Source: Mustelus asterias (taxonomy: Eukaryota). From it: a stretch of 64,000 bases of DNA. The stretch is from positions 682,001-746,000 of the forward strand of contig NW_027590189.1 in the NCBI RefSeq assembly GCF_964213995.1. The letters run 5' to 3'. The notes below the pieces were generated by a model. That model was not told the origin of the DNA. It made no database searches and was given only the letters and a program-made list of their open reading frames with translations. Made by a program: the position numbers and the translations under genes. Below, piece by piece: positions 1 to 64,000 of this stretch (positions within the stretch are counted from its first letter, which is position 1; each line of letters begins with the position of its first letter).

Positions 1-169
1 CCCAACACTAACATGACCAGCAGCAATTATTCCCCATCCCCAGTTACCTGAGTGAAGATGATGTATTATTTTCTTGAACCACTGCAGTCTGTGTGGTGAA
101 GATGCTCTCACAGTGCTGTTAGATAAAGTATTACAGGTTATTCACCCAGTGTTGATGAACAGTTACATC

Positions 170-860
170 TTCAAATCAACAACAGCAATATGTAAAGTGA
201 GGTTGAGAGCAGTAGATATTTAGGGAGGAAATTCCACAGCCTGGAGCCTGGGTAACTGAAAAAATGGCCAACACTTACATAGCGATTCAAATCAGGAATG
301 TTCAAGTGACCAGAATGAGATGAGTTGCAAAGGTCTTAAAGGTTGTTTAGATGGAGGAGATGACAGAGATAAGGATGATCACAGCCATGCTAGTAAACAA
401 GGATGAGAATTTTAAAATTGAGATGATTATTCACCGAGAGCGTTTACAGGCCAGTGAGCACAGGGGTGATGTGTGAACAAGACGGTGTGAGTAAGCACAT
501 GGGCAGCAGAGTTCAGGATGACCTCAAGCTTGCAGGGAGGCTGAAAGTGGGAGTGTGTGATGAGAGTTAAGTCTCGAAGTAACAAAGGAATGGATGAGAG
601 TTTCAGCAGCAGACGAGCTGAGACCAGGGCAGAATCAACCAATGTTACTGAAGTGGGCTCGCTGATGATGCCAATTGTGGTTGGAAGCTCAACACAGGGT
701 CACATAGTTCACTGAATCAGTGCGTCAGACAGCGACCGGAGAGAGGGATGGAGTCAGTGGTGAGGAAAGTGAAGTTTGTCGGGGGGATTGAGGTCAATGA
801 CACCCATCTCCCAATATTTAAATGGAAGAAATTTCAGCTAATCCAGTGCTGGATGTCAGA
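170..860 (-). mobile_element. Degraded L2-clade LINE remnant
   Basis: Minus-strand ORF 427..642 (KLEVILNSAAHVLTHT...HWPV) resembles the L2 ORF2 C-terminus; homologous block at ~32830-33250. Confidence 0.55.
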
Positions 861-1349
861 CAAGTCAGGAAGGTGTGTGAGTTAGAGCGGAACTTGCAGG
901 TGATGAAATTCACATACTTCGGTTGCCCTGGTCCTTCTAGACATTGGAGGTTGAGAATTTGGAAGATTCTGTCAAAGTTTTGTTTCCGTATTCGGGAGAA
1001 AATCCATCTCTTTTGCCTCCTGTCTTTTCTACCCCCTTTCTCTCCCAATAAGGCGAGAGTTTTGTGTGGACCCAGACCAGGTGGCAGGTTACCTGAAGGA
1101 CATTAATGAACCAGTTTCTTACAACAGTCCAGCAGTTTTCATGGTCATTTTTTCCGAGTGCCAGGCCCAAAAATTACCAGATTCATTCAGCTCAATTTCA
1201 CAACCTACCTTTCTATCTCACTCTCTTTTTTATTTTAAATCTGTCTCACAGGGTGTTAGAAAGGGAGGATTTGCAGTTGGGAGACTGAAACTGAACATCA
1301 GGATCTGTGGAGTCACCCAATTTATCCTAACCTGAATAGGATTTTGAAC

Positions 1350-2695
1350 ATGGAAGAAACATCAGAGTGGAGAGAAACCGTACACGTGTTCTGTTTGTGG
1401 ACGAGGTTTCAGCCAATCATCTGGCCTTTCAAGACATAAATGCAGTCACAACAGGGAGAAACCATAGAAATGCAAGGACTGTGGGAAAGGATTTGATTAT
1501 CCAGTTAGGCTGGAAACTCATTGGCATAGTCACACTGGGGCGAGGCCGTTCACCTGCTCCACATGTGGGAAAGGATTCACTCAGTCATTCGCTATGATGG
1601 CAAACCAACATAGTCACACTGGAGAGAGGCTGTTCGCCTGCCCCAAATGTGGGAAGGGATTCGCTCAGTCATCCCACTTGCTGACACACCAGAGAGTTCA
1701 CATTGGGGAGAGACCGTTCACCTGCTCCGAATGTGGGAAAGGATTCATTCAGTCATCTCACCTGCAGAAACACCAACATAGTCACACTGGGGTGAGGCCA
1801 TTTACCTGCTTTGACTGTGGGAAGGGATTCACTCAGTCATCCCATCTGCAGAAACACCAGCGAGATCACACTGGGGAGGGACCGTTCACCTGCTCTATGT
1901 GTGGGAAGGGATTCACTCAGTCATCTGACTTGCTGTTGCACCAGCAAATTCATTCTGGGGAGAGACCATTCATCTGTTCCCAATGTGGGAAGGGATTAAT
2001 TCTGTCATCTCACCTGCAGACACACCGAGTTCACATTGATGGTAGACCTTTTAAATGTCCGGATTGTGGACAATGTTATAAAAGCTCCGGGGAACTGATG
2101 TATCATCAACGTGTTCACTCTGATCAGAAACTGTTCAGGTGCTCTCACTGTGGGACTGGGTTCAGGCAATCATCTGTCCTCCTTGTACAGCAGTGAATTC
2201 ACACTAGGGAGAGGCCGTTCATCTGTTCTGACTGTGGGAAGGGATTCGCTCAGTCATCTGACCTGCGAACACACCAACGAATTCACACTGGGGAGAGACC
2301 ATTCACTTGCCTCAGGTGTGAGAAGGGATTTATTAATTCAACCAACCTGCTGAGACACCGGAACGTTTACATTGCGAGAGAGACCTTTCTTATCCTCCGA
2401 ATGAGGGAAGAAATTCACTCAGTTATCCTTTAAACACCCAAATGTTCACATTAACTGGAGAACTTGTAAATGCAAAGTCCCAGGCATTGTCATATAGGTT
2501 GCCAGGAACTGATGTCCCATCAATGTGTTCACGCTGATGAGGTGTTCTCATTGTGGGACTGGGTTCACTATTCATCTCAACTCACTGCACACCATCAAGT
2601 TTACACTGGCGAGAGGTTGTGCACCTGGTGTGAATGTGGAACGGGTTTGCTTATTTAATCCCATGTCCTGAGTCACCAGTGAGTTCTCAACTAAC
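1350..2695 (+). pseudogene. C2H2 zinc-finger pseudogene ZNF-A (paralog of the 33767 and 45533 genes)
   Basis: Finger/TGERP repeats; frameshift after ATG 1350; in-frame TAG at 1465 and TGA at 2194; residual ORF 1594..2196; decayed fingers to ~2695. Confidence 0.85.
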
Positions 2696-3162
2696 TACCG
2701 TGATTGGAGTTTGCTGTTAATCACATCCAGGACTGAACTGGGGTCTGTTTTTGCTGATGTTAATGAACTCCAGCCCAGTTATAGTTAATATTCCTTCATG
2801 CCCTCTCAGGCTCATTTCACTCATGAGACTCTCATTCTGCTTCATGCACCCTATTCCCACTGAGCTACTGATCGCTCAATCTCATCATGTTTACTGATAC
2901 TGTTAACAGTCTCTCTCTCTATATATACATATTGTCCTTCTCTCTTTCAAATCTGCCTTCATTACCCCCTCCCCAATAAAATCAACTCTGAACTCCAATC
3001 TCCTTGGAAATTTGTACCCCATCTCTCATCACCCCTTCTTCTGCAAAGTCCCTGTCACCTCTTAAATCCATGTCCATCTTTTCTGGAACTCCATATTTGA
3101 ATCCCCCCAAAATGTGGTGGATGCTGGGAAATTTACTGTTGCACCAGCACCATTTACTGTTC

Positions 3163-3503
3163 GTGTGTTAGCAGGTCAGATGACTGAGCGAATCCCTTCC
3201 CACAGTCAGAACAGGTGAACGGCCTCTCCCTAGTGTGAATTCACTGCTGTACAAGGAGGACAGATGATTGCCTGAACCCAGTCCCACAGTGAGAGCACCT
3301 GAACGGTTTCTGATCAGAGTGAACAAGTTGATGCTACATCAGTTCCCCGGAGCTTTTATAACATTGTCCACAATCCGGACATTTAAAAGGTCTCCCATCA
3401 ATGTGAACTCATTGGTGTGTCTGCAGGTGAGATGACGGAATGAATCCCTTCCCACATTGGGTACAGATGAATGGTCTCTCCCCAGAGTGAATTTGCTGGT
3501 GCA
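3163..3503 (-). repeat. Inverted duplicate of ZNF-A segment 1937-2274
   Basis: Reverse complement matches 1937-2274 with few substitutions and one 3-bp indel, including the same premature TGA. Confidence 0.95.
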
Positions 3504-3508
3504 CCAGG

Positions 3509-3680
3509 TAGTAAATTCATGGAGGAGTTAGACAGATTTTTAATTGTAATGGGTTGAAGGGTTATGGGGAGAAGGCAGGAAAATTGGGATGAGGAACATA
3601 TCAGGCATGATCGAATGGTGGAGCAGACTCAATGGGCCAAATGGCCCAATTCTGCTCCTATATTTTATGAACTTATGAAC
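3509..3680 (+). mobile_element. CR1-type LINE 3' end fragment
   Basis: Typical 3' UTR gatcgaatggtggagcagactc..gggccaaatggcc..ttctgctcctat with ttatgaac tail. Confidence 0.75.
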
Positions 3681-4244
3681 TCCAATAACATTTCTGTTCC
3701 TGCACAATATCAGAATAGCTCTTATCAAACTCATAAATTACATCCTCTGCGAATGTGACAATGGTAAACTTCCCTTCATTGCCCTTCCCACCCAGTCTCA
3801 AATCTTTGACACCATTGACCAAACCATCCTCCTTCAATGTCTCACCACTGTTGGTAAGCTGATGGGGCTGCAGATTTCTGATTTCCCTTCTTGTCTATCA
3901 AATTGTAGCCAGAGAATCACCTGAAGGAATTGTGAGTATTTGAGTTACATTTTCACACACTCACTCATTGGGTAAGTGACGAGGTGCCATTGAATTTTGA
4001 AAGAAAAATGTTCCATTGTCACATTCACAGCGACTCTATCTTGTACACCAGCCCATCTGGATAAGATTAACACAGAAGAATAAAAATATTATAGTCCAGA
4101 ATGCAAACTCATGGTGGTAAAAACAGTCTGCTAATTACAATTAAAATGCAATGCATTGCACGACAACGCTGTTACTTTGTTACAGACCTCATGACACAGA
4201 TTCATTGCCAACATTGGCCAACAGCTCCATTGTTGCAGGATGCA

Positions 4245-5225
4245 GATGATACAGATGAAGAAGTAGGCCATTCAGCCACTCGAGCCTTTTTCACTGTTTA
4301 ATATGGTCATGACTGATCAGATAATAACCTCAAATCAACATCCCGTCTGCCCACAGTAACCTATCACACCCTTGCTAACCAATAGCATATCCACCTCTGC
4401 CTTCAAAATAATGAGACTTTGCTTTCACAACCTTCTCAAGAAATGAGTCCCAAAGACTTATGTTGCTCCAAGTCAAAGCATTTCACCTCATCTTTGTTTT
4501 ATTGGGTGACCCTTTATTTTTAAGCAGTGACCTCTATTTCTAGATTCTCCAAAAACAGGAAACATCCTCTCCACGTCCACAATCTCAACACCCCTTAGAA
4601 TATGAAGGGATTTCCCTCTCACTCCTCTAAACTACAGCAGATACAAGTCTAGCCTGTCTAACTTTTCAGCATAAGACAACCCACACATTCCAGGCATTAG
4701 TCTGGTGAACATCTGAAATTCCTCCATATATATTCTTTAAACTACATTTTTCCTTAAATAGTATAACCAATACTGTACACATTACGCCAAACATGGTCTT
4801 ACCAATTGAAGCATAAACTTTTGTATTTAATTCCTCTCACAATAAATGATAACATTCTAAAAGCTATTCTAATTACTTGCTGTACCTGCATACTAGTCTT
4901 TTGTGATTCGTGCACTGGAACACCCAAATCCCTCTGCACCTCAGCGCACTGAAATCTCTCCAATTAGATAATAAGCTTTTCCATTCTTACAGGCAAAATG
5001 AACAATTTCACATTTTCCCACATTATAGCTCGATCTTTGCCCACTCACTTCATCCATCTATATGTTTTTGTTGCCTCCTTCTGTCCTCTTCACAACTTAC
5101 TTTCACACTTACTTTTTTGTTATCAACAAATTTGGCAACAATCCCAAACAGACTTTCATCTGAGTCATTTTTATCAATTGTAAAAAGTTAAGGCCGCATC
5201 ACTGATCCCTCTGGCACACCTCTCA
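4245..5225 (-). mobile_element. Old degraded CR1-type LINE
   Basis: Reverse-strand GVPQGS-like motif near 5200 and CR1 3' UTR near 4260-4330. Confidence 0.65.
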
Positions 5226-5227
5226 TT

Positions 5228-5795
5228 AGATTTATAGGACCCTGGTTAGACCCCACTTGGAGTACTGCGCGCAGTTCTGGTCACCTCATTACAGGAAAGA
5301 TGTTGAAGCCATTGAAAGGGTGCAGAGGAGATTTACAAGGATGTTGCCTGGATTGGGGGGCATGCCTTATGAGGATAGGTTGAGGGAGCTTGGTCTCTTC
5401 TCCCTGGAGAGACGAAGGATGAGAGGTGACCTGATAGAGGTTTACAAGATGTTGAGAGGTCTGGATAGGGTAGACTCTCAGAGGCTATTTCCAAGGGCTG
5501 AAATGGTTGCGACGAGAGGACACAGGTTTAAGGTGCTGGGGGGTAGGTACAGAGGAGATGTCAGGGGTAAGTTTTTCACTCAGAGGGTGGTGGGTGAGTG
5601 GAATCGGCTGACGTTGGTGGTGGTGGAGGCAAACTCGTTGGGCTCTTTGAAGAGACTTCTGGATGAGTACATGGGATTTAATGGGATTGAGGGCTATAGA
5701 TAGGCCTAGAGGTAGGGATATGATCAGCGCAACTTGTGGGCCGAAGGGCCTGTTTGTGCTGTGGCTTTCTATGTTCTATGTTCTATGTTTTATGT
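5228..5795 (+). mobile_element. CR1/HER1-like LINE, 5'-truncated
   Basis: ORF 5257..5703 (LEYCAQFWSPH...RGDLIEVYK...FFTQRVV) and (ttctatg)n tail. Confidence 0.92.
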
Positions 5796-5804
5796 TGCTA
5801 ACCG

Positions 5805-6115
5805 CACATTGGCTCAGTGGTTAGCACTACTGCCTCACAGTGCCAGGGACCATGGTTTGAATCCAGCCTCGGGTCACAGTTTGTGTGGAGTTTTCATGTT
5901 CTCCCTGTGTCTGCGTGGGTTTCCTCTGGGTGCTCTAGTTTCCTCCCTACTCCAAAAATATGCAGGTTAGGTGGATTGGCCATGCTAAATTGTCCCTTAG
6001 TGTCCCAAGACATATAGTTTAGGGAGATTAGCGGGGTAAATATGTGGGGTTATGGGAATAGGACCTGGGTGGTATGCTTTGTCGGTGACTCAATGGGCCG
6101 AATGGCGCCTTTGAA
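5805..6115 (+). mobile_element. HE1-type V-SINE (tRNA-derived)
   Basis: A/B box head cagtggttagcact..ggtttgaatcc; V core gtgtctgcgtgggtttcctc. Confidence 0.88.
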
Positions 6116-6221
6116 TCTTTGAACCTGCAAAGGACTCACTCATGCCAACTCTGAGCTTCCTGTTAGCCAGTCAGAAACTATCCAGACCAGTATTCTATCC
6201 CCTATCTGTGATGGTCGGAGA

Positions 6222-6386
6222 AAGAAGTTTAACAACACCAGGTTAAAGTCCAATAGGTTTATTTGGTAGCAAAAGCCACACTTTTGGTGTGGCTTTTGCT
6301 ACCAAATAAACCTGTTGGACTTTAACCTGGTGTTGTTAAACTTCTTACTGTGTTTACCCCAGTCCAACGCCGGCATCTCCACATCA
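6222..6386. mobile_element. Penelope-like element terminal remnant forming a 60-bp inverted repeat
   Basis: Arms 6222-6281 and 6287-6346 (one mismatch, 5-nt loop); same tail as 26590-26640; flanked by ATGGT(C/A)GGAGAAA at 6211 and 6386. Confidence 0.8.
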
Positions 6387-6499
6387 TGGTAGGAGAAATA
6401 CATTGATACTTCTGATTATGCTATCCATATGTGAACAGAATCTCACCTTCACTTCTCCAGATTTAGAGAAAGATTATCTGATACTGGGTCTCTAATGGC

Positions 6500-6850
6500 A
6501 GCAGGATTACCCACAGTCCCGTGCGCCTCGGAAAGCGCTCTACATCGGCGGGTTGTGCGTGTGGCTGGCGCATGCTCGGAGGGAGCAGGTCTCTTTGAGG
6601 TGATTTGTGGGGAGAAGCCGGAAGTGGCAGAAGTGAGTGGAGAATGTTCACTGTAAACCCCGCCCCTTCGAGACTGACCTTTCACCTGGCACCTCACAAT
6701 GCCCGGGGACTGATTGACGGCAGCTCCGGACCAATAGAAACAGAGGGGGGTGAACGGCTGGTCCTCAAACCAATCGGAGTGAATGAGGGGGCGGGGCTGT
6801 AACTGAAGCATGCGCAGTGCGGGTGTTGAGCTGCAAGACCTCTTCAGAAA
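6500..6850 (+). promoter_or_regulatory. CpG-rich promoter module upstream of ZNF-B
   Basis: ETS site CCGGAAGTG, two CCAAT boxes, GC boxes, NRF1-like GCATGCGCAG; module shared with 26698, 44330 and 55013. Confidence 0.75.
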
Positions 6851-6953
6851 TTCCATCCTGTCCTTCCAGTGAAAAGTTTCCTCAACTCCTTTTACAGGGA
6901 GTGAGAAAGGGAGGATTTACAGACGGGAAAGTCAGAGCAAACATCACATCAGG

Positions 6954-7282
6954 TTAGAATAGAATCATAAAATCCGACTGTGCAGAAAGAGGCCATTCGG
7001 CCCATCGAGTCTGCACCAACCACAATCCTCCCCAAGGCCATATCCTCATAACCCCACGTGTTTACCCTCCCTAATCCCCCTGACAACAAGGGATAATTGA
7101 GCATGGCCAATCCACCTAACCTGCATATCTTTGGACTGTGGGAGGAAACCGGAGCACCCGGAGGAAACCCACGCAGACACAGGGTACAAACTCCACAAAG
7201 ACAGTGACCCAAGCTGAGAATTGAACCCCGGTCCCTGGCGCTGTGAGGCAGCAGTGCTAACCACTGTGCCACAGTGCTGCCC
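6954..7282 (-). mobile_element. HE1-type V-SINE
   Basis: Full-length reverse copy with CR1-type tail. Confidence 0.92.
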
Positions 7283-7443
7283 ACAAAGTTTAAATGAGTT
7301 TCCACCCTGCTGAGGCACCAGCAGATTCACGTGGGGAGAGGCCATACATCGACTCCGTATGTGGCAAGGGATTCACTCAGTCCTCGGGACTTTGCACACA
7401 CACCAGGGAATTCTCACTGTGGAGAAAGCATTCAGCAGCTGGT
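7283..7443 (+). repeat. Local duplicate of ZNF-B segment ~7939-8085
   Basis: acaaagtttaaatg...cactgtggagaa matches 7939-8085. Confidence 0.85.
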
Positions 7444-7737
7444 TCTGACAGTCAGTCTTCATCAGGACCTGAATATCATTGGTCTTGAATGTGGAAGGAG
7501 AAATGTTTGTTCTGCCCATGGGGAAAGATTTCGAACATCAGTGTGACTGGAAAAGTGCTAAGACACACACACATCCCTGTGAGAGTGTTCCAGTGAACTG
7601 ACCATGGAAAGCTTTAACCAGTTACAGTCTGAAAAAAACACCACAGCATTCACAGCAAAGAGAAACTGTACTCGTGTGTGTGAATGAGGCTTCAACTGAT
7701 CATCAAACCAAGAGAGAGACACAGGGACACTGGCACC

Positions 7738-8404
7738 ATGGAGAAAACGTGGAAATGTGGGGACTGTGGGAAGGGATTCAATTATCCATCCCAGCTGGAA
7801 ATTCATTGACGCAGCCACACTGGGGAGAGACTGTTCACCTGCTCAGTATGAAGAAAATTATTCACTCAGACAACCAAACTCATTTTACACCAGCGAATCC
7901 ACACTGAGGACAGGCCATTCAGCTGCACTCAATGTGGAACAAAGTTTAAATGCACTTCCACCCTGCTGAGGCACCAGCAGATTCACAGTGGGGAGAGACC
8001 ATACACCTGCTCTCTATGTGGCAAGGGATTCACTCAGTCTTCGGGACTTTGCACACATCAGAGAATTCACACTGTGGAGAAGCTGTACTTCCTGTGGAAA
8101 GAGGTTCAGGCAGTCATCTGAGCTCAATGAACATCAGCAAATTCACACTGGGGAGAGGCCATTCATCTGCTCTGTGTGTGGGAAGGGATTCACTCAGTTA
8201 TCCCACCTTCTCAGACACCAGCGAGTTCACACTGAGGAGAAACTATTCAACTGCACTTCCTGTGGAAAGAGGTTAAGGCAGTCATCTGACCTCAAAGCAC
8301 ATCAGCGAGTTCACAGTGGGGAGAGGCCATTCATGTGCTCTGAGTGTGGAAAGGCATTCACACGGTCATCCCACCTGCTGACACACCAGCACATTCATAA
8401 GTGA
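7738..8404 (+). pseudogene. C2H2 zinc-finger pseudogene ZNF-B
   Basis: ACCATGGAGAAA start, TGA at 7807 in finger 1, frameshift near 8060-8080; four terminal fingers ending HK*. Confidence 0.85.
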
Positions 8405-8749
8405 ATCCAGAGGTTAGATTCCGCTGTTATTGTTGCTGTTCCTGGACTGATAGTCTGACAATATTTGGTTTGTTTCTGTTGATATCAACAAACCACATAA
8501 CAGTCTGGAGTTTAATATTCTGGAGATGTCATTGACCTTCGGGGCTGCAGTGCCGCTTTTTAAATGCACCATCTGTGATCTTCACACATAATTCAAGAAC
8601 TCTCAACAGGAACTTGTTCACAATAAAATTATGAACTTTTCCATCAATGCTTAATTGATCTCTGATGCAAAATCTACAATTCAGTGTCTGAGAGGTTCCA
8701 CTGATTTCTATCTCCAATTAGAAAGGGTTGTTAATTCTTCAGGTGAAAA

Positions 8750-9555
8750 GAACCAGAGAAAAAAATGCAAATTGTCTTAAAACTGCACAAGCAACTGCTC
8801 ACCCATTTTTAATAAAGATTAAAAATCCTGCTAAAAGAAGCAGGGTGATGACGAAGAGTACATGAGGCTCTTGGACAGAGTAGCGCAAAGTGTGGAATGT
8901 GTGAAAAGTATCGGAGGCTCCCATTACATCTTTCCTTTAGCTCATGAGGAAGTTACCGTGGGTCTAAAGGTACAAGACAAAGACAAGAAATATTTTTATT
9001 CAGAACCTTAAAGACATGGTAACTCGACTTAGTCTTTCTCCAATAATACGCTTAAAGTTTTAAAGTTTATTTATTAGTCACAAGTAAGGCTTACATTAAC
9101 ACTGCAATGAAGTTACTGTGAAAGTCCCCCAGTTGCCACAGTCTGGCACCTGTTCGGGTTACCGCACCTAACCAACATGTCTTTAAGAATGTGGGAGTAA
9201 AACAGAGCACCCGGAGGAAACCCACGCAGACACAGGGAGAATGTGCAAACTCCACACAGACAGTGACCCAAGCCGGGAATCGAACCCAGGCCATTGGCAC
9301 TGTGAATCAGCAGTATTAACCATTGTGCTACCGTGTCGCCCCATGTCAAGGACAAAAGGGTGATTCGAGCCAAAGTCATGGAGAAATAGATAGGGACTGG
9401 ACCTGGGGCACCAGCTAAGTTTCTGACTGATAATGGAGGGGAATTTGTTAATGATGAGTTTGGAGACGTGTGTGAAAACATGAGTATTCTGGTCATGAAC
9501 ACGGCAACTGAAAATCCTTTCAGTGATGGGCTCTGAAAGGAATCACGCGATAATC
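8750..9555 (+). mobile_element. LTR retrotransposon (Copia-like) integrase remnant, interrupted by a SINE
   Basis: Translates to KLHKQ.AHP..CGMCEKY (HHCC zinc domain) and KFLTDNGGEFVNDEF...NTATENPFSDGL..RNH (integrase core) with stops/frameshifts. Confidence 0.65.
9053..9341 (-). mobile_element. HE1-head SINE variant with a different 3' tail ending (taaactt)n
   Basis: V-SINE head and core joined to a tail shared with 37617-37815. Confidence 0.8.
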
Positions 9556-10134
9556 GATGAAATGCTGCAGAAAATCTCAGCTGATCAACCAAACTACAAG
9601 TTGATAACTGCACCGGCCTGGACGATTCAGGGAAAGAATTCACTTCAGATGGTTGGAGGGTAGAATCCCTGTCAATTGGTCCATGGCAGAAATCCCTAAT
9701 TACCCTCTGTGCCGGGCGATGGACTTCCTGCTTTATTCGGGATACAATTTGTTCCATTTTTAATCATCAATTATCAGATTGTTTCATGAAAAGAAGTGCT
9801 TAAATTGAGAAATTAAGTGGGGATCCGAGAAGAGGGTGTTTGTCGTGTAACACTTTGTACAAAATAAGGAAAATCATATTTTGTCTTTGATTCATTGTGA
9901 AATATGTTGCTGTGTGTTGTGATGACACCAGTCAGGATTGTTAACGTTTGAGAAATTCAAATAGCCAGTCATTAACAAAGAATTATGCTGCAAGATTCCA
10001 CATTTTTAAACAAGACCAAAATTTATTTATAAAACAATATTAAAAACCAGCACTTTAGTTTATAAAGATTTATGGTATGAACCCAGTTCTACATTTTAAA
10101 TCTTGCCACCAACCAGAGTTCCCTTGTACTTAAT

Positions 10135-10890
10135 ATAGTCACAGAGGTTTACAGCATGGAAACAGACCCTTCGGCCCAACTTGTCCATAACCGCCCTCTT
10201 TTTTAAAAACTCCGAAGCTAGTCCCAATTGCCCGCATTTGGCCCATCTCTCTCTATACCCATCTTACCCATGTAACTGTCTAAATGCTTTTTAAAAGACA
10301 AAGTTTCCCGCCTCTACTACTACCTCTGGCAGCTTGTTCCAGACACTCACCACCCTCTGTGTGAAAAAATTGCCCCTCTGGAAACTTCTGTATCTCTCCC
10401 CTCTCACCTTAAACCTATGCCCTCCAGTTTTAGACACCCCGACCTTTGGGAAAAGATATTGACTATCTAGCTGATCTATGCCCCTCATTATTTTATAGAC
10501 CTCCATAAGATCACCTTTCAGCCTTCTACACTCCAGAGAAAAAAGTCCCAGTCTATCCAGCCTCTCCTTATAACTCAATCCATCAAGTCCTGGTAGCATC
10601 CTAGTAAATCTTTTCTGCACTCTTTCTAGTTTAATAATGTTCTTTCTATAATGTACACAGTTCTGGTCACCCTATTCCAAGTGTGGCCTTATCAATGTCT
10701 TGTACAACTTCAACAAGACGTCCCAACTCCTGTATTCAATGTTCTGACCGATGAAACCAAGCATGCTGAATGCCTTCTTCACCACTCTGTCCACCTGTGA
10801 CTCCACTTTCAAGGAGCTATGAACATGTACCCCTAGATCTCTCTTTTTTATAACTCTCCCCAACGCCCTACCATTAACTGAGTAAGTCCT
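10135..10890 (-). mobile_element. CR1-type LINE 3' portion
   Basis: ORFs 10291..10620 and 10672..10911 encode the CR1 ORF2 C-terminus. Confidence 0.9.
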
Positions 10891-11639
10891 GCTAATATCT
10901 TTAAGGTTCATTCACTTCTGTTCCTGGGACCATCCTGAAGATATGCCAAAGCTCCCAGAATTCAATTTAATTATCCTCAGTTTTCCAGATATTCTCCAAG
11001 CTCCAAGATCTTACAGGGGAGCTGCTATTGTTTTTTGGCTAAAAAAAAAGTCAACCTTTCCATTGAGATCTCAAAACTGTGGACTCCTCAGTTTAAGCAT
11101 GGGTTTCACTGCCTTCTTGTTGAGGGATTTAAACATTGGGAACACCCCTGGTTCCTAATGACCCTCTAGGCTTCTAGTCTCACAGCTGGTTCACAGCTCC
11201 TGGTGCCACAGTTCCTGCTGATTGACCAAGCTGCCTGCAAACCTCCCTGTGAGGCAAGGAAAAAGTCATGAGGGGTCATTCATTGTTTACGTGTCCTCAC
11301 CATCAGCTCTGAATTGTTGGATCAACAAAGGCTGCTTCTTAACTCTAATTAACACAGGCCTGTTTCCGATACATTTACATCAGAGCTGTGTTTACCAGTT
11401 TGTCAACAAATGTTTCCATGTCTCTTCATTTAAAAGAATTCCAATCTCCGACCTATTTTCCAAAACATATGAATGATGAAACTAGATAGTTGCAATAGCT
11501 GGCAGGAGCACAATGGGCTGAATGACCTCTGTCTGTGCTCTTTGAGCCTCATGCATTGAAAGGCAGAGGCTTGTCTTCAATTGTGGATGACATTAAAGAA
11601 AGCAGCGTCTCCTCTTCTCTCTATGTTTAGTTTAATACA

Positions 11640-12900
11640 AATCTCTTCTGGAAGTGGCAGATAGAATTTAACAAGAAGTGTGACGGATGTGATTTGGCAG
11701 AAGGGACAGGGAGAGGCAATATAGACTGAATGACAAGTTCTAAAGAATGAGCAGGGACAGAGGGAGCTGGGGATTCATGTGCAGAGCTCATTGAAGGTTG
11801 CAGAGCTGTCAGGAGAAAAATCAGCAAAACAAATGGGATCTTGGGCTTCAGATATAAAGATATTGATTACAAAGGCGGCAAAAGTATGCTGAATGTTTAT
11901 AAAACTCTGGTGAGGCCACAACTAGAGTTTTGTGTCCAGTTTTGGTCACTGCACTTTAGGATGTGAGGGTCATTGAGAGGGTGCAGAGGAGATTTACCAG
12001 AATGGTTCCGGGGTTGAGGAATTGCAGAGTTGTTAAGGGCGTTGTCTAGGGCGGCACGGTAGCACAGTGGTTAGCACTGCTGCTTCACAGCTCCAGGGTC
12101 CTGGGTTCGATTCCTGGCTCGGGTCACTGTCTGTGTGGAGTTTGCACATTCTCCTCGTGTCTGCGTGGGTTTCCTCCGGGTGCTCCGGTTTCCTCCCACA
12201 GTCCAAAGATGTGCGGGTTAGGTTGATTGGCCAGGTTAAAAATTGCCCCTTAGAGTCCTGAGATGCGTAGGTTAGAGGGATTAGTGGGTAAATATGTGGG
12301 GGTAGGGCCTGGGTGGGATTGTGGTCGGTGCAGACTCAATGGGTCGAATGGCCTCCTTCTGCACTGTAGGGTTTCTATGATTTCTATTCTATGATTAAGG
12401 GGGAGGAGGAGGCTATTTGGCCCATTGCATCTGCACCAGCTCTCCAAAGGAGCATTATGGCTTGGTGCCATTCCCCTGAACCCAAGCATTTTGTTTCTAT
12501 TGTAGCTACAAGGTTAGGTTGGAGAAAGTGAGCTTGTTCTTTCTGGAGAAAAGGGGGTTGCAGGGTGATTTGATGGAGGTGCAGAAGTTTATGTTTAGAC
12601 AAGGTGAACAAAGAAAACCTGTTCCTATTAGCCGATGGTGCAAGGAGGAGGGGGCACAGATTGAAGATTTTGGTCAAGAAATGTAAAGGGGCTGTGAGGA
12701 AGAATATTTTTACACTGCGAGTGGCAATGACCTGGAACACTCTGCCCATGAGGGGAATGGAAGGAGAGAAAACAAACATTTTGGGAATGAAGTTGTGGGA
12801 AATAAACTTCCAGGGTTACGGGGATATATTGGGACAATGGGACTGACTGGTTTGCTTTCCAGAGCTGGCACGGATTCAGCAGGTGAATGGCCTCATTTCT
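11640..12900 (+). mobile_element. Degraded CR1 LINE with nested SINE
   Basis: YKTLVRPQLE..VQFWS..VQRRFTRMVPG motifs at ~11900-12010, resuming at ~12510. Confidence 0.65.
12049..12395 (+). mobile_element. HE1-type V-SINE (young, CpG-rich)
   Basis: gggcggcacggtagcacagtggttagc head, B box gggttcgattcc, (ttctatga) tail. Confidence 0.93.
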
Positions 12901-13009
12901 TACACTAATGACTCTCTGATCTAAGGAGAGAAATTTCAAGATCTCCAGTTCCTCATCCCTGGTGCCATTCTTATAAATCCACTCTCCAGCTCTCAAAGAA
13001 CTTTTCTTC

Positions 13010-13550
13010 AATGGCCCATATACAGGGTTCCATTCTAGAGGGATAGAATTGAAAAGCAGGGAGGTTCTGTTCAACTTGTTAGAACCAGGGTTAGACTACA
13101 CTGGGAGCATTGTCAACATTCATAATCTCCATTTAGAAAAGTGTAATAGAGGCACTGGTGAAGGAGCAACAAAGATTCACAAGAATAATCCCAGAACTGA
13201 GAGCATTTAACCCTCAGGAAAGGTTAGGGCCGCTTTTCTCCAGAAAAGAGAAAACTGAAGGGTGACCTGATGGAAGTCTTTAAGATTATGAAGAGGCTCA
13301 ATAATCCAATAGGGATTTCAGTGAGAAACCTCTTTACCAGCGAGTGGTGAGAATGTGGAACTCACTACCACAGTTGAGGTGAACAGCATGAACACATTGA
13401 AGGGGAAGCTAGATACATACATGAGGGAGAGAGGAATAGAAGGATATGCTGATGGGGGGAGATGAAGAGGGGTGGGTGGAGGCTCATGTGGAGCATAAAT
13501 ACTGACACAGACCTATTGGGCCGACTGGCCTGGCCCTGTGCTGTAGGCTC
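13010..13550 (+). mobile_element. Degraded CR1 LINE 3' portion
   Basis: LKGDLMEVFKIM motif and CR1 3' UTR gggccgactggcc..ctgtgctgta. Confidence 0.65.
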
Positions 13551-13837
13551 ACTGGAACAGAGACAAATGTATTTATTTTAGCTCAACCTGCCGTGGTAGA
13601 AAAACACTATTTATTATCCAGGGTAAAACATTCCATTAGTTTTTGTGGATCATTTTGTGGAAGTGTGCACTCCCAGGCTCAAAGTGCATCAGCCCATTGG
13701 ATGCAAAGTCATGAGACCGGCCAGTCCAACAGAGAGAAACCCTCCGACCCTCCCACTTCACCCACTGTCTGAATGAACATGGTTCAGTCCTGGATGCGAC
13801 TAACAGCAGCAATACCAGCAGAATCCAACACCTGTCA

Positions 13838-14344
13838 TCACTTATGGATTTGCTGGTGTCTCAGCAGGTTGGATAACTGAGTGAATCCTTTACCACAGTC
13901 GGAGCAGATGAATGGCCTCTCCCCAGTGTGAACTCGCTGGTGTAAGCGCAGAGTGTATGAATCACGGAATCGTTTCTCACACTGAGAGCAGGTGGCAGTT
14001 CTCTCCCTGCTGTCAGCTCGCTGGTGCCTCAGCAAATTAGATAAATGACTGAATCCCTTCCCACACTCATTGCAGGTGAACGGCCTCTCCCCAGTGTGAA
14101 TTCGCTGGTGTGACTGCAGGTTGGATGAATCACTGAATCCCTTCCCACAGTCAGAGCAGGAGAACGGTCTCTCCCCAGTGTGAACTCGCTGATGTCTCAG
14201 TAAGTTGGACAACTGCGCAAATCCCTTCCCACAGTCTGAGCAGGTGAACGGCCTCTCTCCGACATGACTGCGTTGATGAGTTTCCAGTGCAGAGGGTGTA
14301 CAAAATCCCCTCCCACAGTCCCCACATTTCCACCGTTTCTCCAC
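13838..14344 (-). CDS. C2H2 zinc-finger ORF ZNF-C, 6 fingers (one degenerate); start is GTG, may be a pseudogene
   Basis: 168-codon open finger array; the family ATG reads GTG here and there is no internal Met; splice acceptor at ~14710. Confidence 0.55.
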
Positions 14345-15017
14345 ACTGCAGGTGTCCTTGTGCCTCTCCCAAGTTCAAGGATCAGCTAAAACCTCATCAA
14401 CACAAAACACATGTACGATTTCTCCACATTGTGAATGGTGCGAGGTTTTAACAGACTCTGTCACCACTTTAAACTCTTCCACAGTCAGTTCACTGGAACA
14501 CTCTCACTCGGGTGTGTGCAGGTCTTGGAGCTTTTCCAATCACACTGGTGTTTCAAATCTTTTGAAGCAAACTGAACAGACAAACATTTCTCCTTTGAGA
14601 GTCAAAGACCGATGATATTCAGCTCCTAGTGAAGTGAGTGATTCTGGTTGGTCTTGACATGACGTCTGCTTTGAATTTTCTGCTTCCAAATCCTCTACTT
14701 CTAATGTCCTGCAAAAAGAGTTTACAAAAGTCATCACCGTCAGTTGGAATAGAAATTCAGAACAGGCAATTCTAGTTTCTGTAGAACATTCTTTCCTCTC
14801 TCATTCTCAGTAAAGCTGTAAATCTCCATCCCACAGATTCCCTCTCTGTTTTCGCTCTGCTGTCCCAATGTTCAGCCTCCCAATTCCCCAGAGAGTGACA
14901 ATTCATGCTGATTGACAGCTCCATGCTCACTGCTTCTTGTCGAGGATGCAGCCCTGAAAATCTAGATGCAAACTGCTCGACTAAAAACTTATGTTTAGAT
15001 TCAATCTTTTTGGCCAT

Positions 15018-15223
15018 CTTCCCACAGTCCGAACAGGTGAACGGTCTCTCCCCAATATGACTGCGTTGATGAGTTTCCAGTGCAGAGGGTGTACAAAATC
15101 CCTTCCCTCAGTCCCCACATTTCCACGGTTTCTCCACAGTGCAGGTGTCCTTGTACCTCTCCCAAGTTCAAGGATCAGTTAAAACCTCATCAACACAAAA
15201 CACATGTACGATCTCTCCGCATT
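15018..15223 (-). repeat. Direct duplicate of ZNF-C 5' segment 14225-14430
   Basis: 206-bp colinear match with scattered substitutions. Confidence 0.92.
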
Positions 15224-15224
15224 T

Positions 15225-15470
15225 TACAGACGTTCAATGATCCGGAAATGATCTAAAAATAAACTAAATCAAATTAACGAGGGGACAAATTAAAATGGGC
15301 ATCTCCCAAAAGGAGGGCAATCACCCAAAACAAAAAACAAAGCGGAAAGGAAACTTAAAGCATCAAATCAAATGTGATTAAAGGGGTCAATAATGCACCC
15401 CAGTCTCCCTGCGATGCCCAGCAGACACAGAAGGTGTTAACGGTGCCCTGGGACACCGAATGCTCAGATC
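15225..15470 (-). mobile_element. Probable L1/Tx1-type LINE 3' end fragment
   Basis: Reverse strand EHSVSQGTVNTFCVCWASQG resembles Tx1 ORF2 termini, followed by a T-rich 3' UTR. Confidence 0.45.
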
Positions 15471-15499
15471 CTAGACCAGAATTTGTTGAAAATACCGAG

Positions 15500-16780
15500 A
15501 AAACATCAAAGGGATTAGACAAAGACAACATGGATTTACAAAAGGGAAATCACGCCTGAGAAACATCCTGGAGATTTTTGAGGATGTCATCACTAAAATA
15601 GATAAGGTGAACCAGTGGATGCAGTGTATTTAGATTTTCAGAAAGCTTTTGATCGAGACTCAAATAAAAGATTAGTATGCAAAATTAATGACCAAAGAAT
15701 GGAGTAATATATTGGTATGGATTGAGAATTGGTTAGCAGACATGAAACAGAAAGTGGGAGTAAATGGATCTTTTTCAAAGTGGCATGTGGTGACTGGTGG
15801 AGTCATGCAGGGGTTAGTGCTTGGACCCCAGCTACTCACAATATATATCAATAATTTGGATGAAGGAACCAAATGTAATATTTCCAGGTTTGCTGATGAC
15901 ATGAAACTTGGCAGGAATGTGAGTGGTGAGCAGGATGTCAAGAGACTTCAAGGCGATTTAGACAAGTTGAGTGAATGGGTAAATATATGGCAGATGCAGT
16001 TTAACATGGATAAATGTGACGTTATCCATTTTGGACGGAGAAACAGAATAGCAGAGTATAATTTAAAAGGTGATAGATTGGGAAATGTTGATGGACAAAG
16101 GGACCTGGGTGCCACTGAAAGCAAGCATGCAAAAACAAGAAGCAGTTAGGCAGGGAAGTGGTTTGTTGGCCTTCATTGCAAGAGGACATGAGTACAGGAG
16201 CAAGGATGTCTCACTGTAGGTGTACAGGGCCTTGGTGAGACCACACCTGGAGGTTTGGTCTCCTTACCTAAGAAATTATATATTTGCCACAGACGAATGC
16301 AGCAAAGGTTCATCAGATATGATTCCTGTGCTGGCAGGATTGTCGTATGTGGAGAGATTGGGTTGACCGGGCCTGTATTCACTGGAATTTAGACGAATGA
16401 GACAGGATTTCAGTGAATTGGATAAAATTCTGACAGGCCAGACAGACTGGATGCAGGGATGTTGTTTCCTCTGGCTGGGGGTGTCTGGAACAAGGGATCA
16501 CAGTCTCAGAATACAGGGTGGACCATTTACGAATGAGAAAAGAAGGAACCTCTTCACTCAGGGTGGTGAACCTGTGGAATTCTCTACCACAGAAAGCTGT
16601 GGAGGCCAAGTCACCGAATATATTTAAGAATGAAATAGATAGATTTCTAGACTCTAAAAGTGTCGAGGGGAATGGAGAGGGCACGGAGCATGGTGTTGAG
16701 ATAGAGGAGCAGCCATGATCATATGGAATGGTGGAGGAGGCTCGAAGGACCAAATGGCCTATGCCTGCTCCTAATTTCAT
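15500..16780 (+). mobile_element. CR1 LINE, 5'-truncated and degraded
   Basis: QHGFTKGKS motif; ORF 15688..16149 with RT motif ISRFADD; 3' UTR to ~16780. Confidence 0.88.
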
Positions 16781-16834
16781 AGAATCATAAAGTGCAGAAG
16801 AGGTCCTTCAGCCCATCGAGGCCACTCCGACACA

Positions 16835-19200
16835 TTAGAAACACATGAACTCCCATCTAATCCCATCTGCCTGCACTTGGCCCATAGCCCTGAATGTTAT
16901 AATGTGCCAAGTGCTCATCCAGATAAAGGGTGTGAGGCAACCTGCCTCTACCTCCCTCCCAGGCACCGTATTCCAGACTATCACCACCCTCTGGGCAAAA
17001 ATGTTTTTCCTCACATCCTCCCTAAACCTCCTGCACCTCACCTTGAACCTGTGTCCCTTTGTGACTGACCCTTGAACTAAGGAGAACAGCTGCTCCTCAT
17101 CCACTCTGTCCATGTCCCTCATAATCTTGTCCACCTTGATCAGGTCGTCCCTCAGTCTTCTCTGCTCTAACAGAAACAACCCAAGACTATCCAACCTCTC
17201 TTCATAACTTAAATGTTCCACCCCAGGCAGCATCCTGGTGAATCTCCTCTGCACCTCCTCCAATGCAATCACATCCTGCTGAATATATGGTGTCCAGAAC
17301 TGCACACAGTACCCCAGCTGTGGCTTCACCAAAGTTCTATACAACGCCAACATGATTTTCCTGCTTTTGTAATCTATGCCTTGATTGATAAAGGTAAGTG
17401 TCCCATATGACCTTCCACTTTCAAAGATCTGTGGACAAACACACCAAGGTCCCTTTGTTCCACAGAACTTCCTGGTGCCCTGCCATTCATTGAATACTTC
17501 CTTGTCAAATTATTCCTTCAAAAGTGCATCACCTCACACTTGTCAGGGTTAAATTCCATCTGCCACTTATCTGCCCATTTGACCATCTCATCTATATCAT
17601 CTTGTAGCCCAAGACACTCAATCTCACTGTTAACTACCTGGCCAATCTTTGTGTCACCCGCAAACTTACTAATCCTACTCCCTACATTGATAACTATATA
17701 ATTTATATGAATGATGAATAATAGTGGACCCAACACAGATCCCTGTGGTATGCCAAAGGACACCTACTTCCAGTCACTAAAGCAGCCATCAGTCATCACC
17801 CTCTGTCTCCTACAACTGAGCCACTTTTGAATCCACTTTATCAAATTACCCTGTATCCCATGTGAACATACCTTCTTTACAAGTCTCCCATGTGGAACCT
17901 TGTCAAAGGCTTTGCTGAAATCCATACAAACTACATTGACTGCACTACCCTCGTGTTGTGGGGAAATTTCAAGGAGGCCAATTGTGTCTTAACTTAGACA
18001 ATTCAAAACTCGCAAAGACGTAACAAAATTTATTCAACATAAAATAAATGTACAGCTGACCGGAGACTTCCAAAAGGTTTAAATAGCTCTGAGGAATAGA
18101 GCCATAGAACCACTCTGAAAGATCTGAAGTACAGAATCAAATAAAGATCAATTATACTTTGTCATAATCAATAATTCTGCCTTTCATTAGCTTAAAATCA
18201 ATTTCATTTACCAGTCATACATCAATACAAATCTCTGTCAAGTACCTCAGCCAACCATATGATACTTAATATCATGGTGAGATTCTATTCATCCTTCAAA
18301 TCCGGACGTCTTTCCCTTTTTGGCTCTAACTACATCTCTGTTGCCTGGTAACAGCAGACGCGACCTCAAGGTCAAAATGGACATTCCCTCCAGCTCACTG
18401 CCAAGTTGAATAGACATGTGATCCTGCATCCAGGGGCATGTCTATCCTTGTGTCTGGGCAGTGAATACATCTATTCATAAATGTTGCAGAATACGTACCC
18501 TCATCGGAATCCCACTGATAAGACAATTGCTGATTAACCAGTTCCCAGACCTTTGACTTTAAACTAATGTCGTTTACCACCATGCCTTTCGGTACCTTTG
18601 CTTGACCAAAGTGTACAATACATTAAAATACATTTAAAATATCAGCATATATGTTTTAAATAATAATTACTTGTTTTGATTCACTTTCTGCATTTACATA
18701 TGTTGGTAAACTGTTTGTTTTAGCTTGCCCAATAATCATTTAACTCTTTACTGATTTCCTGTCCTCTTAAAGACTGCATTCTGCCTCTAAATCTTATGAG
18801 TTGATGAGGAATCCCCTTCCAAACCACGTCGACACACCTGGACACCTCCTCAAAAAATTCAATCAAATTTGTTAGGCATGACCTCCCTCTGACGAAGCCA
18901 TGTTGACTATTCCTAATCAAGCTTTCCCTCTCCAAGTGGAGATAGATACTTTCCTTCAGAGGTTTCTTCAATAGCTTCCCTATCACTGACGTGTGACTCA
19001 CTGGTCTGTAGTTGCCTGGTTTGTTTCTACAATTCTCCTTAAATAGCGGAACCACATTAGCTGTTCTCCAGTCGTCTGGCACCTGTCCCGTCGCCAGAGA
19101 GGAATTGAAAATTTGGGTCAGACCCCCTGCAATCTCCTCCCTTGACTCCCACTGCAGCCTAGGGTACAATTCGTCTGAACCTGGAGATTTATCCATTTTA
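16835..19200 (-). mobile_element. CR1 LINE split by an ~870-bp insertion
   Basis: ORFs 16835..17353, 17518..17763 and 18720..19196 are colinear CR1 ORF2 pieces. Confidence 0.88.
17954..18826 (-). mobile_element. Putative solo LTR inserted into CR1
   Basis: Non-coding block with TG...CA ends cleanly interrupting CR1 (ccctcg|...|cgtcgacac); minus-strand AATAAA near 18030; TSD unclear. Confidence 0.5.
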
Positions 19201-19626
19201 AAAGGCCTTGTCCTTCTCTATGTCAATTTGCTCAAGAACCTCAGTCTTGGTGGAACAAGGTCAAGGGGCCAAGTGGCCTACCCCTGGTCTAAAATCGCTT
19301 CTGAGAGAAACACCTCGGGTAAATTCAACAAAAGAACCATGTAACAACTACAGCCCATCTCCATGGCAATGTGGCATGCTTTGGGGGTTCCAAACAGAAA
19401 TAAGAACTAAATATCTCTTCACTTCCTAACACCCTTTCATTCTGTGATCCTTGTAAAATCTGAAAGCAGGTATTTGCAACAAGACTCAAAGAGCATCAGC
19501 CCACTGGAGGCAAAGTCGTGAGATCAGCCAGTCCAACATCAAATAATCCTCCCCATTGAGAATGAACAATAAGCAGTCCTGGAGATAATTGAGAGTAGAA
19601 ACAATATCAGATTCCAGCACCTGTAA

Positions 19627-20469
19627 TCACTTGTGAACTTGCTTGTGTCTCAACAGGATGGATAAAAGAGTGAATCCCTTCCCACACTGAGAGCAGGTGA
19701 ATGGCCTCTCCCCAGTGTGAACTCGCTGGTGTCTCTCCAGGTTGGATGAATCATTAAATCCCTTCCCACACTGAGAGCAGGAGAAGGGCCACTCACTGGT
19801 GTGAACACGCTGGTGTCTCAACAGGTGGGATGACAGAGTGAATCCCTTCCCACAGTCAGAGCAGATGAATGGTCTCTCCCCAGTGTGAACTCGCTGGTGG
19901 GTCTGCATGCCGGAAGAATCACTGAATCCTTTCCCACAATGAGAGCAGGTGAATGGCTTCTCTCCGGTGTGAACTCGCTTGTGTCTTAACAGGTTGCATA
20001 AAAGAGTGAATCCCTTCCCACACTGAGAGCAGATGAACGGTCTTTCCCCAGTGTGAATTCGCTGGTGTGTCTGCAGGTTGGATGAATCACTGAATCGCTT
20101 CCCACATTGAGAACAGGTGAATGGTCTCTCCCCAGTGTGAACTCGCTGGTGTGTCTGCAGGTTGAATGAATTACTGAATCCTTTACCACACTGAGAGCAG
20201 GTGAATGGCCTCTCCCCTGTGTGAACTTGCTTGTGTCTCAACAGGTGGGATGACAGAGTGAATCCCTTCCCACACTGAGAGCAGGTGAATGGCCTCTCCC
20301 CAGTGTGAACTTGCTGGTGTCTCTGCAGGGTGGTTGACTGAGTGAATCCCTTCCCACACTGAGAGCAGATGAATGGCCTCTCTCCAGTGTGAATGCGCCA
20401 ATGGTTTTCCAGCTCTGATGGAGCTTTGAATGTCTTCTCACAGTCCCCACATTTCCACGGTTTCTTCAT
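19627..20469 (-). CDS. C2H2 zinc-finger protein ZNF-D, 10 fingers, finger-only
   Basis: Intact ATG-initiated 280-aa ORF = 10 x 28-aa repeats; acceptor ~20775; exon-1 donor ~21541. Confidence 0.9.
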
Positions 20470-20886
20470 GTTTTAGGTCCCGCTGTATCAATCCAGGTCA
20501 GTTTAACAGTTGAAGCCTCATCGACACAACAAACACATGTACAATCTGTCCCCGCTATGAATGGTGTGATGGTTTTTCAGCCTCTGTAACTGGTTGATAT
20601 TCTTTCCACAGTTAGTGCACTGGAACACTCTCACTTGGGTGAGACTGGGCAAACATTCCTCCTTCTAGATTCAAAGACCGATGATATTCAGGTCCCAAGG
20701 AATCGAGTGACTCTGTCAAATCTAGAACGTCACGTCTGAGATTTCTGTCTGTAAATGCTCCTGTCACAATATCCTGTAAATGTAGTTTACAAATGCCATT
20801 ACGGTCAGTACAGGATAGAAATGCAGAACTAACAATTCTATTTTCCTCTCTCATTCCCCAAAAGCTGTAAATCTCCATCCCACACA

Positions 20887-20962
20887 CACTCTCCCTCCAT
20901 TCTCACTCTGCTGTATCTAATATTCACTCTCCCTCCACTCTCACTCTGCTGTATCTAATATT
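20887..20962. repeat. 38-bp tandem duplication (2 copies)
   Basis: cactctccctcca(t/c)tctcactctgctgtatctaatatt x2. Confidence 0.9.
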
Positions 20963-21036
20963 CACCCTCCCAATTCTCCTGAAGGTGCTGATTGAGGCTG
21001 ATCGACAGATCCATGTTCACTGCTTCCTGTCCTGGA

Positions 21037-21134
21037 TTACTCACCTGAAGAAGGGGCTTGCAGCTCCGAAAGCTTGTGTGGCTTTTGTTACCAAATAAAC
21101 CTGTTGGACTTTAACCTGGTGTTGTTAAACTTCA
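21037..21134 (+). mobile_element. ~98-bp Penelope-derived mini-insert with 12-bp TSD
   Basis: TCCTGTCCTGGA at 21025-21036 and 21135-21146; content is a hammerhead motif plus the Penelope tail. Confidence 0.85.
21042..21078 (+). ncRNA. Minimal type I hammerhead ribozyme motif
   Basis: CAC-CUGAAGA-A-GGGGCU(UGC)AGCUCC-GAAA-GCUU-GUG. Confidence 0.7.
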
Positions 21135-21190
21135 TCCTGTCCTGGACACAGTTGAAAATCTCCATGCAGGCGGCCAGACAGATATACTCA

Positions 21191-21432
21191 AGATGGCACC
21201 GGAGCAAGGTGACTTCTTGCAGACTGTGCCAAGGATACCTTCTAATTTTATCTTTTACACTTGTTCTATGCTTTGAAAACTCGATTCTCTCTGCACCCTA
21301 GTTGTGACTGTAACACTACATTCTGCACTCTCTCCTTTCCTTCCCGCCGAACAGTATGCTTTGTCTGCATAGTGCGCAAGAAACAATAGTTTTCACTGTA
21401 TGTTAATACACGTGACAATAATAAATCAAATC
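21191..21432 (+). mobile_element. Short Rex1/Babar-derived element (3' end, possibly joined to its 5' end)
   Basis: 21295-21432 matches the Rex1-type 3' UTR at 23787-23930 with aataaatcaaatca tail. Confidence 0.65.
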
Positions 21433-21483
21433 ACTGGACTAAAAATGTGTGAAATGTACAGACTGGATTCATTTCCTTTCCCT

Positions 21484-22382
21484 TCAGTTGCTGCAAGTCC
21501 CCAATTTTTCCCAGAATGCAAAAAGAAAGTGTTTTACTCACAGATGTTGGCCAGAGGAGGAAGTTTGAATCTATCTGAAGCTCAATCTTTGTTCAGAGAG
21601 AGGAGGAGGATGAGCAGCAGTTTGCTGGACAAACAATGGAGGAACATTCGTGCAGCCATTGACACAAGGCCCGGACTCTGACTGGCTGGAGGACCAGGAC
21701 TGATCTGGTCCTCCACGCATTGCCATTGGTCAATCTGCCGCATGTAGACAATGGGGGGGGCGGAACCCGAGCCCACGTGGGGGTGGGCGGTGCTTTGACC
21801 GCCAGCCGCGCTGAGCTGGTGTCCAATCCGCAGTGTGCGGCTTCTGTAACCAGTGATATTGCTGCCAATGGGACAGTGTGTGCTGGGAACGCCCCTCTGA
21901 GTCATTGTGACGGCACAATAGAGCCCTGCCTCAATCAGCCAACAGCAATCACTCTGCTCCGCGCCAACATCCTTGGATGGATCCCAGTGCGCAGGCCCGG
22001 ACGCGCGGACGTGGGAGCCCCGCCACCACCCGTTGTGCCCCCTCCCCCGGCACCTCCACGAGCCAAGGTTTCCAGGCACCCGGCCCTGAGGGAGAGGGGA
22101 AACTGCGCATGTGCAGGGGAGAGCCCGCCCCCTGACCGTCAGACTGAGGTGTTGACCAATGGGAAGAATTGGAGGACCGGAAGGATCCCGGTCCTCCAAC
22201 CAATCACAGGACGGGCTTTTTGTGACTGCAAATTGCGCTTCAGACTGACTGAAACTTCCTCCTGTTTGTTTATTTGGTTTGACCTTAAAAAGAGGCCAAC
22301 ATCTGTGAGTAAAACACTTTCTTTTCTCCCCCTTTCCATTTCTTTTCTCACTCTGGGGGAAATTGGGGACTTGCAGCAACTG
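21484..22382. promoter_or_regulatory. Bidirectional CpG-island promoter and non-coding first exons for ZNF-D/ZNF-E
   Basis: CpG-rich with CCAAT and GC boxes; the donor motif GGCCAACATCT|GTGAGTAAAACACTTTC is present on both strands (21541 minus, 22305 plus). Confidence 0.8.
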
Positions 22383-22657
22383 ATCACAAGAAATAGAAGC
22401 AGGAGAGGCCACCAGGCCCTTCAAGCGACCCTGCCATTCAGTACAATCCTGGCTGATCGATGCCGAACTCCTTTTGTGAGCCATTTCCCCATCGCCCTCT
22501 ATTCCTCAATCTATCAAATATTTATCCACCTCCATTTTAAATACTTCTAATGATTCAGCCTCTTCCATGCTTTGGAGCAGAGAATTCCAGAGATTCACCA
22601 CCCTCTGCGAGAAGAAATTTCTCCGCACCTCAGTTTTAAATGACTGGCCCTTTAACT

Positions 22658-23001
22658 TCATAGAAACATAGAAACCCTACAGCACAGAAAGAGGCCATTC
22701 GGCCCATCGAGTCTGCACCGACCACAATCCCACCCAGGCCCTACCCCCATATCCCTACATATTTACCCGCTAATCCCTCTAATCTACGCATCCCAGGACA
22801 CTAAGGGGCAATTTTAGCATGGCCAATCAACCTAACCTGCACATCTTTGGACTGTGGGAGGAAACCGGAGCACCTGGAGGAAACCCACGCAGACACGAGG
22901 AGAATGTGCAAACTCCACACAGTGACCCAAGCCGGGAATCGAACCCAGGTCCCTGGAGCTGTGAAGCAGCAGTGCTAACCACTGTGCTACCGTGCCGCCC
23001 C
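22658..23001 (-). mobile_element. HE1-type V-SINE (within a degraded minus-strand CR1, ~22390-23060)
   Basis: Full-length reverse copy. Confidence 0.92.
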
Positions 23002-23069
23002 TTGTAGCGTGTTCTCTTCCTCTCGTGAAAATATCTCACCATCTACTCTATCAAGCTCCCTCAGGATCT

Positions 23070-23930
23070 TATACAGATTTACAGATGCACCATAGCAAGC
23101 ATTCTTTCTGGTTGTACCACAGTTTGGTTTGGCTCCTGCTCTGCCCAAGACCGCAAAGAACTACAAAATGTCGTGAATATAGCCCAATCCATCACGCAAA
23201 CCAGCCTCCCATCCATTGACTCTGTCTACACTTCCAGCTGCCTCGGCGAAGCAGCCAGCATAATCAAGGACCCCACACACCCCGGACATTCTCTCTTCCA
23301 CCTTCTTCCATCGGGAAAAAGATACAAAAGTCTGAAGGCATGTACCATAAAAAGGCATTTCATAGAAACCCTACAGTGCAGAAAGGGGCCATTTGGCCCA
23401 TCAAGTCTGCACCGACCACAATCCCACCCAGGCCCTACCCCCATATCCCTACATATTTACCCACTAATCCCTCCAGCCTATGCATCTCAGGACTCTAAGG
23501 GGCAATTTTTATCATTGCCAATCAACCTAACCCACACATCTTTGGACTGTGGGAGGAAACCGGAGCACCTGGAGGAAACCCACGCAGACACGAGGAGAAT
23601 GTGCAAACTCCACACAGACAGTGACCCAAGCCGGGAATCGAACCCAGGTCCCTGGCGCTGTGAAGCAGCAGTGCTAACCACTGTGCTATCGTGCCGCCCG
23701 TGTCAAGCGACTCAAGAACAGCTTCTGTCCCTGCTGCTGTCAGACTTTTGAATGGACTTACCTTGCATTAAGTTGATCTTTCTCTACACCCTAGCTATGA
23801 CTGTAACACTACATTCTGCACTCTCTTGCTTCCTTCTCTATGAATGGTATGCTTTGTCTGTATAGTGCGCAAGAAACAATACTTTTCACTGTTTGTTAAT
23901 ATGTGCGACAATAATGAATCAAATCAAATT
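23070..23930 (+). mobile_element. Rex1/Babar LINE 3' portion with nested HE1
   Basis: SITQTSLPSIDSVYT..IIKDPTHPGHSLFHLLPSGKRYKSL; (tcaaa) tail. Confidence 0.85.
23360..23699 (-). mobile_element. HE1-type V-SINE
   Basis: Full-length reverse copy. Confidence 0.92.
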
Positions 23931-24559
23931 ATATGTTTGAATAAAGTCATCCTCACTCTTCTAAACTCCAAGGAATACAGACCCAGACTATTTAGCCTCT
24001 CTAGATAGGACAACTCTATTTGTCCTGACCTCGGTGTCCAGGACAGGAAGCAGTGAGCATGGATCTGTCATTCATCCTGAATCAGCACCATCAGGAGTGT
24101 TGGGTGGCTGAATGTTAGATCCGGCAGCGTGAGAATGGAGGGACAATGTGTGGGATGGAGATTTACAGATTTTCATTAATGACAGAGGAAAGGATGTTCC
24201 CATAGAAGCGAGAATTGTCTGTTCTGATTGTGATGCTTTTTGTAAATTGTTTTTACAGGATATCAGAAGAGGAGGAATCACAGACAGAAATCTCAAACGT
24301 CACATCTCAATCTGACAGAGTCACGGTCTGTCGGCTTCAAAAGATTTCAAACATCAGTGTGATTGGAAAAGCACCGAGACACACACACACCTGAGTGAGA
24401 GTGTTCCAGTGAACCAACTGTGGAAAGAGCTTTAACCAGTGACACAGCCTGAAGAAATATCACACCATTCACAAAAAAGAGCAACTGTACATGTGTTCTG
24501 TGTGTGGATGAAGCTTCAACTGATCGTCCAACCTGGAGAGGCACAAGGACACCAGCACC

Positions 24560-25657
24560 ATGGGGAAACCATGGAAATGTGGGGACTGTGGGAAGGAATT
24601 CCGGTTTTCGTCACAACTGGAAATCCATCAGCGCATTCACACTGGGGAGAAGCCATTTACCTGCCCTCAGTGTGGGAAGGGATTCACTCAGTCATCCCAC
24701 CTGCAGACACACCAGCGAGTTCACACTGGAGAGAGGCCATTCACGTGCGCTGAGTGTGGGAAGGGATTCACTCGGTTATCCTTCCTACAGTCCCACAAGA
24801 GAGTTCACACTGGAGAGAGACCACTCACCTGCTCTCAGTGTGGGGAGGGATTCACTCAGTCGTCCCACCTGCAGACTCACCGGCGAGTTCACACCGGGGA
24901 GAAACCGTTCACCTGCTCTCAGTGTGGGAAAGGATTCACTCAGTCATCCCACCTGCAGATACACCAGCGAGTTCACACTGGGGAGAGGCCATTCACCTGC
25001 TCTCAGTGTGGGAAGCAATTCCGTGATTCATCCCACCTGCGGAGACACCGGCGAGTTCACAGCGGGGAGAGGCCGTTCACCTGCTCTGTGTGTGGGAAGG
25101 CATTCACTGATCCATCAACCCTGCAGAGACACCAGCAAGTTCATACTGGGCAGAAGCCATTTATCTGCTCCCAGTGTGGGAAGAGATTCCCTCTCTCATC
25201 CCAGCTGCTGACACACCAGAGAGTTCATACTGGGGAGAGGCCATTCACTTGCTCTGTGTGTGGGAAGGGATTCACCATGTCAGCCAATCTATTGAGACAT
25301 CAGCGAGTTCACACTAGGGAGAGGCCATTCACCTGCTCTCAGTGTGGGAAGGGATTCAGTGATTCATCCGCTCTGCAAATACACCAGCGCATTCACACTG
25401 GGGAGAGACCATTCACCTGCTTTCAATGTGGGAAGGGATTCACTCAGTTATCCAACCTGCAGATACACCAGCGAATCCACACTGGGGAGAGACCATTCAC
25501 CTGCTCTCACTGTGGGAAGGTCTTCTCTTGGCTTTTCAAACTGCAGACACACCAGCAAATCCACACTGGAGAGAAACCGTTCACCTGCTCTCAATGTGGG
25601 AAGATATTCAGTGATTCATCCTCCCTGCGGAAACACTGGCGAGTTCACACAGAGTAG
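24560..25657 (+). CDS. C2H2 zinc-finger protein ZNF-E, 13 fingers (a decayed 14th follows the TAG)
   Basis: Kozak ACCATGG; intact 365-aa array; acceptor ttttacag|G at 24258. Confidence 0.9.
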   Translation: MGKPWKCGDCGKEFRFSSQLEIHQRIHTGEKPFTCPQCGKGFTQSSHLQTHQRVHTGERPFTCAECGKGFTRLSFLQSHKRVHTGERPLTCSQCGEGFTQSSHLQTHRRVHTGEKPFTCSQCGKGFTQSSHLQIHQRVHTGERPFTCSQCGKQFRDSSHLRRHRRVHSGERPFTCSVCGKAFTDPSTLQRHQQVHTGQKPFICSQCGKRFPLSSQLLTHQRVHTGERPFTCSVCGKGFTMSANLLRHQRVHTRERPFTCSQCGKGFSDSSALQIHQRIHTGERPFTCFQCGKGFTQLSNLQIHQRIHTGERPFTCSHCGKVFSWLFKLQTHQQIHTGEKPFTCSQCGKIFSDSSSLRKHWRVHTE

Positions 25658-26242
25658 GGGTCGTTCACCTGCTCTCAACGTGGGAATGGAATTGCTTACT
25701 CATTCCATCTGCTGAGACACCAGCGAGTTCACAAGTGATTCCAGGGTTTGGATTCTGCTGTTATTGTTTCTGCTCTCACTTATGTCCAGGACTGCATTTT
25801 GTTTATTCTCTCAGTTGGTCAATGGGGAGAGTCAGAGGGTTTCTTGATGCTGGACTGGCCGGTCTCAGCCTCCAGTGGGCTGATGCTCTTTGAGCCTGGA
25901 AGAGCACATTTCTTGTCTTCAAATTTCACAAGGATCACAAGAGTGAAGCACGTTTGTCAGTTCAAAGATATTTCATTCGTAATTCTGTTTGGAACCCCAC
26001 TGAAGTATGTGACATTTCCATGGAGATGGGCTGTGGTACTTATATGGTTCTTTTGTTTAATTTATCTGGGTGTTTCTCACAGAAGAGAACTAAAATATGA
26101 GATCCTGTATCTGAGATGGATTGGGAAACTGCATCAAAAGGTATAATGGGAGATAGGCAATAGCTAATATTTCAGGGATTATTATATGTTGACAAGAGTT
26201 AGCTCAGTTGGCTGGATGGCTTGTTTGTGGAGTGGAGGTTCA

Positions 26243-26643
26243 CGGCAGTGCAGAGTCGCTGAGCAGAGACTGATAGCCAGGTTCCGCACACATGAGGACG
26301 GCCTCAACCAGGATATTGGGTTCATGTCACACTATCTGTAACCCCCACAACTTGCCTGGATGTGCAAAATCTCACTGGCTGTCCTGTCTGGAGACAATAC
26401 ACATCTCTTTAACCTGTGCTTAATGCTCCCTCCACTCACATTGTCTGTACCTTTAAGGCTTGATTAGTTGTAAAGACTCGCATTCCAATTATTATTCATG
26501 TAAATTGAGTTTGTGTCTTTGTGCCCTGTTTGTGATCAGAACTCCCACCCACCTGATGAAGGAACAGCCTGTTCCGAAAGCTAGTGGCTTTTGCTACCAA
26601 ATAAACCTGTTGGACTTTAACCTGGTGTTGTGAGACTTCTTAA
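26243..26643 (+). mobile_element. Penelope-like element 3' fragment (GIY-YIG C-terminus + 3' UTR)
   Basis: 26243-26341 = RQCRVAEQRLIARFRTHEDGLNQDIGFMSHYL*, with the E..I..F.T...GLN signature; UTR matches 54298-54573. Confidence 0.85.
26549..26587 (+). ncRNA. Minimal type I hammerhead ribozyme motif
   Basis: CCAC-CUGAUGA-A-GGAACA(GCC)UGUUCC-GAAA-GCUA-GUGG; stems I and II fully paired. Confidence 0.82.
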
Positions 26644-26689
26644 CAATAATCAGCAAGTCAGCCTGAGTCTGTGGCCACTCTCACCATCT

Positions 26690-27265
26690 GAAATCGTCAC
26701 AATGTCTGGCTGATTGACGGCAGCTTCGGACCAATAGAGAGAGAGGGGAGGGGAGGGGCGGGAAGACCGCGCGGGAGCGGCTGGTCCTCCAAGCAATGGG
26801 AGTGAATGAGGGGCGGGGCCGGGAGTGAATGAGGGGCGGGGCCGGGCTGGGAGTGAAGCATGCGCAGTGTGGTTAATGGCGGTTGGCGAGGTGATTGTTA
26901 TGATCCACAATATCTAGGACAAAATAGTGGATGGGAGGGAGCGATGGATCCAGCTACCGGGCGGAGATGTTTCCTAAACATGTTGTGTAACCGCAATCCT
27001 CGAAAAAGAGCTTCCAGGTTCCTCCAGCTGCACTGAGTGGGTCTCCAGCTCCGAGTGATCGGTCCGGGTTAACGGCCGCCATCTTTATTGGGGCCAATGT
27101 GCAACGGGGATAATGTGGAACAGGGCTGCAACGTGGCCGCCATCTTTGTAGGGGGCAAGTTGTCGAGTGGGTGGAGCTTGTTTCCCATTGTTCAGAATGG
27201 AGACAACTTGTCCATCAAATTGCATCAATCCTCTGAGTCCCAATGTCTTATTGATGAGGCAGAGC
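26690..27265 (+). promoter_or_regulatory. CpG-rich promoter module (probably for ZNF-F at 33767)
   Basis: CCAAT, several GGGGCGGGG, NRF1-like site, two YY1 GCCGCCATCTT; homologous to 44330-44895 upstream of the paralog ZNF-H. Confidence 0.72.
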
Positions 27266-27852
27266 GGTGGCAGAGAAGGAAAGAAAAATAAATCCTGCTC
27301 TCCAGATCCCACTGTCTCATGGGATGTCCTTCCCCATGTGTCTAAAGATCTGCAAGTCTGCTACCAGTCACACCTTGGCAATGAACGAGGCATGAGCTGT
27401 GGGATGTGTCCTGATCACAGACCCAGGTTATTGACCACCAACTTTCACTGGGCAAAGTGCAGAAGGGCATGTGGGCAGTGCTCCCTGTCAGCAGAAGAGA
27501 ATATGGTGAATTTCCATCCCGGACTGACGGTGATGGATTTTGGAAACTCCTTTTACAGGGAGTAAGAAGGGGAGAATTTACACCCAGCAAAACTAATACC
27601 AAGAAAAATGTTTGTCTCTTCTGAATTGCATTTCTGAACTGACAGTGCTGGGATTTGTAAATTTCTTTTACAGGATATTGGAAGAGGATTTATGGAAAGG
27701 TCATCAATATCTGAGAGCGCCATTCGATTAACAGCACCTGGATGTTATCGGTCTTTGAGTGGAAGCATCGGGTTCCAGGTTATTACCACTCACTGCGTAA
27801 AATTTCTTCCTCATATCCCCCGGTAGATCTTTTTCAAAATCTTCAATCTGTG

Positions 27853-28045
27853 TCATAGAAATCATAGAAACCCTGCAGTACAGAAAGAGGCCATTCGGCC
27901 CATCGAGTCTGCACCAACCACAATCCCACCCAGGCCCTACCCCCATATCCCTACATATTTTACCCACTAATCCCTCTAACCTACACATCTCAGGACACTA
28001 AGAGGCAATTTAAGCATGGCCAATCAACCTAACCCGCGCATCTTT
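27853..28045 (-). mobile_element. HE1 SINE 3' half
   Basis: Matches the 3' part of the other HE1 copies. Confidence 0.85.
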
Positions 28046-29479
28046 GTCGTGTAATGGGAATAGTTAAACTTTATCTACCTTATCTAAACCTATCATAAAT
28101 TTGTACACCTCTGCCAAATCTTGCCTCAATCTCCTTTGCTCCAAGGAGAATAACGCCAGTTTCTCCAGCCTAACATTGTAATTATAATCCCTGGATTCAT
28201 TCAGGTCAATCTCCTCTGCACCCTCTTAAGGAGCCTCACATCCTCCATAATGTGTGGTGATCACTGGTTTGCACAGACCCAGATGTTCTGTGTACCTCCT
28301 TGTGATCTCATCACACACCCACAATTCCACAGTGACATCAGCCCCACTCCCCAGGTATTTCCTCAACTGGGAGACTTTTCTCTGACTCCAGTGTTTCTGA
28401 TATCTTTCCAGCTGCAGGTCCCAACAGAAGAGTTTAAATTTATAACAGTGAAATTGTTTCACAGATGTATGTTTGTGACCATTGTTCTTCAATTGAGAGT
28501 TGTTCGTGCTGAGCTTTGTTCTCTGTGAGAGGTTCCATGTCTTTGTGGCTGGTCTGACTCCTTTACTGTGGATCTGACTCCATGTGCATTCATTGCTCTG
28601 TTTCACCTCTGCTTTCCCTGATCATCTCTCGGCCAGTGTCTAACTCCTCTCTCGAATAATGGGTGTATTTCAGCTGTGTTCAGTATTTCACTGTCACTTC
28701 TGCCAGTTGTGTCTAAAGAAGGTTCCCAATTGTAATGAATGATGCGCTGCTGGCTTACCAGCTTCCCACAGTATCGTGAATAGTCAGGAATTGTTTTTCC
28801 TGTGTTCTCGTCCACTTCTCCTATTTCTGAGGTTACATTACATTTGGCACCATTTTTATTCCACATAGTTCATTCTGCACACCCTGGATCATTGATTCTG
28901 TCTTTCTCACCCCAGCTACTGCCTGACCTGCTGAATATTTCCAATATTAGCTCTTTTTAGTTCAGATTTCCAGCAGCATCAGTATTGGGCTTTTATTTTA
29001 TTGCAGACATTTCTGAGTCTAGTAATTGAGAGGAACTACTTAAGAACTAATCTATATCAGGGTGGACCCTTGCCTCCAGTGCAGGTCCTTTTTCATTGAT
29101 TCATAGCATCACAGAATGATTACAATACAAGTGCTGTCCTTTAGCATGTTGCACCCTTGTGGCTCTCTGCAAGGACAAGGCAGTTAGACCCATTCTCCTG
29201 CCTTTTCCTCACAACCCAGCATTTTCTTTCTCTCCGGGGTCTTGTCCAGTTCCCTTTTCCTTGTTGTATCAGTTGGAGCTGGAATGGAGATATAGGAGAA
29301 GCGGTTGGGTTTAACCGCAAAAACTTATGAACTCAGTCGGATCCAGCAATTTCCAATGTGAAATTGTCAGGAGAGTTAGATTCTAGGGAGATCAGGTTGT
29401 GAAACAATCACTATCTGTACAAAGGAAAAGGATATTGTTAGAGGAACAGGTATTTCTGCAGATGTGATTTTTCTGTTTC

Positions 29480-30670
29480 ACACATACGTTGACGAAGGGA
29501 AGGCGGTAGATGTGGTTTATATGGATTTTAGCAAGGCGTTCGATAAGGTCCCCCATGCAAGGCTTCGAGAAAAAGTGAGAGGGCATGGGATCCAAGGGGC
29601 TGCTGCCCTGTGGATCCAGAACTGGCTTGCCCAAAGGAGGCAGAGAGTGGGTATAGATGGGTCTTTTTCTAAATGGAGGTCGGTCACCAGTGGTGTGCCC
29701 CAGGGATCTGTTCTGGGACCCTTGCTGTTTGTCATTTTCATAAATGACCTGGATGAGGAAGTAGAGGGGTGGGTTGGTAAGTTTGCCGACGACACGAAGG
29801 TTGGTGGGGTTGTGGATAGTCTGGAGGGATGTCAGAAGTTACAGAGGGACATAGATAGGATGCAAGACTGGACGGAGAAGTGGCAGATGGACTTCAACCC
29901 AGATAAATGCGTAGTGGTCCATTTTGGCAGGTCAAATGGGATGAAGGAGTACAATATAAAGGGAAAGACTCTTAGTACCGTAGAGGATCAGAAGGACCTT
30001 GGGGTCCGGGTCCATAGGACTCTAAAATCGGCCCCGCAGGTGGAGGAGGTGGTTAAGAAGGCATATGGTGTGCTGGCCTTTATCAATCGAGGGATTGAGT
30101 TTAGGAGTCCGGGGATAATGATGCAGCTATATAAGACCCTCGTCAGACCCCACTTGGAGTACTGTGCTCAGTTCTGGTTGCCTCACTACAGGAAGGATGT
30201 GGAAAAGGTTGAAAGGGTGCAGAGGAGATTTACAAGGATGTTGCCTGGATTGAGTGGCATGCCTTATGAGGATAGGCTGAGGGAGCTCGGTCTTTTCTTC
30301 TTGGAGAGACGTAGGATGAGAGGAGACCTCATAGAGGTATATAAGATGTTGAGAGGCATAGATCGGGTGGACTCTTAGAGGCTATTTCCCAGGGTGGAAA
30401 TGGCTGCTACGAGAGGACACAGGTTTAAGGTGCTGGTGGGTAGGTACAGGGGAAATGTTCGGGGGTGGTGGGCGAGTGGAATCGGCTGCCGTCAGCGGTG
30501 GTGGAGGCAAACTCAATAGGGTCTTTTAAGAGACCCCTGGATGAGTACATGGGACTTAATAGGATGGAGGGTTATAGGTAAGCCTAAAAGGTAGGGATAT
30601 GTTCGGCACAACTTGTGGGGTCGAAGGGCCTGTTTTGTGCTGTAGTTTTTCTATGTTTCTATTTCTATAT
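29480..30670 (+). mobile_element. CR1/HER1-like LINE, 5'-truncated, young
   Basis: ORF 29464..30378 with [19 protein letters not shown] and KFADD; (tttctat) tail. Confidence 0.95.
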
Positions 30671-30992
30671 GTTTAAAAGACCAGCAGCAAATACTCCCCT
30701 CTCCAGTTACATGTGGAGAAGATTAATTTTGATGTTCTTGAACCGTTGCAGTCTGTGTGGTGAAGGTGCTGCCACAATGCTGTTAGATAAGGAGATACAG
30801 ATTATTCACCCAGTGACGATGAAGGAACAGTGAAATATCTCCAAATTAGTAATAACAACATGTATTGGACAGCACTTTTTTTTTGTGCAATGGAACATTT
30901 CAGGGTATTTCACAGAGTTCTATGAGGCAACATTTGACACAGTCATATAAAGAGTTATGAGGACAGATGGTTGAGGTTTGATTTGAGGTTTT

Positions 30993-31946
30993 GAGGAGAT
31001 AACTGGTGTGATTAGTAAGTTTGCAGACTACACAAAGTTTGATGGATTTGCGGATAGCGATGAGGACCATCAGAGGATACAGCAGGATATAGATCAGTTG
31101 GAGACTTGGGTGGAGAGTTGGCAAATGGCGTTTAGTCCTGACAAATGTGAGGTAATGCATTTTGGAAGGTCTAATACAGATAGGAAATGTACAGTAAATG
31201 GCAGAACCCTTAAGAGTATTCATAGGCAGAGGGATCTGGGTGTATAGATACACAGGTCATTGAAAGTGGCAACGCAGATGGAAAAGGTAGTCAAGAAGGC
31301 ATACGGCATGCTTGCCTTCATCGGCCGGGGCATTGAGTTTAAAAATTGGCAAATCATGTTGCAGCTTTATCGAACCTTAGTTAGGCTGCACTTGGAATAT
31401 AGTGTTCAATTCTGGTCGCCACACTACCAGAAGGATGTGGGTGCTTTGGAGAGGGTACAGAAAAGATTTACCAGGATGTTGCCTGGTGTGGAGGGCATTA
31501 GCTATGAGGAGAGGTTGGAGAAACTTGGTTTGTTCTCACTAGAACGATGGAGGTTGAGGGGCGACCTGATAGAAGTCTACAAGATTATGAGGGGCATGGA
31601 CAGAGTGGATAGTCAGAAGCTTTTTCCCAGGGTGGAAGAGTCAATTACAAGGGGGCGTAGGTTTAAGGTGCGAGGGGCAAGGTTTAAAGGAGATGCATGA
31701 GGCAAATTTTTTTTTTTAGACAGAGGGTGTTGGGTGCCTGGAACTTGCTGCTGGGGGAGGTAGTGGAAGCAGATACAATCATGACTTTTAAGGGCATCTT
31801 GACAAATACATGAATGAGATGGGAATAGAGGGATACGGTCCCAGAAGGGTCGGGGGTTTTAGTTCAGTCGGGCAGCATGGTCGCTGCAGCCTTGGAGGGC
31901 CGAAGGGCCTGTTCCTGTGCTGTAATTTTCTTTCTTCTTTGTTCTT
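30993..31946 (+). mobile_element. CR1 LINE 3' portion
   Basis: ORFs 31008..31247 and 31260..31700; same subfamily as 58737-59815. Confidence 0.92.
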
Positions 31947-32112
31947 TGAGAATCTTATAGGAGGAAGGTGAGGGAGAGATGCGGGAGAGGTTTAGGAAGG
32001 AAATTTCACAGCTTGTGGGCTTGGCAGCTGAAGATGCAGCCTCCAAAGGTCAAACAGTTAAAATAAGGAATGGTCAGGGAAAGAAGAGTAGAGATCTCCA
32101 AAGATCCAACTC

Positions 32113-32285
32113 CACAGATGTGCAGGTTAGGTGGATTGGCCATGCTAAATTGCCCCTTAGTGTCAGGGGGATTAGCAGGGTAAATATGTGGGGTTATGGG
32201 GATAGAGCCTGGGTGGAATTGTTGTCAGTGCAGGATCAGTGGGCCAAATGGCCTCCTTCCACATTTAGGAATTCGATGATTCTAT
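32113..32285 (+). mobile_element. HE1 SINE 3' half
   Basis: gatgtgcaggttaggtggattggccatgctaaattgcccc. Confidence 0.8.
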
Positions 32286-32409
32286 CTCTGAGTTTTGAGA
32301 GTCTCGAGGAGATTACAGAGATCGGTAGGAGCCATGGAAGAATTTTAAAATAAGCTTGAGAATTTAAAAAGAAATAGCTTGTTTATTGATCTGGAACCTT
32401 TGTAGGTCA

Positions 32410-32825
32410 TGATTTTTGATTTGATTTATTATTGTCACATGTATTAACATACAGTGAAAAATATTGTTTCTTGCGTGCTATACAAAGCTATACAAATAGA
32501 GAAGGAAACAAGAGAGTGCAGAATGTCGTGTTACAGTCATAGCTAGAGTGGAGAGAAAGATCAACTTAATGCGAGGTAGGTCCATTCAAAAGTCTGACAG
32601 CAGCAGGGAAGAAGCTGTTCTTGAGTTGGTTGGTACGTGACCTCAGACTTTTGTATCTTTTTCCCAAAGGAAGAAGGTGGAAGAGAGAATGTCTGGGTTG
32701 CGTGGGATCCTTAATTATGCTGGTTGCTCTGCCAAGGCAGCGAGAAGTGTAGACAGAGTCAATGGATGGGAGGCTGGGTTGTGTGATGGATTGGGCTACA
32801 TTCACAACCTTTTGTAGTTCCTTTT
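32410..32825 (-). mobile_element. Rex1/Babar LINE 3' end
   Basis: ORF 32566..32904 C-terminus (KNSFFPAAVRLLN); (tttga) tail. Confidence 0.85.
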
Positions 32826-33766
32826 GTAGTGCGCACAGGGGTGATGGGTGAACAAGACTTGATGTGAGTAAGCACATGGGCAGCAGAGGTTTGGATGAGC
32901 TCAAGTTTACAGAGAGGTTGAATGTGGGAGGCCGGCTGGGAGTGCGTTTGGATAATTACATCTAGAGGTGACAAAGGAAAGAATGATTGTTTCAGTCGCA
33001 GGTAAGCTGAGACTGGGGTGGAGTCAATGACGTCAGTGACGTGGAAATAGACGCTCTGGGTGATGTTGATATGTGGTTGGAAGCTCGTCTCAGTTACACA
33101 AAATACTCCCTGGCTGTGAACAGTCTGGTTGAGCCTCAGACTGTTACCAGTGGGAGGGATGGAGTCCATGTCCAGGGGATGGAGTTTGTAGAAGAGACTG
33201 AAGGCAATGGCTTTGTACTTCCTAATATGCAAGTGGATTGTCAGACAAGTCAGTGCAGTGTATGTGTTGGAGAACTTGCAGGTGATAGTGTTCACATAAT
33301 CCCGCTGCCCTGGTCCTTTGAGGTGAGGAGGTTCAATGTTTAATGGTTCGGTCAAAGTTCTGGCTGAGTGGTTTATGTATAAAATCCCTCTTCTTTGCCT
33401 CCTGCCTCTCCACTTCTCTCTTCCTCCCTCTCTCCCTCCTTCTCCTCCCTCAGAGGCCAAAGTCTTGTCCAGACTGGTAGGTTCCCTTCCCTGTAGGACA
33501 TTAGTGAATCAGTTGGGTTTTTATGACAATACAGCAGTTTTCATGGTCACTTTTTCTTAGTGCTGGCCCCAGATTCATTCAGCTCAATTTCACAACCTGC
33601 CTTTGTGTTTTGGGGGTTCTCTCTCACTTCCTTTTTTCTGTTTTAAATCAATTTTGCAGAGTAACAGAAGGGAAGGTTTGCAGTCATGGAACAGGAAACT
33701 AAACATCACATCAAAATCTGAGAGTCAATTATTTTATCGTACCCTGAATATCATTGGATTTTAATC

Positions 33767-34636
33767 ATGGAAGGAAAACGCCCTGTTCACAGCGGAGAGA
33801 AACTATACACATGTTCTGTGTGTGCACGAGACTTCAACCAACCATCTGCCCTGTCAGAACATCAATGTCACCACACTGAGGAGAAGCCGTGGAAATGTGG
33901 GGACTGTGGGAAGGGATTCGATTACCCATCCCAGTTGGAAATTCATCATCGCAGTCACACCGGGGAGAAACCATTCACCTGCTCGGACTGCGGGAAGGGA
34001 TTTACTAAATCTTCCACCCTGCTGACACACCGGCGCACTCACACTGGGGAGAGACCATTCACCTGCTCCGATTGTGGGAAAGGATTCACTCAGTCATCCA
34101 ACCTGCTGACCCACCAGCGAGTTCACACCGGCAAGAGACCATTCATCTGCTCAGTGTGTGGGAAGGGATTCACTTTTTCAGCCAACCTGATGACACACCA
34201 ACAAGTTCACACTGACGTGAGACCTTTTAAATGCCCAGACTGTGGGAAATCTTTTAAAACTTCTCAGGAACTTATGTACCATCAACGTCTTCACACTGAG
34301 GAGAGGCCGTTCAGGTGCTCACACTGTGGGACTGGGTTCAGACGTTTGTCACATCTCACTGTACACCGACGCACTCACAGTGGAGAGAAACCATTCACCT
34401 GTTCAGAGTGTGGGGAGGGATTCACTCAGTCATCCACTCTGCTTAGACACCAGCGAGTTCACACTGGGGAGAGACCATTCACCTGCTCCAAGTGTGGGAA
34501 GAGATTCACTCAGTCATCCACTCTTCATCGACACCAGCGAGTTCACACTGGGGAGAGGCTGTTCATCTGCTCCAAGTGTGGAGAGGGATTCACTAAGTTT
34601 CCCAACCTACTGATGCACCAACAGGTTCACAAGTAA
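33767..34636 (+). CDS. C2H2 zinc-finger protein ZNF-F, 10 fingers
   Basis: Intact 289-aa ATG-initiated ORF. Confidence 0.92.
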
Positions 34637-34869
34637 CTAAAGAGATTGGATCTTACTGTTAATCGCATCCAGGCCTGAACCATGTTCATTGGGGTCTGTT
34701 GCTGCTGATGTTCATAAACTCCTATCCAGTTATAATAGATAGTATTCTGGATTCAAAATACAATTAAATTAGATTCATGTTAATCAAACAGTGGCCAGTT
34801 TTTAAAAAATATCTCTAACACAATTCAAATTCTTTTGAAGGGCTCTCCCTCTCCCTCTCCCCTGTCTCC

Positions 34870-35690
34870 TGCGTCCTCACCTCCAACAACTGAGAAGAGC
34901 TCAGGAGGTTCTTTGACACAAACATTGAGACAATCTGATCAGCTGCTTCCTCCCTTCCACTGGACCACCAGGGTAAACTGTTTTTGTCCAAGTTCTGAAC
35001 TCATATCTTATCTCCCTTTGATCCTAATCTCACTAACCTGCAGAACAACCAACTTCCCCATGTCAAAAACTCTCTCTCTCTCTCTTGCTCTCTCTCCCCC
35101 TCTAGCTCACCCACTGTCGCTCCTTCATTATTTATTGTTGTCTTTCCTCCTGTTTATCTCAGAGTATTGCCATCTGTGTTTCTCTCCCCATCTCTCGCTC
35201 AGTCTTTATCTCCATATCCGCCTTTGTGTTTCTCCCAACCTCTCTATCTTACATACAGGTTTGAAAAATAAATCCCTATTCTCTTCTGGCACTGTCTCTC
35301 TTACCTTTAAATCCACCATTATCAAATCTTTTCACTGCACCATCTTTGCAAATTATTGCCCCATCTCCAACCTCCCTTTCCTCTCCAAACCCCCTGAACT
35401 CGGTGTCCCCCAAGGATCTATCCTTGGCCCCTCCTATTTCTCATCTACATGCTGCCACTGGGTGACATCATCCAAAAGCATCGTGTTAGTTTTGACATGT
35501 ACACTGACAACACCCAGCTCTACCTCAGCCCCATCCCTCTCCATTCCTCCACTGTTACTAAATTATCAAACTGCTCATCCCACATCCAGTACTGGATGAG
35601 TAGAAATTTCCTGCAGTTAAAATTCAGGAAGACCAAAGCCATTGTCTTCAGTCACCACGACAAATTCCGTTACCTAACTGCCCAGTGTAT
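34870..35690 (+). mobile_element. Degraded L2 LINE
   Basis: [27 protein letters not shown]; homologous piece at 46790-47303. Confidence 0.75.
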
Positions 35691-35697
35691 GTGGTCA

Positions 35698-37380
35698 TAG
35701 AATCATAGAGTTTACAGCACGGAGCAAGGCTCTTCAGCCCAAATTGGTCCATGCCAATGCCCATCTAAACTAACCCCATTTGCCTGCATTTGGCCCATCG
35801 CCCTCTAAACCTTTCCTATCCATGCTTCTGTGCAAATGGCTTTTAAATGTTGTCAATGTTCCTGCCTCAACTCCTCCAGCAGCTCATTCCACATACATAC
35901 CACCCTCTGTTTAAAAAGGTTTTCCCCTCTTAACTTAAACCTATGCCCTCTAGTTTTCAATTCCCCAACCCAGGGAAAAATAATAAGTGCATTTACCCTA
36001 TCAATGCCTCTCATAATATTATACGCCTCCATAAGATCACCCCTCAGTCTCCTATGCTCCAAAGAAAAAAGTCCTAGCCTGTCTAATCTTTCCCTAACTC
36101 AGTCCCTTGAGTCCTGGCAACATTCTTGTAAATCTCTTCTGCACTCTTTCCAGTTTAGTAACATCTTTCCTGTCGCAAGGCGACCAAAATTGAACACAGT
36201 ACTCCGGGTGTGGCGTCACCAATGTCCTGTACAACTGCAACATACTTCCAAACTACTATAATTAATGCACTGATGAAGGTGGATAAATCTCCTGGCCCTG
36301 ACCAGGTATATCCAAGAACACAGTGTGAGGCTGACTGATGAAGGCCAGCACACCAAAAGCCTTCACTGTCCTATCTACCTATGACTCCACCTTTAGAAAA
36401 CCGTAGATCTGACCTCCGAAGTCCCTCTGTTCCACGATACTCCTGCAATTCACCATGAAAGCCCAACCTTGATTTGACTTTCCAAAATGCAACACCTCAC
36501 ACTTATTTGTATTGAACTCCATTTGCCATTTCTCGGCCCACTTCCCCAGCTGATCAAGATCCTGCTGCAATTGTTGATAAACTTCCTCACCGTCTACAAT
36601 AGCACCTATTTTACTGTCATCTGCAAACTTACTGATCATGCCTTGTACATTCTCATCCAAATCGCTGATATCAATTTCAAACAGCAATGGGCCCAGCACT
36701 GACCCCTGAGGCACACCACTAGTCACAGGCGCCCAGTCCGAGATGCATCCTTCCACCATTATCCTCTGCTTCCGACCATCAAGCCAATTGTATATCCAAT
36801 TTGTCAGCTCTCCCTGGATTCCATGTGATCCAGAGCAGCCCACCATGTAGAACTTAATTAAAGGCCTTACTGAAGTCCATATAGACTGTCTACCGCCCTA
36901 CCCTCGTCAATCTCCTGGTCACTTCATCAAAGAACTCTAACAAATTTGTGAGGCATGATCTCCCATGCACAAAGCCGTGCTGACTACTCCGAATCAAACC
37001 CTGTCTTTCCAAATGTCTGTATATCTTATCCCTCAGAATCCTCTCTAGTAACTTACCCACCACAGATGTTAGGCTTACCGGCCTATAATTCCCAGGTTTT
37101 TCTTTGCAGCCCTTCTTAAATAAGGCCACAGTATTTGCTACCCTCCAGTCAACTAGTACCTCACCGTGGCTAACAATGATGCAAGTATCTCAGCCAGGGC
37201 TCCCGCAATTTCTTCTCCAGCCTCACACTGTGTTCTTGGATATACCTGGTCAGGGCCAGGAGATTTATCCACCTTCATACATTTTGACACATCCATCACC
37301 TCCTCTATTGTAATGCGAACTTCGCCAATATATCGGCACTAACTTTCCAAGGTTCCCAAGTCATGTCTTTCTCCACAGTG
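35698..37380 (-). mobile_element. CR1 LINE
   Basis: ORFs 35853..36062, 36379..36846 and 36890..37129. Confidence 0.9.
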
Positions 37381-37616
37381 AACACAAAGGGGAATTAGTG
37401 TCCATTGGCTAGTTAAGCACACAAATTGCCTGGTTGAGTTTAATTAAATATTTCTGCAGACCCCATACACTACAGTGACTTTATCAATAAAGGGCTCAGG
37501 AAGTAGTCTGGTGTGTTAAGAGAGGATGAATTCTGGAATTATGCATTCATGTCCTGAATCTTCATAATTATCACTTAGCTGGGATGTTTCAGAATGAAAG
37601 AATCCCATGTACTTGT

Positions 37617-37815
37617 CAGTGTGGGTTTCCTCCAGGTGCTCCAGTTTCCTCCCACAGTCCGAAAGACGTGCTGGTTAGGTGCATTGGTCATACTAAATTC
37701 TCCCTCAGTGAACCTGAACAGGCGCCCGAGTGTGGCGACTGGGGGATTTTCACAGAAACATCATTGCAATGTTAATGTCAGCCTACTGGTGACACTAATA
37801 AATAAACTTTAAAAC
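37617..37815 (+). mobile_element. HE1-variant SINE 3' part
   Basis: Matches the 9053-9230 tail. Confidence 0.75.
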
Positions 37816-38351
37816 TTGAAAGGGGTCGTGTCCAATGGACCTGGTAAAGACAAACTGTTAGGTTGCATTGGGATTTGTGTGATCAGGTCTCAGTTTTATG
37901 AACAAGGTCTGTATCAAACTAGAGCTGTGTCTTTGATTCTCTGTAGCAGTTGTAGTGTCCTTACTAAATATCCACCACAGCTGCAACAGTTAGCCCAGAA
38001 ATCTCACATTATTGTGATCACAGCCCTTCAAATCGTTACTGATGTAACTACTAAATATTCTGAAACGCAGCTTCTCCACAGCAGAAAGGAAGACACTCCT
38101 CATCAATCCAAACTCTGAATGATTGGGGATGTTGCTGGTTAGAGTCCACAATAAACTGCTATTTGTCAGGTGAAGGTAGATCAGCAGCAGGAGTTAGTGA
38201 AGAGAGTGATGGTAATAACCAAGCAGACTGATTCACCAGGAAAGCTGCTTTGGAAGGGATTCCATCCAAAACACAATCACTGTCACCGATATGATAGAGT
38301 CCAATTAAACCTGATTTAAAAACTTGTCAGGACTCTCACCCTGATGTGACT

Positions 38352-38530
38352 TTTTAAAATTCATTCATGGGACATGGGTGTTGCTGGCTGGCCAGCATTT
38401 ACTGCCCATCTCTAATTGCCTGAGGGCTGTTGAGAGCCAACCACATTGCTGTGGTTCTGGAGTCACATGTCGGCCAGACCAGGTAAAGACAGCAGATTTC
38501 CTTCCCTGAAGAACATTAGTGAACCAGATT
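38352..38530 (-). mobile_element. DeuSINE/SacSINE1-like SINE 3' part
   Basis: Reverse match to the 42540-42720 core and tail. Confidence 0.7.
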
Positions 38531-38899
38531 TCTTTTCTGAAATGGCTGGATGCGAAGCCAGGTCCTAGGACTGTGGCCAAAGAGGGCACAGACCAGAGGA
38601 AACTTTCTTTCATCCCTCATAGCATCTCACGTATTTGATATAATGAGGTTTTCTATCACAAGCAGCGTTTAAATTTTACTTCAGTCAATCCTCGATAGCT
38701 TCAAAAAGAATTAGTATATTTGATGCATCAAAGCAGGGAATATTTCTGTTTTTTGAGTGCTCAATATTATACATAATTATGATACCATCAGTGGCTGAGG
38801 ATGCATCAGGATGTCCATCACCTCCTGAAACTGTGCCTCATCTGTGTCCAAACTAATAAGACCCTGTGAAATGTATTGTTCCATAACACGTCCCATATT

Positions 38900-39640
38900 A
38901 TTGATGTCCCCAAGGAAACACTGCACATTGATTATACAGACCCACCCTCCACATTAAAAGGAGGGGACCGGCAGTTATATATATGTTTACTTATTGGACT
39001 GAGGCTTGCGCTGTTTGTAAAAACAATGTAGCAGTCACTACAGCTAAAACCTTGTGGGAACAGATCTTTACCAGATGGGGCTTTCTGGAAAAGGGCAGAG
39101 TGACAATGGTTCTCATTTCACTGCAGAAGCAATGCAGCAGCTGTGTCATCTTGTGGGTCTGGAACAACATTCCCAAATCTACCTGCAATCTAGTGGGATG
39201 GTTGAGAGCTTTAATAACTCTGGAGAAACAAGCCATCGTGAAGGGAGCTGATGATCTGGTTAAGGCCAATGACTGGGTCACTGCCTTGCCTGGTGTCTCA
39301 ATGACCATTCACTCCCCTCCTGTTCATGATCCCGGTCACAGTCCATTTCAGGTCATGACGAGTCAGCTAATCCAGATTGTGATTCCCACCAGGGCCCACT
39401 CCCCAATGCTACTCGACAGACTCATGAGCAGTTTTCCAGAATTTCCAACAAATCTTAGCACCCTCCCTGCTCCAGACAGTGGAGAGGTTGGATGCTGCCC
39501 ATCTCAACACCTCCATCGAGGAACACCTCACACATTACCTCACCACCTATAGAACGATTAATGTTAAAAACATTGTTAAAAAAAGGTGGGCCAGGTGGAA
39601 AATTGGGACGGTCCACATCGTGTTCTCAATAGATTGGAAA
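38900..39640 (+). mobile_element. LTR retroelement (Gypsy/retroviral-type) integrase remnant
   Basis: MFTYWTEA..TAKTLWEQIFTRWG / QSDNGSHFT..QSSGMVE across frameshifts. Confidence 0.72.
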
Positions 39641-40087
39641 AAACAAATCTGATACTGGCAAATTGGAAATGAAGGAAGGAAACACAATATGTGTTACCAT
39701 GGAGGTGAGTGTAAACTGTACAAAACTAAAAGATCAGATAACTAGACGGAGAATAAACACTGTGGTTCATTTTATCACAGGGACAAGATGCGTATGGTCA
39801 TTGTGCTCCTGGACTGTGGACAGGCTGAAGTTCTGTTCCTGCCATATGATCCTCCCCAAGACTGTCCTTTCTTGAGCTCCAGACAGGTGATGTTAAACAC
39901 TCAGGTGGGAAAGACAAAATCTACAACAATGTGTTTAAACCAAAGCTGATTAATTTGAGATATACCCAGTATATTAAACTTCAGTTCAATTATTATCAGC
40001 AGAAATAACACGAATAGTCAGAATGAATATGGTTTAGTCCCAAATGTGATTAACAGCAGTAATAACAGCAGAATGCAACTCCTACAG

Positions 40088-41014
40088 TCACTTGTGAACT
40101 CGCTGGTGTCTAACCAGGTTGTTTGACTGAGCAAATCCCTTCCCACACACACAGCAGGTAAACAACTTCTCCCCAGTGTGAACTCGCTGGTGTCTCAGAA
40201 AGTTGGATGAATTGGCGAATCTTTTCCCACATTTGGAGCAGGTGAACGGCCTCTCCCCAGTGTGGGTACGTTGGTGTGACAGCACCTCACGTTTGCTTTT
40301 AAAACATTTTTCACAATCAGAACATTTAAAAGGTCTCTGATCAGTGTGAACCAGTTTGTGAACAGCAAGGTGGGATAATCGAGAGAAATTCTTGCCACAC
40401 ATGGAGCAGGCGTATGGTCATTCCCCAGTGTGAATTCACTGGTGTATCAGAAAGTCAGATGAATGAATGAATCCCTTCCCACATTCGGAACAGGTGAATG
40501 GCCTGTCTCCAGTGTGGGTACGTTGGTGTGTCAGCATCTGGTACCTGCTTTTAAAGCTCTTCTCACAGTCAGAACAGCGAAAAGATCTCTGATCAGAGTG
40601 AACCAGTTGGTGGGCAGTGAGGTGGGTCGACCGAGAGAATCCCTTCCCACACTGAGAGCAGTTGAATGGTCTCTCTCTGGTGTGAACTCGCTGGTGTGTC
40701 CGCAGGTGGGCTGACTGAGTGAATTCCCTCCCACATGCGGTGCAGGTGAATGGTCTCTCCCCAGTGTGAACTCGCTGGTGTACCCTAAGATCAGATGAAT
40801 TAATGAATCCCTTCCCACATGTGGAGCAAGTGAACGGTCTCTCCTCAGTGTGAATGTGCTGGTGTCTCAGAAGGTCAGTTGACCGTGCGAATCCCTTCCC
40901 ACACGTGGAGCAGGGGAATGGTTTCTCCCCAGTGTGAGTGTGTTGATGATATTCCAGCCGTGACTGGTATTTGAATTTCTTCCCACAGTCCTCACATTTC
41001 CACAGTTTCTCCAT
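40088..41014 (-). pseudogene. C2H2 zinc-finger ZNF-G, 11-finger frame broken by two in-frame TGA codons
   Basis: ORFs 40436..41014 and 40088..40402 are in frame; TGA at 40436-38 and 40418-20; may still encode a truncated 6-finger protein. Confidence 0.8.
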
Positions 41015-41559
41015 GGTGCAGTTGTTCTTATGTCCCTCCAGGTTGGATGATCAGTTGAAGCCTCGTCCACGCACACAACGTGTACGATCTCTCCTCGCTG
41101 TGAATGATTTTCAGGCTGTGTAACTGGATAAAAGTCTTTCCACAGTCAGTTCACTGGAACACTCTCACTCAATGTGTGTGTGTCGGTGCTTTTCTAGTCA
41201 CATTGATATTTGAAATCTTCTCCCACAGACAAAACAGACAAACATTTCTCCTTCCACATTCAAATATTCAGGTCCTGATAAATTGAGTCATGATAAGATC
41301 CTCATAATTGGTTTTACTTTCCTGTCTGTAAATCCTCCTCTTCTAAACCCTGTAAATAGAGTTCATATAAAATTACGTAGAACATATAGAATAAAAACAG
41401 GTAATTCTGCCCAGCTTGTCTCTGCTGGTGTTGAAACTCCACACACTTCTCCTCCCATTGCATCTCCCTCAGCTCAATCTTTCAGTTGGTCTTTCTATTC
41501 CTCTCTCTCTCTCTCTCTCATGTATTCTTTGTTTCTCGTTTCAAGGCTTCATTCTATGA

Positions 41560-42025
41560 TCATCTTGCTGGTGCCAGTACAGAGCGAGACTGCGGATAGT
41601 TGGGAACCTGTCTCGGGGGCAGGGAATTCATATGGTGTTCATGGAAGTGGAAATGAATAGGGTTGGGAAGCATTTTCCGATCAGGGCCAGTGTGATCTCC
41701 TGGACTCGTTTCGATCGCCTCAGGGGGTCGGAGAGGAATTTCCCAGATTCTTTTCCCCATATTGGCCCTGGGGTTTTCACTCTGGGTTTTCGCCTCTCCC
41801 TGGAGATCACATGGTCTGGAATGGGGGGGTAGGGGTGAGTTAATAGGTTGTGATGAACAAAGCATCATAGCTGTGAGGGACATCTCGGGGATAGGATATT
41901 AGTATGTAGATAGGCTAGAAAATTGGGCGGGGATCCTGGATTCAGGATTCAATCCTGGACCGGGGAGCGGCGCGGGCTTGGAGGGCCGAAGGGCCTGTTC
42001 CTGTGCTGTATTGTTCTTTGTTCTT
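41560..42025 (+). mobile_element. CR1-family long 3' UTR fragment
   Basis: Ends in the CR1 tail gagggccgaagggcctgttcctgtgctgta(ttgttct)n. Confidence 0.65.
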
Positions 42026-42359
42026 TATTCTTTGTACTCGTTTAGTTTCCTTTTGAAAGGATCTCAGCCTTTTGCCACAACCACTTCCTTTGGTAATGAG
42101 TTCCACATTCTAATTATTCTGAGTAAAATAACGTCTCCTTATTTCCTGAGTGGATTTATCAGTAACTATCTTGTATTTCTGGCCCCCAGTTTTGGATTCT
42201 CCCACAAATGGAAACGTTCTCTCCATATCGACAAGGTTCCACATGGTGGACTGGGCAGCAAAATAAAGATCCAAGAGCAAGTTACATTTTGGATTTGAAA
42301 TTGCCTCAGTTGCACGAAGTGATGAATGACAGTTGATGGGTGTTTTTTTGTGACTGGAA

Positions 42360-42725
42360 GATGGTGATGCAGTGGTTATGTAATTGGGCTGTTAATCCAG
42401 AGGCTCAGGGTAATGGTCTGGGAAATACATTCAAATCCAACCATGGCCGCTGGTGGAAATTAAATTGAATTAATAAATCTGGAGTTGAAAACTAGTCCCT
42501 GGGTGAACATGAAATCATTGGCAATTGTTGTAAAAACCCATCCTGTTCACCAATGCCCTTACCTGATCTGGCCTACACGTAAATCCAGACCCACAGCATT
42601 GTGGTTGACTTCCAGAACTGCACTCTGAAAAAGCACAGCAAGCCACTCAGCTTAAGAGCCATTAGGACTGAGCAACAATGCTGGTCTTGCCAGTGACACC
42701 CACACCCCACAAAGAATAAAGAAAA
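42360..42725 (+). mobile_element. DeuSINE/SacSINE1-like SINE
   Basis: tRNA-like head, core cttacctgatctggcctacac..ccagacccacagc..tgtggttgact, CR1-like tail. Confidence 0.7.
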
Positions 42726-42864
42726 TCAAAAGGCTGTTTCCAGAAGGGGTTTCATAGGGATCATTGCTGGGTCCTTCATTCCTGGTTTATATAATTGATT
42801 TGAAGTTAAATATAGTTTCACCAATGACACAAAAAAATGTGTGCGCTTGATAGTGAGGCAGAAA

Positions 42865-43620
42865 ACTGGAGTTTAAAAACAGCGAGGTTATGTTGCAGCT
42901 GTATAAGGTGCTGCTGAGGCCACACCTGGAGTACTGTGTACAGTTTTGATCTCCTTACTTGAGAAAGGATATACTGGCACTGGAGGGGGTGCAGAGGAGA
43001 TTCACTAGGTTGATTCCGGAGTTGAGAGGGTTGGCTTATGAGGAGAGACTGAGTAGACTGGGGCTATACTCATTGGAATTCAGAAGAATGAGGGGAGATC
43101 TTATAGAAATATATAAGATTATGAAGGGAATAAATAAGATAGAAGCAGGGAAGTTGATTCCAGTGGTGGGTGAAACTCGAACTAGGGGGTATAGCCTCAA
43201 AATAAGGGGAAGCAGATTTAGGACTGAGTTGAGGAGGAACTTCTTCACACAAAGGGTTGTGAATCTGTTGAATTCCCTGCCCAGTGAAGCAGTTGAGGCT
43301 ACCTCATTGAATGTTTTTAAGGGAAGGATAGATAAATTTTTGAACAATAAAGGAGTTAAGGGTTATGGTGAGCGGATGGGTTAGTGGAGCTGAGTCCACA
43401 AAAAGATCAGCCATGATCTTATTGAATGGTGGAGCAGGTTCGAGGGGCCAGATGGCTGACTCCTGCTCCTAGTTCTTATGTTATGTTTTTTATATGGGGA
43501 AGAGGTGGGGAGGTGAATTTGAGACCAGGGAGAGATCAGCCATGATCTGATTGAATGGCGGAGCAGGCTCGAAGGGCTGAATTTGCCTACTTCTGCTCCT
43601 AATTCTTATATTCCTATGTC
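42865..43620 (+). mobile_element. CR1 LINE 3' portion plus a second 3' end
   Basis: ORF 42959..43384; two successive 3' UTRs. Confidence 0.88.
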
Positions 43621-43967
43621 CACAGATCTATCAATGTGCTCGGACAAAGAACAATGCAGTACAGGAAAAGGCCCTTCGGCACACCAAGCCTGCACCGATA
43701 CGCTGTTTCCATCTCTCTGTTCGCTTCCTGTTCATGCATCTGTCAAGCAGATAATTTCATGAATTACTTGTGACAACATGAATCTGAACCACCCTGACTG
43801 ACCAGACAGAATCACAGACGTTAACCTTGTGTCCAGAACTGATTTTCTCAGAGGAGCCTCAGTCACCATCATTGAGACTAATTTTGAATTCGAGATTTTA
43901 TTGATTGAATGGATTTCAAGCCCTGTCCCCATAACAATGTGCTGTCTCTCTGTATTACTTATGCAGT

Positions 43968-44208
43968 CATGATGTGGAGATGCCGGCGTTGGACTGGGGT
44001 GAACACAGTAAGAAGTCTCACAACACCAGGTTAAAGTCCAACAGGTTTATTTGGTAGCAAAAGCCACACAAGCTTTCAGAGCGCTCTGTGCCCTGTTTGA
44101 GAGCAGATTTCCACTCCATCTGACGAAGGAGCAGTGCTCCGAAAGCTAATGGTATTTGCTACCAAATAAACCTGTTGGACTTTAACCTGGTGTTGTTAAA
44201 ACTCTTAC
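43968..44208. mobile_element. Penelope-like terminal remnants in inverted arrangement
   Basis: Minus copy 43968-44085 (truncated within the ribozyme) and plus copy 44087-44208. Confidence 0.82.
44116..44152 (+). ncRNA. Minimal type I hammerhead ribozyme motif
   Basis: CCAU-CUGACGA-A-GGAGC(AGU)GCUCC-GAAA-GCUA-AUGG. Confidence 0.82.
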
Positions 44209-44259
44209 ACTGACATTGCCACTTGGTCAGCGTTCCCCTGCTCTCTTTGTTGGAGTTTG

Positions 44260-44900
44260 AAGTGGCGGACAGTGATAGTCGTAAACCCCCCCCCCCCCCC
44301 CGACGACACTGACCTCTCACCTGACACCTCACAATGCCCGGGGACTGATTGACGGCAGCTCCGGTCCAATAGCAGGAAGGGGCGGGGCTGGAGGAGCGAG
44401 CGGCAGCGGCTGGTCCTCCAACCAGACTGAATGAGGGGCGGGGCTGAGTGAAGCATGCGCAGTGTGATTAATGGCGATGGAGAGAGGATTTCTCGGATCC
44501 ACAATCAGAAAAAGTGGGAATGGCGGGCGGAGGCAGCGATGAATCAGGCGGAGGGATTAGAGAGGCTTCGTAATCATGAACAACAAACCTCTGCAAAAAA
44601 AACCGACCGCTATCCGAAGATGGTCCCGGCCGTTTGCACAGAGCAAGGCCGCTGCTTTCTTCCCGCGACAGACCCGGGTTAACTGCCGCCATTTTTATCC
44701 GGGCACTACCAATATGGCGCATGCGCGGTTGCCATCTTTATTAGGAGCAATAGCCCTCTATTAGAAGCGCATGCGCAGCCGCCCTCTTTATGAGGGGCAA
44801 TGATTTTGAAATTCGCCCGAGTGACAGAATGTGAACAACTTGTCCATCAAACTGCTTCGCTCTTTCACTTCCAATTTCTTACTGATGAGGCAGAGCAACG
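44260..44900. promoter_or_regulatory. CpG-island promoter between divergent ZNF-G and ZNF-H
   Basis: Shared CCAAT/GC module; NRF1 palindromes GCGCATGCGC at ~44717 and ~44767; YY1 GCCGCCATTTT. Confidence 0.78.
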
Positions 44901-44982
44901 ATATAATCATTTGTATCATAGTCTCTTTAACAAAATATAATATTCCTAGATATTCCTCAAAATTGTTGCAGTTCTTTGAAAA

Positions 44983-45230
44983 GGGGTGGCAAGTTGTTAG
45001 CACTGCTGTCTCACAGCTCCAGCCATGTGTGACTCTGTCCCCTCTTGTCTGCGTGGGTTTTCATCCAGGTGCTCCGGTTTCCTCTCAGTCCAATGATGTG
45101 CAGGTTAGCTGGATTGCCATGCTAAATTGCCTCTTAGTGCCCCAAGATATTAGGGGAAGTAACGTGATAAATATGTGGGGTTATGGGCATAGGACTTGGG
45201 TGGGAAGCTTTGTTGGAGATTCAGTGCAGA
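44983..45230 (+). mobile_element. Degraded HE1 SINE
   Basis: V core gtctgcgtgggttttcatccaggtgctccggtttcc. Confidence 0.7.
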
Positions 45231-45532
45231 GTCCAGACCAGTTGGCAAGTTTCCTTCCCTGAAGCACATGAGTGCATCAATTGAATCAAGCATGTTTCAT
45301 GGTCACTTTTTCCTCGTGCTGGCCCCACATATTACCAGATTCATTCAGCTCAATTTCACAACCTGCCTTTGTGTTTTTGTAGGTTCTTTCTCACTCCTTT
45401 TTTTCTATTTCAAATCAATTTCACAGGGTTTAGAAGAGGACGATTTGCAATTGGGAAACAAACCAAACATCACATCAGGGGCTGATAAAGTCGACCAATT
45501 TATCGTAACCTGAACATTGTCATATTTTGAAC

Positions 45533-46570
45533 ATGGAAGGAAAAAGCACCGTTCACAGTGGAAATAAATCATACTTGTGTTCTGTGTGTGGACAAGGATT
45601 CAATCGATCATCTGGCCTGTCAAAACATAAATGCAGTCATGATGGGGAGAAGCCGTGGAAATGTGAGGAATGTGGGAAGGGATTCAATTACCCATCCCAG
45701 CTGGAAACTCATCAGCGTGGTCACACCGGGGAGAGGCCGTTCACCTGCTCTGACTGCGGGAAAGGATTCACTAAGTCATCCACCCTGCTGACACACCAGC
45801 GCACACACACTGGGCAGAGGCCATTCACCTGCTCTATGTGTGGGATGGGATTCACTCAATCATCCACACTGCTGACACACCAGCGAATTCACACTGGGGA
45901 GAGGCCTTTCACCTGCTCTGACTGTGGGCAGGGATTCACTCACCAATCCACCCTGCTGACACACCAGCGAGTTCACACTAGGCAGAGACCGTTCACCTGC
46001 TCTGAGTGTGGGAAAGGATTTATTAATTTATCCAACCTGACGACACACCAAAGAAATCACAGTGACGAGAGACCGTTTAAATGTCTGGACTGTGGGAAGT
46101 GTTATAAAACCTCTCAGGAACTGATGTCCCATCAACAAGTTCACACTGACGAGAGACCGTTCAGGTGCTCTCACTGCGGAACTGGGTTCAAGCGATCATC
46201 TCATCTCACCGTTCACCAGCGCACTCACACGGGAGATAGACCGTTCACATGCTCTGAGTGTGGGGAAGGATTCACTCAGTCATACACTCTGCTGAGACAC
46301 CAGCGAGTTCACACTGGAGAGAGACCATTCACCTGCTCCAGGTGTGGGAAGAGATTCACTCAATCATCAGCACTGCTAAGACACCAGCGAGTTCACACTG
46401 GGGAGAGGCTGTTCATCTGTAATGATTGTGGGAAGAGATTCACTCAGTCATCCAACCTGCTGACACACCAGCGAGTTCACACCGGGGAGAGACCATTCAC
46501 GTGTTCTGTGTGTGGGATGGGATTTACTCAGACATCCAACCTGCTGAGACACCAGCGAATTCACAATTAA
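45533..46570 (+). CDS. C2H2 zinc-finger protein ZNF-H, 12 fingers (close paralog of ZNF-F)
   Basis: ATG at 45533 ([10 protein letters not shown]); intact to TAA 46570; acceptor ttcacag|G at 45426. Confidence 0.92.
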
Positions 46571-47303
46571 CTCCAGAGATTGGATTGTGTTGTCAATCAG
46601 ATTGAAAACTGAGCTATGTCCATTAGGGTCTATTTCTGCTGACGTTAATAAACTTCAGGTCAGTTATAGAGGCTAATATTTGGGACAAAAATCAAATATG
46701 TTGTCTTTGATTTAAACATGCTGTGTCAAAACCTTTTAATATCTCGAACACAAGTTAGTTCCTTTTGAAGGACTTTCTCTTGTCTCCTCCATCTTCACCT
46801 CCAACAACAAAGTGTGAGGAGCTCATGGAGTTTTTTTGTCACTAAGATTGAGACAATCTGATCAGCTGCCTCTGCTGCTTCCCTCCCTTCCACTAGCCTC
46901 TGGGCCAGACTTTCTGTAAAGCTCCTCTGTATCCAAGCTCTGAACTCACATCTTTTTCCAGTTTCTCTCCTATTTCCTGTCAGTCCCTCTCATTGCCCAT
47001 CTTGTCTATGAGACTTGCTTTCAACTCCTTTTACCCTTTTCCCACTAAACCACTGATAACCCAACTTCCCCACATTACCTGGTACTGTTAATGGACCTGT
47101 CTTTTTTGATACTCTCCATCTCACCTGTAATTCACCCTCATCATCCATCCTAAGGAAAAAACCCTTAACCGCACTGTCGTTACAAACTACTGTCCCAACT
47201 CCAACCTCCCTTTCCTCTCCAAAGTCCTTGAACTTTGTGTCTCCCAAGGATCTTTCCTTGGCCCCTCCCATTTCCCGTGCTGCCACTGGGTGACATCATC
47301 CAT

Positions 47304-47757
47304 TGTTTTGGAAGAAGATTGTAAAGTACCTTTTTGAGAGCGGAGTTTGGAAACACTCGTGTGACAATAATTTCAGGGGAAATTTGAGACGAAATCCACA
47401 GAGGATCGATTGAGTTGCATCTGCCACTTAACTTCAGAGTGGGGGTTATCTGATTACAGTCAACCTGTGGGTTTAAAGGGACTGTGTGTTTACTGAGAAC
47501 ATTATAGCATAAGAAATTTTCTACCTGTGTTATCCTTGAAATCTGTGTACATTTGTGAAGGTAAGTGGGAGTGAAGAAGTCTTGTCTTATGATCAAACTC
47601 TTCGTATTTAATAAATATTTTATTGTTAAAATCTAATTGGCAGTCCTGTGACTCTGTTCCTCTATGTTTTCAAAGAAAATAAAAGTTATGGTCTTTTGAG
47701 TCAGGGTTCCATTCTGGGATCTTCCTGTCCAGTTATAACATCAACTGGGATTGTAAC
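47304..47757 (+). mobile_element. Possible solo LTR
   Basis: TGT...GTAACA ends with internal AATAAA; abuts the L2 remnant. Confidence 0.35.
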
Positions 47758-47759
47758 AC

Positions 47760-47950
47760 TCACCATCTTGACTTTGAAATATATCGCTGTTCCTTCGCTG
47801 TCACTGGGTCAGAATCCTGGAACTCCCTCCCTGACAGCACTATGGGGTACCTACACCACAGGGATTGCAGCAGTTCTAGAAGGCAGCTCACCAACAGCTT
47901 CCCTAGGCCAATTAGGGATGGGCAATAAATGCTGGCCTAGCCGGTGACGC
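47760..47950 (+). mobile_element. CR1/L2-type LINE 3' end (tail shared with DeuSINE)
   Basis: SWNSLP motif and caattagggatgggcaataaatgctggcc tail. Confidence 0.65.
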
Positions 47951-48472
47951 CACGTTTTATTATTCAGGAAAGGCTGTGGGCTTTGGCCTCTGTAAATGAA
48001 TAAAAAATAAGGTAATATCTGTTTTTAGCCTATTGAATTTCAATGACAGCATTGCCTTCTGACTTGTTCTTATGTCCTGGGCCTATTACACAGTTATGCT
48101 TGAAGGAATAGAGCCAGCCTGACTCCACTGTGTTACCTCTGACACTGTTTCAATCCCCAAGCTGCTACAGACATCTTTATTAGCTCAAACCAACACATCA
48201 TTCTCACAGTTTGAGGCCAGTTCTCCTGCACAATTTAACTCATTTTGCAGACATTGCTAATTCCGGCAAGGCTGCGACTTGACTACAATGACCAGCATGC
48301 ACTCCATTTTGAACCCACAATGCAGTTCAGTGCAGTTCTTCAGATATCCTCCATCTGGGTTCTTCTATCACCCTCGATGTTCCATGTTACCGCCATGAGA
48401 CAGTCTCCACACAGGGTCCCACCGCAACCCATCTACACTTCATATAAAAGAAATAAGCAAGTTACAACTGAT

Positions 48473-48793
48473 TGGGCCAGCATGGTGGCACAGTTGTTAC
48501 CACTGCTGCCTCACAGCACCAGGGACCCGGGTTCAATTCCCGGCTTGGGTTACTGTCTGTGTGGAGTTTGCACATTCTCCCCGTGTCTGCGTGCATTTCC
48601 TCCGGGTGCTCTGGTTTCCTCCCACAGTCCAAAGGTGTGTGGATTGCATGGATTGGCCATGCTAAATTACCCCTTAGTGTCAGGGGGACTAACTATTGTA
48701 AATGCATGGGGTTATGGGGATAGGGCCTGAGTGGGATTGTGGTCAGATTGTGGGAGACTTGATGGCCTCCTTCTGCACTGTAGGATTCTATGA
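48473..48793 (+). mobile_element. HE1-type V-SINE
   Basis: Head, V core and tail present. Confidence 0.9.
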
Positions 48794-49170
48794 TTGCACA
48801 TTTAGATAATACATTGGTTTTCAATAGGGCCATTCTGTTAAAAGCAGGTTGTTACGCTGAAGCTTTATAAAGTAGTGTTTAAACCACTAGAAGACCAAGG
48901 AAATTTGGGATGTCAGCTACAACTCTCACCAACTTTTACAGATGCACCACAGAAAGCATTTTTTCTGGTTGTATCACAGCTTGGTATGGCTCTTGCTCCT
49001 TCAGGAAGGATGGGATGGTCCTTGAGAAGGTGCAGAGGAGACTTATCAGAATGGTTCCAGCAATGAAGAATTTTAACTCCAAGCTCAGGTTCGAGAAGCT
49101 GGAGTTGTTCTACTTGGAACGGAGGAGGTGGAGGGGAGATCTGATAGAGGTGAACACCATTATGGCAGGT

Positions 49171-50390
49171 TTGATTTGATTTGATTTATTATCGTCCCAT
49201 GTATTACCATAGTGAAAAGTATTGTTTCTTGCGCGCTATACAGACAAAGCATACTGTTCATAGGGAAGGAAACGAGAGAGTGCAGAATGTAGTGTTACAG
49301 TCATAGCTAAGGTGTGGTGAAAGATCAACTTAATGCAAGGTAGGTCCATTCAAAAGACTGACAGCAGCAGGAAAGAAGCTGTTCTTGAGTCGGTTGGTAC
49401 GTGATCTCAGACTTTTGTATCTTTTTCCCAAGGGAAGAAGGTGAAAGAGAGAATGATCGGGGTACGTGGGGTCCTTAATTATGCTGGCTGCTTTGCCGAG
49501 GCAGCGGGAAGTGTAGTCAGAGTCAATGGATGGGAGACTGGTTTGCGTGATGGATTTCATGACCTTTTGCAGTTCCTTGCGGTCTTGGTTAGAGCAGGAG
49601 CCATACCAAGCTGTGATACAACCAGAAAAAATGCTTTCTGTGGTGCATCTGTAAAAGTTGGTGAGAGTCGTAGCTGACATCCCAAATTTCCTTAGTCTTC
49701 TAAGAAAGTAGAGGAATTGGTGGGCTTCCTTAACTAAGTCAATTACTCGGGGCCATAGGTTTAATGTGCGAGGGGCAAGGCTTAAAGGAGATGTACAAGG
49801 CAGATTTTTTACACAGAGAGTAGTGGGTGCCTGGAACTCGTTGCCGGGGGAGGGAGTGGAAGCAGATACGGTAGTGACTTCTAAGGGGCATCTTGACAAG
49901 TACATGAATAGGATGGGAATAGAGTGATATGGTCCCCGGAAGGGTAGAGGGTTTAGTTAAGTCGGGCAGCATGGTCGGTGCAGGCTTGAAGGGCCAAAGG
50001 GCCTGTTCGTGCACTATAATTTTCTTTGTTCTTTGTTCTATAGTGTCAGCATGGGGGTACCAGGCCAGGTTGTTGGTGAACTGGACACTTGAAGCTCTCG
50101 ACCCTTTCTACTTCATCTCCATTGATGTAGACAGGGGCATGTTCTCCTCTATGCTTCCTGAAATTGATGACAATCTCCTTCATTTTGTTGACATTGAGGG
50201 AGAGATTATCGTTGCCGCACCAGTTCACCAGATTCTCTATCTCATTCCTGTACTCTGTCTCGTCATTGTTTGAGACCCGACCCACTACGGTGTCATCAGC
50301 AAACTTGAAAATCAAGTTGGAGGGGAATTTGGCCACACAGTCATAGGTGTATAAGGAGTATAGAAGGGGGCTGAGAACACAGCCTTGTGG
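49171..50390 (-). mobile_element. Rex1/Babar LINE with nested plus-strand CR1 3' end (~49736-50040)
   Basis: PQGCVLSPLLYSLYT..KFADDTVVG (50046..50447) and LTNFYRCTTES..KNSFFP (49330..). Confidence 0.88.
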
Positions 50391-50650
50391 GTTTAGATCA
50401 AGTGAAGAAGGAAATTGGTCAGAATCTACAGAGACTGCTGGAGGCAAGGCTGCTGATAAACGTAACCTTTAATTGCACATTCTTCGAACTATGTACAATA
50501 CAAGATCAGCACGAGGCTTCACAGAGAACCATCTCTCAGCACGCTCTTGTCATCTGATCATACATCACTGTGTAGAATATTTACAAATTTAACATGAACC
50601 CTTTACACTGCACCAAGTCTCTAGTCAGCCCTCCTAACATCCCCTTCTTT
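50387..50650 (-). mobile_element. LTR remnant with polypurine tract
   Basis: Minus strand reads AAAGAAGGGG-A-TGTTAGG at 50650-50633 (PPT followed by a TG LTR start). Confidence 0.45.
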
Positions 50651-51169
50651 GACTCAGTGTCAGTTAATGTTTCTGAGATTCACTTTGGGACACTCTCCTA
50701 CATTAACGGTCTGATGGAAATGAAAGTTATTTTTAAATCACATTGTAACAGACTGGGGAAGTCAAGATTAAAACAATATCTGGGTAAATGGAGTTAGGTC
50801 ACAGATCAGCCCTGACCTCACTGAATGAGAGAACAGGCTCGAGGGATAAATGACCTCCTCCTGCTCCTGGTAAACTTGGACTCAGACACCAGCTGATGAA
50901 TGGAAAGTGATGGGAGACCTGGGGAGAAGAGACTTCATCAGAAACCAGCACTGGAGCAGAGTTAGAGAGTGGGAGAATCCTGGGGAGAAACTACACAGGA
51001 ACTGGAGGAGGTTGTTCAGCCCTTCCAGTCTGCTCTGTCATTCAGTTAGACTCTGGCTGATCAATCAGTTTATCATCAAGATTTATTTGATTCTATTCTG
51101 TAGATTAAGCTGCAGCTCAGATTTATGGGAAATGAAAGTCAGTAGAAACAAACTCCAACTCTCACAATG

Positions 51170-52460
51170 TGAACATGTGAATTAGGAGCAGGAGAAGGCC
51201 ACTCGGCCCCTCGAGCCTGCTCCACTATTCAATAGGATCCTGGCTGATCTGATTGTGGTCTGAACTCCACTTTCCTTCTTACCCCTCGTACCCTTTGGCT
51301 CTCTTGTCAATCAAGAATCTATTAAATTCAGACTTCAGAATATTCAGTGAGCGAGCCTCCACCACTCTCTGTGAAAGAGAATTCCACACTGTAACAACCC
51401 TCTGAGAGAAAAGGTTTCTCCTCATCCCAGTCTTAAATGGGAGACCCCTTATTTTTAAACTGTGCCTCTAGTTCTCCTCTCTCTACAATCAACATCTGTC
51501 AAGTCCCCTCTGAATTTTATATGTTTCAATCAGATCCTCTCTCATTCTTCTAAACCCCAATAGATACAGGCCGAACATGTCCAACTTTTCCTTGTATGAT
51601 AACTCCCTCATCCCACGAATCAGTCAAGTAAACCTTCTCTGAACTACTTCTCACACAAGTCCTCTCTTACGTAAGGAGACCAAAACTATACACAGTACTC
51701 TTGATGTGGTCTCACCAATACCCTGAACAAATGCAGCAAAACATCCCTGCAATAAACAATAATTCATTTACCTTTCTAATCATTTGCTGTGTCCACACAC
51801 TAACGTTTCCTGATTACAGTACCAGGACACCCAGATCCCTCTGTACCTGCAATCGCTCTCTTTAAATAATCAACTGCTTTTCCATCCTTCCTGTCCAAAT
51901 GGACAAGTTCACATTATCCAAAAATCTTGTTCCAGCTGCCAACTTCTAACCCACTCATTCACTATGTCGCTTTGCAGGCTTGTTATGGTCATTCACATCT
52001 CATTTTTCTACCTACCTTTGTGTTATCAGCAAATTTTGATCCTGTCATCCACGTCATGAAAATAGTTTGTCAATAGTTGAGGCCCCAGCACTGATCCCTG
52101 TGGCACTCCACAAGCTACATCTTGCCATCCCAAAAATTACTCCTTTCTCCCTCCTCTCTGTTTCCCATTAGCTAATCAATCCTCTATCCATGCTAATACA
52201 AAGAACCGATGTGGATGGGATGCTAATATGCCTTATGCTACGAATTCTTATTTAGTGTGGTAAACTTTGATGTGTCAAATGCCTGCTGGAAATCTAAATA
52301 CACCACATCCACAGGTTCCACTTTATCCACATTGCTTGTAACTTCCTCAAAGAAATCCAATAAATCAATTAAAGGTGATTTCCCTTGCACAAAACCATGT
52401 TGACTCTGCCTGATTGTACAGAGATTATCTATGTGTTCCACCCTCCCAGCCTCCTTAATA
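51170..52460 (-). mobile_element. Old CR1 LINE
   Basis: QHGFVQGKS..VDVVYLDFQQAFD (52238..52441); 3' UTR at ~51180. Confidence 0.8.
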
Positions 52461-52476
52461 ACAGAATGAACATGAT

Positions 52477-53787
52477 TCAGTCCTGCATGGGGTTAGCAGC
52501 AACAGCAGAATCCAATCCCTGCAGTGACTTGTGAACTTGCTGGTGTCTCAGCAGATTGGCTGACCGAGCAAATCTCTTCCCACATACGGAGCAGGTGAAC
52601 GATCTCTCTCCTGTGTGAATCTGCTGGTGTCTCAGCAGGTGGGATGACTGAGTGAACCTTTTCCCACACATGGAGCAGGTGAATGATCTCTCCCCAGTGT
52701 GAATTTGCTGGTGTCTCAGCAGGTCCTTCGTGCTTTTAAAACTTTTCTCACAGTCAGAACACTTAAAAGGTCTCTGATCAGTGTGGACCAGTTGATGTGC
52801 AATGAGCTGGGGTGGCTGAGTGAATCGTTTCCCACATGTGGAGCAAGCGAAGGGTTTCTCCCCAGTGTGAATTCGCTCGTGTATCAGAAGGTGGGGCGAA
52901 TCAGTGAATCCCTTCCCACACACAGAGCAAATAAATGTCTTCTCCCCGGTGTGAACTCGCTGGTGTCTCAGACAGTGGGATGAATGGGTGAATCCCAGCC
53001 CACACACCGAGCAGGTGAACGGTTTCTCCCCAGTGTGAACTCGCTGGTGTGTCACCAAATCCTGTTTACTTTTAAAGCTCTTCTCACAGTCAGAACACTG
53101 AAATGGTCTCTTATCAGAGTGAACTCGCTGGTGTGTTTGCAGCTGGGATAAACGTCCGAATCTCCTCTCACACACGGAGCAGGTGAATGGCTTCTCCCCA
53201 GTGTGAGTGCGCTGATGGACTTGTAAATCATTTTTACTTTTAAATCTCTTCTCACAGTCAGAACATTGAAATGGTCTCTGATCAGTGTGAACAAGATGGT
53301 GTGTCAGAAGGTGGGATGACTGAGTGAATCCCTTCCCACACACTGAGCAGGTGAACGGTCTCACCGCCATGTGAGTGCGCTGGTGTCTCAGGAGGTCCTT
53401 TGTGCTTTTAAAGCTTTTCTCACATTCAGAACACTGAAACAGTCTCTGATCGGAGTGAACCTGCCGGTGAATCAGGAGGCTTGATATAGCATGACATCCC
53501 CTCCCACATTCGAGGCAGGCGAATGGCCTCTCACCAGTGTGAACACGCCGGTGTGTATAGAGGCTGGATGAGTAAGCAAATCCTTTCCCACACTCAGAGC
53601 AGGTGAACGGCCTCTCTCCAGTGTGAATGCGACGATGAATATCCAATTCGGACGGGTAATTGAATCCCCTCCCACAGTCCCCACATTTCAATGGTTTCTC
53701 TGTGGAGCGGGTATCCTCGTGTGACTCCAGGTTGGATGATGAGTTGAAGCCACGTTTACACAGAATATGAGTCGGGTCACTACTCAC
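52477..53787 (-). CDS. C2H2 zinc-finger ORF ZNF-I, 14 fingers; start codon uncertain; C-terminal extension
   Basis: 436-codon open frame with no ATG before finger 1; the family stop TGA reads TCA, adding SLQGLDSAVAANPMQD. Confidence 0.7.
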   Translation of the reverse strand: MSSDPTHILCKRGFNSSSNLESHEDTRSTEKPLKCGDCGRGFNYPSELDIHRRIHTGERPFTCSECGKGFAYSSSLYTHRRVHTGERPFACLECGRGCHAISSLLIHRQVHSDQRLFQCSECEKSFKSTKDLLRHQRTHMAVRPFTCSVCGKGFTQSSHLLTHHLVHTDQRPFQCSDCEKRFKSKNDLQVHQRTHTGEKPFTCSVCERRFGRLSQLQTHQRVHSDKRPFQCSDCEKSFKSKQDLVTHQRVHTGEKPFTCSVCGLGFTHSSHCLRHQRVHTGEKTFICSVCGKGFTDSPHLLIHERIHTGEKPFACSTCGKRFTQPPQLIAHQLVHTDQRPFKCSDCEKSFKSTKDLLRHQQIHTGERSFTCSMCGKRFTQSSHLLRHQQIHTGERSFTCSVCGKRFARSANLLRHQQVHKSLQGLDSAVAANPMQD

Positions 53788-54288
53788 TGAGAATGATGTG
53801 ATTATTTTTCAGACTTTTTAAACCACTTTCCACATTCAGCACATTGGAAACTCTCAGGTGTGTGTGTGTCTAGGTGCTTTTTCAGTCACACTGATGTTTG
53901 AAATCTTTGCCCGCAGACAGAATAAACATTTCTCCTTCTGGAGACAAAGGCTGACGATATTCAGTTTCTGATGAATCAAATCACTGAAACAGATCTTGAT
54001 TTGAAGTTTGTTTTGAGTTTCACATCTGTAAATCCTGCTTCATAATACCCTGCAAAAACAGTTTACAAATACCATCACTGTCAGTGCAGGATAGAAATTC
54101 TGAACAGACAATTCATGGTTTCTCTGGAACATATTTTCCTCTCTTGTTCCCCCAAATCTATAAATCCCCGTCCCACACACTCTACCTCCTCCCCTGGACT
54201 GAAATCCAAACCCATCTCAACATCTCCACCATTTCTTCCCTCCACTCCCAGTTTTCCCCCTCCCTCTCCTCTGTCTGGGTTCAGTTCT

Positions 54289-54573
54289 TGATGTGGAAAT
54301 CTCACTAACTGTCCTGGCTGGAGACAGTACACATCTCTTTAACCTGTGCTTAACCCTCTCTCCACTCACATTGTCTGTACCTTTAAGACTTGATTGCCTG
54401 TAAAGACTCACATTCCAACCATTATCTTGTAAATTGAGTTTGTGTCAATATATATGCCCCGTTTATGAACACAAGTCCGACTCACCTGATGAAGGAGCAG
54501 TGATCCGAAAGCGAGTGGCTTTTGCTACCAAATAAACCTGTTGGTCTTTAACCTGGCGTTGTGAGACTTCTTA
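54289..54573 (+). mobile_element. Penelope-like 3' UTR insert with 14-bp TSD
   Basis: CTGGGTTCAGTTCT at 54275-54288 and 54574-54587; matches 26367-26643. Confidence 0.85.
54482..54518 (+). ncRNA. Degenerate hammerhead ribozyme motif (probably inactive)
   Basis: CUGAUGA..GAAA core intact; stem II mismatch and cleavage triplet CUA changed to CGA. Confidence 0.55.
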
Positions 54574-55060
54574 CTGGGTTCAGTTCTCCAGCTGCTGTCT
54601 GCAGACTGACAATAAAACCAATGGCTCTTATTGGGGGTGTTGGGGCCTCCAGCGGGTGTTTGTGAATCCTCCCCGCCCACCTCCCAGGGTTTCCTTCCTT
54701 CCCAGAGATCAGAGTCCTCATTGATTTGAGGCCAAAGTCTAACCTCTTATTTATTGTCCCCCTCCCCCATCCTCTGATGTGAACCATCCTCCAGTGGCTG
54801 AGCCAGGATGGGGCCGTTAACCTGGGCCTGTTCCCGGGAGGGAGGGAGGGAGAAGCCCCGCAGCTGCAAACCAGGGAGCTGACAATGATTCTGAAGGGTT
54901 TGCGGATCCACAAAGTGTTTCCAAATCCTCCCAGCCACCGCCTAACGCTGACTCCGCTTCTCCGGGACAAACAAGCGCCAAGGACAGCAATGACACTGCG
55001 CATGCTCCACATCACAATGCCCGGGGACTGATTGACGGCAGCTCCGGACCAATAGGAAGA

Positions 55061-55250
55061 GGGGGCGGGACTGGCCGACCGAGCGGGAGCGGCTGGTCCT
55101 CCAACCAATCGGAGTGAACGAGGGGCGGGGCTGGAGGACCGAGCGGGAGCGGCTGGTCCTCCAATCAATCAGAGTGAACGAGGGGCGGGGCTGGAGGACC
55201 GAGCGGGAGCGGCTGGTCCTCCAACCAATCGGAGTGAATGAGAGGCGGGA
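55061..55250. repeat. 60-bp tandem repeat (~3.2 copies) in the promoter
   Basis: gagcgggagcggctggtcctccaaccaatcggagtgaacgaggggcggggctggaggacc. Confidence 0.95.
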
Positions 55251-55539
55251 CCTGAAGCATGCGCAGTGCGGGTAATGGCGACGGGTAGACGGGCGGTTTT
55301 AATTTGGAGGCGAGATCAATACTAGGTAGGGGGCGGCGCGCGGGGAATGATAAATGTGGCGGGTGGGTGGAGAGACTTTGTAAACATGTTGTTCAAACCC
55401 AGACCCCGGAAATGAACTTCCCGGTCCCCCCCTTTGTACCAAATGGAGCGGCAGCTTGTAGTGTTAGACCCGGGCTGACTGCCGCCATTGAGGCTGCATG
55501 TGGGAGGCCGGCAGGGATTGTGATCGGAGAGGGAAGCCC

Positions 55540-55613
55540 TGACGTCACAATGGAATGGGTGAGAGTGTGACATCACAATGGAATGGGTGAGTGTGTGACG
55601 TCACAATGGAATG
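55540..55613. repeat. 28-bp tandem repeat (~2.6 copies) carrying CRE palindromes
   Basis: TGACGTCA at 55540 and 55596, TGACATCA at 55568. Confidence 0.9.
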
Positions 55614-56405
55614 TGATCGGAGAGCGAAATTTCACTCTGAAGCTCATTGGACAACTTCCGCATTGTGACGCTACGATAGAACCCTGCCTGAATCAGCCAA
55701 TAGGAATCACTGCGCTCCGCGGTGATGTCTCCGGGTTCCATGGTGCAGGCCCGGGCGCGCGGACCCGGGAGCCCCGCCCCCACCCATTGTTCCCCTCCCC
55801 CTACACCACATCGAGCCAAGGTTTCCAGGCAACCGGCTGACGGCTCTGGCCAGAGCGAGAAGCCGCTCGGTGATCTCCCCCTCCCCCCGCCCGGGACTGC
55901 AAAATGTGCGAGGGAGAGGGGAAGCTGTGCATATGCGGGGGAGAACCCACCCTCTGAATGAGAGAGGAAAGAATGTTCCATAGAAACTAGAATTGTCTGT
56001 TCTGAATTTCTACCCTGTACTGACACTGATGACTTTTGGAAACTCATTTTCCAGGATATTGAAAGAGGAATCACAGGCTGAAATCTCAAACGTCACGTCT
56101 AGATCTGACAGAGTCATATTCCTTGGGACCTCAATATCATCGGACTTTGAATCCAGAAGGAGAAATGATTGTCCAGTCTGTCGATTTGAAAAGATTTGAA
56201 ATGTCAGTGTGAGTGAAAAAGCGTCAACACACTGCCACACTCGAGTGAGTGTGTTCCAATGCACTGACTAAAGAGCTTTAACCAGTTACACAGTCTGAAT
56301 AAATATCACACCATTCACAGCAGGTGGAGACTGTAATCTTGTTCTGTGTGTGGACGAAGTTTCAACTAATTGTCCACTCAAGAGTGAGGTAAGGACACCT
56401 GCACC

Positions 56406-58511
56406 ATGGCGAAACCATGGAAATGTGCGGACTGTGGGAAGGGATACGGAACCCCATCAGAGCTGGAAGCTCATCGGCGCAGCCACACTGGGGAGAGGCC
56501 GTTCATCTGCTCTCAATGTGGGAAGGGATTCAGTCAGTTATCCAACCTGCAGAGACACCAGCGAGTTCACACTGGGGAGAGGCCGTTCACCTGCTCTCAA
56601 TGTGGGGAGGGATTCACTCAGTCATCCCACCTGCAGAGACACCAGCGAGTTCACACTGGGGAGAGGCCCTTCACCTGCTCTCAGTGTGGGAAGGGATTCA
56701 CTCGGATATCCAGCCTCCAGAGACACCAGCGAGTTCACACTGGAGAGAGGCCGTTCACTTGCTCTCAGTGTGAGAAGGAATTCACTTATTTATCCAGCCT
56801 GCAGACACACCAGCGAGTTCACACTGGGGAGAGGCCATTCACCTGCTCTCAGTGTGGGGAGGGATTCACTCGGTCATCCCGCCTGCAGTCACACCAGCGA
56901 GTTCACACTGGAGAGAGGCCGTTCACCTGTTCTCAATGTGGGGAGGGATTCACTCAGTCATCCCACCTGCAGAGACACCAGCGAGTTCACACTGGAGAGA
57001 GGCCGTTCACTTGCTCTCAGTGTGAGAAGGAATTCACTCATTTATCCAGCCTGCAGATACACCAGCGAGTTCACACTGGGGAGAGGCCGTTCACCTGCTC
57101 TCAGTGTGGGGATGGATTCACTCAGTCATCCCGCCTGCAGAGACACCAGCGAGTTCACACTGGAGAGAGGCCATTTACCTGCTCTCAGTGTGGGAAGAGG
57201 TTCACTCAGTTATCCAGCCTGCAGAGACACCAGCGAGTTCACACTGGGGAGAGGCCATTCACCTGCTCTCAGTGTGGGAAGGGATTCATTCAGTTATCCG
57301 AGCTGCGGACACACCAGCGAGTTCATACAGGGGAGAGGCCATTCACTTGCTCTCAGTGTGGGGAGGGATTCACTCGGTCATCCAGCCTGCTGACACACCA
57401 GCGAATTCACACTGGGGAGAGGCCGTTCACCTGCTCTCAGTGTGGGAAGGGATTCAATCAGTTATCCAACCTGCAGGCACACCAGCGAGTTCACACTGGG
57501 GAGAGGCCGTTCACCTGCTCTCAGTGTGGGAAGGGATTCACTCGGTCATCCGACCTGCGGGCACACCAGCGAGTTCACACTGGGGAGAAGCCCCCATTCA
57601 CCTGCTCTCAGTGTGGGAAGGGATTCACTCGGTCATCCCACCTGCAGAGACATCAGCGAGTTCACACTGGGGAGAGACCGTTCACCTGCTCTCAATGTGA
57701 GAAGGGATTCACTCTGTCATCCCACTTGCAGACACATCAGCGAGTTCACACCGGAGAGAGACCATTCACCTGCTCTCAGTGTGCGAAGGGATTCATTCAG
57801 TTATCCAGCCTGCAGAGACACCAGCGAGTTCACACTGGAGAGAGGCCGTTCACCTGCTCTCAGTGTGGGAAGGGATTCACTCAGTTATCCAGCCTGCAGA
57901 CACACCAGCGAGTTCACACTGGGGAAAGGCCGTTCACCTGCTCTCAGTGTGGGAAGGGATTCACTCGGTCAACCCATCTGCGGACACACCAGCGGGTTCA
58001 CACTGGAGAGAGACCGTTCACCTGCCCTCAGTGTGGGAAGGGATTCACTCGGTTATCCAGCCTGCAGACACACCAGCGAGTTCACACTGGGGAGAGACCA
58101 TTCACCTGCTCTCAGTGTGGGAAGGGATTCACTCGGTCATCCGACCTGCGGACACACCAGCGGGTTCACACAGGGGAGAAACCATTCACCTGCTCTCAGT
58201 GTGGGCAGGGATTCACTCAGTCATCCAGCCTGCGGGCACACCAGCGAGTTCACACAGGGGAGAGGCCGTTCACCTGCTCTCAGTGTGGGAAGGGATTCAC
58301 TCAGCTTTCCAACCTGCAAACACACCAGCGAGTTCACACTGGGGAGAGGCCGTTCACCTGCTCTCAGTGCGGGCAAGAATTCACTCAGTTATCCAACCTG
58401 CAGACGCACGAGCGAGTTCACACTGGGGAGAGGCCGTTCACCTGCTCTGTGTGTGGGAAGGGTTTCAGCGTTTCATCCCGGCTGCTGAGGCACCAGCAAG
58501 TTCACGAGTGA
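56406..58511 (+). CDS. C2H2 zinc-finger protein ZNF-J, 25 fingers, highly homogeneous array
   Basis: Intact 701-aa ORF = 25 x 28 aa plus one Pro insertion; Kozak ACCATGG. Confidence 0.93.
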
Positions 58512-58736
58512 TTCCAGAGGTTGGATTCTGCTGTTATTGTTCCTGCTCTCAATTACATCCAGGATTGCATTTTGTTCATTCTCACAGTTGGTCAATGGGA
58601 AGGGTCAGAGGGTTTCTTTGTGCTGGACTGGCTGGTCTCAGCCTCCAGTGGGTTGATGCTCTTTGAGTCTTTTTGCAAATACCTGGTTTCAAATGTCACA
58701 AGGATCACAGAGTGACAGGGTGTTAGGAAGTTTAGA

Positions 58737-59815
58737 GATATTTAGTCAGAAGAAAACAGAGGTTGGCAGTGCAAAGGTACCTTTCTGAATGGAGGGCTGT
58801 GACAAGTGACATTCCGCAGGGATCAGTGCTGGGACTTTTGCTGTTTGTAATATATATAAATGATTTGGAGGAAAATGTAACTGGTTTGATTGGTAAGTTT
58901 GTGGACGACACAAAGGTTGGTGGAATTGCGGATAGCGATGGGGAACGGCAAAGGATACAGCAGGATATAGAGCAGTTGGAGAATTGGGCGGAGAGATGGC
59001 AGATGAAGTTTAATCCGGACAAATGTGAGGTAATGCATTTTGGAAGGTCTAATACAGAATGGAAATATACAGTAAATGGCAGAACCCTTAAGAGCATTCA
59101 TAGGCAGAGGGATCTCGGTGTACAGGTACACAGGTCATTGAAAGTGGTAATGCAGGTGGAGAAGGTAGTCAAGAAAGCATATGGCATGCTTGCCTTCATC
59201 GGCCGGGGCATTGAGTTTAAAAATTGGCAAGTCATGTTGCAGCTTTATAGAACCTTAGTTTGACCGCACTTGGAATCTAGTGTTCAATTCTGGTCACCAC
59301 ACTACCCGAAGAATGTGGAGGCTTTGGAGAGGGTACGGAAAATATTTATCAGGATGTTGCCTGGTGTGGAGGGCATTAGCTATGAGGAGAGTTTGGAGAA
59401 ACCTGGTCTGTTCTCACTGGAACGACGGAGGTTGAGGGGAGACCTGATAGAAGTCTCCAAGATTATGAGGGGCATGGACAGAGTGGATAGTCAGAAGCTT
59501 TTTCCCAGAGTGGAAGAGTCAGTTACTGGGGGGCATAGGTTTAAGGTGCGAGGGGCAAGGTTTAAAGGAGATGTACAAGGCAGGTTTTTTACACAGAGGG
59601 TGGTGGGTGCCTGGAACTCGTTGCCGGGGAAGGTAGTGGAAGCAGATACGATAGTGACTTTTAAGATGTGTCTTGACAAATATATGAATAGCATAGGAAT
59701 AGAGGGATATGGTCCCGGAAAGGTAGGGGGTTTTAGTTCAGACGGGCAGCATGGTTGCTGCAGGCTTGGAGGGCCAAAGGGCTTGTTTCTGTGCTGTAAT
59801 TTTCTTTGTTCTTCG
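58737..59815 (+). mobile_element. CR1 LINE, 5'-truncated
   Basis: ORFs 58763..59263 and 59270..59893. Confidence 0.93.
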
Positions 59816-60616
59816 TTCTGTTTGGAACATCACAAATGCCCATCCAATTTCCTTTTTAATTGTTTATTGTCTCCACTTCCTCCACCCTCATAGACAGCGA
59901 GTTTCAGGTCATTACCATTCACTGCATCAGAATATTCTTCCTCACATCTCCCCCCTCAATTCCCCCCCACCCCACTGCCCCCCCCCCCCCCCCCCCCAGC
60001 CCCCCACTCCCCCCTCCCTTGCATCTCTAACCCAAAACAAGAAATCTGTGTCCCCCCTCGTCCTTGTTCCATCAGCTAATGGGAACAGCTTTTCTTTGTC
60101 CACCTTATCTAAACCTGTCAGAATCTTGTCCCCCATCTATCAAATCTCCCCTCAACCTCCTTTGCTCCAAGGAAAACAACCCCAGCCTGACATTGACAAT
60201 AAAGAACAAACTAACAGAATATGTTACTGTCTGAAATCAAATGGGAATGTTTAATTTCTGTTTGAAAGATATTGTGAATGTATTGTCCTGGACAATAAAG
60301 GAATTGGAATAACACACCTTGGGTGTGGTTGAATGGAATATATCAATCTGATATTCACCTACAGTCCAGTGAAAGTCTGGAATATGTAGCTGGAAGTCCC
60401 TTCCTAACAGCAATGTGGGTGTACGTACACCTCAGGCATTGCAGCAGTTCAGGAAGGCACCCTTGGGGTTGGGGTTGACCACGGCCAAGGCAGCTCCATA
60501 CAGCCACATATTCTGTTATAATTGAAGGACTGCAGATTGAATGTGAGGCATTGTGGGACTGGACTATCTTGACCATATTCCTGTGACTGCCCGGAAACTC
60601 ATGTGTCTATTTTAAA

Positions 60617-62135
60617 GCACAAAGAACAGTACAGCACAGGAACAGGCCCTTCGGCCCTCCAAGCCTGCGCTGATCATGTGTTCCTAACTAGACCATCCAT
60701 TTGTATCCCTCTATTCCTAGTCGTTCATGTGGTTATCAAGATGAGTCTTAAATGTTTCTCGCGTGTCTGCCTCAACCACCTTGCTTGGTAGTGCACTCCA
60801 GGCCCCCACCACCCTCTGTGTAAAATACGTCCCCCGCATATCTGTATTGAACCTTGCCCCCCTTACCTTGAACTTGTGACCCCTTGTGTTTGTCATTGCT
60901 GACCTGGAAAAAAGCTTCCAACTGTTCACCCTATCTATGCCCTTCGTAATTTTGTAAACTTCTATTAGGTCGCCCCTCAACCTCCGTCTTTCCAGGGAGA
61001 ACAACCCGAGTTTACTCAATCTCTCCTCATAGCTAATACCCTCCATACCAGGCAACATCCTGGTAAACCTTTTCTGTACTCTCTCCAAAGTCTCCGCGTC
61101 CTTCTGGTAGTGTGGTGACCAGAACTGGACACAGTATTCCAAATGCGGCCGAACCAACGTTCCATATAACTGCAACACCATGTGCCAACTTTTATACTCT
61201 ATGCCCCAATAAAGGCAAGCATGCCATATGCCTTCTTCACCACCTTTTCCACCTGTGCTGCCACCTTTAAGGATCGTGGACTTGCACACCCAGATCCCTC
61301 TGTGTGTCTATACTCCTGATGGTTCTGCCATTTATTGTATAGCTCCCCCCTGCATTAGATCTACCAAAATGCATCACTTCACATTTATTTGGATTAAATT
61401 CCATCTGCCATTTCTCCACCCAATTTTCCAGCCTATCTATATCCTGCTGTATTCTCTGACAATGTTCATCACAATCCACAACTCCAGCAATCTTTGTGTC
61501 GTCCGCAAACTTACTGATCACACCAGCTACATCTTCCTCCAAATCATTTATATATATCACAAACAGCAGAGGTCCCAGTACAGAGCCCTGTAGAACACCG
61601 CTAGTCACAGACCTCCAATCAGAAAAAGACCCCTCCACTGCTACCCTCTGTCTTCTATGGCTAAGCCAGTTCTGTACCCATCTAGCTGGTTCACCTTTGA
61701 TCCCATGAGATTTAACCTTTTGCACCAGCCTTCCATGAGGGACGTTGTCAAACGCTTTACTAAAATCCATGTCGACGACATCCACGGCCCTTCCCTCGTC
61801 AGTCATTTTTGTCACCTCCTCAAAAAACTCAACCAAATTTATGAGGCATGACCTCCCTTGTACAAAACCATGTTGTCTATCGCTAATGAGATTATTCAGT
61901 TCTAAATGTGTATAGATCCTATCTCTAAGAATCTTCTCCAACAATTTCCCTACCACGGACATCAAGTTCACTGGCCTATAATTACCCGGGTTATCCTTGC
62001 TACCCTTCTTAAATAACGGGACCACATTTGCTATCCTCCAATCCTCTGGGACCTCACCTGTGTCCAATGAAGAAACAAAGATTTTTGTGAGAGGCCCAGC
62101 AATTTCATCTCTTGTCTCTCTCAGTAACTGGAAAC
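60617..62135 (-). mobile_element. CR1 LINE, 5'-truncated
   Basis: ORFs 61267..62199 (RT) and 60717..61289. Confidence 0.93.
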
Positions 62136-62136
62136 T

Positions 62137-64000
62137 TGATAAGGTGCCCCATGCAAGGCTTATTGAGAAAGTGAGGGGGCATGGGATCCAAGGGGACATT
62201 GCTTTGTGGATCCAGAACTGGCTTGCCCACAGAAGGCAAAGTTATAGACGGTTATAGACGGGTTATAGACGGGTCATATTCTGCATGGAGGTCGGTCACC
62301 AGTGGAGTGCCCCAGGGATCTGTTCTGGGACCCTTACTCTTTGTGATTTTTATAAATGACCTGGATGAACAAAGAACAGTACAGCACAGGAAACAGGCCC
62401 TTCGGCCCTCCAAGCCTGTGCTGCTCCTTGGTCCAACTAGACCAATCGTTTGTATCCCTCCATTCCCAGGCTGCTCATGTGACTATCCAGGTAAGTCTTA
62501 AACGATGTCAGCGTGCCTGCCTCCACCACCCTACTTGGCAGCGCATTCCAGGCCCCCACCACCCTCTGTGTAAAAAACGTCCCTCTGATGTCTGAGTTAT
62601 ACTTCGCCCCTCTCAGCTTGAGCCCGTGACCCCTCGTGATCGTCACCTCCGACCTGGGAAAAAGCTTCCCACTGTTCACCCTATCTATACCCTTCATAAT
62701 CTTGTACACCTCTATTAGATCTCCCCTCATTCTCTGTCTTTCCAAGGAGAACAACCCCAGTCTACCCAATCTCTCCTCATAGCTAAGACCCTCCATACCA
62801 GGCAACATCCTGGTAAACCTTCTCTGCACTCTCTCCAATGCCTCCACGTCCTTCTGGTAGTGCGGCGTCCAGAACTGGACGCAGTACTCCAAATGTGGTC
62901 TAACCAGCGTTCTATACAGCTGCATCATCAGACTCCAGCTTTTATACTCTATACCCCGTCCTATAAAGGCAAGCATACCATATGCCTTCTTCACCACCTT
63001 CTCCACCTGTGTTGCCACCTTCAAGGATTTGTGGACTTGCACACCTAGGTCCCTCTGTGTTTCTATACTCCTGATGACTCTGCCATTTATTGTATAACTC
63101 CTCCCTACATTATTTCTTCCAAAATGCATCACTTCGCATTTATCCGGATTAAATTCCATCTGCCACCTCTCCGCCCAATTTTCCAGCCTATCTATATCCT
63201 GCTGTATTGCCCGACAATGCTCTTCGCTATCCGCAATTCCATGAGGAAGTGAAAGGATGGGTTGGCAAGTTTGCTGATGATACAAAGGTTGGAGGTGTTG
63301 TGGATAGTGTGGAGAGATGTCAGAAGGTGCAGCGAGACATTGATAGGATGCAAGACTGGGTGGAGAAGTGGCAGATGGAGTTCAACCCAGATAAGTGTGA
63401 GGTGGTTCATTTGGCAGGTCAAATAGGATGGCGGAATATAATATTAATGGTAGGACTCTTGGCAGAGTGGAAGATCAGAAAGATCTTGGGGTCAGAGTTC
63501 GTAAGACGCTCAAAGCAGCTGTGCAGGTTGAGGCTGTGGTTAAGAAGGTGGATGGTGTACTGGCCTTCATCAATCGAGGAATTGAGTTTAGGAGTCGTGA
63601 GATAATGTTGCAGCTATATAAGACCCTGGTCAGACCACACTTGGGGTACTGTGCTCAGTTCTGGTCGCCTCATTACAGAAGGATGTGGAAATCATAGAAA
63701 GGGTGCAGAGGAGATTTACAAGGATGTTGCCTGGATTAGGTGACATGCCTTATGAGGATAGGTTGAGTGAGCTCAGTCTTTTCTCCTTGGAGACATGAAG
63801 GATGAGGGGTGACCTGATAGAGGTGTATAAGATGTTGAGAGGTATTGATCGAGTGGATAGTCAGAGGCTTTTTCCCAGGGCTGAAATGGTTGCCACAAGA
63901 CCACACAGGTTTAAGGTGCTGGGGAGTAGGTACAGAGGAGATGTCAGGGGTAAGTTTTTCACTCAGAGGTTGGTGGGTGCGTGGAATGGGCTGCCAGCAA
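62137..64000 (+). mobile_element. CR1/HER1-like LINE interrupted by a nested CR1 (62137-62368 + 63241-64000)
   Basis: INDLDE|..|EEVKGWVGKFADD resumes at 63241; ATGA duplicated at both junctions. Confidence 0.88.
62369..63240 (-). mobile_element. Young CR1 LINE nested in the opposite orientation
   Basis: ORF 62437..63285 intact over the CR1 C-terminal region. Confidence 0.92.

Follow-up and report, generated by a model that had tools for sequence, protein, structure and literature searches.

The stretch of DNA analysed here, 64 kb in length and referred to throughout as the window, contains a cluster of C2H2 zinc-finger (ZNF) genes and pseudogenes situated among LINE remnants. Its SINE and CR1 sequence types resemble those of cartilaginous fish, and an exact look-up of proteins F, H and K identified none of the three. 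Near its left end, positions 1350-2700 of the plus strand carry the finger-coding exon of a C2H2 ZNF pseudogene (gene A), a paralog of the intact genes F (33722-34636) and H (45509-46570). A Pfam zf-C2H2 match covers 1468-2193 of this exon (E 1e-45). The exon is damaged by an 8-nt gap relative to F just past the ATG at 1350, by a TAG at 1465-1467 and by a TGA at 2194-2196, and its 3′ part contains a further frameshift near 2374 followed by additional stops. The DNA at 453-1300, upstream of gene A, is homologous to that upstream of F, and the sequence on the intron side of the exon can still be aligned with F. No promoter region for gene A was located within the 64-kb window.

Other features were recorded along the window. 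Two CpG-rich kilobases, 44001-45000 and 55001-56000 (observed/expected ratios of 0.72 and 0.77), lie between the divergent ZNF pairs G/H and J/K and are likely, from their composition and position, to be shared promoters of these pairs; a similar layout was seen for the D/E pair near 21500-22600. An intact 707-residue open reading frame at 56388-58511 encodes ∼24 near-identical fingers with 88% internal DNA identity, as would result from a recent internal finger expansion. Direct local duplications are present in two further decayed ZNF genes (14225-14430/15018-15223, 93% identity; 7283-7426/7939-8081, 89% identity). A short element, which we take to be Penelope-like or MITE-like, occurs twice as a fold-back, at 6219-6349 with 63-nt arms and a 5-nt loop (below threshold against miRNA hairpin models) and at 44008-44208 with 59-nt arms 83 nt apart. 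The 206-residue frame at 38932-39552 resembles the integrase region of a decayed LTR retrotransposon, and two other LINE open reading frame pieces in the window gave no match in Pfam.

Self-alignment of the window by BLAST paired 1937-2274 with 3503-3163 in inverted orientation at 96.2% identity over 341 columns, the two segments being separated by 888 nt, in agreement with a sequence-only reading that had described 3163-3503 as the reverse complement of 1937-2274 across a spacer of ∼890 nt. Once the junctions were resolved, arm A could be placed at 1935/1937-2278 on the plus strand and arm B at 3159-3503 on the minus strand, with ∼96% identity and a spacer of 880 nt. The arms contain approximately four fingers, including the KCPDCG..ELMYH motif and a further motif of ten residues. 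Among other copies in the window, the best matches just 72% of the arm length, and the next-closest matches are found in H (78%) and F (76%), the two genes with which the finger pair had previously been said to be shared. Thus, the insert is an inverted copy of nearby DNA. Arm B is the inverted copy and arm A the donor. Across 1937-2278, the arms are distinguished by 11 substitutions and one 3-nt indel, a total of 12 scattered differences.

Both arms carry the TGA at 2194-2196, as had been noted before, and in both the preceding zinc-binding His is replaced by Gln. Given that the stop and the loss of the His are common to the two arms, gene A was already dead at the time of copying, which upholds the earlier proposal that the duplication postdates the stop. 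Conversion between the arms had been offered as an alternative explanation for the shared TGA. Simulations make this process dispensable, as in 32% of them the 12 differences leave an identical stretch of 89 nt; conversion was set aside on this basis.

The possibility that the inverted arm is an assembly artefact, produced by a chimeric or fold-back read, was assessed using contigs compared over 2280-4400 (the arm B side) in four of 21 runs, namely X1, X5 (organism B), X9 (organism E) and X14 (organism F). Single contigs of run X1 differ from the window at 3862 and at 4073-4082; the assembly does not therefore agree with this run to the letter, which would lend some credence to an artefact. 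The left junction is spanned by a contig from run X5 (record 19), which covers 3049-3209 with three other letters and extends over 81 letters ahead of 3130 and 47 beyond 3162. Because this contig from organism B crosses the left junction and the arms differ at 12 scattered sites, an artefact is largely refuted and may be regarded as of negligible likelihood. The inverted repeat is confirmed as real rather than the product of chance, and, as judged from these contigs, the insert is common to the lineage of the window and to organism B.

The contigs also revealed variation around the locus. Pieces from runs X9 and X14 on the 3′ fingers have 9 of 138 and 17 of 252 other letters, respectively; no long contig piece across the spacer or the junctions was obtained from either run, a gap in cover that carries no weight. 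Run X1 seems to contain two versions of the region, ∼5% apart at 2638-2795 (7/146) and at 4122-4342 (13/221), and the second version has alleles in common with organism B. In run X5, too, a second version seems to be present at some positions. Such versions might stem from deep haplotypes, from a hybrid or from a segmental duplicate. A G is inserted after 3862 in the sole X1 and X5 contigs at this position, and X1 differs at 4073-4082 beside the AATAAA at 4079; assembly error and polymorphism are possible causes of these differences.

The spacer (2279-3158, plus strand) consists of the decayed 3′ fingers of gene A, sequence beyond the stop that gene A has in common with F and H, an older repeat remnant, the stub of a LINE and a short filler. 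The older remnant (2790-3104, plus strand) is LINE-like and apparently resumes at ∼3680; it shows a 65% match to 46974-47230 downstream of H (tblastn, E 1.5e-4) and is presumably of L2 type. Pfam RVT_1 found no match in two stop-free pieces representing the two sides of this remnant. The stub comprises 25 nt of a LINE fragment (3105-3129, plus strand) and reads PQNVVDAG (3105-3128), matching the C-terminal ORF2 motif of the RT-bearing LINE copies in the window. The remainder of this fragment lies beyond arm B at 3510-3679 on the same strand and includes the end of ORF2 with a further ten-residue motif, the 3′ UTR and a short repeat tail. Alignment of 3510-3679 to a LINE 3′ end near 43300-43500 gave a score of 112, compared with 34 or less for shuffled sequences. 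The fragment is assigned here to a CR1-type LINE, a name that we take from its motifs. Given the match downstream of H and the motifs that we take to be L2-like, the CR1 fragment seems to interrupt an older L2-like remnant, the identity and continuity of which are putative.

Contigs of other copies of the host element established the state of this fragment without the insert. Position 3129 is joined to 3510, with five family letters between them, in one contig from run X1, four from X9 and one from X14, with sides of 23-25 letters. In all four runs, the loose ends of contigs before 3510 give continuous family sequence, of which five letters are missing in the window. Since other copies are continuous from 3129 to 3510, the insert replaced ∼5 nt of the CR1 fragment; 380 nt now stand in their place within a fragment of 195 nt, and there is no target-site duplication. 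This continuity is provided by paralogous host copies and not by an empty orthologous allele. An allele with the same flanks and the CR1 lacking the insert was not found among the contig joints listed, beyond which lie 166 further joints, and the pattern of an empty CR1 site gave no matches in metagenome contigs. The pieces of contigs that cover the CR1 tail differ by 5.5-14.4% (median of 12.5% for the 13 longest pieces listed, a sample that does not represent a subfamily consensus), as against a change of 1-2% in each arm. These tail pieces diverge more than either arm has changed, which tentatively suggests an earlier date for the CR1 than for the insert.

Between the stub and arm B lies a filler of 29 nt (3130-3158, plus strand), which exact matches resolve into an inverted copy of 3510-3517, a forward copy of 1935-1946, 3 nt and an inverted copy of 3510-3515. 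Hence 26 of the 29 letters are exact copies of the junctions. The 14-mer at 3136-3149 occurs only there and at 1933, and a 14-nt match in 1-8000 was produced by just 2 of 2000 shuffled fillers. The first 20 letters of the filler preserve, in inverted form, the original state of the right junction. The present right junction (3496-3509, plus strand) has been remodelled; it differs from the state preserved in the filler and contains a perfect 12-nt palindrome (3496-3507). Microhomology at the first switch amounts to 2 nt (3136-3137 with 1933-1934), or 4 of 5 nt if one mismatch is allowed, and at the fold-back to 4 nt (3138-3141 with the arm end, where position 3162 is taken as G, the letter present in all five X5 contigs). 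At the left join it is at most 1 nt, and 1-2 nt taken singly are within chance. The locus thus displays both microhomology at the template switches and a junction-templated filler, two features expected of a templated insertion.

The best reading of these data, with a probability of approximately 0.72, is that the locus is the neutral scar of a microhomology-mediated templated insertion into a pre-existing CR1 fragment. According to this scheme, a break or stalled fork would have opened the CR1 at 3129/3510, where the ∼5 nt are missing. The bottom-strand 3′ end at 3510 would then have primed on the pseudogene ∼1.6 kb upstream, at 1935, through 2 nt of microhomology and copied 344 nt. The new end would have folded back onto its own junction through the 4 nt of microhomology and copied 6 nt, after which the fold-back end could have undergone slippage and recopied 20 nt of the junction before it was joined to the left end. 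The right junction would have been altered afterwards to give the palindrome. We infer the order of these steps, and the participation of Pol theta or of an MMBIR-type enzyme, from pieces that are themselves directly visible. A single outside jump on the bottom strand would account for nearly all of the filler pieces. The opposite order, with top-strand synthesis first, was set aside, as the filler would then need more outside templates. Six nucleotides of the right junction (3504-3509) are not fully explained by the proposed synthesis; run X5 has a C at 3509.

An alternative origin for the same scar is the retrotransposition of the CR1 itself. Here, the 3′ end of the cDNA would leave its RNA at 3510, copy nearby ZNF DNA or antisense ZNF RNA and snap back, and would then regain the CR1 RNA 5 nt further up for 25 nt before being joined. 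Such a scar would be equally functionless. The insert lies just 25 nt from the 5′ truncation point of the 195-nt fragment and grows in the direction of the would-be cDNA strand, a geometry that fits this model and counts against repair, as does the fact that no empty allele was seen among the joints listed. LINE 5′ junctions are reported often to bear extra nucleotides derived from the flank (PMC4245944), and a fungal LINE has been proposed to undergo double template jumps (PMC2104539). The foreign sequence is, however, not at the 5′ junction of the element: given that 25 nt of host CR1 lie 5′ of the insert, a return jump to the same RNA, almost in register, must be assumed. The greater divergence of the CR1 tail pieces relative to the arms also argues against this origin, with the weakness that the pieces were the longest and not the best, a limit that bears equally on the age of the CR1 assumed by the repair reading. 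An origin in retrotransposition is consequently judged unlikely.

Further evidence comes from other local inverted copies. A screen of the whole window for segments within 3 kb of each other that match at 93% identity or more over 35 bp or more returned eight pairs. In three of these, the two members are inverted and resemble one another far more than they resemble any further copy. In addition to the arms of gene A, these comprise a 61-bp inverted copy (36273-36333/37218-37278) that is 100% identical to its donor 884 nt away and a 111-bp inverted copy (48888-48998/49592-49702) that is 97% identical to its donor at a distance of 593 nt. The 61-bp copy lies in the same minus-strand CR1-like element as its donor; it shows 7 nt of microhomology, is bracketed by an 11-nt duplication and would represent a second, young templated insertion. 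The donor of the 111-bp copy belongs to a different LINE (Pfam PF09004 match) that interrupts a CR1, part of which the copy replaces. As this donor LINE interrupts the host, the copy was made after the host had integrated and was not part of its integration. Both copies are internal to their hosts, which weighs against a jump during retrotransposition at the locus of gene A as well. All three recipients lie in CR1 sequence, for which the probability by chance is 0.014-0.04 at a CR1 share of 24-35% (24% being measured, from ORF2-like DNA), a small count made after the fact. A far broader scheme can be built on these data, in which local inverted insertions of 60-350 bp would be frequent in a shark-like lineage with old CR1s as preferred break sites, germline transcription would run across the hairpin and small RNAs directed against the common finger linkers would damp many ZNF genes. 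If true, this would constitute a family-wide RNA brake on ZNF expansion outside mammals; we consider it highly improbable.

The changes accumulated since copying were examined for signs that pairing has been maintained. Arm A, polarised with F and/or H, has six private substitutions, four of which alter a residue, together with a 3-nt deletion that shortens a His-x3-His motif. In arm B, four private substitutions could be polarised, three by F and/or H and one by run X5; one further substitution is unpolarised. In the ZNF frame, arm B has two extra in-frame stops and retains the 3 nt lost from arm A. Both arms have thus drifted independently. None of the 11 substitutions is compensatory, and the 12 differences stand against an expectation of 14.9 derived from the 4.3% divergence of two X5 flank pieces (probability of 12 or fewer, 0.28). 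There is accordingly no indication of selection for pairing, and the numbers of changes are compatible with neutral drift. Two observations lean the other way. All four transitions between the arms leave G-U pairs in plus-strand RNA, a weak trend (one-sided probability of 0.06), and the X5 pieces on arm B differ at 7 of 330 positions compared with 46 of 1063 in the two flank pieces (P 0.025). Outside the arm, however, there is an X5 piece with 3 of 140 positions different, the same 2.1% as in the arm B pieces.

The capacity of the locus to form double-stranded RNA was assessed by prediction. RNA from 1930-3512 is predicted to form 336 arm-to-arm pairs with a minimum free energy of −891 kcal/mol, and the opposite strand 332 pairs. 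The longest perfect run is 89 bp, or 155 bp if G-U pairs are included, and the duplex contains seven mismatches other than G-U and one bulge. The earlier expectation that a read-through RNA could yield ∼340 bp of double-stranded RNA is therefore matched in terms of predicted pairing: the long inverted repeat could possibly form such a duplex if transcribed. Within 1930-3510, Rfam gave no covariance-model match, and the five matches with E ≤ 0.1 in 1-8000 all fall at 6235-6333, below the gathering score. One feature that could end a transcript before arm B is an AATAAA at 2975-2980 (plus strand), the sole canonical poly(A) hexamer between the end of the gene and arm B. This hexamer is absent from the aligned site downstream of H, and the next ones, at 4079 and 4140, lie beyond arm B.

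The sequence-only reading had gone further and cast the hairpin as a silencing device directed at the ZNF family. In such a model, a transcript through both arms would be diced or fed to piRNA biogenesis, ZNF paralogs would be lowered as a result and the structure would have been kept for that purpose. Perfect matches to any of nine other ZNF regions in the window were found for 6 of the 325 21-mers of arm B, with none in F and one in H, and 94 of the 325 lie within one mismatch of another such region. Control windows of 345 nt from other ZNF regions (n = 99) gave medians of 43 perfect matches and 115 within one mismatch, with 11 and 36 of the 99, respectively, scoring as low or lower. Windows of gene A itself that start at 1516-1768 contain 24-30 perfect matches. 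This comparison covers targets in the window, where two decayed ZNF regions were delimited only roughly. Given six perfect matches against a control median of 43 and 24-30 elsewhere in the same gene, the copied piece would not be what one would choose to silence the ZNF family. Contigs at least 85% alike pile up on the finger linkers of arm B, with summed depths of 7e3-2.4e5 compared with 79-131 in the spacer bins at 2777-3060 (run X1; these depths do not represent copy number). The pile-up suggests that partial matches are plentiful elsewhere, so that a genome-wide pool of near matches to the linkers would exist.

Taken together, the predicted pairing, the 155-bp run with G-U pairs, the 21-mers within one mismatch, the linker pile-up, the G-U-compatible transitions and the presence of the insert in organism B speak for the silencing model. 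Against it stand an origin of accidental type, for which the window offers two unrelated parallels, the uncompensated mismatches and the bulge, the scarcity of perfect 21-mers and the AATAAA ahead of arm B. A genome as rich in CR1 as this one is not that of a rodent. The precedent that had been invoked, that of pseudogene hairpins in mouse oocytes, depends on a rodent-specific Dicer isoform, oocyte RNAi having arisen in rodents through an MT insertion in Dicer (PMC6944382), and a second study indicates that full-length mouse Dicer yields few siRNAs from an expressed hairpin or other long double-stranded RNA (PMC6391682). Thus, of the original proposal, the order of events and the pairing capacity are supported, and the silencing device is not; the likelihood of the latter is very small.

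A passive role is a tentative possibility and would be compatible with either origin of the scar. Low read-through or antisense overlap could generate double-stranded RNA that leads to ADAR editing, nuclear retention or decay of the pseudogene RNA alone. Either strand is predicted to fold, the sequence upstream of the exon can still be aligned with F, the hexamer at 2975 is not conserved with H and the one at 4079 lies past arm B, and 139 of the 325 arm B 21-mers match the pseudogene itself. Against this, no promoter was located in the window and the gene contains several stops, so the RNA may be absent or unstable. Any duplex arising from read-through would probably be a passive by-product and not a selected regulator. 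The locus is most likely an ordinary neutral mutational scar rather than a gene-silencing device.

As such, it constitutes a clear fossil of complex templated repair in the germline of a non-model vertebrate. It also advises caution, for accidents give rise to long inverted repeats in ZNF clusters so frequently (three local inverted copies in this window) that such a repeat is not by itself informative about RNAi. The origin of any small RNAs would be directly testable through the 11 substitutions that tell the arms apart. Should small RNAs be found, pseudogene-hairpin silencing would extend beyond rodent oocytes, and a first handle on the tuning of large non-KRAB ZNF families would be at hand. 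No report of an inverted duplication of a ZNF pseudogene as an siRNA source, or of this locus, was found in the main texts of the open-access literature.

Comparison with known systems places the locus as follows. Pseudogene inverted repeats are reportedly sources of endo-siRNAs in mouse oocytes (Tam et al. 2008). With the mouse-oocyte loci, the present one shares a pseudogene inverted repeat able to form a long duplex (PMC6944382, PMC6391682). It is unlike them in that its targets in the window match at 76-78% and not near 100%, in that it is known from its DNA alone and in that this lineage would not be expected to possess the rodent Dicer-O isoform. Its setting, with intact ZNF genes and pseudogenes side by side, resembles the tandem C2H2 ZNF clusters of non-mammalian metazoans, where a family of fast turnover lies in retroelement-rich DNA; neither cartilaginous fish nor pseudogenes, nor the control of ZNF genes by siRNA, are covered in the passages found of that study (Wells et al. 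2023, PMC10547256). A truncated LINE that carries sequence from its flank close to the 5′ end recalls the extra nucleotides of L2/CR1-clade LINEs (PMC4245944). Those extras are few in number and at the 5′ junction, whereas the 380 nt at this locus lie 25 nt into the element and are bordered by LINE sequence to the left and right.

The closest counterparts are found among repair processes. Tracts produced by Pol theta end joining or SD-MMEJ are usually tens of nucleotides in length, which the long tract here exceeds. The locus is like these processes in its short filler of repeated complementary copies of the break ends, in the alternation of trans and cis templates and in its palindromic junction (PMC4912351, PMC2943611, PMC5728401); Pol theta is described as alternating between snap-back and trans extension (PMC4912351). 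Inverted, nearby, microhomology-flanked insertions from multiple templates are described as human germline variants (Osia et al. 2021, PMC8421209). With these MMB-TI events the locus has in common an inverted nearby copy, microhomology at the switches, the replacement of few bases and the use of several templates, a class termed ‘complex’. It departs from them in being an old event with mutations on both arms, and in its main tract of 344 nt from 1.2-1.6 kb, which exceeds the 100-bp limit within which templates were sought in that screen and counts in some measure against the repair reading. In summary, the locus is a templated insertion of a known kind that has been well preserved.

Follow-up and report, generated by a model that had tools for sequence, protein, structure and literature searches.

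Site choice and second-strand cutting are little known in Penelope-like elements (PLEs), and the preferences described are for AT-rich DNA or microsatellites. Neptune-type EN+ PLEs, as presented in the available portion of PMC8557442, carry RT together with C-terminal GIY-YIG in a single ORF with a CX4CxxC linker (clade features), and have hammerhead-bearing pLTRs, an optional tail of ~40 bp and inverted 5' arms; all of these are shared by the shark family described below. According to the same portion, Neptune and Naiad are biased to microsatellites, whereas the shark family uses a non-repetitive CTG-N16/17-CAG dyad. The anole Poseidon element PAc, as far as the accessible part of PMC11167929 goes, shares with the shark family, or with the mechanism proposed for it below, two preferred 3' ends defining a tail, the nicking of both strands, a predicted dimer and a protein-assisted hammerhead that is dispensable for insertion in vitro. 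It differs in its preference for AT-rich DNA (ATT), and that part of the paper reports neither a dyad nor a fixed stagger nor a promoter bias. Penelope/Poseidon elements, according to the same text, have no linker zinc finger, whereas the shark family has CX4CxxC.

The minimal type I hammerheads of metazoan PLEs (PMC4209133) are identical in kind to the shark motif: a conserved core, an extra base after position 9, a long helix II, a short helix I, a palindromic 15.2-16.2 pair, no helix III, and mostly solo copies from truncated PLEs; a promoter-side position is not in that description. Animal non-LTR retrozymes (10.64898/2026.07.22.740005) are likewise PLE-related, hammerhead-bearing and non-autonomous, but they form tandem repeats depleted from introns and exons, whereas the shark copies consist of pLTR fragments, solo or inverted, that have TSDs. 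An insertion excess near transcription starts, resembling the excess of the shark PLE at motif-defined promoters, is given in the accessible text of PMC9977147 for Drosophila P and maize Mu; these are DNA transposons, whereas the shark PLE is a target-primed retroelement with an excess of ~3-fold, seen on fixed copies only. A literature search by title and start of abstract, with subscription papers, Repbase and Dfam outside its scope, returned no report of PLEs with a dyad target or a bias to promoters, nor of hammerheads in shark PLEs. The dyad at the insertion sites, the same-base recurrence in paralogous promoters and the enrichment at promoter motifs are new here.

BLAST of the Penelope-derived pieces against the whole 64-kb stretch analysed (the window) confirmed the five PLE loci of the preliminary description, at 6222-6388, 21037-21134, 26241-26645, 43968-44208 and 54289-54573, and found no sixth; the other notable match was 25 bp at 45631, within a ZNF exon stretch common to a paralogue. 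All five belong to a single, very abundant Penelope-like retrotransposon, of which they are truncated or hairpin copies. Insert 1 (6222-6388, no strand assigned) is a hairpin of two PLE 3' ends, one inverted (6222-6281) and one direct with the tail (6287-6388), from which the ribozyme core is absent. Insert 2 (21037-21134, + strand) is a short pLTR, truncated at its 5' end, whose minimal hammerhead core is intact (predicted cut after 21075), and insert 3 (26241-26645, + strand) is a near-complete pLTR, its core also intact (predicted cut after 26583). Insert 4 (43968-44208, no strand assigned) consists of an inverted arm with tail (43968-44082), truncated through the core as had been stated for this minus-strand arm, and a direct arm (44084-44208) with an intact core and a predicted cut after 44148. 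Insert 5 (54289-54573, + strand) is a 5'-truncated pLTR with a broken core, which lies at a recurrent site ~450 bp from a promoter core.

The family is represented by 154,065 exact 35-mer matches, and the 12 PLE loci found per 200 kb of random DNA extrapolate to some 200,000 copies; the window, with 5 per 64 kb, has an ordinary density. A 592-aa frame at locus L319 combines RVT_1 with a VVYLIRC..YIG stretch, placing RT in one ORF with GIY-YIG at the C terminus; Pfam gave no GIY-YIG entry for this frame itself, and at locus L318 PF01541 scored above the cut-off. Both coding frames adjoin the pLTR. A 928-aa open frame at L318 was rejected as the full ORF, being a satellite fused to a PLE 3' end. 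The linker that joins RT to EN (at aa 454 in L319 and aa 445 in L320) is CX4CxxC, within the CX2-5CxxC of Neptune/Nematis; the microsatellite bias of that group, a tendency rather than a strict feature, was not seen at the TSD-bearing sites, which are non-repetitive dyads. The 3' ends of the copies fall in two clusters ~40 bp apart (optional tail), and many copies are hairpins with inverted 5' arms. With RT and GIY-YIG in one ORF, a pLTR with tail and inverted arms, and short TSDs, the family is an EN+ Penelope-like element. The head-to-tail tandem monomers of non-LTR retrozymes were not found in the window, the copies being solo or inverted.

The exact insertion sites are explained by a DNA target motif that is absent from the preliminary description. 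A TSD of at least 10 bp was found at 52 of 123 chromosome loci, 32 of them having 12 or 13 bp, and the dyad was measured on this TSD-bearing subset, 71/123 loci having given no TSD. The mostly 12-13 bp TSD is surrounded by the dyad CTG-N16/17-CAG. Perfect dyads peak at spacer 16 (18 vs 0.09 expected) and spacer 17 (6 vs 0.09). When one 22-bp satellite call and seven repeated occurrences of a host site were left out, 44 sites remained, 18 with a perfect dyad and 34 with at most one mismatch (background 0.35% and 4.5%). A separate ZNF-cluster set gave 10/22 and 15/22, respectively. In the window, the target of insert 1 (6206-6223, + strand) comprises CTG at 6206-6208, 2 nt and the left 13-bp TSD copy; the right copy (6386-6398) is followed by a half-site with one mismatch. 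The targets of insert 2 (21020-21151, + strand) and insert 5 (54271-54591, + strand) are perfect dyads, the former with CTG at 21020-21022, CAG at 21149-21151 and the TSD at 21025-21036 and 21135-21146, the latter with CTG at 54271-54273, CAG at 54589-54591 and the TSD at 54275-54288 and 54574-54587. The three TSDs noted earlier were all recovered intact (6211/6386, 21025/21135 and 54275/54574). Inserts 3 and 4 have no intact TSD; a CAG half-site is present at 26659-26661 and a CTG half-site at 43950-43952, the right TSD copy of insert 4 being mostly lost. Microhomology between element end and target was dropped as a determinant of the site because the dyad lies outside the TSD and priming without homology is reported in the available part of PMC11167929.

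The view that the insertions are independent also stands: the flanks of the five window inserts are unrelated, their offsets differ, and sites 2, 4 (L148 and L209) and 5 have empty paralogues; among the loci examined there were none for sites 1 and 3. At the site of insert 2, paralogue L135 carries a different insert in opposite orientation. Despite their independent origin, inserts 3 and 5 subsequently spread to many paralogues by duplication together with the flanks, insert 3 being found in four other contigs at 98-99% identity.

Of 90 unselected modules, 45 possess the insert-5 site; it is filled in 19 and empty, with a single target copy, in 26. The filled sites represent eight structures (~8 separate hits) that end at the same base and differ in their 3' ends (short or tailed), 5' ends or inversion, TSD length and subfamily; the insert types are 81-89% alike over overlaps of at least 187 bp, and the host flanks are mostly 97-99% alike. 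This base was hit about eight times by structurally different copies in paralogous promoters, and the insert-5-type filled allele has multiplied to 10 of 20 filled modules. It is scarcely conceivable that the inserts go back to a single ancestral insertion, duplicated along with the promoter unit and subsequently rearranged, or converted by further copies of the family. Inserts 3 and 5 do have near-identical paralogues with flanks, gene conversion could homogenise flanks, and the host-flank tree at the hot spot is a star with unresolved branching; however, the unrelated flanks and different offsets refute this origin for the window inserts as a set, and at the hot spot the differences in TSD length, 3' end, 5' inversion and subfamily, together with the 26 empty alleles, speak against it. 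A site in a LINE RT holds 5 of the 51 TSD-bearing chromosome PLE copies (PWM score 12.4 vs 8.2), and since it is also hit repeatedly, recurrence does not require a promoter.

Four ZNF promoter modules of the window, all on the + strand, have a shared core motif: module 1 (6660-6830, CpG-rich, core at 6711), module 3 (26678-26880, core at 26711), module 4 (44295-44480, core at 44346), which sits between divergent ZNF exons at 40094-40996 (-) and 45578-46564 (+), and module 5 (54990-55290, core at 55029), between divergent ZNF exons at 52531-53685 (-) and 56424-58505 (+). The remaining CpG island (21641-22265, no strand assigned) contains a diverged module (22085-22265) without this motif. Inserts 1, 3, 4 and 5 lie 321, 64, 136 and 454 bp from their cores. 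Hence, the claim that five inserts lie ~50-450 bp left of five modules holds for the four core-bearing modules and fails for insert 2, which is 507 bp from its CpG island and ~950 bp from the diverged module. Nor is the left-hand position general: of 90 unselected modules, 20 are accompanied by a PLE to the left at no more than 500 bp, in every case at the insert-5 site, and 14 by one to the right. The arrangement in the window is genuine, though extreme, the chance of five of five within 500 bp being ~2e-8 at background density, and ~2e-3 for four modules at the rate of the 90 other modules.

Promoters on the chromosomes were defined through sequence motifs rather than TSS or ATAC data. Around ZNF143- and YY1-type motifs, 27 PLE loci were counted per 141.6 kb vs 49 per 800 kb, a ~3-fold excess (p 8e-6), with a flat SINE control (0.35 per kb at motif loci vs 0.33 in random DNA); 19/47 motif loci had a PLE vs 10/60 random 3-kb tiles (p 0.008). 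The ZNF143-motif loci of 14 chromosomes, 12/29 of which miss a central CpG island by the test used, hold 20 PLEs per 87.6 kb (3.8-fold, p 2e-4), with 15/29 loci occupied. The YY1 set alone is non-significant (7 PLEs in 54 kb, p 0.09); four of its seven copies are in one locus, and 6/18 of its loci are copies of one CpG-rich repeat without insert. The NRF1-like set gave 2.2-fold (p 0.10), and of the 37 copies in three contiguous ZNF-cluster stretches beyond the window, 5 are no more than 750 bp away from a module (2.2 expected, p 0.065). In module-centred data 12/34 PLEs and 7/87 SINE events fall within 500 bp, an excess that vanishes within 1000 bp (p 0.23) and is mostly due to the one hot spot.

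It is unlikely that sequence preference alone is at work, with the dyad and good sites in the ZNF unit explaining the window and the promoter excess on the chromosomes being a small-sample effect. The high-scoring LINE site, the confinement of all 20 left-side copies to one site, the p of 0.065 in contiguous clusters and the non-significant YY1 and NRF1-like sets would agree with it, but neither dyad density nor a PWM accounts for the promoter enrichment: the PWM predicts 1.1-1.5-fold only, and 1.1-fold of random at the ZNF143 loci, where 3.8-fold is seen and the repeat fraction (0.41) is like that of random DNA (0.42). The enrichment was measured on fixed copies only, in which insertion bias and later selection are inseparable, and differential survival after chromatin-blind insertion, with short copies being tolerated, less diluted or mildly useful beside promoters, could also draw on the multiplied insert-5-type allele. 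This appears quite improbable, considering that the older SINE control (88-89% identity to nearest copies vs 96-98% for the PLE) shows no enrichment, that the repeat fraction of the ZNF143 loci equals that of random DNA, and that 26/45 paralogous sites are empty. Of the earlier proposal that the element targets promoter-proximal open chromatin, the promoter bias is partly supported, and open chromatin is the cause that we infer: the ~3-fold density beside promoter-type motifs is likely due to promoter DNA being open and accessible in the germ line.

The four ribozyme cores reported on the + strand correspond to four hammerhead regions, of which those of inserts 2, 3 and 4 have intact cores; core 5 is mutated, with G at the U16.1 position (54513), and was scored broken. 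By the minimal PLE hammerhead definition (CUGANGA and GAAA core, helix II of at least 4 bp, helix I of at least 3 bp, palindromic NN, UH), inserts 2, 3 and 4 carry the motif, insert 5 does not and insert 1 has no core. Rfam at gathering score gave no match in the window, and MFE folding of a monomer misses the hammerhead (z -1.7 to +0.2), as is to be expected without helix III; this carries no evidential weight.

The preliminary description had further suggested that the ribozymes are retained to cut read-through transcripts entering downstream ZNF promoters. Three of the four window cores are indeed intact and point at the promoter, and a hand count of independent sites near ZNF modules gave ~8 inward and 2 outward (two-sided p ~0.11). 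An antisense excess in 5' introns is, however, also expected from selection against sense copies, which is established for retroelements. At ordinary promoters 10 cores are oriented inward and 11 outward, i.e. there is no strand bias; intact cores were found in 2/8 hot-spot events vs 5/7 in random DNA, 13/21 at ordinary promoters and 18/27 unselected chromosome copies; and the core of the most amplified hot-spot allele is broken in 9/9 copies. Several module-side inserts, like insert 1, have no core at all. Moreover, minimal PLE hammerheads as solo copies failed to cleave in vitro (PMC4209133); that of the anole element required the PLE protein and had no RNA ends at its cut site, according to the accessible part of PMC11167929. 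Retention for such cutting is, hence, very unlikely, and the hammerhead, a part of the pLTR, is likely just a passenger that is carried along and decays.

Taken together, a PLE that inserts inside a CTG-N16/17-CAG dyad and is ~3-fold denser beside promoter-type motifs, likely because of open DNA, probably explains the window. The identity and copy number of the family, the dyad, the repeated hits at the same base, some co-duplication and the enrichment in the samples taken are the established part. Mechanistically, the dyad is likely due to a GIY-YIG dimer that nicks both strands 12-13 bases apart; if each strand were nicked 2 nt 5' of its CAG, the 12-13 bp TSD would follow. Priming at one nick would give simple copies and priming at two nicks hairpins. 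Open chromatin would contribute ~3-fold. The ZNF promoter unit, with its hundreds of copies, happens to have good dyads close to the core; the same sites are therefore re-hit, and gene duplication then multiplies some filled alleles. This full scheme, namely a dimer on a palindrome of 22-23 bp with a fixed stagger of 12-13 nt, priming from either or both ends, homing to open promoters, and ZNF promoters re-invaded and diversified, seems to us evenly balanced between right and wrong.

What was most striking in the original finding, the idea of the ribozyme as an insulator, was not borne out. A symmetric site with a fixed stagger would explain the TSD length and the many hairpin copies, and it supplies the in vitro assay already established for PLEs with an exact substrate. 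Re-insertion at the same base calls for caution in the use of such inserts as homoplasy-free markers. With ~200,000 copies and a 3-fold promoter bias, the family would be a steady source of promoter-side variation.

The assembly containing the window comprises 3.68 Gb, and the window itself harbours C2H2 zinc-finger (ZNF) exons, many of them arranged as head-to-head pairs flanking CpG-rich modules. The five related Penelope-like (PLE) pieces of the preliminary description were all recovered, at 6222-6388 (insert 1), 21037-21134 (insert 2), 26241-26645 (insert 3), 43968-44208 (insert 4) and 54289-54573 (insert 5); a sixth is absent from the window, and the three TSDs claimed for these inserts are present as stated. 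Four modules have a core motif in common, which lies to the right of insert 1 by 321 bp, insert 3 by 64 bp, insert 4 by 136 bp and insert 5 by 454 bp. The original observation of an insert to the left of each of five modules is real, with corrections; insert 2 lies 507 bp from a CpG island with a diverged module. The flanks of inserts 3 and 5 were co-duplicated along with the insert. Insert 1 forms a 131-bp near-perfect palindrome (6219-6349, 93%). A 707-aa open frame at 56388-58511 encodes 25 C2H2 fingers with 85-88% internal identity, an array that is a recent expansion, and several neighbouring ZNF exons carry frameshifts.

A 35-mer from the element end has 154,065 exact matches with both strands evenly represented. 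As twenty random 10-kb stretches hold 12 PLE loci, five pieces per 64 kb is an ordinary density. Longer natural copies encode RT (PF00078) followed by a GIY-YIG domain (PF01541) and the same pLTR as the inserts, with a CX4CxxC linker, a type which according to PMC8557442 marks Neptune and Nematis as opposed to Penelope/Poseidon. Two positions ∼40 bp apart account for the 3' ends, and hairpins are frequent among the copies, both matching the PLE tails and inverted pLTRs described in PMC11167929 and PMC3846280.

TSDs of at least 10 bp were found at 52 of 123 chromosome loci, 32 of them being 12 or 13 bp long, and the TSD-bearing loci are strongly enriched for CTG 2 bases ahead of the TSD and CAG 2 bases past it. 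Perfect dyads number 18 with a spacer of 16 and six with a spacer of 17 (0.09 expected in each case); no other spacer between 10 and 23 has more than two. Once a single satellite call and 7 recurrences of a host site are excluded, 44 loci remain, of which 18 carry a perfect dyad (background 0.35%) and 34 a dyad with no more than one mismatch (background 4.5%); the corresponding figures for a separate ZNF-cluster set are 10/22 and 15/22. Within the window the dyad is perfect at inserts 2 and 5 and has one mismatch at insert 1, and a single half-site is left, at the correct offset, at inserts 3 and 4. The dyad lies beyond the TSD and at a distance from the element, so that misalignment does not account for it. 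One site in the RT frame of a LINE, presumably CR1 judging from its motif, is common to 5 of 51 TSD-bearing chromosome copies (L231, L244, L245, L246, L333) and is empty in L062 and L070; hence repeated hits need no promoter. Other LINE sites recur in L246 with L275 and in L331 with a copy on contig C87.

A pair of endonuclease subunits may introduce one nick apiece, 2 nt 5' of a CAG, so that the paired nicks would leave 12-13 nt 3' overhangs; priming of one nick would yield a simple copy and priming of both a hairpin. According to PMC11167929, the anole PLE protein, a predicted dimer, nicks both strands and extends them; however, it prefers ATT, whereas the target here is the CTG/CAG dyad. 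As far as the literature search shows, neither a palindromic PLE target of fixed stagger nor repeated insertion at one base has been described before.

Exact copies of the module core number 487, and the first 100 listed all lie in ZNF-rich contigs (C71, C87, C88, C89); the family extends to other contigs and includes window modules 6711, 44346 and 55029. The module, a bidirectional-looking promoter, is the signature of a very large C2H2 ZNF family with head-to-head genes that was amplified recently and whose paralogues are 96-99% identical. Among 90 modules sampled from the first 100 regardless of inserts, 20 have a PLE copy within 500 bp to the left, every one at the insert-5 site, and 14 have one on the right, so left-side placement does not extend to a general rule. 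Further PLE sites recur 130-580 bp to the right of the core (L143, L145, L157, L161, L207, L213, L189), with L213 and L189 holding different inserts at approximately the same site. Across 600 kb of contiguous ZNF-cluster DNA from beyond the window, distances to a module of no more than 750 bp were found for 5 of 37 PLE copies (2.2 expected, p 0.065) and 6 of 205 SINEs. Together with the module sample, these counts show that the association is real but weaker than in the window, which represents an extreme case.

The insert-5 site was located by its anchor in 45 of the 90 modules, being empty in 26 and filled in 19; L221, a twentieth filled module outside the 45, has a deletion within the anchor. 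The 19 filled sites fall into eight structures (insert-5 type; L153; L158; L175; L201 with L206; L212; L219; L141), which have the same end base (+/-1) and orientation, range from about 140 to 900 bp and differ as to TSD length, 3' end and 5' inversion. Between types, identity is 81-89% (overlaps of at least 187 bp); members of the insert-5 type are 96% identical to one another, and the host flanks mostly 97-99%. Independent insertion is the most economical interpretation; the host-flank tree at this site is too shallow to add anything on the point. The insert-2 site holds a second insert, in opposite orientation, in L135. SINEs have landed inside PLE copies of the insert-5 site in L201 and L218, one of them directly after the ribozyme core.

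On ordinary chromosomes, promoters were defined as +-1.5 kb around ZNF143-type, YY1-type and NRF1-like anchors, which we take to be promoter motifs. In the ZNF143-type set (29 distinct loci from the first 30 of 55 matches), 87.6 kb hold 20 PLE loci, a 3.8-fold excess over random (p 2e-4). The YY1-type set (first 18 distinct loci among 44 matches) has 7 in 54 kb (p 0.09), and the NRF1-like set has 6 across 45 kb (p 0.10). The combined ZNF143 and YY1 sets give 27 PLE loci in 141.6 kb versus 49 in 800 kb (p 8e-6), whereas SINEs are flat (0.35 versus 0.33 per kb); PLE copies occur at 19/47 promoter-motif loci versus 10/60 random tiles (p 0.008). Dyad density is 0.44-0.48 versus 0.40 per kb, and the target PWM predicts 1.1-1.5-fold at these loci. 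Simple dilution is argued against by the SINE control, which is older than the PLE, and by a repeat fraction at ZNF143 loci equal to random. Promoter-side enrichment is partly supported: it is seen at promoter-type motifs, but its open-chromatin cause, although likely, is deduced from fixed copies and motif-defined promoters. Six YY1-type loci on different chromosomes (L338, L339, L341, L342, L352, L353) represent one CpG-island-sized repeat, alike over 350-800 bp and devoid of PLE inserts in these six loci, which may be a young element that brings a promoter of its own.

It was also suggested that ribozymes are retained to cut read-through RNA. Of the four hammerhead cores and one truncated copy previously described, those of inserts 2, 3 and 4 are intact and the inverted arm of insert 4 is indeed truncated, but the core of insert 5 is broken; insert 1 has none. 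The window cores match the minimal PLE hammerhead of PMC4209133, in which no cleavage was seen for a single motif; cleavage by the anole PLE hammerhead is protein-dependent and dispensable for insertion, according to PMC11167929. If cleavage were under selection, cores close to promoters should tend to be intact. Yet intact cores were found in 2/8 events at the insert-5 site, against 5/7 in random DNA, 13/21 at ordinary promoters and 18/27 among unselected chromosome copies, and the core is broken in 9/9 copies of the amplified insert-5 type. Nor is a strand bias seen at ordinary promoters (10 cores inward versus 11 outward relative to the motif anchor, irrespective of gene direction). By hand count, sites near ZNF modules face inward in ∼8 cases and outward in 2 (p about 0.11); selection against sense copies would equally give this trend. 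Ribozyme retention is therefore not supported. Hairpin copies, meanwhile, are frequent genome-wide and would give double-stranded RNA when transcribed from either direction, which could feed small-RNA production or serve as a substrate for editing.

Follow-up and report, generated by a model that had tools for sequence, protein, structure and literature searches.

The locus and its hammerhead motifs

The window, by which we mean the whole 64,000-nucleotide stretch of Mustelus asterias DNA that was analysed, is a dense cluster of about ten multi-finger C2H2 exons on both strands, with up to 25 fingers at 56388-58511. One of its genes, here called ZNF-E, is followed by a hammerhead ribozyme motif in the sense orientation, which a first-pass annotation had placed about 900 nt past the stop codon and which measures 892 nt from it. 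The features needed for the analysis are as follows.

6219-6388, minus (6219-6281) and plus (6287-6388): inverted pair of tail-only arms of a Penelope-like element (PLE), with a 13-bp target-site duplication that has one mismatch
21039-21140, plus: very short PLE copy with a hammerhead at 21042-21078 (U17, 3-bp stem I) and a 12-bp target-site duplication
24560-25657, plus: ZNF-E, a C2H2 zinc-finger ORF of 13 fingers, ATG at 24560 and TAG at 25655-25657
26196-26237, plus: head of a repeat that we take to be SINE-like, cut off by the PLE; its intact continuation is present in PLE-free paralogues (L216-L225)
26241-26642, plus: 5'-truncated PLE copy with ORF end, 3' UTR/pLTR containing the hammerhead, and short-tail 3' end
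26243-26341, plus: final 32 codons of the PLE ORF together with its stop, the end of the GIY-YIG domain (ending in FRTHEDGLNQDIGFMSHYL before the stop), matching the C-terminus of the full ORF
26549-26587, plus: minimal type I hammerhead, with A17 at 26583 as the last base before the predicted cut and 26584 as the first after it
26549-26552 with 26584-26587, plus: stem I of this hammerhead, CCAC with GTGG
26553-26559, plus: CTGATGA of this hammerhead, followed by an extra A at 26560
26561-26575, plus: stem II of this hammerhead, GGAACA/GCC/TGTTCC
26576-26579, plus: GAAA of this hammerhead, followed by GCT and then A17 at 26583
26600-26605, plus: AATAAA in the tail of the PLE, 16 nt past the predicted cut; no canonical poly(A) hexamer lies between it and the ZNF-E stop
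43965-44093, minus: inverted partner arm with long tail, its 5' end inside stem II and without a complete core
44093-44208, plus: PLE copy with a hammerhead at 44116-44152, of the CCAU:AUGG subfamily
54287-54580, plus: older PLE copy whose hammerhead, at 54482-54518, is broken, with a 14-bp target-site duplication

A pattern scan recovers the four CUGANGA..GAAA cores that had been reported at 21045, 26553, 44120 and 54486, all on the plus strand. Three of them are intact minimal type I hammerheads in which CUGANGA, GAAA and UH occur in type I order, while the copy at 54486 is broken: it reads AGCG in place of the palindromic AGCU proposed as stem III and found in the other three, so that U16.1 is lost and position 16.1 is a G. 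The stem variation described for these copies is real in part. Stem I is CCAT:ATGG at 44120 as claimed, but the copy at 21045 has only three contiguous pairs (CAC:GUG); the three variants of stem II are present, one of them (GGGGCU:AGCUCC) with a G-U pair, but at 54486 the stem contains a G/A mismatch (GGAGC/GATCC). The bare core pattern is only mildly above chance, with 15 matches in the window against a shuffled mean of 8.0 and four of 100 shuffles reaching the observed count; the four named copies also have one downstream tail in common. Covariance models, which had been suggested as a check, did not recover the motif: the Rfam hammerhead families gave no match at E<=1 anywhere in the window, where the Rfam scan returned two unrelated weak miRNA matches.

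The carrier is a Penelope-like retrotransposon

Each of the four cores sits in the 3' end (pLTR) of a 5'-truncated PLE copy. The suggestion that these are hammerheads of the kind borne by PLEs is supported by the piece at 26241-26642, which starts in the end of a PLE ORF and matches full elements. It is 96-98% identical (mean 97.6%) to 25 dispersed copies (L006-L030), several of which reach further 5' into an ORF with YIDD and GIY-YIG-like motifs, and its flanks contain no target-site duplication.

A search with the PLE protein gave 100,229 first-look candidates, of which 113 were scored, and ten stretches around long ORFs were examined. Three of these loci (L041, L043, L044) consist of tandem 3,097-bp units in which hammerheads 3,097 bp apart flank an ORF of 893 aa, and the predicted cut in full elements lies 99 nt upstream of the ATG of this ORF. 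The full ORF matches RVT_1 (E 4.3e-10). GIY-YIG was not reported in the domain search with the 893-aa ORF, in which YIDD and VVY..YIG motifs are visible by eye; in L030 it is found at E 3.2e-4, with 21.4 bits against a Pfam cut-off of 22.6, and the atlas protein clusters that match the ORF carry both RVT_1 and GIY-YIG. The element has the architecture of an endonuclease-bearing (EN+) PLE, namely a single ORF with a reverse transcriptase (RT) and, at the C-terminus, a GIY-YIG domain, a tandem/pLTR organisation, inverted truncated partners and a 30-40-bp tail.

Between the RT and the endonuclease the ORF contains the CX4CxxC linker CHSNLCKTC. Since a CX2-5CxxC linker marks Neptune or Nematis (PMC8557442), and only Neptune and Poseidon have been found in vertebrates according to the accessible part of a recent survey (bioRxiv 10.64898/2026.07.22.740005), the element is likely to belong to the Neptune clade, as judged by the linker motif and not by a tree.

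The 3' ends of 122 copies have two peaks, at +62-66 (51 copies) and at +99-101 (28 copies) after the predicted cut, with the ATG at +100. In the inverted pairs at L056, L064, L067, L195 and 6219-6388 of the window, the tail is long, reaching to the ATG, in one arm and short in the other, and the pairs are flanked by 12-14-bp target-site duplications. A long inverted pair with near-full PLE ORFs (L050:2090-6772) has a 993-codon open frame on one strand. The arms of the pair at 43965-44208 come from different subfamilies (GTGTGG versus ATGG in stem I), which suggests either template switching between RNAs or a nested insertion.

Copy number

Exact matches to the intact core number 143,969 in the 3.68-Gb genome, assembly duplicates included, and exact matches to the 33-nt tail number 142,431; the reversed control gave 0 in each case. 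The accessible text of the survey of metazoan minimal hammerheads gives about 4,000 motifs in coelacanth and about 9,000 in Xenopus (PMC4209133). The count also exceeds the 126,247 canonical hammerhead motifs of axolotl (PMC7229834), in a genome about one-eighth as large. An arbitrary sample of 1 Mb (100 stretches of 10 kb) contains 56 recognisable cores, 40 of them intact, and changes that break the core occur in this sample only as scattered copies.

The density of hammerheads in the window is ordinary, because three exact cores are observed against 2.5 expected per 64 kb from the genome average (P=0.46). An enrichment in the zinc-finger cluster was accordingly rejected; a tolerant count gives 4 against 3.6.

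Covariation, constraint and folding

Covariation was evaluated in an alignment of the four window copies with 39 of the 56 cores of the random set; the excluded cores were mostly haplotype repeats, together with several copies truncated at the junction. Among the 42 distinct copies, 92.9% of stem cells pair and four of nine pairs have two-sided changes; none of 500 shuffles matched this, and slid controls gave 25-47% pairing. Helices I and II therefore covary across subfamilies, with the counts resting on few independent lineages, and with the caution, given by the tool itself, that related sequences can beat shuffles; some of the changes are CpG decay.

Conservation extends to the catalytic positions. 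In 93 anchored cores the first pair of stem I is C-G in 59 and U-A in 28, the first pair of stem II (G10.1-C11.1) is G-C in 84 and G-U in nine, the unpaired nucleotide between A9 and G10.1 is A in 92, and helix III is AGCU in nearly all. Position 17 is U in 48, A in 32, C in 13 and G in none, and genome-wide only 1,263 cores have G at this position against the 143,969 intact ones (reversed controls 0). The deficit of G17 is in part a matter of few founders, since N7 is also never G in the 93 copies. We infer from these sequences that the pattern would fit selection on master elements followed by neutral decay once a copy has been inserted.

In the minimum-energy fold of 26549-26587 both stems I and II form, at -11.6 kcal/mol (z -2.1, with nine of 200 shuffles as good), but in a 142-nt context the pair probability of stem I is 0.01, so that it is not predicted to form. 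The stem III of a monomer cannot form over a 2-nt loop, and a lone ribozyme of this kind would lack the stem because A15.1-U16.1 would close just such a loop. According to a review (PMC6765202), hammerhead cleavage as a dimer has been studied by Lunse et al. The modelled active dimer, at -21.3 kcal/mol, has no advantage over two monomers (2 x -10.6, or -21.2), and a duplex with swapped stems II lies far below the modelled double hammerhead at -34.6 kcal/mol. Nearest-neighbour energies thus favour no active dimer, and dimer energetics were rejected as support for cleavage. The energies agree with published behaviour: a single minimal PLE hammerhead had no detectable cleavage and a dimer cleaved weakly (PMC4209133), and the hammerhead of an anole PLE cut only with its PLE protein (PMC11167929).

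Insertion 5' ends at the predicted cut

In the inverted pair at 6219-6388, the first base of each arm is precisely the one that follows the predicted cut. The genome-wide distribution of such starts was counted for the main subfamily with patterns that require three upstream mismatches. It contains 1,443 copies that start at +1, 297 at -2 and 153 at -3, where the expected spill-over in the last two counts is about 120 and 25. By estimate, about 3,600 copies belong to the +1 class, which makes up a few percent of the main subfamily. A hand tally of the first 100 of 3,523 matches gives 11 at +1, seven at +2, up to 16 at +3, 23 at +6 and 3-6 at -4..-1, so that a sharp spike at a single base is not supported and the tally describes a raised zone over +1..+3. 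For the second subfamily, the first 100 of 2,244 matches, also tallied by hand, comprise six starts at -4, four at -3, seven at -2, 21 at -1/+1, 13 at +2, three at +3, 13 at +4 and 33 at +5 or later. The class of copies starting with GTGG was rejected as the cut site of the second subfamily, since it consists mostly of the +3 class of the main one.

We tentatively attribute the +1 surplus to cleavage by the ribozyme in vivo, in which case the RT would have run off the ends of cleaved templates, although we regard this as somewhat short of an even bet. Nearly as probable is that the motif is kept as a structural or protein-binding signal that never cuts in vivo, and that the surplus reflects microhomology at the junction or a transcription start. 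The composition of the junctions bears on both readings. In a hand count, 32 of the first 100 +1 junctions have AAAA or AAAG, which resembles the end of the partner arm and is what microhomology would give, but the surplus is still about 3-6-fold without this class. The main subfamily has U|G at its cut, which would fit the pyrimidine-purine initiator of a transcription start, but copying of a cap would give an excess of G, and outside the AAAA/AAAG class the junctions have A in 20, C in 23 and G in 25 cases (hand count).

The position of the surplus is similarly two-sided. The start count at +6 reaches 789 (pooled over two subfamilies and mostly palindrome-driven), which shows that a hot spot can arise from a palindrome, and the interval -3..+4, with an expectation of about 1.5, holds no start among the 122 unbiased copies. 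A weaker bump, on the other hand, is found at the cut in the second subfamily, the sequence of which is different. Partner arms seldom pass upstream of the cut: those of arms starting at -1..+3 reach beyond -3 in four of 27 cases, against five of seven for arms starting at -2..-5 (Fisher P=0.007, for groups chosen post hoc and with loci lacking a partner dropped). A signal without catalysis is further disfavoured by the conservation of catalytic positions, and not only of helices, across subfamilies.

The function of PLE hammerheads has been called unclear (PMC8557442). In anole, mutants of the PLE hammerhead had no effect on insertion in vitro, and in the accessible text no RNA-seq reads begin or end at the cut, which speaks for the absence of cutting, whereas in the shark the genomic 5' ends are in surplus at that position (PMC11167929). 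No report of such a 5'-end footprint was found in the literature searched, which consisted mainly of open-access main texts. The high copy number makes the question of cutting in vivo testable from DNA alone, through the profile of insertion 5' ends. If the attribution to cleavage is correct, this profile would be a fossil record of germ-line RNA being cut by minimal PLE hammerheads, in a few percent of cycles. In that case the RNA left by the cut would begin 99 nt upstream of the ATG, and at thousands of host 3' ends, that of ZNF-E included, a poly(A) signal supplied by the PLE would have a conditional cutter just upstream of it.

The hammerhead downstream of ZNF-E

It had been proposed that the copy at 26549 could cleave the nascent 3' extension of ZNF-E. 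The geometry permits this, but nine paralogues lack the insertion, the hammerhead has no evident partner in cis and its stem I has the low probability given above. In its fullest form the proposal is that ZNF-E RNA reads into the PLE and uses its AATAAA, and that the hammerhead, with the abundant PLE RNAs as partners in trans or the PLE protein as a helper, cuts 16 nt upstream and removes the poly(A) tail. We consider such a co-option very unlikely.

The arrangement itself is suitable, with a sense orientation and an intact core that has A17. From the stop up to 26600 there is no canonical hexamer, the AATAAA of the PLE being the first, so that transcripts of ZNF-E may well extend through the ribozyme; read-through into the PLE is plausible. 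The insertion also coincides with the loss of the downstream part that holds the first AATAAA in the PLE-free paralogues. A precedent is the Clec2 hammerhead, which also occupies a host gene's 3' region, close to the site of poly(A) processing; it differs in being a discontinuous type III motif that is kept across mammals, while the insertion here is young and missing from close paralogues (PMC6155905).

The 3' region of ZNF-E was found at 20 loci, comprising five recent duplicates with the insertion, nine close paralogues without it and six more distant loci. The nine are 93-95% identical over the 3' region, with the SINE-like repeat intact, so that nine of 14 close loci lack the hammerhead and there is no retention at the same place across related genes of the Clec2 kind. 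Past the PLE the sequence shows no relation to that in the PLE-free paralogues, and this, together with the missing target-site duplication, means that the insertion marks a deletion or rearrangement. The insertion is recent, as judged by the 97.6% mean identity to its sister copies, and the duplicates drift at the cut nucleotide: A17 is the subfamily state (22 of 25 sister copies) and is retained in the window, but four of the five insertion-bearing loci have U. Co-option is also disfavoured by the ordinary density of hammerheads in the zinc-finger cluster, by the improbability of stem I in context and by the published inactivity of single minimal hammerheads on their own (PMC4209133, PMC11167929). 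The nearest partner on the same strand, at 21045, would lie upstream of the likely CpG-rich ZNF-E promoter at about 21.5-22.5 kb.

Transcripts were sought in the contigs of four runs (three of unrecorded kind, one guessed to be RNA) over 25400-27100; across the PLE itself, contigs derived from repeats predominate. In runs X19 and X21 the longest piece that extends to the junction has the 6-nt insertion known from the PLE-free paralogues and diverges from the window at 26237. This PLE-free-type contig spans 25980-26237 and continues beyond (two runs of unrecorded kind), so that the 3' regions of the family may be transcribed past the insertion point, as co-option would require. No piece bridging the junction at 26237-26241 is among the pieces listed for the two transcriptome-like runs. 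X19 and X21 have zero cover at 26654-26710, which is uninformative.

Interpretation and relation to known systems

The motif is very probably the pLTR minimal type I hammerhead of a very abundant, likely Neptune PLE, of which the copy at 26549 is a probable passenger, inert toward ZNF-E. This kind of hammerhead is already known (Cervera and de la Pena 2014), and the present element is a further member. The alternative reading of the window copies as non-LTR retrozymes, which are short non-coding repeats in tandem, each with a hammerhead, and give circular RNAs, can be set aside as extremely improbable: retrozymes do have type I hammerheads, derive from PLE pLTRs and are present in one sampled chondrichthyan (bioRxiv 10.64898/2026.07.22.740005), but the window copies stand alone, with 5.5 kb or more between them, are truncated to varying extents at the 5' end and run on into PLE coding sequence, and the tandems that were found are coding units of 3,097 bp.

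For the PLE, a life cycle may be proposed in which tandem read-through RNA would serve as the template and reverse transcription would start internally, at +62-66 and +99-101, as it does in vitro for the anole PLE. The two 3' end sites together with truncation from the 5' side are the reason that almost every insertion leaves the hammerhead behind. Most copies run through the hammerhead, which implies that most templates are uncut; on this uncut majority the cDNA would pass through the ribozyme, while the cut minority, a few percent of templates, would give short inserts that begin at the cut. Cutting would be slow, occurring as a dimer through the AGCU palindrome or with help from the PLE protein, and selection on the fold would act on the replicating master lineages and not on inserted copies such as that at 26549.

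The motif agrees with the minimal hammerheads of metazoan PLEs in its type I core with an extra nucleotide between 9 and 10.1 and a G10.1-C11.1 pair, in its 4-bp helix I and small palindromic helix III region, and in its pLTR location in mostly solitary truncated copies, as reported in Neptune PLEs of fish; stem II is 5-6 bp here, and sharks are not named in the accessible part of that study (PMC4209133). The element as a whole resembles the EN+ Neptune PLEs described by Craig et al. (2021, PMC8557442). Those have a single ORF in which a CX2-5CxxC linker follows the RT and GIY-YIG forms the C-terminus, and they share with it the partial tandems, the inverted partners truncated at the 5' end, a tail at one end and a pLTR hammerhead. 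The shark element differs in that no microsatellite targeting is seen at the window copies, and the linker is not confined to Neptune, being found in Nematis as well.

With PAc, the Poseidon PLE of anole (Frangieh et al. 2024, PMC11167929), the shark element shares tandem units, a mostly uncut template, and two RT start sites that give a 30-40-bp tail with the hammerhead upstream of both. In PAc, however, the start of the ORF lies within the hammerhead and that of RT within the ORF, while in the shark the cut is 99 nt before the ATG and the second RT start is at the ATG. The retrozymes of axolotl are similar in their type I motif, their weak helix III, their better performance as dimers and their number (more than 100,000 per genome), but these are canonical motifs in short non-coding tandems of a 28-Gb genome, whereas here the motifs are PLE ends at roughly nine times the axolotl density (PMC7229834).

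Other features of the region

A GC-rich promoter-like module with CCAAT, GGGGCGGGG and GCATGCGC elements, the factor labels of which are presumptive, occurs at 6675-6822, 26678-26896, 44310-44490 and 55008-55284, and genome-wide it has 1,698 first-look candidates, the best matches being mostly on smaller contigs. At 26237-26680 the PLE links the truncated SINE-like head to sequence that the PLE-free paralogues lack, so that a deletion or rearrangement, which the insertion accompanied, brought a copy of the module beside the 3' end of ZNF-E. Two window PLE copies end within about 120 nt of a module. Of 30 module loci surveyed, five are duplicates of the query locus; among the other 25, six have a tail on the same strand, 400-570 nt upstream, which appears to go back to one older insertion that was duplicated, and 16 have no tail inside the 3-kb locus. 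Targeted insertion upstream of the module was rejected on these counts.

The region is duplicated at about 98-99% identity on four contigs (C71, C91, C104 and C109). Upstream of the ZNF-E ATG, at about 24490-24560, the reading frame resembles an extra degenerate finger broken by stops, and similar sequence precedes other zinc-finger ORFs. Many LINE-type RT fragments, presumably CR1-like, are present in both orientations at 5230-5703, 16835-17509, 29380-30378 and 58736-63605.
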